Shown one piece after another: positions 1 through 64,000 of a stretch of DNA of 64,000 nt (position 1 is its first letter; the number at the start of each line of letters is the position of its first letter). The notes under the pieces were generated by a model that was not told the DNA's origin, searched no databases, and saw only the letters and a list, made by a program, of their open reading frames with translations. The stretch lies in assembly GCF_009914755.1 (NCBI RefSeq), contig NC_060928.1; one strand, given 5' to 3'. The stretch comes from the human T2T-CHM13v2.0 reference genome, Homo sapiens. A program made the translations under genes and the position numbers.

Positions 1-1323
1 GTGTGTGCTTCTAGGAGAACTCAGATTAAGACAGCAAGACAGGGAATGTAAGGTTGCTGGGCTGACAAGCTCTAGGAACAACCAAACTATAGAAAGGATC
101 AGAAACCTCTACTGTGTAAACTATAAAGGTTTATGTGCCTGTTTGTTCTTTAAAGTTTATATATATATATGTTCCTGTCTCGGCTGTGTTAGGGAAAACT
201 AAAGGAAAGGCCTTTGCTTAGGTGTGAGTCGGAGCCTTAAACCTAAACCGGAAGAGCCACAGAGATCAAGGGCTGCACGGTCAGACTATAGGCACAATTA
301 AAATGGGAGAATGTCAGAGGCAAAAGAGGCTTACTCGATCCAGTCACCTCTTGACCAACATGTTCTCTACCTGGGGCTAAATCTTAGAGATTGTGGGTTT
401 TGTCTTAATAAAGGAGATGTTCCCCAGAATTCCTGTCTCTCCTAACCCACCACTTTCCCTGTTCTCAGGCAAGTTTATTTTATATGCCATAGTGGCAATG
501 AAAGTTATGCACAATGAGGTTGAGTGCAGTTTAGTCTATGAGTCAATAGAGATGCCTAAAATTATGAAATAAAATAGATTGTAGGACGAAAAATGTTTCT
601 TCCACTGTGAACATATTAAGCCCAGTTGCTTCTTTATTCTTTAGTACATTGTTACAGCAGTGAAGGCAGCCATGGAGATGTTGTACTAATACAATATTTT
701 TCTACGATGATTTACCATGTCATTAACATTTTAGCTCACTTGTTGCAGCTTTCACATTGAGCCAAAATAGATGTGCACCTAAGTTTGTATTATTCACCTT
801 TCTTCACATGATTATCCACATTGAGAATGGTCAGATACGCTTTCCTGCTGGGTTCAGTCATGTTTAATCCTTTGATCCATTTTTTCCATTGATGTTTCCT
901 TTTATATGATACTTGCTAATTAAAGTTAGTTCAGTCCCCACAGTATCTCTGAAGAAAGCAGCTCAGGGGAATACTTAATAATATAATCATATTATTCTCT
1001 CCATGTGACATTCATTATGATGTTATTAATGACTAGCTCAACTTCATAGAGGCATTGGCTTGTGGGATCTGAGTCAAGGTTTAGGGCCCAAGGCTGCAGC
1101 AAGACATGGTGAAATGTTTAGCCAGAATGACTGAAAACAATGTCATTAAGAATAAAAAGTAAAAATTGCGATCAAGAAAAAAAGCAGAAACCAGACCTAG
1201 AGAATCACTTGCAAACCTCAGGTTTTAGAACAGATATATGTCTGAAGAAATAAGTAAGTTGAGAGGTCAAATGCCTGGGCTGTCAAGAACAGATCTGGGA
1301 GCAGAGGGTAAGATAGGTCAGCT

Positions 1324-2230
1324 GGGGGAGGAGCCAAGATGGCCGAATAGGAACAGCTCCGGTCTACAGCTCCCAGCGTGAGCGACGCAGAAGACGGGTG
1401 ATTTCTGCATTTCCATCTGAGGTACCGGGTTCATCTCACTAGGGAGTGCCAGACAGAGGGCGCAGGTCAGTGGGTGCGCACACCATGCGCGAGCCAAAGC
1501 AGGGCAAGGCATTGCCTCACTTGGGAAGCGCAAGGGGTCAGGGAGTTCCCTTTCTGAGTCAAAGAAAGGGGTGACGGACGGCACCTGGAAAATCGGGTCA
1601 CTCCCACCCGAATACTGCGCTTTTCCGACGGGCTTAAAAAACGGTGCACCACGAGATTATATCCCTCACCTGGCTTGGAGGGTCCTACGCCCACGGAGTC
1701 TCGCTGATTGCTAGCACAGCAGTCTGAGATCAAACTGCAAGGCGGCAGTGAGGCTGGGGGAGGGGCGCCCGCCATTGCCCAGGCTTGCTTAGGTAAACAA
1801 AGCAGCCAGGAAGCTCCAACTGGGTGGAGCCCACCACAGCTCAAGGAGGCCTGCCTGCCTCTGTAGCCGCCACCTCTGGTGGCAGGGCACAGACAAACAA
1901 AAAGACAACAGTAACCTCTGCAGACTTAAATGTCCCTGTCTGAAAGCTTTGAAGAGAGCAGTGGTTCTCCCAGCATGCAGCTGGAGATCTGAGAATGGGC
2001 AGACTGCCTCCTCAAGTGGGTCCCTGAACCCTGACCCCTGAGCAGCCTAACTGGGAGGCACCCCTCAGCAGGGGCACACTGACACCTCACACGGCAGGGT
2101 ATTCCAACAGACCTGCAGCTGAGGGTCCTCTCTGTTAGAAGGAAAACTAACAAACAGAAAGGACATCCACACCAAAAACCCATCTGTACATCACCATCAT
2201 CAAAGACAAAAAGTAGATAAAAGCACAAAG
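1324..2230 (+). promoter_or_regulatory. L1 5'UTR internal sense/antisense promoter, CpG-rich, intact YY1 site
   Basis: CAAGATGGCC at 1335-1344; many CpGs retained; ~907-bp length fits the form lacking the 129-bp ZNF93 site. Confidence 0.85.
1467..1775 (-). CDS. ORF0: L1 antisense ORF0 (102 aa, open)
   Basis: ATG at 1775-1773; MAGAPPPASLPPCSLISDCCASNQRDSVGVGP matches primate L1 ORF0. Confidence 0.7.
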   Translation of the reverse strand: MAGAPPPASLPPCSLISDCCASNQRDSVGVGPSKPGEGYNLVVHRFLSPSEKRSIRVGVTRFSRCRPSPLSLTQKGNSLTPCASQVRQCLALLWLAHGVRTH

Positions 2231-3247
2231 ATGGGGAAAAAACAGAACAGAAAAACTGGAAACTCTAAAAAGCAGAGTGCCTCTCCTCCTCCAAAGGAAC
2301 GCAGTTCCTCACCAGCAACGGAACAAAGCTGGATGGAGAATGACTTTGACGAGCTGAGAGAAGAAGGCTTCAGACGATCAAATTACTCTGAGCTACGGGA
2401 GGACATTCAAACCAAAGGCAAAGAAGTTGAAAACTTTGAAAAAAATTTAGAAGAATGTATAAGTAGAATAAGCAATACAGAGAAGTGCTTAAAGGAGCTG
2501 ATGGAGCTGAAAACCAAGGCTCGAGAACTACGTGAAGAATGCAGAAGCCTCAGGAGCCCATGCGATCAACTGGAAGAAAGGGTGTCAGCGATGGAAGATG
2601 AAACGAATGAAATGAAGCGAGAAGGGAAGTTTAGAGAAAAAAGAATAAAAAGAAATGAGCAAAGCCTCCAAGAAATATGGGACTATGTGAAAAGACCAAA
2701 TCTACGCCTGATTGGTGTACCTGAAAGTGATGGGGAGAATGGAACCAAGTTGGAAAACACTCTGCAGGATATTATCCAGGAGAACTTCCCCGATCTAGCA
2801 AGGCAGGCCAATGTTCAGATTCAGGAAATACAGAGAATGCCACAAAGATACTCCTCGAGAAGAGCAACTCCAAGACACATAATTGTCAGATTCACCAAAG
2901 TTGAAATGAAGGAAAAAATGTTAAGGGCAGCCAGAGAGAAAGGTCGGGTTACCCTCAAAGGGAAGCCCATCAGACTAACAGCGGATCTCTCGGCAGAAAC
3001 CCTACAAGCCAGAAGAGAGTGGGGGCCAATATTCAACATTCTTAAAGAAAAGAATTTTCAACTCAGAATTTCATATCCAGCCAAACTAAGCTTCATAAGT
3101 GAAGGAGAAATAAAATACTTTACAGACAAGCAAATGCTGAGAGATTTTGTCACCACCAGGCCTGCCTTACAAGAGTTCCTGAAGGAAGCACTAAACATGG
3201 AAAGGAACAACCGGTACCAGCCACTGCAAAATCATGACAAAATGTAA
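2231..3247 (+). CDS. ORF1: L1 ORF1p RNA-binding chaperone, full length 338 aa
   Basis: Uninterrupted MGKKQNRK...; REKG, ARR and YPAKLS motifs present. Confidence 0.92.
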   Translation: MGKKQNRKTGNSKKQSASPPPKERSSSPATEQSWMENDFDELREEGFRRSNYSELREDIQTKGKEVENFEKNLEECISRISNTEKCLKELMELKTKARELREECRSLRSPCDQLEERVSAMEDETNEMKREGKFREKRIKRNEQSLQEIWDYVKRPNLRLIGVPESDGENGTKLENTLQDIIQENFPDLARQANVQIQEIQRMPQRYSSRRATPRHIIVRFTKVEMKEKMLRAAREKGRVTLKGKPIRLTADLSAETLQARREWGPIFNILKEKNFQLRISYPAKLSFISEGEIKYFTDKQMLRDFVTTRPALQEFLKEALNMERNNRYQPLQNHDKM

Positions 3248-3310
3248 AGACCATCGAGACTAGGAAGAAACTGCATCAACTAACGAGCAAAATCACCAGC
3301 TAACATCATA

Positions 3311-7137
<3,827 letters not shown>

Positions 7138-7415
7138 ACAATGAGATCACATGGACACAGGAAGGGGAATATCACACTCTGGGGACTGTTGTGGGGTGGG
7201 GGGAGGGGGGAGGGATAGCATCGGGAGATATACCTAATGCTAGATGATGAGTTAGTGGGTGCAGCGCACCAGCATGGCACATGTATACACATGTAACTAA
7301 CCTGCACAATGTGCACATGTACCCTAAAACTTAAAGTATAATAAATAAAAAAAAAAGAAAGGTCAGCTGATGGATTTTGAACTAAGGCCATGAACAATGC
7401 AAAGATCCAAGGGGC

Positions 7416-7787
7416 TCTTAGTACATTCAGACTGCTATAAAAAAAAAATGCCTCAAATGGGATGGCCTGTAAACAACAGAAATTTATTTCTCACAGTTCT
7501 GGAGGCTGAGAAGTCCAAGATCAAGGTGCCAACAGATTCAGTGTCTGCTGAGGGGCTGCTTTCTGGTTCATAAATAGTGCCTTCTCTGTGTGTCCTCACA
7601 TGGTGGAAGAGGCAAGGGATTTCTCCAGGATCTCTTTTATAAGGGTACTAATCCTATTCATGAGGGTTTTGCCCTCATGACCTAATCACATCCCAATAGC
7701 CCTACCTCCTAATACTATCACTTTGAAGTTGAGGATTTCAACAAGTGAACTGGGGGAGAGGGGGACATAAACATTCAGTTCATTATG
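7416..7787 (-). mobile_element. MaLR solo LTR, MLT1A/MLT1A0-like
   Basis: TTTATTTCTCACAGTTCTGGAGGCTG...TCCAAGATCAAGGTGCC...GGACATAAACATTCAG. Confidence 0.8.
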
Positions 7788-7802
7788 GCTAGTGTCATGG
7801 GT

Positions 7803-8220
7803 GTGGTAGTAATTATTTCACCAATTATATACCAGTCCTTTCTGGGTATCCCCATTTCTGGGAAAGTGTTAAATTGGACTTTCTGGCTCCTTTATGATTG
7901 GGTAGAGCCATGTCACTAATTCTGTCCCATGAGTTTTAAGCAGATATTGTACATATTACTTCCAGGTTAGAGCATTTAATTGCCATTGCCAAACCCACCA
8001 GAGCTCTCTTTTCCCTCCAGCAGGATGATTAACAGCATTCAAGGTGGTGGCTACACATCACATCAGCCTGGATTCTCAAGTAGGAAGATACGCAACAGAG
8101 CATCCAGCTGACCTTCACTGGATATGTTGTATGAACAAGAAGTAAACTTCTCTTGTTAAAAGCCATTGAAATTTTGGAGTTGCCTTGTTACCACAGAGAA
8201 TCTAGCCTAACCTGTATAAT
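7803..8220 (+). mobile_element. Old MaLR LTR (MLT1I/J-like)
   Basis: Ends AAACTTCTCTTGTTAAAAGCCATTGAAATTTTGGAG...TTACCACAG...CTAGCC. Confidence 0.6.
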
Positions 8221-8297
8221 ATAGTGACAAAGAGGTAATTCTGCCAGGTTCAAGGAGATGAGTTTGCTGAATATTGCACACATTTACACAAGAAATA

Positions 8298-11174
8298 TTT
8301 TTTATTTTTTTAATTGAAATATAAAAATTGGCCAGGGACAGTGGCTCATGCCTGTAACTCCCAACACTTTGGGAGGTCAAAGTGGGAGGATCACATGAGC
8401 CCAAGATTTCAAGACCAGCCTGGGCAACATGGCAAGACCTTGTCTTTACAAAAAAAATTTAAAATTTTAAAAAAATTAAAAAAATAAAAATTGTACATAT
8501 TTATGGGGTACATAGTGTTTCAATACATATAATGACTAGATCAGGGTAATTAGCGTATCCATCATCTCAAACATTAATCATTCTTTTGTGTTGGGAACAT
8601 TCAATATTCTCCTTCTAACAATTTGAAAATATTTATTATTGTTAACTGTAGTCATCCTACAGTGCGAGAGAACACTAGTATTTATTCCTTCTATCTAGTT
8701 GTAATTTTGTATCTGTAACAAATATCCATCTATCCTTCCTTTCCCCTACCCTTCTCAGCCTCTAGTATCCTCTGTTTTATTATTTACTTTTATGGGATCA
8801 ACTTTTTTTAGCTTCTGTATATAAGTGAGAACATACAGTTTTACCTTTCTGTTCTTGGCTTATTTCATTTAACACAATGTCCTCCAGTTTCATCCATGTT
8901 GCCATCAATGACAGGATTTTATTACCTTTTATGACTGAAGAGTATTCCATTGTGCGTATATATATTCCATATGTTCTTTCTTTATTTGTCTGTTGTTGTA
9001 CACCTAGGTTGATTCTATATCTTGGCTATTGTAAAGTGCTGCAATAAACATAGAGGTGCAGATATCTCTTTGATATACTGATTTACTCTACTTTGGATAA
9101 CTATTCAGTAGTGGAATTACTGGATCATATAGTTCTATTTGTAGTTTTTTTGAGAAACCTCCATACTTGTTCTCCACAGTGGTTATCCTAGTTTACATTT
9201 CCACCAACTGTTGTAAGTTTCTTTTTGTCTGCATTTTCACCAGCATTTGTTATTTTTTGCCTTTTTTATGATAGCCTTTCTAATTAGGATGAGATAATAC
9301 CTCACTGTGGTTTTGACTTGCATTTTCCAGTTGATTAGTGATGCTGAGCATTTTTTAATAGTTGTTAGCCATTTGTAAGTTTTCTTTTGAGAAATATCTA
9401 TTCAGATCATTTGCCCATATTTTACTTGGATTGTTTGGATTTTTTGCTGTTGAGATGTTTGAGTTTCTTATATATTCTGGATATTAATCCCCTGATGGAA
9501 AAATAGTTTGCAAATATTTTCTTCCTTTGCTTGTTTGTTTTGTTGTGCAGATTTTTAGTTTGATGTAATCTCATTTGTTCATTTTTGCTTTTGCTGCTTT
9601 TGCCTTTGAGGTCTTGTTCATAAAATCTTTTCCCAGACCAATGTCCTGAAGCATTTTCCGTACATTTTCTTCTAGTAGTCTTATAGTTTTAGGTCTTACA
9701 TTTAAGTATTTAATCCATTTTGGTTGATTTTTCTACAGGATGAAAGGTAGAGGTCTAGTTTTATTCTTCTGCATATAGATATCCAATTTTCCCAGCACCA
9801 TTTCTTGAAGAGATTCTCCTCTCCCTAATGAGTAGTCTTAGTATCTTTCTCAAAAATCAATTAGCTGAAGATACATGAATTAATCTGGGGGCTCTCTATT
9901 ATGTTCCATTGTTCCATGTTTCTGTTATTATGCCAGTACCAAACTCTTTTGGTTACAATAGCTTTGTACAATATTTTGAAGTTTGGTACTGTGATGCCTC
10001 CAGCTTTTTTCTTTTTGCTCAGGATTGCTTTGGCTATTTGGGATCTTTTGTGGTTCCATATAAATTTTAGGATTTTTTTTCTATTTTTATGAAGAATGTC
10101 ATTGGTATTTCAATAAGGATTGCATTGAATCTGTAGATTGCTTTGAGTAGTATGGTTAACAATAGTAATTATTCCAATACATGAGCATGGGAGATTTTTC
10201 AAATTTTTTATATCCTCTTCTGTTTATTTCATCAGTGTTTTGTAGTTTCTCTTGTAGACATCTTTCACCTCCTTTGTTAAATTTATCTCTAGGTATTTTT
10301 TTTCTCATAGTTATTGTAAATGAGATTGCCTCCTTGACTTCTTTTCTATCTCGTTCACTAATTGTATATAGAAACACTACTGATTTTTGCATGTTGATTT
10401 TGTATCCTACAACTTTACTAAATTCATTTACCAGTTCTGAGTTTTTTGGTAGAGTCTACAGTGTTTTCTATATATTTAGATCATGTCATCTGCAAACAAA
10501 CAGGACAATTTGACTTCCTCCTGTCCAATTTGGATGCCCTTAATTTTTTTCTCTTGTCTACTTGCTTTGGCTATGACTTCCAATACTATGTTGAATAAGA
10601 GTGGTGAAAGTAGGCAGCCTTGTGTTGCTCCAGTTCTTAGAAGAAAAGCTTTCAGCTTTTCCCCCATTCGGTATGATTTTAGATGTAGGTTTGTCATATA
10701 TGGCCTTTATCGTGTTGAGGTACTTTCCTTCTTTACCTAATTTATTAAGTTTTTATCATAAAGGAATGTTTATCAAGTGCTTTTTCTACATCTAATAAGC
10801 TGATCATATAGTTTATGACCTTCATTCTGTTGATGTGATGAATCATGTTTATGTATTTGCATATGTGGGACCATCTTTGCATTCCTGGGATAATTCCCAC
10901 TTGATCATGGTATATTTTCTTTTTGATGTGATGTTAAATTCAGTTTTTTCGTATTTTGTTGAGATTTCATCTTTGTTCATCAAGGATATTGCCTATAGTT
11001 GTATTTTTACTTTGTGTCCTTGTGTAGTTTTGGTATCAGGGTTGTGCTGCCCTTGTAAAGTAAGTTTGGAAGATTCCTTCTGATGCCATTTTTTGAGAAG
11101 AACTGGTATTAATTCTTTCTTAAATGGTAGAATTCATCAGTGAAGCCATTCAGTACTGGACTTTTCTTTGTTGG

Positions 11175-11213
<39 letters not shown>

Positions 11214-13428
11214 GATTCAATGTTGTTACTTGTATTTGGTCTGTTCAGGTCTTCTATTCCTTCTAGATTCGATCTCAGTAGATTGTACATGTCCAAGAAT
11301 TTATCTATTTCTGTTCTGTTTTCAAGTTTATTGGTATATAGCTGTACATAGTAGTCTCATAATTTTTTGTATGTCTGTGGTACCCATTGTGACATCTCCT
11401 TTTCCATTTCTAATCTTATTCATTTGGCTCTTCTCCCCTTTTTTCTTAGTCTAGTTAATGGTATATTACTTTTGTTTATCTTTTACTTTAAAAAGTTTTG
11501 TTTAATTGATCTTTTGCATTTTTTCAGTCTCAATTTTGTTTCTTTCTGCTCTGTTGTATTTTTATTTCATTTATTGCATTCTTCAGCTGCAGGATTTCTG
11601 TTTGATTCTTTTTCATGATATCTCTTTGTTGAATTTCTCATTCAAGTCATGAACTATTTTCCTAATTTTATTGAACTATCTATCTATATTCTCTTGTATC
11701 TCACTGAGTTTCCCTAAGATTGTTATTTTTAATTCTTTTCCTGGAACTTTGTATATTTCTTTATGATTGGGATCTGTTACTAGAGAATTATTAAATTCCT
11801 TACTTGCTTTTTCACTTGTGATGTGCCCTGATGTTGATTTCTATGCATCTGCTAGAAAAGTCACTTCTGACAATTGTATAGAGTAGGTTCTACCGGAAAA
11901 GACTCATTCATATAAATAGGTCTTGGGGTGTTGGTTCGGTGTGGTGCATTGGTTTTAGTTCTAGGCAAATGCAATAGTATAGTTTCTATGTAGTTTCTTC
12001 AGCTGTAATCCATACTAGTGACATTTGCAAGTATCTTAGTGGCCTAGGCTTAGAAAGTCTGTGGCAGCAGTGTGCAGCTTTGCCAGTGATGGGTTTGCCA
12101 GGTTGTTTCTCAGTTCAAGGACATATCCATGCCCATGGTGGGTTGGAGTTAGGGCTGGAGTTAGGGCCATGAGACTATTCACAGACCAGGAACATGAGCC
12201 CCCAGCTACACAGCCAGCCTTGGGGACCTGTTTGCCAGGGGCAAGCCATGCAGATGTTTCTCAGGCCTGGGACGTAGCTGCACAACTTCTTGGCTGGTCT
12301 TTATGTGTGTCTGCTGAGGGCTGCTCACAGGGCTTTTTCTTAGGCCCAGTATGTAGGCATAAGGATGATTGGCTGGCCTAGGGGTATGTCTACTAGGCAT
12401 CAGTTTATTTAACCTCTCCAACTGAACATCAGTGTCTTCATCTGAGCAGCAGATGAAGGGGTGTTTTTTAGGCTTAGGATCCAGGCACAAGGCTGCTTGG
12501 TCAGCCTGTGGTTCTGTTTCTCAGGCCCTGGTTGCTGGCACAGGGCTATTGGGCAAGCCAGAAGCTTATCTGTGGAGGATGGGATAAAAGAGAGATGTTT
12601 CTCAGGTCCTGAGCTCAGGCATGTAGTTGTTCCACCAGCTAAGGAGTATGTCAGCTCAGGGGCCTCTCCCACTTAGGGGAAGGCATGCAACAGTTTGGCC
12701 AGCTCACAGGGGTATTCACCCTGACTGGGACTGCTAGACTGTTCCTCCAGCTGGAAATTAAGGCAACAATAGTTTGTTTCACTGATGTGCAGAACCAGAG
12801 TCAGCTCATCCTGGGCCCAAGCTCTGCACTACTGGAGTTGTGGCATTCAGCTACCCTTGTAGACTTGATGAAGTGAAGATGGAACCCCAGTGCTAGCAGG
12901 CTATAATGGCTACTGACACCCTGAGCAGGGCACCCCAGAGCAGAGGTTTCTCTGGTCTCAATATGGTACAAAACTGCAACAACTTGGTTCACTGTGGATG
13001 GATGTGGGTGAGGATTGCAAACCTTGTGCTCCTAATCGAGGACAATGCAGCTGTGTGAATTCCTGGCAGCTCTTCAAATCGGGCTCAGGACTTTCAACAA
13101 CTGTGAGATTCTCCTGTTGTAGGCACTGTAGTGTTTACAATGGTAATGTGGACAGGTGGAGATCTTATTTTTCCCACAACAGGAAATCCCCAGTGACTCC
13201 AGGCAGATCTGATCCAAGCAGGGAAGACAAGGTTGCAGAGGTTGGATGCCTCCTTGTTGTCCTCCTGGACTTACAATTACCACAGGTATATCTCCATTCC
13301 CCCACTGCCCTCCAATTCTCTGCCTTCAACACACCACTCAATCTTAGCTGTTTATTCATTGCCTTGGTCCTTTCTTGTGGCAGAAGGATGAGTGCCAGGC
13401 ATTTCTAGTCAATCATCTTGCTGACATC
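8298..13428 (-). mobile_element. L1MA-type LINE-1 with 3'UTR, ORF2 remnant, large internal deletion and long 5'UTR
   Basis: L1MA 3'UTR from ~8494; RT remnant ([13 protein letters not shown]...LFADDMI at 10476-10697); jump to ORF1/5'UTR near 11550; 5' end CAAGATGATTGACTAG near 13420. Confidence 0.8.
8330..8483 (+). mobile_element. Free left Alu monomer (FLAM/AluJ) inside the L1MA 3' end
   Basis: GGCCAGGGACAGTGGCTCATGCCTGTAA...; TSD ATAAAAATTG at 8321-8330 and 8484-8493. Confidence 0.85.
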
Positions 13429-13559
13429 ACTACAGTGAATTCTGTTTCAAGAAGTATCTTGATGTAGTGAAAAGAACGTTGGCTTAGTATGGTTGAATGA
13501 GTGAATAAATGGATGGGTACATACAAAGATATATAAGATGGCTAGACACTGACATTTGG

Positions 13560-13715
13560 ATCGTGGAACTAGGAGTTGAGTCTAATCTTATCTCCTATTA
13601 ACTGTGTCATCTTGAGCATCTGTTTATTTAACCTTTCCAATTGAACATCAATGTCTTCAACTGCACAACAGATGTAAGAACATCTACCCAGCCTATCTCA
13701 AAAGACTGTGTGAAT
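13560..13715 (+). mobile_element. MIR fragment
   Basis: Degenerate core ACTGTGTCATCTTGAGCA...TTTAACCTTTC...TCTTCAACTG. Confidence 0.55.
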
Positions 13716-13718
13716 AAT

Positions 13719-14308
13719 TGTGGCAGACAGACTCATTTGTGGACCTTTATGATCCTGGCCTCCTGGTGTCTATGCTTTTGTTTAATCTCCTCCCACTGAG
13801 TGTGAGCAGAACTTGTGACTTTCTTCTAACCAAGAGATTATGGTGAAAGTTACAGAAGGTTACTTCCATAATTAGTTATAAAGATTCCATCTTGCTAGTA
13901 GACTTTCTCTGAAGACTCTTTGCTGGCTTGATGAAGTCAAAAGCCACGTTGAGAAAGCCCACATGCCAAGGTACTATAAGTGGCCACTGGAAACTGATGG
14001 CCACCTCCAGGAAGTCATGCTAGCCAGGAAGCTAAAGGCTTAGTAGCTGAGGGCTCAACAAATCAGGGCTCTCAGCCCTCCAACCACAAGGAAATTAATT
14101 CTGCCAATAAACTGAATGAGCTTGAATGAAAGTTCTTTCCCAGTTGGCCTACGATATGGTAATGCAGCCTAGCTGACACCTTAATTACAGCTTGTGAGAC
14201 CCTAAGCAGAGGGTCCAGTTAAGTTGTTTTCAGACTCCCGACCCACAGAAACTGTGAGAAAATAATGTGTGTTATTTTAAACCACTGAGTTTATAGAAAA
14301 CTAATAAT
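13719..14308 (+). mobile_element. MaLR solo LTR, MLT1E/F-like
   Basis: TGTGGCAGACAGACTC start; CCGACCCACAGAAACTGTGAGAAATAATGTGTGTTATTTTAAACCACT end. Confidence 0.75.
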
Positions 14309-15984
14309 AATCATAAAATGAGTTAAGATAGTGTCAAAGCATTTTGTAAACTGAAAAGCCCTATATATGTGTTAGATGTTATCCTCAAAGTATACCAAAT
14401 GCTTCATGGAGACTTTAAATGTTGCATAATCAAAAAAGTTACTTCTATGCTTTGAAGAGTCCACAAGTCATTTTTTAACCAAGTCTTTACATAAGCTTCC
14501 CCAATTTTCCTTAAAATTATAGCATCTCCTTTTTTATTCTGACCTTGAAGTTCTGACAGCTGTGTCACTGATTGCTTTTGGTCTGTGATATGCATAACTT
14601 CTATATTGCCACCAACAAAGACAAAATCTGGAATTTAACTGTTCCTCCTTAGAGAACTATGAAAATCCCAGACTGTTTTAACTATGGATCCAATTTGATA
14701 GGTATGCTTCAGCCCTCATTTCAATCGAATTGCCACTTTCATCATTTTTATTATTACCCTACATGTCGCTGTAACTATTAAGAACATCAATGAGTGCTTG
14801 TACTTTATGTCCAAGTTTTTCATCTGGAGATTTTTAAATGGATGTTGGAGGAATGTTGTCCATGTCAATATGCCAAATATTATCTCAGCTACAGGGTTAT
14901 AAATAATACAGCCTCAATTTATGTCACCTATAATAACATTTCTTGCTTTCTATGGCAAATCTCCTTTCAAGAACCCCTAACAAGTGTGTAATCAGTTAGG
15001 GGGTCTTGTGGCTCTGGGATAGGGCAACATAGAACTTTTTCCTTAATCATTACAAATCTATAGCAGGATGATAATAATAATCAGAAATTGAGTACAATAC
15101 CTAAGGGCCAGTCTCTTTACAGACATCTTATCTAATTCTCAAAACAACCTTACGAAGTAAATGCTTTCATTCTCGTTGTACAGATCTGGAAACTCAGGCT
15201 TAGGAAAAATAATTTCCTTACCTGAGATCAGACATCTATAAGTCACTCAACCAAGACTTTCAATCAGGCATTCCAGATCCCGAAGCCCACTTTCTTCCTT
15301 TCCACCCCTTCTGCCCCTCTAACACTGAAAATTGAGAACACAACATAGTACCAATTTAAAAATATTTCCCAATCTCCTTCCATTCACTAACATTCATTTA
15401 ATGTTCTAGCCCTTTTTAGAAATAGAGTGGTGCCCATTTCTGTAAAAGGAAAAGGAAAGGATCTTATATTAGTTCAGATTATATTTGGCTGTGAGTGGTA
15501 AAAAGTACAAAATTACATTGGTTTAAATAAGATATGAGCTTATTTCTCTTTCATGTAGGCACTGTATGTATTTGGAGATAATTAAATCCAAGAACCAGCC
15601 TTCAGGAAATTTATAATCTAAAGGAAAAAGTAAATAACTGCTGATAATGTGAAACAAAATGAACAATTTGCTATAATAAGAGTAGAGCAAAAGTGCTGTA
15701 GAGCACAGAAGGAGAAGTTAGTTCTAATTGGTGGAACCCAAGATGGCTCTTTTCAGGAAGTGGCATTGAATAGAGCCTTGAAGGTGGGTAAAATATTAGT
15801 AGACAGTGAAGGAGTTAGGAGGAGTTACGTGAGAAGCAAGGGGAACAAAAGGACATGCCATGCTAAACAAATCACATGAAAAAAAGTAAAAACATAAAAG
15901 TGCCAGTCCATTTCCCACTTACAGAGAGGAGTCTCAACCTGAAAGTAACCCCCCTTGTGTTGTTCCCTCAATATACACACTTCG

Positions 15985-18900
15985 TTTTTTTCTTTTTTTT
16001 TTTTTTTCATTATACTTTAAGTTCTGGGATACATGTGCAGAATGCGCAGGTTTGTTACATAGGTATACATGTGCCATGGTTGTTTGCTGCACCCATCAAC
16101 CCATCATCTACATTAGGTACTTCTCCTAATGCTATCCCTCCCCTAGTCTCCCACACCCTGATAGGCCCTGGTGTGTGGTGTTCCTCTCCCTGTGTCCATA
16201 TGTTCTCATTGTTCAACTCCCACTTATCAATGAGAACATGCGGTGTTTGGTTATCTGTTCTTGTGTTAGTTTGCTGAGAATGATGGTTTCCAGCTTCATC
16301 CATGTCCCTGCAAAGGACATGAACTCACTCTTTTTTATGGCTGCAGAGAATTACATGGTGTATACGTGCCACATTTTCTTTATCCAGTCAATCATTGATG
16401 GGCATTTGGGTTGGTTCCGTGTCTTTGCTATCATGAATAGTGCTGCAATAAACATACATGTGCATGTATCTTTAGAGTAGAATGATTTATAATCCTTTGG
16501 GTATATACCCAGTAGTGGGATTGCTGAGTCAAATGATATTTCTGTTTCTAGATCCTTGAAGAATTGCCACACTGTCTTCCACAACCATTGAACTGATTTC
16601 CACTCCCACCAACAGTGTAAAAGTGTTCATTTCTCCACATCCTCTCCAGCATCTGTTGTTTCCCGATTTTTTAATGATTGCCTTTCCAACGGGCATGAGA
16701 TGGTATCTCATTGTGATTTTGATTTGCATTTCTCCAATGACCAGCAATGATGAGCTTTCTCTCATCTGTTTGTTGGCCGCATAAATGTCTTCTTTTGAGA
16801 AGTGTCTGTTCATATCCTTCGACCACTTTTTGATGGGGTTGTTTGCTTTTTTCTTGTAAATTTGTTTAAGTTCCTTGTAGATTCTGGATATTAGCTTATT
16901 TTCAGATGGATAGATTACAAAAAATTTCCCCTATTCTATAGGTTGCTTATTCACTCTGATGATAGTTTCTTTTGCTGTGCAGAAGCTCTTTAGCTTAATT
17001 ACATCCCATTGGTCTATTTTGGCTTTTGTTCCCATTGCTTTTGGTGTTGTAGTCATGAAGTCTTTGCCCATGCCTATGTCCTGAATGGTTTTGCCTAGGT
17101 TTTCTTCTAGGGTTTTTATGGTTTTAGGTTTTACATTTAAGTCTTTTATCCATCTTGAGTTGATTTTTGTATAAGGTGTAAGGAAGGGGTCCAGTTTCAG
17201 TTTTCTGCATATGGCTAGCCAGTTTTCCCAACACCATTTATTAAATAGGAGATCCTTTCTCCATTGCTTGTTTTTGTCAGGTTTGTCAAAGATCAGATGG
17301 TTGTGTATGTATGGCATTATTTCTGAGGCCTCTGTTCTGTTCCATTGGTCTATATATCTGTTTTGGTACCAGTACCATTACTGAAGCCTTGTAGTATAGT
17401 TTGAAGTCAGATAGTGTGATGCCTCCAGCTTTGTTCTTTTTGCTTAGGATTGCTTAGACAATTTTTTGCTTAGGATTGCTTAGACGATTGCTTAGACAGT
17501 CCTAAGCAACTCGGGCTCTTTTTTGGTTCTGTGTGAAATTTAAAGTAGTTTTTTCTGCTATGGGCTCCTTTTTTATTCTGTATGAAATTTAAAGTAGCTT
17601 TTCTGACTCTGAAGAAAGTCAATGGTAGCTTGATGGGGATAGCATTGACTCTATAAATTACTTTGGGCAGTATGGCCATTTTCATGATATCGGTTCTTCC
17701 TATCCATGAGCATGGAATGTTTTTCCATTTGTTTGTGTTCTCTCTTATTTCCTTGAGCAACGATTTGTAGGGGTTTTTCACAATTGTCTTTCTAGCAATT
17801 GTGAATGAAAGTTCACTCATGATTTGGTTCTCTGTCTATAATTGTTGTATAGGAATGCTTGTGATTTTTGCACATTGATTTTGTATCCCGAGACTTTGCT
17901 GAAGTTGCTTATCAGCTTAAGGAGATTTTGGGCTGAGACAATGGGGTTTTCTAAATATACAATCATGTCATCTGCAACCAGAAACAATTTGACTTCCTCT
18001 CTTCCTATTTGGATACTCTTTATTTCTTTCTCTTGCCTGATTGCCCTGGCCAGAACTTCCAATACTATGTTGAATAGGAGTAGTGACAGAGGGCATCCTT
18101 GCCTTGTGCCAGTTTTCAAAGGGAATGCTTCCAGCTTTTGCCCATTCAGTATGATATTGGCTGTGGGTTTGTTATAAATAACTCTTATTATTTTTAGATA
18201 TGTTCCATAGATATCTAGTTCATTGAGAGTTTTTATCATGAAGGACTGTTGCATTTTATTGAAGGCCTTTTCTGCATCTATGAGATAATCATGTGGTTTT
18301 TGTCATTGGTTCTGTTTATGTGATGGATTATGTTTACTGATTTGCGTATGTTGAACCAGCCTTGCATCCCAGGGATAAAGCCAATTTGATCATGGTGGAT
18401 AAGCTTTTTGATGTGCTGCTGGATTCAGTTCACCAGTTTTTTATTGAGGATTTTCGCATCTATGTACAGCAGGGATATTGGCCTGAAATTTCCTTTTTTT
18501 GTTGTGTCTCTGCCAGGTTTTGGTATCAGGATGATGCTGGCCTCCTAAAATGAGTTAGGGAGGAGTCCCTCTTTTTCTATTGTTTGTAATAGTTTCAGAA
18601 GGAAAGATAACAGCTCCTGTTTGTACCTCTGGTAGAATTCATCTGTGAATCCGTCTGGTCCCACTATTATTGTGTAGGAGTCTAAGTCTCTTTGCAGGTC
18701 TCTAAGAACTTGCTTTATGAATCTGGGTGCTCCTGTATTGGGTGGGTATATATTTAGGATAGTTAGCTCTTCTTGTTGCATTGATCCCTTTACCATTATG
18801 CAATGCCCTTCTTTGTCTTTTTTGATCTCTGTTGATTTAAACTCTGTTTTATCAGAGACTAGAATTGCAACCCCTGCTTTTTTTTTTCCTTTCCTTTTGC

Positions 18901-21525
18901 TTGGTTATTCTTCCTCCATCCCTTTATTTTGAGCCAATGTGTGTCTTTGCGCATGAGATGGATCTCCTGAATACAGCATACCAATGGGTCTTGACCCTTT
19001 ATCCAATTTGCCAGTCTGTGTCTTTCAACTGGGGCATTTAGCTCATTTACATTTAAGGTTAATATTATTACGTGTGAATTTGATCCTGTAATGATGATGA
19101 TAGCTTGTTATTTTGCCTGTTAGTTGATGCAGTTTCTTCATAGTGTCAATGATCTTTACAATTTGGTATGCTTTTGCACTGGCTGGTACCAGTTTTTCCT
19201 TTCCATATTTACTGCTTCCTTCAGGAGCTCTTGTAAGGCAGACCTGGTGGAGACAAAATCCCTCAGCATTGGCTTGTCTGTAAAGGACTTTATTTCTCCT
19301 TAACTTAGGAAGTTCAATTTGGCTGGATATGAAATTCTGGGTTGAAAAATCTTTTCTTTAAGATTGTTGAATACCGGCCCTCACTCTCTTCTGGCTTGTA
19401 GGCTTTCTGCACAGAGATCTGCTGTTAGTCTGATGGGCTTCCCTTTGAGGGTAACCCAACCTTTCTCTCTGGCCACCCTTAACATTTTTTCCTTCATTTC
19501 AGCCTTGGTGAATCTGACGATTATGTGTCTTGAGGTTGCTCTTCTTGAGGAGTATCTTTGTGGTGTTCTCCGTATTTCCTGAATTTGAATGTTGGCCTGT
19601 CTTGCTAGGTTGGGGAAGTTCTCCTGGATAATATCCTGCAGAGTGTTTTCCACTTGATTCCATTCTCCCTGTCACTTTCCGGTACACCAATCAAATGTAG
19701 GTTTGGTCTTTTCACATAGTCCCATATTTCTTGGAGGCTTTGTTTGTTCCTTTTCATTCTTCTTTCTCTGATCTTGTCTTCACACTTTATTTCATTAAGT
19801 TGACCTTCAATCTCCAATATCCTTTCTTCTGCTTGATTGATTTGGCTATTGATACTTATGTATGCTTCACAAAGTTCTTGTGCTGTGTTTTTCAGCTCCA
19901 TAAGGTCATTTATGCTCTCTCTAAACTGGCTATTCTAGTTAGCAATTCCTCTAACCTTTTTTCAATGTTCTTACTTAGCTTCCTTGCATTGGATTAGAAC
20001 ATGCTCCTTTAGCTTGGAGGAGTTTGTTATTACCCACCTTCTAAAGCCTACTTCTGTCAATTCGTCAAATTCATTCTCCATCCAATTTTGTTCCCTTGCT
20101 GGCAAGGAGTTGTGATCCTTTGGAGGAGAGGAGGTAATCTGGTTTTTGGAATTTTCAGCCTTCTTGCACTTATTTTTCCTCATCTTCATTTATTTATCTA
20201 CTTTTGGTCTTTGATGTTGGTGACCTTCGGATGGGGTTTTGTGTGGATGTCCTTTTTGTTGATGTTGATGCTGTTCCTTTCTATTTGTTAATTTTCCTTC
20301 TAACAGTCAGGCCCATTTGCTGCAGGACTGCTGGAGTTTGCTGGAGGTCCACTCCAGTCCCTGTTTGCCTTGGTGTCACCAGCAGAGGCTGCAGAACAGC
20401 AAAGATTGCTGCCTGTTCCTTCCTCTGGAAGTTTCATAGCAGAGAGGCACCCACTCCAGAAGTTAGCCAGAGCTCTCCTGTATAAGGTGTTTGTCAATCC
20501 CTGCTGGGAGGTATCTCCCATTCAGGAGGTGTGGGGGTCAGGGACCCACTCAAGGGGGCAGTCTGTCCCTTAGCAGAGCTCAAGCACTTTACTGGGAGAT
20601 CTGTTGCTCTCTTCAGAGCTGGCAGGCAGGAACGTTTAAGGCTGCTGAAGCTGCACCTACATCCACCCCTTCCCCCAGGTGCTCTGTCCTAGGGAGATAG
20701 GAGTTTTATCTATAAGCCCCTGACTGGGGCTGCTGCCTTTCTTTCAGAGATGCCCTGCCCAGAGAGGAGCAATCTAGAGAGGCAGTCTGGCTACCACAGC
20801 TTTGCCAAACTGCAATGTGTTCCACCCAGTTTGAACTTTCCCCTGGCTTTGTTTACACTGTGAGGGGAAAACTGCCTACCCAAGCCTCAGTAATGGTGGA
20901 CAGCCCTCTCCCCACCAAGCTCAAGCACCCAGGTTGACTTCAGACTGCTGTACTGGCAGTGAAAATTTCAAGCCAGTGGCTCTTAGCTTGCTGGACTCCA
21001 TGGAGGTGGAATCTGCTGAGCTAGACCACTTGGCTCCCTGGCTTCAGTCCCCTCTCCAGGGAAGTGAATGGTTCTGTCTCACTGGCATTTCAGGTACCAC
21101 TGGGATATGAAAAAAAACCTCCTGCAGCTAGCTTGGTGTCTGCCCAAATGGCTGTCCAGTTTTGTACTTGAAACCCAGGGCCCTGGTGGCATAGACACCC
21201 GAGGGAATCTCCTGATCTGCAGGTTGCGAAGATCATGGGAAAAGCGTAGTGTCTGGGCCAGAGTGCACCATTCCTCATGGCACGGTCCCTCACGGCTTCC
21301 CTTGGCCATGGGAGGGAGTTCCCTGACCCCTTGCACTTCCCTGGTGAGGCAACACCCCACCCTGCTTTGGCTTGCCCTCCATGGGCTGTACCCACTGTCT
21401 AACCAGTCCCAGTGAGATGAGCCAGGTACCTCAGTTGGAAATGCAGAAATCACCCACCTTCTGCATTGATCTCCCTGGGAGCTGCAGACCGGAGCTGTTC
21501 CTTTGAGACCATATTGACAGCCACC
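15985..21525 (-). mobile_element. L1PA7-type LINE-1 with both ends and a ~1 kb internal deletion
   Basis: Poly(T), 3'UTR TAAGTTCTGGGATACATGTGCAG; ORF2/ORF1 fragments; ~1.3-kb 5'UTR ending CGGAGCTGTTCC; splits an MLT1J-like LTR. Confidence 0.9.
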
Positions 21526-21529
21526 AACC

Positions 21530-21860
21530 GATCTCCTTTTCTTTCATAGCAGTAGGATTGCTAATTAAGTACATGGCCACTCAAAATAAAGGCTACAATG
21601 CCTAGACTCCCCTATAGCCAGGTGGGAAACCTGACTAAAGTCTGATTAATGTCATGAGGCAGTTACTGAAAATCACTCTTAAGAAACCAGCTAACACTCC
21701 CCCTCGGCCTCTTCTTATTCTCTTTTTTTTTCCTTCCTGAATGCTGGAATGTGGATATGATGGCTGAAGCTTCAGCAGCCATCTTGAGACTTGAGACTAC
21801 CTTGATTATTGAGGTTCCAACATCCTTTATTCCATAAGACCTTTCCACAGGCAGGCCTAG
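21530..21860 (+). mobile_element. MLT1J-like LTR, right part
   Basis: GGAATGTGGATATGATGGCTGAAGCTTCAGCAGCCATCTTGAGAC motif. Confidence 0.6.
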
Positions 21861-22385
21861 ATTGCCTTTTTATTTGGGAATGGAAGGTAGAGTGGGAATA
21901 CTATGCCTACCCCTTAATATCAACAATGAGAATATGGCCCTACTAAAGCCACAACTCCCAGAAAAATGGTAAAAGGAGACACAGAGTATCAAACAGACAG
22001 CAGTTCTAGGTTAACTCACATTCTAAGCTGTGCTTTTTAATATGTGAAAGAGGTAGATACCTATTTACAGCGGCACTAGTTTAAATTCTCTTTTCCCTCA
22101 TATTACTTCCCAAATTTTCCTGAAATTTTCACCAAAAAACTCCTCATAGTAACTTTTACTCTCGTGCCATTTCTTCTTCTAGCATGCAGCAATATGGTGG
22201 GGACGCATACTACAGCTGAGCTCTGGACAGGAAGTTTTCCATTTTATGAGAAACTCAAACCACCAAGAAAACCAGCTTATCTCACAAAATATTTTTATAC
22301 TTCTCTAGAACTCAGTAAGAGGTAAGGTTTTCAATCTCAGTCTTTGATTCTAATCCCTGGATTTGTCACCATTTTATTAGAAAGG

Positions 22386-22897
22386 TATATTATTTGGGTT
22401 CTCCAGAGAAATAGAAAGAAAAAGATACAAAGACATATGCGAAAGGAGATTTATTATAGGAACTGGCTCACATTGTTATGGAGGCTAAAAGTACCACTAT
22501 CTGTCATCATGGAAGCTGGAGAACCAGGAAAGTCAGAGGTGTCTCTTAGTCTAAATTCCAGGGCTTGACAATGAGAGGGGCAATGGTATAAGTCCAAAGT
22601 GCCCCAAGAACCAGGGGCACTGATGTCCAAGGGAGGGAGAAGATGGATGTTTCAACTCAACCACAGACAGTGAATTCTCCCTTTCTCTGCCTTCTTGTTC
22701 TGTGCAGGCCCTCAACGGATTGGATGATGCCTCTCCACGGTCCACATCGGTGAGGGTGATTGTCTTTACTCAGCCTATTGATTCAAACACTAATCTCTTC
22801 TGGAAACACTCTCAGACTCACCCAGAAGTAATGTTTGGCCAGCCATCGGAGCATCCTCTGGCTTAGTCAAGTTAACACATAGAATTAACCATCACAG
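22386..22897 (-). mobile_element. ERVL LTR, MLT2 family
   Basis: GGGTTCTCCAGAGAAA...GATTTATTATAGGAACTGGCTCAC...AATTAACCATCACA. Confidence 0.8.
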
Positions 22898-22939
22898 AAG
22901 GCAACAGAAAAACCTTTAAAGAATCAATAGAAAATATGT

Positions 22940-23470
22940 GCATCAGAAAATATTGCTGGCTTACCCAAAAGCTATTTCCCTTTTGTTCCTTACTAACAAC
23001 TCTTACTTTGTTTATATTTGAGGAAGTAATGTACTTAAGGAAGTTTTGTCTCTAACCCAGCATTCAAGAATGCGAAGACAATCACGTTAATCCCATTTCC
23101 TCTACCAGTGATTGGTGTGGAGGTGGGCATATCACTCACTTATAACCAAAAGGTCCTGAGGGGGACTTACTAAGAACTTTTCAGAAAGGTTTTTCTCCAT
23201 GATTAAAAGAAAAATTGTAAAGGAAACATCCCTTTCCTGTTTGAATTCACTTGTGTGAGGACGTGATGCTTGTATCTATGGCAACCATTCTGTAACCATG
23301 AGATGAAAGCTAAAAGAATCACAGAGAAGCTGACCCAAAACCCAGACAACTACATTGCTGAATCAGCAAACCTCAGAACTATTTATTTCCAGATTTGTGT
23401 TGTATGAATAATGAATTCTTGTTTTTAGGCTCTAGTAAATATTCCATTTCTTAGAGCAAACAGCATTCTC
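22940..23470 (+). mobile_element. Old MaLR LTR (MLT1K-like)
   Basis: GGCAACCATTCTGTAACCATGAG motif and MLT1-like 3' end. Confidence 0.5.
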
Positions 23471-24696
23471 ATGGATAAAATATTTATGAATAACATCCAT
23501 CTGTTTCCCTTTTATTCAATATTTCAAGGTTATTGAAATTATTATAAATAAAATCATTAATATTATTTTTAATCTACATTTTTATTTAGGTATAACTATA
23601 AATTAGGCATAACAATTGATAGCATCTGATAGACATGATTAGAGTTCATGGGAATATACAGCTAAATCTTTACAAAGGTCATTATAGCAGGTCATTTTAC
23701 AATGTCTAGAGTCTTTACCATCTCATTTATATTTTCTCATTTGACTGTAAACCTATTGGCTGTCCAGCAAAAGAGAATGACAGCTGTGTACCATGCCCAT
23801 TGTGCATGAGCCATATTCATGGCACTTGGCCTGAGAGTGGGCTTATAGATGGCCCAAAGCCTTCCAACAGACTAAAAAGCCAGGTGGACAAACAAAGATC
23901 TGCACAGAAAGCAAAGGTATTTGTAAGACCCTTGTAGAAACATTTCAACTTTGACTTGGAAAATTTTAAACTGAGAAACTAACCACAGTGAGTCTGAACG
24001 GCCTTTTTCAAGCTAATGTAGAGTTTATTCAAGTGTGGTAGGACACAGTATATGTTTATAGGCAGCCTTCTTCATAGTCATTTTTCATCATCATTAGATC
24101 TAGAATATAATGTACCCAGCTATGTAATGTACCTGCCTTAATGTGCAACACATTTATTTTAAAATGCCATTTGTAGATTATTTCTCTCAGGCCTGCAAAG
24201 GACATAATGAGATAATGTGGTGGAAAGCACTTTGTAAGGGGTGAAGTACTACAGAAATGTTGCTATTTTTATTACAACTTTAGTTTTTTCTTTATTTTAA
24301 AATGTTAAAGTCAGCAAGGGCTTTATGAAAATCCTGTCATGGTCCCAGAGAGGCTGCTACTAAGATTGGGTCACATACCTAGAAGAAGATTTGTGTTGAC
24401 GGTTTCTATCATTTTAACAGGCTGAAATTCTGTCTAAGAAACAGAAACAATTCAGGAATCCTGCCTTCCTCTGTTTCTTAAGAAAAAATAAATAAATATG
24501 TTTGTTATGCACAATTTAATCATGGACAATCAAAACAAGATGAACTCGTAAATAGCCTGTAAGGTGAATGTAACACCTGATCCCTGTGTTCCTGTCTCAC
24601 TATTCCCTATGTCAAGCACAGCATATCGTATGCAGTGCAGCCAATGTTCAACAAATATTGTTAAGCTGAGCTGAATTCATGAGACAGTATGTAATT

Positions 24697-25243
24697 CCTT
24701 GCTATTCAAGGTCTGGCCCATGGATGAGCTATATTGCCATCACTGGGAGCTTATCAGAAATGCAGAATCTTGGGTCCCACTCCAGACCTAACAAATCAGA
24801 ATCTGTATTTTAATGAGACCTCCAAATGTCTGGTGTTCACTTCTGTATTAGTCCACTTTCACACTGCTGACAAAGACATGCCCGAGACTGGGCAATTTAC
24901 AAAAGAAAGAGGTTTAATGGACTTACAGCTCCACATGGCTGGGGAGGCCTCACAATCATGGTGGAAGGCAAAGAGGAGCAAGTCACATTTTACATGGATG
25001 GCAGCAGGCAAAGAGAGAGAGAGAACTTTCACAGGGAAATTCTTGTTTTTAAAACCATTAGATCTCGTGAGATTTATTCACTATCACAAGAACAGCATGG
25101 GAAAGACCCACCCCCATGATTCAATTATCTCTCACTAGGTCCCTCCCACATTCCACAACACGTTGGGATTATAGGAGCTGCAACATGAGATTTGGATGGG
25201 GACACAGAGCCAAACCATATCACCTTAAAGTGTGAGATTACTG
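24697..25243. mobile_element. MER5A (hAT) split by a THE1 LTR
   Basis: GGGAGCTTATCAGAAATGCAGAATCTTGGGTCCCACTCCAGACC...AATCAGAATCTG; resumes TAAAGTGTGAGA after the THE1. Confidence 0.65.
24844..25222 (-). mobile_element. THE1 (THE1B/C-like) solo LTR
   Basis: TGTATTAGTCC...GACACAGAGCCAAACCATATCA termini. Confidence 0.9.
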
Positions 25244-25246
25244 CTA

Positions 25247-25694
25247 TGGTAGACATTGTCCGTATGTGTTCATGTCCCTTCTGTACAACCCAGAGGTCCC
25301 TTGAGACAGTTCCCATGCATGCCCTGCTACACAGTTCTGCCTAATGGCATGAAAACATGCCTGCTAGGCTGGTGTGTGCCAGACAGCCCAAAAGTGCCAA
25401 GAATTTAGTACCTTCACTGGGCAGTGAGTTGACATATTAGTATCACAGTTTCCTCGGCCTTCAATAGGAAAATTCTGAGACACATTCCACACAGTCTTTC
25501 AAAGGGTTTTCAGTGATACTGAGCTCCAGTTGCCCATATTGATAACCTACTATTGGCTTTCCTATATTCCTCCTTCCTTTTCTTACTTCCCCATACATGC
25601 CTCAACATTGCTCCTTGGAATCACCTGCCAAACAGACTGTTTTTATTCTAATCCCCATCTCAGGGTCTGCTTTTGGAAGAACTCAAACTAAGAC
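25247..25694 (+). mobile_element. ERVL LTR16-like
   Basis: Ends CATCTCAGGGTCTGCTTTTGGAAGAACTCAAACTAAGACA. Confidence 0.6.
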
Positions 25695-25739
25695 AAGTTA
25701 CTTTCTACTTCTGATGGTCTATGGTCTATTCTAGGACCC

Positions 25740-26112
25740 TGTTTAGTCTGCTTGGGCTACCATAACAAAATACCACAGATTAGATGGCTTTAACAACAGC
25801 AATGTATTCTTCACAGTTCTGGAATCTGAAAATCCAAGATCAATGTGCCAGCATGCTCAGTTTCTGGTGAGGGCTCACTTCCTGACTTGCAGATGGCTGC
25901 CTTCTCTCTGTGTCCTCACATGACAGACAGCGAAATAGATCCTTTTCTCTTTTTTTCCTTATAAAGCCACAGTTCTGATGGATTATGGCCCTATGCATAT
26001 GACTTCATTTAAGTACCTCCTCCATGCCCTATTTCCAAATACAGTCACAGTCACATTGGGAACTAGGGCTTCAACATATGAATTTGCAAGAAGGACATAA
26101 CTCAGTCCATAG
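25740..26112 (-). mobile_element. MLT1A-like solo LTR
   Basis: GCTACCATAACAAAATACCACAGA...TCACAGTTCTGGA...CTTCAACATATGAATTTG. Confidence 0.8.
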
Positions 26113-27719
26113 CTGTAAATATTTTAAAAGATGATAAATCTGAAACCTCAAAAAGTTAAATAAATAAACAACAGGTCAATAAGATCATATAGAATAGAGC
26201 AAAGAGGAAATTCAGCCACCTGATATCTACTTCTGGTTCTACCACTAAGCTCCTGGCCTCTGCTCAATTGAACTATCAAGACATTAGACAAGGTGATCAC
26301 TAAGGTACTGTAAGCCCAAGCCTAGGATGGGAGAACAGAACCAGGAACCCAGATCTCCTGGCTCCAAGTCCAGGGTCCCTTCTAACACACCAAACTGCAT
26401 CTCCTAACAGTATTATTATTGGGTTTAAGCACAATAACAAAACCCAACAGATTATAACATTAAACTAAAAAACGTATCTCACTCTTTTGTTTCCCAAACC
26501 TAAATCACTTTGATTACAACCAATACATGACAATTCACACTAATGAAAGAGAACATTGACATAAATAATTCAGAAACTCACTAATAATCAGCCCAGCTGT
26601 AAGATACTCCTGCCAAGGGAAACATCCCAGGAGGCCACCCAGGCTGGATAGGTGGCAAGCATGACTCCCAATGCATGCAGATGATCTGCAGTGTAGAAAA
26701 TGCCCTGTTGCCAGCCTCAAGATTCAGGTTTAGGAAAGCATAGTCAGTTTCAGGCCCTTTAGTGGTGGGAGGAGAGGATGCTTTTAGTGCATGTGACTAA
26801 GAAGCCAACAGGGAGGTTGTGGGTTTCCAAAAATTGACATAACACAGAAATCTGTGCAAATATTCTGCCTGTTCCTTAATCAGATCCTATCACTGCATTG
26901 CAGAAGCTTTTTCCATGGCTCCCTTCATTCCACGCTGCCTCTCTCGGCCTTGGATATTGCTGCAAGAACCTGATGAGCATGGTAAGAGCAAACACCATGA
27001 AACTCCAGCTAACCACTGGGCAATTTTACTCCCTTCAGTATTCTTATAATAAAAGGGGGTGGTGGTGTTCCAGAATCATCTGTGGACCATCTCCAAACAA
27101 CACACACTCTCCCTCTTCTATCTCCTCCTGTTTCCCCTGGTCAAGAATATCATACAGTGGGAAATGTGATATAGGCCCAAGAAGATCTGATTAAATTTAT
27201 CTTCATTATTGAAGCCATATATCTTTGCTTTGGACTCTTTTCTCAATTAGAGTTCAATTAAGCTCATTTCTACCTTCCCTGGCCCATAGAGGAGCATCTT
27301 TTATACCCCCACAGTCCTGAAAAATATCAGCAACCCCATGAGTATTACACCAAACATAGATCCATATCCACATATCCATGTTGAGTGCTAGCCACAGGAA
27401 TGTCATTAGGCATTAGTTTAGATAAAGCACCGAGACATTTGTGTAATAATGTGAACTTGAGTCTATACACCAAGATTTGTGAATGATTGATAGAAGCATC
27501 CAAACCAAGACTGGTTCATTAATGTCCCATATGTGGTGTGACTTATGCTCACCAACCCAGTCTTTAGGAAGCATTCTTCTGTTTGACTCTTATGTCATTG
27601 ATTTATTAGAGCCACAGAACAAGATCATATCTGTATCTTGCACCTCTTCTGCCCCAGTTCACCTCCTCTAAGGCCACCTTTTTACTCCAGTCATTACTGA
27701 AGCAATCAACTGTACTCAG

Positions 27720-28760
27720 ATGTAGCCTGACAGCACTTTAACTCCCCCAAAGATACTGCTTACCTTCAGCCCCTGGGCTTCTCTACCACTGCCTAACCAT
27801 GTGAGGTATTTGCAAATGAGCCAATCTGGTCACACAAATGATTAGAAATGGAAGGGAATTAACACCAGGGAGCAAATCCTGACCAATGGGAGACAAGAGG
27901 TAATCGATTCTGAGATGTATTTTACAGAGCTCCTCAATAGTTTCCTGGAAGGATCAAACCTCCGTGTTCCACACTGGAAACCATAATGCACCCTTGGATT
28001 GGCTTCCTCCATGTCCCACTTTTAAGCTTTCTAATTTAAACATCCTGATTACAAGCGCTTATCTCAGGCACTGTTTTCCAGGAGAATCTAGGCCAAGAGA
28101 GTTGCTATTGAAAGTGGCCCTACAAAACAGCTCCTCAGGATGATATTCTGGGACTAGATCTCTCATGGTCAGACAGAGATAAAGATCACATGGCTGTTGG
28201 TAAGTTGGGAGGTAAAGACCCCTGGCATGCATAGCATCACACGTATTAAGATGTTCTATGGTGGATTGATGTAAGGAGCAAATGGAAGGCAAATCGGGGC
28301 ATATGTGCTCCAGTGACACTTGAACAACGTGGGAGTCCATGATAATTACAATGGCTATGAAGCTGTCTAGTTTTACTTAATAGATTTATAAACTTTGACA
28401 AAAGAAATAATGGTCTCAGATTAGCTAACTAGAAATTCAAGGCATACGGTGAAAGAATGTTTCCCTTGTAAAGTTTATAAAGACCTTAAATGTTGCAGTC
28501 TGTGCTGAAAAACAGGTATGGGATTTAACTGTAAAAGTAGCAGAGCTGCAAAGAAAACTGAATGCAAAGCCTCCACAAGTATCCTATGCCAAAGACAAAG
28601 CCCTGGTATGGAGAGAGTGGAACCTTGAGACATAGAAAAGGCCCAGCACAGAGACATGACAGGAAGCAAGAGTGGAAGGTGGGCCCCTTCCTGCCCCTGA
28701 GGACACAGGAGGCTGCACCAGAATACTTAGCAATAGCTTGGGAACACTGTGACTTTACCC
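27720..28760 (+). mobile_element. ERVL LTR16-like LTR plus adjacent internal sequence
   Basis: GGGAATTAACACC...TGACCAATGGGAGACAAGAG...CTTATCTCAGGCACTGTTTTCCAGGAGAATCTAGGCCAAGA, then degenerate internal region. Confidence 0.55.
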
Positions 28761-28762
28761 AT

Positions 28763-28895
28763 TGATATAATTTGGATGTTTGTCCCCTCCAAATCTCATG
28801 CTGAAATGTGACCTCCTGTGTTGGAAGCGGGGTCTAGTGGGAGGTATTTGGGTCATGGGGGTGGATCGTTCATGAATGACTTGGCGCCCTTTCTG
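28763..28895 (+). mobile_element. MST-type LTR 5' fragment
   Basis: TTGGATGTTTGTCCCCTCCAAATCTCATGCTGAAAT. Confidence 0.7.
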
Positions 28896-28916
28896 CAATC
28901 AAGGTGGAAATTTTCA

Positions 28917-29287
<371 letters not shown>

Positions 29288-30324
29288 TTATTTACATATA
29301 ATATATGAATCAGTTAAACTCTTTCTCTAATAACAAAGATAGTACAGAAGATAAATTATATTAGAAACCTTTGAATGTTTGACTTAATATTTATAGCATT
29401 AAGCTGCTGAAGAATTTGGACTGTTAACAGTTTTTAATCATTACTGTCAAGGTTTCAAGGCCCCAAAATTGGCAGCAGTGTAATTTTACTCTTGAGTTTC
29501 AGTTCCATAGCATAATGTGAAGCAGAGATTTGGCTATTGTCCAGGAAATCTGATGCTGTAGACAGCTAAATAATCCAAAAATACCCACTTCTGCAGGTAA
29601 ACCTATAGCAGCAGACTTTCAATTGGCCACTTCATCTTGAGTTTTTCTGGGCAATAATCATGCCCAGGAACATGGCTAAGAAGAATGCGTAGACTAACCA
29701 GGTACAAATAGTGAGAAAGGGTTGCACAAAGCCATCAGTTTTCTAACAGTTGCATAAAACGTTCAGAAATCTGTCAGAAGACAGAGATCTACAGGGGACT
29801 GAATCAATCTTCTCTGGTTTAGAGGCTCCCTTCAGAGAAGCCATTTGTAGAGCATTTCAGTAGGGTTTGATCCCTACTGAGAAAAGCCCTTCAAGAGCAA
29901 AGGCGCAATGCAACTGACAAGTCTCATCACTTACATGAATGAGTTTTGAGTATTTAAGAATCATCTTACATGAATATTTTCCCCATTTAAGAAAGACAGC
30001 ACAAAGCACAAGTTATTTAAAAGCCAATATTGGTAGATTAGAAAAAAAAATGACTAAACAAATGATTATAAAATGTAAAACCTTTCCTTTTTTGTATGGA
30101 AAATATAGTGTCATTTATTTGTTCATTTCTTCATTCAGCATATTTATGGAAGGTATATTATGCAAGTATAGACAAGTAAGAGCGGTGCTTGCCTTCCAGA
30201 ACCTCATAGTCCAACTCTACCTAAAAACAAACTGATAAAATATTATAAAACTACCTACATATGTGAGCAGAATGTAGGAGTATTGGGGGGAATAGAAAGA
30301 GAGAGAACAAAGCTGTCAATTCCA

Positions 30325-30728
30325 TTGATTTTTAATTGAAAAAAAACTCTATATTTATGGTGTACAACATGATGTTTTGATATATGTATACATTGTGGAA
30401 TGGCTAAATCTAACATATGCATTACCTCACATACATCATTTTTTGTGGTAAGAACACTTAAAATCTCTCTTTGCAATTTCCAAGTATACAATAAATTGTT
30501 ATTAACTATAGTCACCATAATGTACAATAGATCTCTTGAACTTATTCATACTATCTAACTGAAATTTTGCATTCTTTGACCAACATTTTCCTTATCTCCC
30601 AACTCCCAGCCACTGGTAGCCACCACTCTACCTTCTGTTTCTATGAGTTCAAGTTTTTTTAGATTCCAGAGATCATGTAGTATTTGTCTTTAACATAATG
30701 TCCTCCAGGTTTATCCACGATGTCACAG
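30325..30728 (-). mobile_element. L1MA 3'-end fragment
   Basis: TATATTTATGGTGTACAACATGATGTTTTG...TGTACAATAGATCTCTTGAACTTATTC. Confidence 0.8.
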
Positions 30729-32139
30729 TGCAGTTGATTTTTATACATAAAAGATGGGAAAAATAAAAGATACATACATTGGCCAAAGCCAAGAGGGCTT
30801 CTCAGAACACCTGAATTAGGAACGTTCTTAAATAAAATCTCAAACTCTATTGCTTTATTAGGTTAAGAGCTGTGGCATAATTATGGAGTTGCAAAAATAT
30901 TTTTTAATTATTTTGAGAGAATTGAGCAAGTTGTCTAGTATGATACAAGAGTAGATAAAAAATTAGAGGCAGTTATTTCTATAGCAGTCATATTATTTAA
31001 TTTGCATACTCTGACTCATTAATTGGACCAAGAAAGAATATTTGACCAAAATCCACCAATCAGGTTCTGCCTCCAGAGAATTTTGAATGGGGACCTAGCA
31101 ATTATAGTTAGCCTAGTTTGTACTGTGGGGCCAATTTTCATCATGTGCTTAGAGAAGCAAAATAAGCTGGCCAACATAGAAAGAGAACAATAAATCAGAG
31201 AGGGAAAGTGAGTTGCTAGACTCAGCAACTCCAGGAAAACAGAGAGTGGTTTCCTTTGTTGCTGGCATGTTTCAAAGTCTTGGTTCCAGTCCTACCTGAG
31301 ATCCCACTGTACTATCTGACTGTTTGGCAGGAAATAGCCTTGCACTTATCCCGTAATTTCCCCCTTTTAGCTTAAGCTAGGGTGGATGATTTGTAATAAA
31401 TAAACCCTGACTGTAATACATCCTTTCAGCAAGACTGATCTGCTTGCTGACCCCAAAATGTCACTGGCATTTCTAAAAATACAAGTTTATCATATCCTTT
31501 CAAAGTCCCAACACCCCAGCCCACCTTACTGCCAACTCAAGTCCTTTACACTTAATAACATTTTCTCCAATCCTTGTAGCCAACATGCTTCAGTAACAAT
31601 TATATGAACTCCTAGGAAGAGACTGAGGCTGGAAATGAGATTTTAAGTCTTTACACTACAGTCACCACTGCATCTCCCAAATGCACTACAGTGTGAAAAG
31701 TCTGAAATCCAGTATGTATGTTATACTTACAGCATATTATAGCCACATTTCACACTAGCCACATGCTCAATCTTGACATTTAGCTAGAAATTACCAAATT
31801 GGCCAGTGTAGCTCTAGGGTTTGAATCCATGTACTACTATGGACATCCTCATTGTCTGATGCTGGATAGACTATTTAACCCCTCATCCTCATAAAGTAGT
31901 TTTGAGGATTACATTATATATTACCTGCAAATCATTTAGCATAGTGCCTGGCACATAGAAATCCCTCAGTAAATATTAACCACTAATTTCATCACAGAAT
32001 ACCAGTGGTAAGCAGAAAGAAGAGTCAGGGAAAGCTCATGCTTCAGTGGCACTCAATAAGATATATTAAAAATAAGGCAACAAATGAATAAAAATCCCAT
32101 TATGACTGCTAGAATTTCTATGTGTTTTGTGTTGGTTGA

Positions 32140-32400
32140 GAGCTGGTTTGGGATTCAAATCTTGATTCTGCCACTTCTTAGCTATGTGAAATTGACAAAT
32201 TTATTTAACCACTTCACACTTAAGTGCCTTCATCTATCTATAAAATAAAAATAGTAACGTTATCTATTGTGTATGATTGTGGTGAGGATCAAATGAGTTT
32301 GTAAGTGCAAAGCACTTAGAACAAGGGCTAACAGTAAAGATAAGCAGTCGCTATCATTATCATCAACATTATTATTGTTATCATTGTCATTGCTACTGTT
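32140..32400 (+). mobile_element. MIR
   Basis: GGATTCAAATCTTGATTCTGCCACTTCTTAGCTATGTGA...GTGAGGATCAAATGAG...AAAGCACTTAGAACA. Confidence 0.75.
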
Positions 32401-33383
32401 ATTGTTATTTTGCCATGCCATATAGTTAATGGCATTGTAATCACTGGGTCTTGGGTTCTCAGCCTTCACTAAATATATGCTGACTTCTAGTTGACTCAAA
32501 ATCAAACAATCTATTTTAAATATCATCATGAATTTCTCTATTCAATATGTAAAGCCACACAGGGCAAAATCGTGATTATAACACACTAGTTAGAAACAGT
32601 CGCTTGACAAACATCGCAATTCAATTCACAACTATAAGTGCTGAGAAATAGAACTAGGGTACTGGGGACTGTGCACATAAAATGAATAATCAGATAGCTA
32701 ATAATCTATTGGCCCTCTATGCTGTTCCATTCCTTTCTCTGTTCTCCCTCACGGCTGGAATCTTGGGAACTTAATGTCACGTACTCAATTGCCAGCCAGG
32801 CACTGGATGTGGTTTATTTTACAACAATCAGATATGCATGCTCACACAAGACTTAGAAGGCAGAAAAAGGGTAGAATTACTCTTCTTCCTCTGCTAGCTT
32901 TAACAGATATGTGTGCTTCAGATACTTGGAGGGGCAGGGAGTCACATACAGCTTCCATGTTCCCTTGAAATTCACCCTTTTAGAACTGCAGAAGAGCTAT
33001 GAGGCCAGCAGGGGTCTCCTACTGGTTCCTGACCTCCCAGTGGTAATCAGTAGTGGTATCAGTATCTGGCTCCCTGGATGAACCAACCCTAGCTGTAGTT
33101 GTCCTCTTGACTTTTGCTCCTTCAGCCCTCTCAGTGATATTTGTAGGCACCTTGTGCCCCTATTAAATCTTGTTCTGTTTGAAATACCTAGAATGATTTA
33201 TGTTTTCCTGATTGCACCCTGATTAATAATACTGCTTTTCTCTGAAAATTGACCGTGATCCCTTAATCTAACCGATGCCTCTGAGAGATGCAGGTAGTAA
33301 AATATAAGGAATTGACTTTAGAAATTTTAACTCATTGGCAAAGTTTAATTTCAACAATAGTAACCACAATGAAAAGCAGAAGT

Positions 33384-33699
<316 letters not shown>

Positions 33700-34554
33700 A
33701 TCACTGCTGTTTCTAAGTGGCAAAGTAAATAACTTTTTATAATGAGACCCTTTTTCCATGGATCTCTCCCTCTCTCTAGAGTCAACCTAAAACCATCTAA
33801 CACAAAAATCCATGCCCTTAACCATGAGATTGTATCTACCACATTATAGTACTATTGAGAAACTCTGTGATCCATTGGGGAGCTAGCCTTGGGCCACGTC
33901 AATACCTGGGCTCAGACTCCAGCGTCAGTGCCACTACTGTGGAGGGATGCCACAGCCCACGTATACCCTATTGAAAATCTTGCTTCCTTGACCACAGAAG
34001 ACATTAGTCGTGAGGTAATATGATCATTCCCATTTCTGGGAACAGAGAGGCTGGTGTTGAAAGAATCTATGTGCTGAAAATAAGGCTGAAAGGTTGATTC
34101 TAAGGTGGATCAACTTAGAGTGAAATGAACACCCATTAAGTGTAAATTCCCAGCAGTCATTTTGAAAAACGACACAGCACAGGAAGATTTTGTTTCCATC
34201 CAATTTAGCAAAGTTTACCTTAAAATAGCCAAAGATTCCCACTTACCCAGGAAAAAGTCCAGGGGTAGATCCCTTCTCTAGAGATCTGGATGAGCAGAGA
34301 TGCAACTCCTATCTCACTAGGCTCTTCTGCTAATGAGATACAACGCAGATGGATACAGCAGCTGGGACTAGAACAGAGTGTTCTTTGAGGATTTGGGCTT
34401 TGTGTTTCCACAGCAACATCATACCTGGAGAAAAACAGCCTTGTGATGAAGCCCAGCATGTCTGTCTCCATAACGACAAGATCATGGCAACTTGGCTGTG
34501 AATCCTCCCTCTACCTCCTCATCAGTGACCACAGTAACAATGCCAAACACCTTT

Positions 34555-35128
34555 ACTCCAGGCCCAGATGGTTTCACTGGAGAATTTTAACAAATGTTTA
34601 AAGCAAAATTAACACCAATGGTACACAATCTCTTGCAGTATATAGAAGAGGATTATAACTTCTCAATTCATTTTAGGAAGCATATACTACCCTGATACCA
34701 AAACCAGACAAAGACAGCACAAAGAAAACCTAGACATCAATATTCCTCATGAATACAAACACAATAATAACAAAATATTAGCAAATTGAATTCAGCACAC
34801 ATAAAAATAACCAAAGCTATGCTAAGTGGATTTTCTTTTAGATATACAAGACTGATCCAATATTTAAAACTCAAGTGATGTAATCCAATATATTAATAAG
34901 CTAAAGAAGAAAAATCACATCATTATATCAATTCATGCATAAAAATTTGATGAAATTAAACAACTATTCATGATTTTTTAAAACTCCCCAAAAAATAGAG
35001 GGGAAATTCCCCTTAACTTGATAAAGAGCATCTACCTGCAAAGGACCCTACACGAACCTTATACTTAAAAGTTGACAGACTAAATGCTTTCACTGAAGAT
35101 CTCAGGAGCGAGTCAAGAATGCCACTCA
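34555..35128 (+). mobile_element. Old L1M ORF2 remnant, part 1 (continues at ~41930-42170 and ~48775-50040)
   Basis: CCAGGCCCAGATGGTTTCACTGGAGAATT (PGPDGFTGEF); collinear continuation after the nested insertions. Confidence 0.75.
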
Positions 35129-35130
35129 TG

Positions 35131-38100
35131 GAGAAAATTAGAAAAATGGCAGATAGGAGCCAGTACTAACTTGCAGCTCTCACTTGAATGGACAGAGCAG
35201 TATGTGGACACTCACATCATGAAGCTTTGCTCCAAGAACTACTGCAGAAACACATTAGGCAAGCCAAGCGAATCCACAGACCCTTCGAAGGAAGCAGCTT
35301 GCTGCTGCAGGCTCTGAGACAGCTGAAAAACTGTGAGTTCCCAAAGTATGAAAAGAGGAAAAATCCACCCTCGAAGACACATCTTTACTGGGGACCCTGA
35401 AGGTTCAGATCATGGATGAAGGATTTGACCTTACCTGGAACTGAAATGAATTTAGAGAGTCAAACAAAATATGGGGATACAGGAAGCAGCGGAAAGAGCC
35501 CTCTTGGTCCCCAGAGAAGACATTTCTGATTTCATCTCGCAGAGGGGTTTGGGGAGGGCTCCCAATGGAATTGAGGAAAGATCACAGGAAGAAGGAAACT
35601 TCCAGCTTAATTTTGTAACAATTTCAACTGAAAGTGAGGTTTCCTGGACAGAACTTGGGGAAAGGGTCAAACAGGGAGCACAGATAGAAGCACAGAAGCT
35701 GCAGCAGGCAGGGAGGCATGAAACCTGAAAGCCCTGCTTGCTTTCCCAGCAGGGAGGCTTGTAGCCTGGGGCAGGTTCTCAGCCTTGCTCCCCAGCTGCC
35801 TCAAAATAAGCTCGGTGCTGTTGGGGGTGCATGGTGGGAGTAAGACTTGCCTTTCGGGTGGCAAGAAAGCTGGGTGAGGCCTGTAACTGCTGGCTTTCCC
35901 CCACTTCCCTGATGACCCATATGACACAGCAGAGGCACCCATAATCCCCCTAGGAACGTAACTGCATTGGCCTGTGAACCACACCCCGATCCCCACCAGC
36001 AGCCACAGCAAGCCCTACCCAAAGAGAGTCTGAACTCAGACACACCTAAACTTGCCCCCATCTGATGGTCTTTCTCTACCCACACTGGTAGCAAAAGGCA
36101 AAGGACATAAGCTCTTGGGAGCTCTAGGGCCCCACCCACCATCTGAGAAACCCGAATACTTATCTAGGTGACCCTAGGGTAAGCTTGTATCCTCTCTATA
36201 CTACTGCAACTGATGCTGTCTTGAAAGCACCACCTCCTGGCTGGAGGCCAACCAGAACAAGACCAGTACACTAACAAAAACTACAACCAAGGACCCTCAC
36301 AGAGTCCACTTCACTCCCCTGGTACCTCCACCAGAATAGGTGCTGGTATCCATGGCTGAGAGACCTACAAATGGGTCACATCACACGACTCTGTGCAGAC
36401 ACTTCCCAATACCAGCCTGGAGCCCAGTAGCTCAACTGGGTGGATAAACCCAGAAGAGAAATAAAAATCTCTGCAGTTCAGGTCTCAGGAAGCCTCATCC
36501 CCAGATGGAAGGGAGAGCACCACATAAAGGGAGCACCCCATGGGACCAAAAAATATGAACAGCAGCCAAATCCCAGGTCTTCCCTCTGACGTCCACCCAA
36601 ATGAGAAAGAACCAGAAAAACAATTCTGGTAATATGACAAAACGAGGTTTTTTTAACACTTCCAAAAGATCACACTAGCTCACCAGCATTGGATCCAAAC
36701 CAAGATGAAATATCTGGATTGCCAGAAAAAAGAATTCAGAAGGTCAATTATTAAGCTAATCAAGGAGGCACCAGAGAAAGATGAAGTCCAACTTAATGAA
36801 ATCAAAAAAACAATAAAGGATATGAATGGAAAAATCTCCAGTGAAATAGACAGCCTAAATAAAACACAATCACAACTTCTGGAAATGAAGGACACACTTA
36901 GAGAATTGCAAAATGCACTGGAAAGTCTCAGCAATAGAACCAAACAAGTAAAAGCAAGAACTTCAGATCTCAAAGACAGGGCTTTAGAATTAACCCAATC
37001 TGACAAAGACACAGAAAAAAAGAATTTTAAAAATGAACAATGACTCCAGGAAGTTTGGGATTATATTAAATGAATAAACCTAAGAATAATTAGTGTTCCT
37101 GAGGAAGAAGAGAAATCTAAAAGTTTGGAGAACATATTTGAGGGAACAATCAAGGAAAACTCCCCTGGCCTTGCTAGAGATCTGGACATCCAAGTATAGG
37201 AAGCTCAAAGAACACCCGGGAAATTCATCACAAAAAGATCATCATCTAGGCACATAGTCATCAAGTTATGTAAAGTCAAGACACAGGAAGGAATCTTAAG
37301 AGCTATGAGGCAAAAGCATCAGGCAAACTATAAAGGAAAACCTATCAGATTAAAAGCAGATTTCTCAGCAGAAATCCTACAAGCTAGAAGAGATTGGGGT
37401 CCTATTGTTAGCTTCCTTAAACAAAACAATTATCAGCTGAGAATTTTGTATCCAGCAAAATTAAGCTTCATATATGAAGGAGCGATAAAGGGCTTTTGGA
37501 CAAACAAATGCTGAGAGAATTCACCACCACCAAGCCAGCACTACAATAACTGCTAAAAGGAGTTCTAAATCTTGCAACAAATCCTTGAAAAACACCAAAA
37601 TAGAACCTCCTTAAAGCATAACTCTCACAGGACCTATAAAACAATAACATAATGAAAAAAGACAAGGTATTCAGGCAAAAACTCAATACTAACATTGAAT
37701 GTAAATGGCCTAAATGTTCCACTTAAAAGATACAGAATGGCTGAATGGATAAGAATTTACCAACCAAGTGTCTGCTGCCTTCAAGACACTCACCTGACAC
37801 ATAAGGACTCATATAAAATTAATGTAATGGCATGGAAGAAGACATTCCATGGAAATGGACACCAAAAGTGAGGAGTAGTTATTCTTGTAAACTAAAAGTG
37901 AGGAGGAGTAGTTATTCTTGTAGACTTTAAAACAACAACAGTTTAAAAAGACAAACAGGAACATAATATAATGATAAAAGGACTAGTCCAACAGCAAAAT
38001 ATCATAATCCTAAATATATATGCATGTAACACTGGAGATCCCAAATATATAAAACATTATTACTAGATCTAAGAATAGAGATAATAGCAACACAATAACA

Positions 38101-41100
38101 GTGGGGGACTTCAGTACTCCACTGACAACACTAGACAGGTCATCAAGACAGAAAGTCAACAAAGAAACAATGGACTTAAACTATACCATAGACAAATAGA
38201 CTTAAATATTTACAGAACATTCTACCCAACAACTGCAGAATATACATTCTGTTCATCAGCACGTGGAACATTCTTCAAGATAGCCCATATGATAGGTCAC
38301 AAAACAACTCAATAAATTTTTAAAAATCAATATTATATAAAATACTCTCTCAGATCACAGTGGAATAAAATTGAAAATCAACTCCAAAAGGAACTCTTGA
38401 ATCCATGCAAAAACATAGAAACTAAACAACCTGTTCCTGAATGATCATTGGGTCAATAATAAAATCAATATGGAAATTTAAAAAGTCTTTATACTGAATG
38501 ATAATAGTGACACATCCCATCAAAACCTCTGGGATACAGCAAAGGCAGTGCTAAGAGGAAAGTTCATAGCATTAAATGCCTACATCAAAAAGTCTGAAAG
38601 AGCACAAACAGACAATCTAAGGTCACACCTCATGGAACTAGAAAAACAAAAACAACTCAAACCCAAACCCAGAAGAAGAAAAGAAATAAAAAAGATCAGA
38701 GAAGAGCTAAATGAAATTGAAACAAAAAATAAAAATAAAAAAGGTAAATGAAACAAAAAACTGGTTCTTTGAAAAGATAAGCAAAATTGATAGACCACTA
38801 GGAAAATTAACTAAGAAGAGAAAAAATTCAAATGAGCTCAATTAGAAACAAAATGGGAGATATTACAACCAATACCACAGAAATACAAAAGATTATTCAA
38901 GGCTACTATGAAAATCTTTACACACAAAAACTAGGAAACCTAGAGGAAATGAATAAATTCCTGGAAATATACAACTCTTGTAGATTAAACCAGGAAAAAA
39001 TAGAAACTCTGAACAAACCAATAACGAGCAGTGAGACTGAAATGGTAATTTAAAAATTGACAACAAAAAGTCCAGGACCAGATGGATTCAAAGCTGAATT
39101 CTATCAGACATTCAAAGAAGAATTGGTATCAATCCTACTGACACAAGACAGAGCAAGAGGGAAACTTTCCTAAATCATTCCATGAAGACAGTATCACCCT
39201 AATACCAAAACCAGAAAAGGACAAAACAAAAAAAGAAAACTACAGACCAATATCTCTGATGAACATAGATGCAAAAATCCTCAACAAAATACTAGCTAAC
39301 TGAAATCAGCAGCATATCAAAAAGATAATGATCGAGTGGGTTTCATACCAAGGATGCAGGGATGGCTTAATATATGGAAGTCAATAAATGTGATACACCA
39401 CATAAACAGAATTAAAAAGAAAAATCATATGATCATCTCAATAGATGCAGAAAAAGCATTTGACAAAATCTAGTAACTCTTTATGACTAAAATCCTCAGC
39501 AAAACACACATAGAGGGACATACCTCAAGGTAATAAAAGCCATCTATGAAAAACAGCCAACATTATACTGAATGGGGAAAAGTTAAAAGCATTCCCCCTG
39601 ACAACTGGAACAAGACAAGGATGCCCACTCTCATCACTTCTCTTCAACATAGTACTGGAAGTCCTACCCAGAGCAATCAGACAAGAGAAAGAAATAAAGG
39701 GCATCCAAACTGGTAAAAAGGAAATCAAACTGTCACTGTTTGCTGATCATATGATCATATAACCTAAAGAACTCCCTAAAGACTCCTCCAAAAAGCTCCT
39801 AGAACTGATAAATGAATTCAGTAAAGTTTCAGGATAAAAAAATCAATGTACACAAACCAGTAGTGCTGCTATACACCAACAGTGACCAAGCAGAGAATCA
39901 AATCAAGAACTCAACCCCTTTACAATAGCTCTGAAAAGAAAGTAAAATATTTAGAAATATACCTAACCAAGGAAGTGAAAGATCTCAACAAGGAAAACTA
40001 CCAAACACTGCTCAAAGAAATCACAGATAACACAAACAAATAGAAACACATCCTATGCTCATGGATGGGTACAATCAATTTTGTGAAAATGACCATACTG
40101 CCAAAAGCAATCCACAAATTCAATGCAATTCCTATCAAAATATCACCATCATTCTTCACAGAACTAGAAAAAACAATCCTAAAATTCATATGGAACCAAA
40201 AGAAGAACCCACATAGCCAAAGCAAGCCTAAGCAAAAAGAACAAATCTGGAGCCATCACATTACCTGACTTCAAACTATACTATAAGGCTATAGTCACCA
40301 AAACAGCATGGTACTGGTATAAAAATAGGCACATAGACCAATGGCACAGGATAGAGAACCCAGAAATAAAGGCAAATACTTACAGCCGACTGATCTTCAA
40401 CAAAGCAAACAAAAACATAAAGTGGGGAAAGGGCACCCTATTCAACAAATGATGCTGGGATAATTGGCAAGTCGAATGTAGGAAAATAAAACTGGATTCT
40501 CATTGCTCACCTTATACAAAAATCAACTCGAGATGGATCAAAGACTTAAATCTAAGACCTGAAACCATAAATATCTAGAAGATAACATCGGAAAAACCCT
40601 TGTAGACATTGGCTTAGGCAAAGACTTCATGACCAAGAACCCAAAAGCAAATGCAACAAAAGCAAAGATAAATAGATGGAACTTAGACTAAAAGCTTCTG
40701 CACAGCAAAAGAAATAATCAGCAGAGTAAACAGACAACCTACAGAGTGGGAGAAAATCTGCAAACTCTGCATCCGACAAAGGACTAATATCCAGAATCTA
40801 CAAGGAACTCAAACAAATCAGCAAGAAATAAACAAACGATCCCATCAAAAAGTGGGCTAAGGACATGAATAGACAATTCTTAAAAGAAGATATATAAATG
40901 GCCAACAAACATATGAAAACAATGCTTGGCATCACTAATGATCAGGGAAATGCAAATCAAAACCACAATGCGATACCACCTTACTCCTGCAAGAATGGCC
41001 ATAATCAAAAAATCAAAAAAAAATAGATGTTGGCATGGATGTGGTGAAAAGGGAATACTTTTATTCTGCTAGTGGGAATGTAAACTAGTACAGCAACTAT

Positions 41101-41735
41101 GGAAAACAGGGTGGAGATTCCTTAAAGAACTAAAAGTAGAACTACCATTTGATCCAGCAATCCTTCTACTGGGTATCTACCCAGAGGAAAAGAAGTCATC
41201 ATATGAAAAAGATACTTGGAAACACATGTTTATAGAAATGCAATTCACAATTGCAAAAATATGAGCAGCCCAAATGCCCATCAATCAATGAATGGATAAA
41301 AAAATTGTGAGATAGATAGATAGATAGGTAGATAGATAGATAGATAGATAGATGTATCTCCTAGAATACTACTCAGCCCTAAAAAATGAATGAAAGAATG
41401 GCATTTGCAGCAACCTGGATGGAATTGGAGACCATTATGCTAAATGAAGTAACTCAGGAATGGAAAACCAAGTATCACATGTTCTCACTCATAAGTGGGA
41501 GCTAAGCTATGTGGACACAAGGGCATAAGAATGATACAATGGACTTTGGAGACTCAGAGGAAAGGGTGGGACAAGGTGAGGGATAACAGACTATGCATTG
41601 GGCACAGTGTACACTGCTTGGATGATGGGTGCACCAAAACCTCAGAAATCCCCACTGAAGAACATATTCATGGAACCAAACATCGCCTGTTCCCCCAAAA
41701 ACCTATTGAAACTTAAAAATTGAAGAAAAAAAAAA
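35131..41735 (+). mobile_element. Full-length L1PB-type LINE-1, ORFs decayed
   Basis: 5' AAATGGCAGATAGGAG, ~1.5-kb 5'UTR, ORF1/ORF2 fragments, L1PB 3'UTR (GATGGGTGCACCAAAACCTCAGAAATC), poly(A). Confidence 0.88.
41310..41353 (+). repeat. (GATA)n microsatellite within L1PB
   Basis: About 11 GATA units with one GGTA. Confidence 0.95.
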
Positions 41736-42172
41736 GAACTGCACACACTCAAGGACTCAGTAAGCAACCATGAAACATGAGCAAAATTTCCTTTCCTAAG
41801 GAATGACTGCAACAATGATTCACTGTAGTTATTTCTCGAACTCATGGGTGGTGGCTTGTATAACAAAAAACAATAAACTGTTGATGCTTGGGCCCCAGCC
41901 GAGAATCAGCATCTCTGGGGGGGAAAAAAGTCACTCATATTCAACATAGTGATAGAAGTTCTCATCAATGCAAGGAGGCAAGAAAAGGAACTACAGGCAT
42001 GCACCACCATGCCTGGCTAATTTTTCAATTTTTTTGTAGAGACAAGGAAAGAAAAGGAACTCAAAGGCATGTACATTGGAAAGGAGAAAAATAAAACTTT
42101 CTATTTGCAGATGATACAATTTGTTTATGTAAAAAAGTTCCAAGGAATCTAAAACAAACAAAAACAAAACCT

Positions 42173-42470
42173 GGCCAGGAACAGTGGCTCATACTTGCAA
42201 TCCCAGCACTTTGAGAGCACTTTGAGTGGCTCATACCTGTAATCCCAGCACTTTGAGAGGCTGAGACAGGCAGCTCTCTAGAGCCCAGGAGTTTGAGACC
42301 AGGCAACTGGCAAAATCCTGTCTCTACAAAAAAAATGAAAAATTAGCCAGGCCTGTTGGTGCATGCCTGTAGTCCCAGCTACTTGGGGACTGAGGTAAGA
42401 GGATAGCTTGAGCCTTGGAGGTTGAGGCTGCAGTGAACTGTGATTGTGCCATGGCACTCTAGCCTGGGCT
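42173..42470 (+). mobile_element. AluJ with 5' internal duplication, 3' truncated
   Basis: GTGGCTCATAC..G.AATCCCAGCACTTTGAGA occurs twice; no poly(A) tail. Confidence 0.85.
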
Positions 42471-42879
42471 AGTGTTATGTAGCACTTCATTATAAAATTA
42501 TAGGCTTTCATTACAGGCTTGGTGTTAGATAATTATGCCCAACTGTAGAGTAGCATAAGTGTTCCGACCAAGTATAAGGTAAGCTAGGCTAAGCTATGAT
42601 GTTTCGTAAGTTAAGAATATTAACTGCATTTTCAACATATTATATTTTCTTTTTTTATTACTTAATTTTTTTTTATTATACTTTAAGTTTTAGGGTACAT
42701 GTGTACATTGTGCAGGTTAGTTACATATGTATACATGTGCCATGCTGGTGCGCTGCACCCACTAACTCGTCATCTAGCATTAGGTATATCTCCCGAGGCT
42801 ATCCCTCCCCCCTCCCCCCACCCCACAACAGTCCCCAGAGTGTGATATTCCCCTTTCTGTGTCCATGTGATCTCATTGT

Positions 42880-46721
<3,842 letters not shown>

Positions 46722-46769
46722 TTATTTTGCTCGTTAGTTGATGCAGTTTCTTCCTAGTTTCGATGGTCT

Positions 46770-47786
46770 TTACATTTTGGCATGATTTTGCAGCAGCTGG
46801 TACTGGTTGTTCCTTTCCATATTTAGTGCTTCCTTCAGGAGCTCTTGTAGGGCAGGCCTGGTGGTGACAAAATCTCTCAGCATTTGCTTGTCTGTAAAGG
46901 ATTTTATTTCACCTTCACTTATGAAGCTTAGTTTGGCTGGATATGAAATTCTGGGTTGAAAATTCTTTTCTTTAAGAATGTTGAATATTGGCCCCCACTC
47001 TCTTCTGGCTTGTAGGGTTTCTGCCGAGAGATCTGCTGTTAGTCTGATGGGCTTCCCTTTGAGGGTAACCCGACCTTTCTCTCTGGCTGCCCTTAACATT
47101 TTTTCCTTCATTTCAACTTTGGTGAATCTGACAATTATGTGTCTTGGAGTTGCTCTTCTCGAGGAGTATCTTTGTGGTGTTCACTGTATTTCCTGAATCA
47201 GAACATTGGCCTGCCTTGCTAGATTGGGGAGGTTCTCCTGGATAATATCCTGCAGAGTGTTTTCCAACTTGGTTCCATTCTCCCCATCACTTTCAGGTAC
47301 ACCAATCAGACGTAGATTTGGTCTTTTCACATAGTCCCATATTTCTTGGAGGCTTTGCTCATTTCTTTTTATTCTTTTTTCTCTAAACTTCCCTTCTTGC
47401 TTCATTTCATTCATTTCATCTTCCATTGCTGATATCCTTTCTTCCAGTTGATTTCATCAGCTCCTGAGGCTTCTGCATTCTTCACGTAATTCTCGAGCCT
47501 TGGTTTTCAGCTCCATCAGCTCCTTTAAGCACTTCTCTGTATTGGTTATTCTAGTTATACATTCTTCCAAATTTTTTTCGAAGTTTTCAACTTCTTTGCC
47601 TTTGGTTTGAATGTCCTCCCGTAGCTCAGAGTAATTTGATCGTCTGAAGCCTTCTCCTCTCAGCTCGTCAAAGTCATTCTCCATCCAGCTTTGTTCCGTT
47701 GCTGGTGAGGAACTGCGTTCCTTTGGAGGAGGAGAGGCACTCTGCTTTTTAGAGTTTCCAGTTTTTCTGTTCTGTTTTTTCCCCAT
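46770..47786 (-). pseudogene. ORF1: L1 ORF1 with internal stops
   Basis: Three in-frame fragments; TGA stops at ~47457 and ~47181. Confidence 0.92.
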
Positions 47787-48241
47787 CTTTGTGCTTTTAT
47801 CTACTTTTGGTCTTTGATGATGGTGACGTACAGATGGGTTTTTGGTGTGAATGTCCTTTCTGTTTGTTAGTTTTCCTTCTAACAGAGAGGACCCTCAGCT
47901 GCAGGTCTGTTGGAATACCCTGCCGTGTGAGGTGTCAGTGTGCCCCTGCTGGGGGATGCCTCCCAGTTAGGCTGCCCGGGGGTCAGGGGTCAGGGACCCA
48001 CTTGAGGAGGCAGTCTGCCCATTCTCAGATCTCCAGCTGCATGCTGGGAGAACCACTGCTCTCTTCGAAGCTGTCAGACAGGGACATTTAAGTCTGCAGA
48101 GGTTACTGCTGTCTTTTTGTTTGTCTGTGCCCTGCCCCCAGAGGTGGAGCCTACAGTGGCAGGCAGGCCTCCTTGAGCTGTGGTGGGCTCCACCCAGTTG
48201 GAGCTTCCCAGCTGCTTTGTTTACCTAATCAAGCCTGGGCA

Positions 48242-48550
48242 ATGGCGGGCGCCCCTCCCCCAGCCTCGCTGCCACCTTGCAGTTTGATCTCAGACTGCTG
48301 TGCTAGCAATCAGCGAGACTCCGTGGGCATAGGACCCTCCGAGCCAGGTGCGGGATATAATCTCGTGGTGCGCCGTTTTTTAAGCCCATCGGAAAAGCGC
48401 AGTATTCGGGTGGGAGTGACCCAATTTTCCAGGTGCCGTCCATCACCCCTTTCTTTGACTCAGAAAGGGAACTCCCTGACCCCTTGCGCTTCCCAAGTGA
48501 GGCAATGCCTCGCCCTGCTTTGGCTCGCGCACGGTGCACGCACCCACTGA
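48242..48550 (+). CDS. ORF0: L1 antisense ORF0 (102 aa, open)
   Basis: ATG at 48242; MAGAPPPASLPPCSLISDCCASNQRD. Confidence 0.7.
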   Translation: MAGAPPPASLPPCSLISDCCASNQRDSVGIGPSEPGAGYNLVVRRFLSPSEKRSIRVGVTQFSRCRPSPLSLTQKGNSLTPCASQVRQCLALLWLAHGARTH

Positions 48551-48774
48551 CCTGCGCCCACTATCTGGCACTCCCTAGTGAGATGAACCCGGTACCTCAG
48601 ATGGAAATGCAGAAATCACCCGTCTTCTGCATCGCTCACGCTGGGAGCTGTAGACCGGAGCTGTTCCTATTCAGCCATCTTCAGGTAATAGCAGCTCTAT
48701 GTCAACATATTATATTTTCAATTTATGATGAGTTTATCAGGATATAACCCCATCGTAAGTTAAGGAGCAGCTGT

Positions 48775-50040
48775 ACAATAAAGAAGACCTGAACAAATGT
48801 GGAGACATACCATATTGTTAGATTGGAAGACTCAACATAGTAAATTCTCCCCAAATAAATATACAAGTTTAATATAATTTGTATCAAAATCCCAGCAAAA
48901 TCTTTTGTAGATAGACAAGATTATTATAATATTATATGGAGAAGCAAAGGAAGTAGAATAACTAAAAACAATTTTGAAAAAGAAAATGAGGAATCAGTCT
49001 ACCTAATATCGATACCTATTATATAGCAACAGTGATCAAGAGTGTATAGTATTGGCAGAGGGATAGACATAGACCAATGCAACAGAACAAAGAACGCAGT
49101 AGATAATGTCTAACTGACTTTTTACAAAGGTGCAAAAGCAATGTAATAGAGGAAAGGCAGCATTTTCAACAAATGGTGCTGGAGCAATTGGACATTCATA
49201 GGCAAAAAGTAAATCACAACGTAAGTCTTATATCTTTTTATGGTGGATGGGGGATGCCCAGACTGTCACCCAGACTGGAGTGCAGTTGTGCAATCTCACC
49301 TCACTGCAACCGCTGCCTTCAGGGCTCAAGCGATTCTCCCACCTCAGCCTCCTGAGACTACATGAGCATGCCATCACTCCCAGCTAATTTTTTTTTTTTT
49401 TTTTTGAGAGGGGATTTTGTCATGTTGCCCAGGCTGATCTTGAACTCCTGGATTCAAGCAATCACCTCACCTTGGCCTCTCAAAGTGCTGAGATTACAGG
49501 CATGGGCCACCACTCATGTAAGTCTTATATCTTACACAAAAAAATAAATTACTGACTTAAACATAAGACAAAACTAAAACTATAAAACTTTTAGGAAAAA
49601 AAAAGAGAAAATCCTTGAAAACCTAGGGCTAGACAACAAGTTCTTCAACTTGAAACTAAAAGCATAATTCATAAAAGGAAAAAATTAGTAAATTGTAATT
49701 CATTAAAATTTAAAACTTTTGTTCTTGGGAAGACCTAATTAAGAATAAGAAAAGGCAAGCTACGGACTGGTAAAAAATATCTGCAAACAACATAGCTGAT
49801 GAATGACTAGTTCCTATAATATATAAAGAACACTCAAAATTCAACAATTTAAAAAATCCAACTAAAACATGTGCAAAAGACATGAAGGGACATTTCACCA
49901 AAGAATATATACAGAAAGCAAATAAATAGATGCAAAGATGTTCAACATCATTAGTCATCAGGAAAATACAAATTAAAACCACAACGAGTTATCACTATAC
50001 ACCTCAGAATGGCTAAAATAAAAAATTGTGAAAACATGAA
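48775..50040 (+). mobile_element. Old L1M ORF2/3' remnant, last part
   Basis: GATTGGAAGACTCAACATAG, TTTTCAACAAATGGTGCTGGAG, CATTAGTCATCAGGAAAATACAAATTAAAACCACAA. Confidence 0.8.
49237..49517 (-). mobile_element. AluJ with eroded tail
   Basis: TSD GTAAGTCTTATATCTT at 49221-49236 and 49518-49533. Confidence 0.88.
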
Positions 50041-50289
50041 ATAAAACGGCAAGAATGAGTTCTAAATAATCATAGTTATAACAAATGTAAATTGTACTCT
50101 TGGTTTGGATGATAAGAAGAAAAAATAAAATCCAACAATGTGTTGTTTACAAGACCCACAGAGGATCAGAAATTTGGTTGATGTGAGGAAAAAGTCCACA
50201 CATTTGGAGTCAGAAGTGAATAAAAACAGCTCAGTAATTATAACTTTATTTTCAATTTCTGCAATTTATTTTCAATTTTAATTTTGTTT

Positions 50290-50945
50290 GCAGTGTGGTT
50301 CGGTCCACAAGACTACCCTCACTTCAGAGGCCAGTCATGAGTATTGGGTCTCCAGGTTACCCATATTTCTGTTCAACTTAATTTCAAATTCGGAGTCTCA
50401 CATTTCCCTCCCCTACAGGTTTAATACTTTGTAGAACAGCTCATAAAACTCAGGAAAGCAGTTTACTCATGTTTACTGGTTTATTATAAAGGATACAAAG
50501 CAGAAGCAGCCAAGCAGAAGAGATTCATAAAGTATGGGGAAGCAGGGGTAGAACGGTTCCATGACCTCTTGAGAGCATCCTCCCCTAGCACCTTGATGTG
50601 TTCACCAACCCAAAGCTCTCCAAATCCCATTGTTTGGGATTTTTATGGAAGTTTTATTATTTAGACATGGTTGATTAAATCATGGGCTGTTGAAGATTAG
50701 TTCAATCTCCACCTTCTTCCCCCCACCCCGAGAAATTTGGGGGTGGGGCTTAAAGTTCCAACGATCCAATCATGCCATGGGCTTTCTGGCAATCAACCCT
50801 CAACCTGAAGCTATCTAGAGGCCTCTAGCCACCAGTCATTTCACTCAAATACAAAAGATACTCTTATTATTCCTAAGATTCTAAGGGTTTTAGAAACCGT
50901 GTGCCAGGAACCGTGGACAAAAACCAAACTGTTTTTATTCTACCG
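50290..50945 (-). mobile_element. MER21-like LTR
   Basis: AACTCAGGAAAGCAGTTTACT...GGTTTATTATAAAGGATAC...GTGCCAGGAACC. Confidence 0.7.
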
Positions 50946-50979
50946 CAATTGCATATAGACTTTGGTATGCAACAAAAAC

Positions 50980-51073
50980 AAATAGATTAGAGAGAGAGAG
51001 AGACAGAGAGAGAGAGATAATTGATAGATAGATGACAGTTAATAGATAGAAGATAGAGAGATAGATGATAGAT

Positions 51074-51118
<45 letters not shown>
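50980..51118 (+). repeat. (GA)n/(GATA)n compound microsatellite
   Basis: Direct inspection. Confidence 0.95.
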
Positions 51119-51120
<2 letters not shown>

Positions 51121-51466
51121 CAGGGAAAAACAAAATTTACTCAGGTTGAACATTTGCATAACATATGACTTAGCAATTCCATGCCTAAGTGTATCTGCAA
51201 AAAAAAACTCTTGCCCATGAACACTGGGAGACATGCACTGGAATGTTCATAGCAGCATTGTTTGTAACAGCAAAAAACTTAACACCTTTTGGTAAGATAT
51301 TCAAATGGTTAAATGTTTTATAGCAGTAAAAAGTGAATGAAATGCAGCTATTATAGTATGGATAAATCTTAGTAATAAATGCTGAATGATAAAATCAAGT
51401 CTTCGAAGGCTACATGACTCTTTGAAGTTTAAAGACAGTCAATAATAAACAATGTATTGTTTTAGC

Positions 51467-51544
51467 ACACATATATACACATATACATATATACACAAAC
51501 ATATACACACAAACATATATACACACGTGTGTGTATATGTGTAT

Positions 51545-51575
<31 letters not shown>
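51467..51575 (+). repeat. (CA)/(TA) compound microsatellite
   Basis: Direct inspection. Confidence 0.9.
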
Positions 51576-51584
<9 letters not shown>

Positions 51585-52446
51585 TAAAAGCAAGGCAAAC
51601 ACAAAATTTAGGACAGCTATTATTTCCAAAGGCAAGCAGGGGAACAGGGTGAAGATAAGTACTTAGGTAGATGTAATTGTTATTGTTTTAGTTCTTGAGT
51701 CAGATGGTGAGTTAAAATTTAAAAGAAAAGCTATGCAAGAAAGGAATTAAGAAAGGTAAACTAGCTAGATATTAAACAGAAGAAATCAAGTATAGCAATT
51801 TTAATATTAGATTAAAAAAGAACAAATAAGATGTGAAACATCAAACGACAAATAGGGGTACGGTATACTAATATTAGAAATAATGGACCAAGAAGACTTA
51901 ATGATCATGAACCAATATGCAGTGAACCATGCAGGCTTAAATATATATGGAACAATAACTGACAGAACATGGGGAGAAAAAAAATTAGTCATTCTACATG
52001 CAGATTTGTGATTGTTAATTAATTTATTGGTTTAATGGTAATTTCTTTTTAAAATAATGACTTTCAATTCTAGAGAACTTTTTAATTGAGGTATAATTTT
52101 TGTGCAAAATAATTCACAGATATTTTAAGTCTTACGGTTAGGTGGGCATTGACAGATGAATATATATCCACATAATCTCCATATTCAAGATATAAATTCT
52201 TTCTGTTATCTCAGAAAGTTTCTTTGTGTCTTTTTTTTTCTGCTAATTCTCATTTCCTTCCCCCTCCAGAGGGAAGCATTGCTCTGAATTCTTCTCGTTT
52301 TTTGAAGATTTTTTTAAATGTATTTACTTTTGATTGACAAATAATAATTGTACATATTCATGGGGTACTTGGTGATGTTTTAATACATGCATTTTCTGAT
52401 GTAACTACCTCTGAAGATCTACTTGGAGAGTTTTTAACTCACATTT

Positions 52447-53139
<693 letters not shown>

Positions 53140-53787
53140 CCATTCTCAGAAACTGATTGCCCAAGTAGAGGAGGGAAAAACACATATAATATTTTAATCT
53201 CAAATTAATGAACATATAAACTCAAGCTAAGAAATCTACAGAATGTTATCCCACACTCAGAATATACACACCAAAATTGCCTATAGTATAGACTAACGAG
53301 TAAACCTATACAAAAACACAAATAAGCATTTAGAAATTCTCAATACTATTATATTATCACACTGATTATACACGGATAATAATCAAAATACCTAATGTCT
53401 GAAACTAAAAAATATGCTACTAAGCATAGGTGCACAAATTATGTAACCCTTTCCAAACTGCACTTCAGGCTTTCTCAGAGCTGCGTCTTTCTTTTCATAA
53501 ATTTTAATGTTTAGCTCTGAAAAACTAGATGCTCTTCTAACTCTGGCATAAAGCCCTTGCAAGGTAAGGAGCAAAGATTCCTACTTCCGGCTGAAGCTGC
53601 CAGAAGCAAAGAATATTCTGCATCATAAAACTAACCTAACGTTAATCGAACAAAGATTTGTAAGACACTCAGACTTCAGAGACTGTTGTTATATCCTGGG
53701 GAAATAGTGTCTCATCTCTAAGAAGTTTATAATGCTGATTGGTTGTCTTATTATGTGTTGCCCTGGTAATAATATTTAAATTGGCAT

Positions 53788-53960
53788 CTTTTTTTTCTTT
53801 TTTTTTATTTTATTATTATTATACTTTAAGTTTTAGGGTACATGTGCACAATGTGCAGGTTAGTTACATATGTATACATGTGCCATGCTGGTGTGCTGCA
53901 CCCATTAACTCGTCATTTAGCATTAGATATATCTCCTAAAGCTATCCCTCCCCCCTCCCC
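53788..53960 (-). mobile_element. Very short 5'-truncated L1PA3-type 3' end
   Basis: Poly(T)+TATACTTTAAGTTTTAGGGTACATGTGCACAATG; ends in the C-run; no TSD seen. Confidence 0.9.
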
Positions 53961-54574
53961 TACTTGTTGACTTTGTTAAACCAGAAAGAGATTATTGGCA
54001 CTTAACATGCCTAGCAAAGACAAGTAAAATGAGTTTTAGATTTCTATTTTACGCAGAGCCTGATTGAAAGTCTTTTCTTATTTAAATAAATGAATAACAC
54101 ATGGGTTAAACAAAATATCATGGGAAAAATTCTCAGCTACTTAGAACTGAATGATAATAATATATACTATATATTAAAACCTGTAAGATTCACCTAAATA
54201 GTACTTAGAGGGAAATTTAAGTCTTTGAATACATTGAAGGAAGATTAAAAACAAATTAACTATTTCTCTTTCTCTTTCTCTCTCCTCCAATCTTTTTCCT
54301 TTCTTCCCTTCTCAAATAATTCAGCCCTTAATGTATTAAATGACCCCAACAGAAGTAGGCATCCACGCCATAGGAATGGGGAGAGGGTGAGCCATGGTGG
54401 CCCAGAGCATGGAGTTGGAGTCTGAGAAGCATAAGGGCAACCATGCCGAGGAGTGGCCCAACTTAGCCAAGTGGGGTAAGGAGGTGGAGGTTTCCTCCAT
54501 CCCCATGGATCAGGATGTCAGAGCCTGAGTGAGGTGAGCAGGTCTATGCAAACCTAACTCTAAACACTGAGGGT

Positions 54575-54953
54575 GTTGAAAGGCCAAAGAAAGAGGTTGA
54601 CAAATACAGTTTCTCCGAAAAAAAATCTTTAATAGGGAGTTATGAACAGAAATGAGGACTCAAGTGACCATCAAATGGTGGAGTCCCCCACCTGCCCTCC
54701 AGAAAATATCCTTTATATAGCAAGCTTATATATCCTTTACAGAACCAGCATGTGCAGCTGGTTATGCCTCCAACTTTTCTTGCAAAACTTGTGACTGCTA
54801 AGGTGGTTAGATAAGCATCTTACAAGGGGTTATCTGTTGTTTAAAGTTCTTGCTACAGAACATGTTGATATAGAGGGGTCAAACATCAGACACCATGGCA
54901 GTTTCGATTCAATATAGTGTCACTCTTGCCATGCAACAGTCTGTTTTCCTACA
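54575..54953 (-). mobile_element. ERV1 LTR (MER89-like)
   Basis: Minus strand begins TGTAGGAAAACAGACTGTTGCATGGCAAGAGTG after purine tract AAGGGGTGAAG. Confidence 0.6.
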
Positions 54954-56015
54954 CTTCACCCCTTAACATTGGCCCTTACAATCTCACATACCTGCGTCTT
55001 TCACAATAGTCCCTGCACCAAGAGGGAGGGTGCTTAATGTTATATAGCTTTAATAGTGGTGCATTGGCAATGGAAAACAGAGCAGGCTCAGCAGGACTCC
55101 AAATGAAGGAGATTCACATGCTTTGTTGAATCATCTCTAGTCTTTGGAATACCATGGTTCTGGTTTCCTTGGAAGAAGAAAAACAATGAGAGATACATAA
55201 CATTAGTAATGTGAATAGCAGAAATAAAATGCACACAAGGATTACAATCAAAGAGAGAAATTCTATGTCAGAATAGAAAGAAAGAAAACCTTATTCCATT
55301 AGGGAGCCAACTAAAAACATCATGAAGAAAATTAAAACCGGGTTCTTCTTTAGAGATTTATTGTAGCCAGGAAATAATCCAAGATTTAACCCAAATTGTA
55401 GATAAATAATAAAAACTTAAAAACAATGGTCAGGGTTAAAATCTAATAAGCAGGTGTGCTTATTAGATATGGTTTTGTTCTGAAACATAATTTTCCTCTC
55501 TTCAGTCCCCCTTTTCTACCAAAAAGAAATAGTAAGACCAATTTATTTGCAAAATAAATTTTAGACTTATTATACTTGACCTGATAATTTGCATAAAGTG
55601 CAAGAATAGCAATTGGCCATATAGGCTCCTTTAAATTTGCCTTTGCTGGAACTTTTTCATAAGGATTTTGAGATTAAACTTTTAAAAGCCTCTAGATGTT
55701 TAGAAGCCAAGCCAAGGATTTGCCATCCTGTAATGCCTGTATAAATTGGATGAATTCCTTTCTTCTCAAGGTCTCAAAATATCTTGAGGTTCCTGGGCCT
55801 GTCAGAAAGTTAACACTCTTTACTTACCACAAGGTCAGGAATCTTGTAAGGTCAGGAATCTTGTAAGTGAAGCATATAGACAAGGTACCGGGCCAGTTTT
55901 CCAAGGGGGTTCGTATTGGCTCTGTAAAGTCAACCTCAATTCCTCAAAACTGTTTGGTCATATCTGAAAATTACCAATGTTTCCAGTGTGTCCTATTATA
56001 AAAGAAAACATTCTT

Positions 56016-57056
<1,041 letters not shown>

Positions 57057-57237
57057 TTACTGAAGTAATGCAAATAAATATATTGTTGTAAAAATAATAA
57101 TATTCTTGAATAGTTTAGAAATTTTGGAGAAATTCGGTACAGAGAAAGGTAAATGTTTCCATTTTGCTCATAAAAGTATAATTTACCCAATGGCTGTAAG
57201 CAACTTCTCTTTTTTTACTGTAGGTAAAATTTTCTTT

Positions 57238-57564
57238 TGTTGTCATTGTTTGTTTTTTGTTTGTTTGTTTTGTTTTGTGTTGAGACGAGGTTTTACTCCT
57301 GTTGCCCAGTCTGGAGAGCAATGGTGTAATCTTGGCTTACTGCAACCTCCACCTCCTGGGCTCAAGCAATTCTCCTGCCTTAGCCTTCTGAGTAGCTGGG
57401 ATTATAGGCGCATGCCACCCCGCCCAGCTGATTTTTGTATTTTCTGTAGTGACAGGTTTTTGCCATGTTGCCCAGGCTGGTCTCCAACTACTGAGCTTAA
57501 GCAATCCACCCACCTCGGCCTCCCAAAGTGCATGGATTACAGGCGTTAGCCACCACACCCAGCC
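57238..57564 (-). mobile_element. AluJ/old AluS
   Basis: (TTTG)n tail and dimeric Alu body. Confidence 0.9.
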
Positions 57565-58834
57565 ATAAAGTTTTCTTGACTCTGGAAAACAGTATATAAA
57601 AAGAATCAGCAATGTTTCAAACAAAAAGTCATTTTTAAAAAATCATTTTTTAGTCTTTCATCAGTTCAGTTCCATGTAATTCTTGTTTTGCTTGATGCTG
57701 AGTTAGCAATTTCATGAACACATCAATTTTTTATTAGAATTCCAGAAATTTTTACCTAGTCCAATGGTATGATCTCCGAAGTTATCCTTAAAACCTGTAT
57801 TCTTGATTAGTTGTCAGAGTCCTTCCCATTAATTTCCTTGAACACCAAACACTTTAGAATTTGCAAAAAGCTTTTAGAAAAAAAGCATCAGAATAAAACA
57901 ATTTACTGCATATACCAAGACATATAAGATTTTAGGACTCTCACAATTTCAGAATACATATTAATAACATAGTCTTACAAATACAACTCAAGGAAGCTAA
58001 ATATCATTTCTTATTTGACAATGTTTCCCATATAATTTTAACATACCAAATAAGCCAAATATGTCTCTGTTGGCCTTTCAGAGAGGGATTGGGGATTAAA
58101 CTAAGACCAGAGGACCTAGGAGTTCAAGTCATACAACTACTGGAAAGAAGAGCATGCGTGCCAAAGGAACAGCAAATGCCAACACTATCTGGCATGTTCT
58201 AGAAGCCATGAAGAGGTCGATGTGGCTGGGAGAAATAATAAGTGGGAGAGAAGGGAGCCAGGTAATGGGGCCAGATCATATAGGGCCTAGTAAGGAAGGA
58301 GAGAGGGAGAAAGAGAAGTGGGGTGAAGAAAGGTTGGCCAACATTTTGGGGGAATAAGTTTTTGTTAAAAACAGAAGAATATTGGCAATTTTCTCCTCTG
58401 TCCACATATCAAATAACTCTCTCAAAAAGCCTGATGGCTTCACTTGACATCTCAGAAAAAATTTACAGTAGCACACTTAGCAAAGCCTCCTGTTACCCTA
58501 GTTTTGTTTCTTCCATTTCATGAGGAGCTTAACAGCAGTGTGAGACACAAAACCCTGCCTGATTATGAACTAATAAATAAATAGAGTAAAATAAAATGAG
58601 AGCCTCGGAAACTCAGCAGCTTCTCTCTCAGTTGTAAATACTGTTCTTCTTCATCATTTGTCTGTGTTCCTGCGTGGCATTAGGTTGCTGCTCCAGACCG
58701 GTCAGGGGAATGGGTAAGACACACTGAGTTTCTATCTACCACTTCCTAGACATGTGACCCTCTGCTACAACCCCAGTTAGAGTCACTCTAATCTTGTCCC
58801 TGGACTGCAACAGCATCTTAACTGGTTCTCCTGA

Positions 58835-59992
<1,158 letters not shown>

Positions 59993-60009
59993 AGACCAGG
60001 TAACTACCA

Positions 60010-60590
60010 AAATGATATTTAAAGGTAAAATCAGATGAACTGTCTTTCTTAGAACTGTCCAGAGCTTCCCAATGACCAGAATAAACATCTACACTTCTTG
60101 ACACGGCATTCCAAGATCTACGTGAATGGACCAGCTTTTAAACTCTCCAGCACGCCTTGTTCTACTCACACCCAGCACCATGCTCCAGCCACTCTGGCCT
60201 CTTTCTTTCTCCCTAAAGAAGCCACACTTGGTTCCATCTCGGGTGCTCTGTGTCTGCTGTTCTTTGTGCTTGGCATGCTCTGCGCCCCCCAGCCTGCCCC
60301 ATCCCCCACGACAGCATGCTTCTCTCCTTCCCATTTTCAGTTCTCACCTCAGAAATGCCTGAGTGGACCACCCTAGCTAAAGCAACTGTCCCCAGTCAGA
60401 CCCTCTCCTTCACAATACTCTATCTTCTTTATACCACATATCACTGCTTTATTTCTGTGTGTATTATCTATCTCCTCCCATTAGAATACAAGTCCCTTAA
60501 TAAAGGTAGGGACTTCATCTGACCTAATCACTGCTATATCCTCAAGCCTTGAACAGTGCTTGTCCATAGTAAATGTTCAATAAATATATG
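60010..60590 (+). mobile_element. L2 3' fragment
   Basis: GGTAGGGACTTCATCTG...GAACAGTGCTTGTCCATAGTAAATGTTCAATAAATAT. Confidence 0.65.
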
Positions 60591-60824
60591 TGATGCATTA
60601 ATTACCATTACTTTCTGAATACAATCCAAATTTCTTATCATGAAAATCAAGTACTACATCATCTTCTGTTGGCTTATGTCTTCAGGCTCATCTGCTGCTG
60701 CTCCACCCCGCTCCAGGAAGCAACTGGGAGCCACTGTAAAGTATTGATGGTCTGGTAAGTCTAAAAAGAGTAACTCTAAGTATATGAATGGTTTCTATAA
60801 AGTCTTTACCACAATCCAAATACT

Positions 60825-60925
60825 GAGAGGGAGGGAAGGCGGAAAGTGGAGAGGGAGGGAGGAAGGAAGGAAAGTGGGGAGGAAGGAAGGGAGGGAGGGA
60901 GGGAGAGAAGGGAAAAAGGAAGAGA
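60825..60925 (+). repeat. GGAA/GGGA polypurine tract
   Basis: Direct inspection. Confidence 0.9.
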
Positions 60926-61100
60926 AACAGACTTGCATGTGTTGGACATGAGTCAGGGTGGGTAAAGGATATAAAAGCATCAAAATAAGAAGCTTACTTC
61001 TCATAGAGGGGGATTTGAATAAAGGGAAGAATTAGAATAAAGGATGGGGGGTTGTAAATGGAAAATTACAAAGATAGAAGATTTTACAAGTGTTATAAGT

Positions 61101-61468
61101 TGATATGGTTTGGCTTGTGTTTCCACCCAAATCTCATCTCGAATTGTAATCCCCACATGTTGAGCGAGAGAACTGGTGGGAGGAGATTGGATCGTGGGGG
61201 TGGATTCCCTCATGCTGTTATCATGATAGTGAGGGAGTTCTCATGAGATCTGATGGTTTAAAAGTGTGTGGCAGTTCCCACCTCATTCTTGCTCTCTCCT
61301 GCCACCATGTAAGATGTGCCTTGCTTCCCCTTCGCCTTCTGCTATGATTATAAATTTCCTGAGGCCTCTCCAGCCATGTGGAACTGTGAGTCAATTAAAC
61401 CTCTTTTATTTATAAATTATCCAGTCTCAGGTAGCATCTTTATAGCACTGTGAAAATGGACTAATATA
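61101..61468 (+). mobile_element. MSTA/THE1D-like solo LTR
   Basis: TGATATGGTTTGGC...GGACTAATATA; 5-bp TSD TAAGT at 61096-61100 and 61469-61473. Confidence 0.9.
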
Positions 61469-62447
61469 TAAGTATAAGCAAGGAAAGTGTCATAAGACAT
61501 TGGTAATTTGCTACAGAAGTTTACTTATGCATTTTAATTATTTAACTAGACAGGAATTACCTTTCTTCCTTTTGTGGAATCCCCAAAGCCTTGAGTACAG
61601 CATTCCTCATGCAGTGGACAGACAACAAATTCTTACTAAGCAAATAAATCAATGGATGAGAATTGAGGGTCTGTGGGGTAGAAAGGGATGAGAGATAGGT
61701 AGTTGACAGCACGGAAAAGCTCATTCCTTCTTTGACAAAATCAAGAATATCTCCATGGAGGTAATCCAAGGATCCATCCCAAGGTTGGGGTCAGACAGAG
61801 AATCATGCTTCAGCAATGGAAAAAAACATAGTGGAAAATTATTCCTGACAAGAGTGGATGTGAGCCTATAAGTGCACTCATCCATGTAGAGAAAAGGAAA
61901 CCTATACCTGGCCCTCTAACTGGAGCTACTGTATGCTTTCAGGGCAAAGAGATAATTTTTAAGCATTTGAATAGAAAACATTAACAAAACCACCACTGAG
62001 AAGCACAATATCTCTTCTATCCTCCCACTTCACTGCAAACAGGAAAATGGCTTCCAAGGTCAGCTGTAAGGGTAAGGTAAGATTGAACAGCAGCCAGAAG
62101 GAAAAGAGGGAATCTGCCTCTTTCAACATATTCTATGGAAATGCACTCCCAGAGCATCTGAAAAACAAAAACAAAAACAAAACAAAGAAACAAAAAAAAC
62201 AGTGTGCTAAGTGTCTAGGAACAGCAGGCTGATGAGGACAGGCTGCCCTGACTTCCTGCTCTGCTTTCTGCATCTGAGCCACACTTTCCCTTGGGCATGT
62301 CAACAGCACTTATGTCTCTGCAGATGAGCAGCTAGTACAGATGTTTAAAGTAAAAGCATAGCCTCAGTTTAAAAGCAAGAAGAGAGAGAAGATAAAGTTC
62401 TTCCTTTAAAAATAAGAAGAAAATCATTCCTGCCTACCTTCCTTCCT

Positions 62448-64000
62448 TCTTTTTTTTTTTTTGTTTGTTTTTTGTATGTTTGTTTGTTTGTTTGTTTTAC
62501 GTTAAGTTCTGGGATACAGGTGCAGAACTTGCAGGTTCATTTCATAGGTATACATGTGCCATGGTGGTTTATTGCACCTATCAACCCATCATCTATGTTT
62601 TAAGCCTCGCATGCATTAGGTACTTGTCCTAATGCTCTCCTTCGCCTTGCCTCCCATACCCCAACAGGACCCGGGGTGTGATGTTCCCCTCCCTGTGTGC
62701 ATGTGTTCTCATTGTTCAACTTCCACTTATGAGTAAGAACATGCAGTGTTTGGTTTTCTTTTCCTGTGTTAGTTTGCTGAGAATGATGGTTTCCAGCTTC
62801 ATCCATGTCCCTGCAAAGGACATGAACTCATTCGATTTTATGGCTGCATAGTATTCCATGGTGTATATGTGCCACATTTTCTTTATCCAGTCTATCATTG
62901 ATGGGCATTTGGGTGGGTTCCAAGTCTTTGCTATTGTAAATAGTGCCACAGTAAACATACGTGTGCATGTGTCTTTAGGGTAGAATGATTTATAATCCGT
63001 TAGGTATATACCCAGTAATGAGATTGCTGGGTCAAATGGTATTTCTGGTTCTAGATCCTTGAGGAATCACCACACTGTCTTCCAAAATGGTTGAAGTAAT
63101 TTACACTCCCACCAACGGTGTAAAAGCATTCCTATTTCTCCACACCCTTGCCAGCATCTGTTGTTTCCTGACTTTTTAATAATCACCATTCTGACTGACA
63201 TGAGATGGTATCTCATTGTGGTTTTGATTTGCATTTCTCTAATGACCAGTGATCATGAGCTTTTTTTCATATGTTTGTTGGCTGCATAAATGTCTTCTTT
63301 TGAGAAGTGTCTGTTCATATCCTTTGCCCACTTTTTGATGGAGTTGTTTGTCTTTTTCTTGTAAATTTGTTTAAGTTCTTTGTAGGTTCTGGATATTAGA
63401 CCTTTGTCAGATGGGTAGACGGCAAAAATTTTCTCCCATTCTGTAGGTTGCCTGTTTACTCTGATGATAGTTTATTTTGCTGCGCAGAAGCTCTTTAGTT
63501 TAATTGATCCCACTTGTCAATTTTGGATTTTGTTGCAATTGCTTTTGGTATTTTAGTCATGAAGTCTTTGCCCAGGCCTGTGTCCTGAATGGTATTGCCT
63601 AGGTTTTCTTTTAGGTTTTTTATGGTTTTGGGTTTTACATTTAAGTCTTTAATCCAACAATAAGACAAGCAGAGAGCCAAATCATGAGTGAACTCCCATT
63701 CACGATTGCTACAAAGAGAATAAAATACCTAAGAATACAACCTATAAGGAATGTGAAGGTCCTCTTTAAGGAGAACTACAAACTGCTGCTCAAGGAAATA
63801 AGAGAGGACATACACAAATGGAAAGAAATTCCATGCTCATGGATAGGAAGAATCAATATTGTGAAAATGGCCATAGTGCCCAAAGTAATTTATAGATTCA
63901 ATGCTATTCCCATCAAGCTACAATTGACTTTCTTCACAGAATTAGAAAAAAACTACTTTAAATTTTATATGGAACCAAAAAAAGAGCCCGCATAGCCAAG
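62448..64000 (-). mobile_element. L1PA8-type with 5' inversion (62448-63656 minus, 63657-64000 plus)
   Basis: 3'UTR TTTAAGCCTCGCATGCATTAGG; strand switch at ...TCTTTAATCCA|ACAATAAGAC...; runs off the window end. Confidence 0.88.

What the first reader, a model, noticed from the sequence alone, without database searches (positions are those of the whole stretch)
1324..48681. Two separately inserted, inverted L1PA2 copies share three ORF2-killing mutations
Seen: copies A and B have different TSDs, tails and 5' junctions, so they are separate insertions. Both carry (i) A6>A5 frameshift at ELEKTT (5832-5836 / 44181-44185), (ii) TAC>TAA after KTTMR (6643-6645 / 43372-43374), (iii) TTA>TGA inside the C-terminal zinc knuckle after GEIGTL (6730-6732 / 43285-43287). 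They also share bases I recall as non-consensus along the whole length: AGCTCCAAC, GTCCTCTCTG, AAAGCACAAAG, TTTAAGCCAAC, GCACCAAGAT, ATCAAGAGAA, CCCATATCACC, CAACATACA, AACCACTGTG, TCGGGAGAT. Known: L1 proteins act mainly in cis and the ORF2p C-terminal cysteine-rich domain is required for retrotransposition. Inference: the shared haplotype was already dead, so identity arose by ectopic gene conversion between the inverted arms, or by trans-mobilisation of a non-autonomous L1 lineage.
Basis: partly seen in the sequence, partly recalled or inferred. Interest (0 to 1): 0.85.

Follow-up and report, generated by a model that had tools for sequence, protein, structure and literature searches.

The report
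Neighbouring dead L1 copies exchanged mutations
Two separately inserted, oppositely oriented LINE-1 copies 35 kb apart on human chromosome 4 carry the same three gene-killing mutations, most likely because one copy overwrote part of the other by gene conversion after insertion, which is a known process and not a new kind of mobile element.

Summary
Copy A (1324-7356, +) and copy B (42650-48681, -) are full-length L1PA2-like elements with different target-site duplications, tails and 5' junctions. Both carry the A5 frameshift, the TAA stop and the TGA stop in ORF2.

In this genome the combined haplotype occurs only here. TAA plus TGA occurs at 3 places: A, B and an unrelated older chr3 copy that keeps A6. 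Marker words for other shared variants found no true relatives. No dispersed defective lineage was found.

A and B are otherwise ordinary: 2.6-2.75% apart, like random panel pairs (2.5%). The TAA and TGA stops lie in a 391-bp stretch (6387-6777) with no A/B difference (simulation p=0.012; 0 of 190 panel pairs identical there). That stretch is enriched in shared derived variants (6 of 28, p=0.008). A has twice B's private changes in the 3' 4 kb (55 vs 27, p=0.003), which a single copying event does not predict.

Best reading: interlocus gene conversion, confidence about 0.7. The frameshift's route is less certain, since it recurs in 92 of 8,004 copies.

This is a new example of a known process. 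Unexplained side finding: the TGA variant (249 of 11,447 copies) clusters regionally among unrelated L1s.

The parts
1324..7356 (+). Copy A: full-length L1PA2-like LINE-1 with a short A-tail. ORF1 (2231-3247) is open. ORF2 is heavily broken, with private frameshifts near 3684 and 3855 and several private stops besides the three shared lesions.
1315..1324 (+). 5' target-site duplication of A (AGGTCAGCTG). The 3' copy is at 7360-7369.
   Evidence: read directly
42650..48681 (-). Copy B: L1PA2-like LINE-1 lacking about 12 nt at its 5' end. ORF1 (46770-47786) has three stops. ORF2 is open for codons 1-840 and carries four disabling changes in all: one private stop at 44184-44186 and the three shared lesions.
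48681..48701 (-). 21-nt filler between B's 5' target-site duplication (48702-48719) and the L1 body. It is unique in the window and does not match A's flanks. B's 3' target-site duplication is at 42632-42649.
5832..5836 (+). Lesion 1 in A: A5 run (frameshift after ORF2p residue 840). The B counterpart is at 44181-44185.
   Evidence: background 92 of 8,004
6643..6645 (+). Lesion 2 in A: TAA stop after ...KTTMR. The B counterpart is at 43372-43374.
6730..6732 (+). Lesion 3 in A: TGA stop after ...GEIGTL in the cysteine-rich region. The B counterpart is at 43285-43287.
6387..6777 (+). 391-bp tract with no A/B difference (B counterpart 43240-43630). It holds six shared derived variants (6407, 6430, 6528, 6645, 6731, 6766), including lesions 2 and 3. 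This is the inferred gene-conversion tract.
56014..57050 (-). Copy D: an older 5'-truncated L1 3' fragment, 95.4% identical to A. It also carries TGA at the same codon (56637-56639) and 6430A, but not TAA, 6407A or 6766C. Its link to the A/B exchange is unresolved.

Best explanation
A and B are two independent L1PA2-like insertions in inverted orientation, 35 kb apart. After insertion they exchanged sequence by interlocus (non-allelic) gene conversion. At least one fairly recent tract of about 0.4 kb (6387-6777) copied one element's accumulated decay mutations, including the TAA and TGA stops, onto the other. Probably the older, more decayed A was the donor and the less decayed B the acceptor.

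The A5 frameshift and the few other rare shared variants further upstream come from older, smaller exchanges, from a shared source sub-lineage, or, for A5, from an independent homopolymer slip.

Shown: separate insertion, the shared lesions, confinement to this locus, the difference-free tract enriched in shared variants, and unequal private divergence. Inferred: the conversion mechanism itself, its direction and its timing.
For: (1) Different target-site duplications, tails and 5' ends; homology ends at the element borders.

(2) The haplotype is confined to the locus. TAA+TGA occurs at 3 places genome-wide: A, B and a chr3 copy that is 95.3% identical to A and keeps A6. Marker words for three other sets of shared variants hit A and B plus 2, 4 and 4 other places. 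The 9 of those 10 that I fetched are 93.9-96.7% identical to A and share only the selected markers or hot CpG sites. None carries any of the three lesions.

(3) The longest A/B difference-free run is 391 bp. A CpG-aware simulation gives p=0.012, or 0.042 on non-CpG sites only. None of 175 comparison pairs with at least 140 differences reaches 391 (maximum 374). None of 190 comparison pairs is identical in 6387-6777 (mean 10.6 differences, minimum 3).

(4) That tract holds 6 of 28 shared derived variants (p=0.008) and 4 of 8 rare non-CpG ones (p=0.001). Shared variants lie in longer difference-free intervals than random sites (p=0.0025). Six shared variants fit the 5.4 expected from A's private density better than the 2.6 expected from B's (likelihood ratio 4.6).

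(5) In 3336-7340, the part not used to pick the comparison set, A has 55 private changes and B 27 (p=0.0026; non-CpG 47 vs 23, p=0.0056). The longest run of A-only changes is 17 (permutation p=0.0016). One copying event predicts equal counts.

(6) Decay-type shared changes are concentrated in 5831-6906: 6 of 9 rare ones (p=0.0017, boundaries chosen after seeing the data). Upstream, 9 of 10 shared coding variants are synonymous. This does not fit a uniformly decayed dead progenitor.

(7) From the literature: conversion between neighbouring dispersed repeats, including old inactive copies overwriting younger ones, is described for Alu (passages read in PMC6598467 and PMC8230782).
Against: The signal rests largely on one tract. 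Outside it, shared variants do not sit in unusually long identical intervals: the four rare non-CpG sites outside it (2223, 3565, 3876, 5874) lie between A/B differences 152, 61, 107 and 57 bp apart by my reading of the list, close to the null mean of 93 bp.

A/B differences over twelve 500-bp windows are not significantly uneven against a CpG-aware expectation (chi-square p=0.19). Clustering of shared sites along the element is weak (p=0.02-0.22). The Wald-Wolfowitz runs test on private changes is not significant (z=-1.45).

Rare shared variants at 2223, 3565 and 3876 lie in normally diverged sequence and need either older exchanges or a shared source. Lesion 1 lies between A/B differences at 5831 and 5856, so its route is not shown.

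The comparison set is only 20 copies and was chosen by likeness to A's first 2 kb. Several region boundaries and the 'robust' site list were chosen after seeing the data. No ape orthologues or other human genomes were available, so the order of events is inferred. The subfamily name L1PA2 was not checked against a repeat library.
Confidence: 0.7

Rival explanations
1. A dead progenitor was mobilised in trans. An ORF2-defective L1 that already carried all three lesions was retrotransposed by another L1's proteins. It gave both copies, or one copy is the parent of the other.
For: Rare shared variants are spread from 1496 to 6906, not only in the tract. A and B are sisters in a tree of the 3' 1.35 kb with the lesion sites masked. 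Low-level trans-complementation of defective L1s is established (recalled: Wei et al. 2001; the search gave listings only).
Against: No other member of such a lineage exists in this genome. No transduced flank links the copies. Two products of a rare event landing 35 kb apart in 3.1 Gb is very unlikely a priori (my estimate, about 2e-5 per pair), whereas conversion requires proximity. Private changes are unequal, 55 vs 27. The 391-bp difference-free tract and its enrichment in shared variants are not predicted. Shared decay is concentrated in the last 1.1 kb, while upstream shared coding variants are 9 of 10 synonymous.
Confidence: 0.1
2. Shared live source plus a later local exchange. A and B descend from the same minor, then still functional, L1PA2 source. 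Or one was an active parent of the other. That explains the upstream, mostly synonymous shared variants. The stops were acquired by one copy after insertion and passed to the other by the 0.4-kb conversion. The frameshift arose independently or by a second small exchange.
For: Nine of 10 shared coding variants upstream of lesion 1 are synonymous, as expected for variants filtered in an active lineage. There is no shared stop or frameshift in ORF1 or in ORF2 codons 1-840. The tract evidence is the same as for the best explanation. The A5 background is 1.15%.
Against: It still needs two products of a rare source 35 kb apart. A conversion donor's lineage variants would be transferred as well and would give the same pattern. 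No other member of such a sub-lineage was found. The unequal private counts are not explained.
Confidence: 0.15
3. Coincidence or assembly mixing. The lesions are recurrent mutations that arose independently in both copies, or the assembly swapped reads between the two arms.
For: Each lesion is individually recurrent: 92 of 8,004, 77 places, and 249 of 11,447. The TGA variant is locally common, in 3 of 3 matching copies in the window.
Against: The joint occurrence is unique genome-wide apart from one unrelated copy with two of the three lesions. At least five further rare non-CpG variants are shared. The arms differ by 2.6% and lie in unique flanks. Long accurate reads span whole 6-kb elements (general knowledge of this assembly, not tested here).
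Confidence: 0.04

Closest known systems
Non-allelic gene conversion between neighbouring Alu elements (Aleshin & Zhi 2010 and Zhi 2007, as cited in PMC6598467 and PMC8230782; I read passages of the two citing papers only)
   Same: Independently inserted dispersed repeats lying close together share non-diagnostic mutations. Old inactive copies can overwrite younger ones.
   Different: Here the repeats are 6-kb L1s 35 kb apart and inverted. The Alu effect is reported mainly within about 10 kb. The transferred changes here are ORF-killing mutations.
L1-L1 gene conversion reported in surveys of young human L1s (recalled: Myers et al. 2002; Vincent et al. 2003; Tremblay et al. 2000 for double-strand-break repair in mouse cells; none was read here)
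   Same: Partial replacement of one L1 by sequence from another after insertion.
   Different: Those cases were recognised by subfamily-diagnostic bases, usually at one orthologous site. Here two same-age neighbours share private decay mutations.
Arm-to-arm conversion in large inverted repeats and palindromes (recalled: human Y palindromes, Rozen et al. 2003)
   Same: Inverted arms on one chromosome exchange sequence.
   Different: Palindrome arms stay above 99.9% identical through continuing conversion. A and B are 97.3% identical, so exchange here was rare and patchy, and the arms are not a duplication.
Trans-complementation of defective L1s and non-autonomous riders such as Alu, SVA and processed pseudogenes (recalled: Wei et al. 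2001; listings only)
   Same: It would also give several copies sharing ORF-killing lesions.
   Different: It predicts dispersed copies and equal divergence since copying. Neither is seen here.

Membership tests
LINE-1 (L1PA2-like) retrotransposon insertion | Target-site duplications and a 3' A-tail at each copy | tested here: met
   A has 10-bp duplications and B has 18-bp duplications; both have A-tails.
LINE-1 (L1PA2-like) retrotransposon insertion | ORF1 and ORF2 (endonuclease, reverse transcriptase, cysteine-rich end) homologous to human L1 | tested here: met
   B's ORF2 pieces align to solved human ORF2p residues 1-840 and 841-1111, with E=0 and 4e-174.
LINE-1 (L1PA2-like) retrotransposon insertion | Assignment to subfamily L1PA2 by diagnostic positions (RepeatMasker/Dfam) | not testable with these tools
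No repeat library is available here.
Interlocus (non-allelic) gene conversion | Donor and acceptor are distinct loci, not a duplication | tested here: met
   Different duplications, filler and tails; homology ends at the element borders.
Interlocus (non-allelic) gene conversion | A bounded tract much less diverged than the rest of the pair | tested here: met
   391 bp with 0 differences. Simulation p=0.012. None of 175 similar-divergence pairs reaches 391. None of 190 pairs is identical there.
Interlocus (non-allelic) gene conversion | The tract carries the donor's private mutations as shared derived variants | tested here: met
   6 of 28 shared variants lie in 6.5% of the length (p=0.008). 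4 of 8 rare non-CpG ones lie there (p=0.001).
Interlocus (non-allelic) gene conversion | Mosaic pattern over the whole pair (several tracts) | tested here: inconclusive
   Window chi-square p=0.19. Clustering of shared sites p=0.02-0.22. Private-change asymmetry p=0.003.
Interlocus (non-allelic) gene conversion | Orthologous copies in outgroup species show the pre-conversion state | not testable with these tools
   No ape or other human assemblies are held.
Non-autonomous (trans-mobilised) L1 lineage | Several dispersed copies share the same disabling lesions and other lineage markers | tested here: not met
   Only A and B carry the haplotype. The chr3 double-stop copy is older and keeps A6. 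None of the 9 fetched marker-sharing copies has a lesion.
Non-autonomous (trans-mobilised) L1 lineage | Equal divergence of sister copies since the copying event | tested here: not met
   55 vs 27 private changes in 3336-7340 (p=0.0026).

The most novel reading that the evidence does not exclude
The A/B pair may be one visible case of a wider process. Single rare variants, including ORF2-killing ones, may spread among unrelated neighbouring L1 copies over tens of kilobases up to megabases. The route could be short-tract, possibly GC-biased, ectopic conversion, giving regional concerted evolution of dispersed L1s. The TTA>TGA variant fits this. It is commoner (249) than the other two substitutions at that site together, most of them the transition (157). 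34 of 81 carriers on chromosomes 1-3 have another carrier within 100 kb, against 0 of 35 for the control variants. The 20 carriers I fetched are separate insertions of different ages.
Probability: 0.25. Interest if true: 0.7.

Novelty: new member of a known kind. Interest (0 to 1): 0.4.

Why it matters
Shared disabling mutations in L1 copies are usually read as descent from one source, and so as evidence about which elements were mobile. This pair shows that neighbouring copies can acquire each other's lesions after insertion. That can mislead source-lineage trees, age estimates from divergence, and counts of 'intact' versus 'dead' elements. It also shows a decayed element disabling, or further disabling, a less decayed neighbour. 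The case itself is a modest, well-delimited example of a known process. If the regional clustering of the TGA variant is real, it would be the more consequential result.

Tried and rejected
(1) A dispersed defective subfamily. Genome-wide pattern searches for the lesions alone and combined, and for three sets of other shared variants, found no relatives.

(2) A's dense private changes in 4861-5447 as alleles of another lineage. A 38-mer holding four of them is unique to A. Only 7 of 59 A-private states match the older neighbour E at 15997-20260.

(3) Flank or transduction links between A and B. None was found.

(4) The TGA copies as a clade. They are scattered over the tree and no linked variant exists.

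(5) TGA clustering from segmental duplication. The 3' flanks of the 20 fetched copies all differ.

(6) A regional T>G mutation bias. Private spectra are alike, with T>G at 13.0% against 13.6% and 15.6%.

(7) Mutation at L1-endonuclease-like TTT/A sites. No excess appears at 21 other such sites.

(8) Long identical tracts around the shared site between neighbouring TAA or TGA carriers. These are not clearly longer than background.

(11) Literature searches found no report of this locus and no systematic survey of conversion between neighbouring L1s. I read only listings, plus passages of four papers, so I make no claim that none exists.
Full report
WHAT IS THERE

The window is human chr4 (T2T-CHM13). 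It holds two full-length L1PA2-like LINE-1 copies in opposite orientation. Inverted homology runs 1336-7351 against 42666-48681 and stops at the element ends.

Copy A (+) is flanked by AGGTCAGCTG at 1315-1324 and 7360-7369. Copy B (-) is flanked by GAAAATATAATATGTTGA at 48702-48719 and 42632-42649. B begins about 12 nt into the element behind a 21-nt filler that occurs nowhere else in the window, and it has a different, interrupted A-tail. They are separate insertions.

THE LESIONS

Both copies have A5 where 19 of 20 comparison copies have A6 (5832-5836 / 44181-44185). Both have TAA at 6643-6645 / 43372-43374 and TGA at 6730-6732 / 43285-43287. Against solved human ORF2p (8uw3_A), B reads residues 1-840 in one frame and 841-1111 in the next, then stops.

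B's ORF2 has one further private stop directly before the A5 run. Its ORF1 has three stops. A's ORF1 is open, but its ORF2 has many more private frameshifts and stops.

Six occur in 0-1 of 20 comparison copies, one in 3 of 20, and three are common (7, 9 and 11 of 20).

HOW RARE ARE THE LESIONS

The window's own genome could be searched by exact pattern.
- A5 with its flanks: 92 of 8,004 copies, or 1.15%.
- TAA 30-mer: 77 places. I did not measure a denominator for this one.
- TGA 33-mer: 249 of 11,447, or 2.2%.

Each lesion alone is therefore recurrent, and the fetched carriers are of many ages. The TAA carriers are 86-96.6% identical to A and the TGA carriers 90-97.4%.

TAA and TGA together occur at only three places: A, B and chr3:157.37 Mb. 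The chr3 copy is 95.3% identical to A and keeps A6, so it is an older, unrelated element.

Exact words covering other shared variants hit A and B plus 2, 4 and 4 other places:
- 2223G with 2278T
- 5873A, 5874T and 5878A
- 6407A with 6430A

I fetched 9 of those 10; the chr21 place was not fetched. They are 93.9-96.7% identical to A and share only the chosen markers or hot CpG sites (2-6 of 7-23 comparable sites). None has any of the three lesions.

The haplotype is therefore confined to this locus.

A AND B AGAINST ORDINARY COPIES

A DNA search with A's first 2 kb scored 40 of 7,147 candidates. B was not among the 40. I fetched the best 20 in full as a comparison set.

Divergences:

| Comparison | Divergence |
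|---|---|
| Comparison pairs with each other | 2.53% |
| A with B | 2.75% |
| A with the set | 3.0% |
| B with the set | 2.9% |

A and B are thus no closer overall than unrelated copies.

I polarised changes by the set's majority state (at least 16 of 20). A has 81 private changes and B has 79. Twenty-two are shared, and 7 more are shared where the set is split. Thirteen shared variants have 0-1 carriers in the set: 1496, 1996, 2223, 2278, 2812, 3565, 3876, the A5 deletion, 5874, 6407, 6645, 6731 and 6766. Four of these (1496, 1996, 2278, 2812) are CpG transitions that could be parallel.

THE TRACT

A and B have no difference at all between 6386 and 6778, a run of 391 bp.
- A CpG-aware simulation gives p=0.012 for so long a run, or 0.042 on non-CpG sites only.
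- Among 190 comparison pairs, 4 reach 391 bp, and all 4 have only 53-78 differences. None of the 175 pairs with at least 140 differences does (maximum 374; A/B has 156).
- In 6387-6777 itself the comparison pairs differ at 10.6 sites on average (minimum 3, none identical). A differs from each comparison copy at 6-14 sites.

The same tract holds 6 of the 28 shared derived variants (p=0.008) and 4 of the 8 rare non-CpG ones (p=0.001). Shared variants in general sit in longer difference-free intervals than random sites (p=0.0025).

This is what a conversion tract should look like. The donor's lifetime of private mutations becomes shared, and no differences have arisen since. Six shared variants match the 5.4 expected from A's private density better than the 2.6 expected from B's (likelihood ratio 4.6). 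Both stops lie in this tract.

UNEQUAL DECAY

In 3336-7340, the part not used to choose the comparison set, A has 55 private changes and B 27 (p=0.0026; non-CpG 47 vs 23, p=0.0056). There is a run of 17 consecutive A-only changes in 4861-5447 (permutation p=0.0016). A 38-mer holding four of those changes is unique to A, so they are private mutations and not another lineage's alleles.

A single copying event, whether parent to daughter or two siblings, predicts equal counts. An older A and a younger B that later exchanged patches fits.

In 1336-3335 the counts are 25 vs 36 (p=0.2). That part is biased towards A by the way the set was chosen.

WHERE THE SHARED DECAY LIES

Six of the nine rare non-CpG shared changes (counting the frameshift) fall in 5831-6906 (p=0.0017, boundaries chosen after seeing the data). 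Upstream of the frameshift, 9 of 10 shared coding variants are synonymous. Downstream, 4 of 11 are synonymous and 2 are stops.

The upstream shared variants therefore look like variants filtered in an active lineage. Either both copies inherited them or a donor's lineage alleles were transferred. The downstream ones look like neutral decay. A long-dead progenitor would be expected to show shared decay along its whole length.

RESULTS THAT WEAKEN THE MOSAIC READING

- A/B differences over twelve 500-bp windows are not significantly uneven against a CpG-aware expectation (p=0.19).
- Clustering of shared sites is weak (p=0.02-0.22).
- The runs test is not significant (z=-1.45).
- Outside the one tract, shared variants do not sit in unusually long identical stretches (my reading of the difference list against the null).
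- Lesion 1 lies between differences at 5831 and 5856, so its route is open. It could be an older small exchange, a shared source, or an independent slip (1.15% background).
- The comparison set is small, and some site lists and boundaries were chosen after seeing the data.

VERDICT

Interlocus gene conversion between two neighbouring, independently inserted L1s best explains the shared stops (confidence about 0.7 for the explanation as stated). A trans-mobilised dead lineage gets about 0.1. A shared live source plus a later local exchange gets about 0.15. Chance or assembly mixing gets a few per cent.

Conversion between neighbouring dispersed repeats is known for Alu, including old copies overwriting young ones (passages read in PMC6598467 and PMC8230782). 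It has been reported for L1 as well (recalled, not read here). This is therefore a new example of a known process.

SIDE FINDING, UNEXPLAINED

The TGA variant is odd. At that site the counts are 11,041 T, 249 G and 157 C or A, so the transversion outnumbers the transition.

On chromosomes 1-3, 34 of 81 TGA copies have another TGA copy within 100 kb. The uniform expectation is 2.5, and the control variants at the same site give 0 of 35. In the window all three copies matching the 33-mer carry it: A, B and the older fragment D at 56014-57050. Two more carriers lie at chr4:78.47 and 78.86 Mb.

The 20 fetched carriers are separate insertions with different flanks. They are scattered over the tree, have no linked variant, show no general T>G excess, and show no excess at other TTT/A sites.

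The TAA and A5 lists also contain close pairs. Whether some of those lie in segmental duplications was not checked. Spread by short-tract conversion among neighbours is a possible cause but was not tested.

Noticed in passing
Genome-wide; in the window 6730-6732, 43285-43287, 56637-56639: The ORF2 TTA>TGA variant is carried by 249 of 11,447 L1 copies that match the 33-mer. That is more than T>C and T>A together (157). It is strongly clustered regionally, for example chr2:205-229 Mb, chr3:67-90 Mb and chr4:77-87 Mb. The 20 carriers I fetched are separate insertions of different ages. No cause was found.
   Followed up: partly
56014-57050 (-): An older 5'-truncated L1 3' fragment (95.4% identical to A), 7 kb beyond B, has the same TGA stop. 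It is identical to A/B over 6646-6765 but lacks the flanking shared variants. This could be a short exchange or an independent change.
   Followed up: partly
Genome lists (e.g. chr2:39.98-40.02 Mb, chr4:55.94/56.00 Mb, chr8:65.86 Mb, chr10:37.25 and 44.98-45.03 Mb, chr12:42.03/42.07 Mb): Carriers of the TAA variant and of the A5 frameshift also occur in close pairs or triplets more often than uniform placement predicts. The fetched TAA neighbours differ in age and structure. Some A5 pairs may lie in duplicated regions; this was not checked.
   Followed up: partly
4861-5447 (+): A carries 17 consecutive private changes with none in B over about 600 bp, including a three-base change at 5000-5002. 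A 38-mer holding four of them is unique in the genome. This may be a local burst of mutation in A, or loss of B's own changes.
   Followed up: partly
2231-3247 (+) and 46770-47786 (-): The two copies are damaged in opposite ways. A keeps an open 338-codon ORF1 but has a badly broken ORF2. B has three stops in ORF1, two of them adjacent within a cluster of B-private changes at 2558-2564 (A coordinates), yet an ORF2 open for its first 840 codons.
   Followed up: yes
L071 (chr13:11.41 Mb) and chr21:8.47 Mb: An older L1 on two acrocentric short arms shares the exact 71-mer with 2223G and 2278T, but only two further shared A/B variants (4483T and 6528A, both also carried by copies of the comparison set). 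It is probably one copy duplicated between the short arms.
   Followed up: partly
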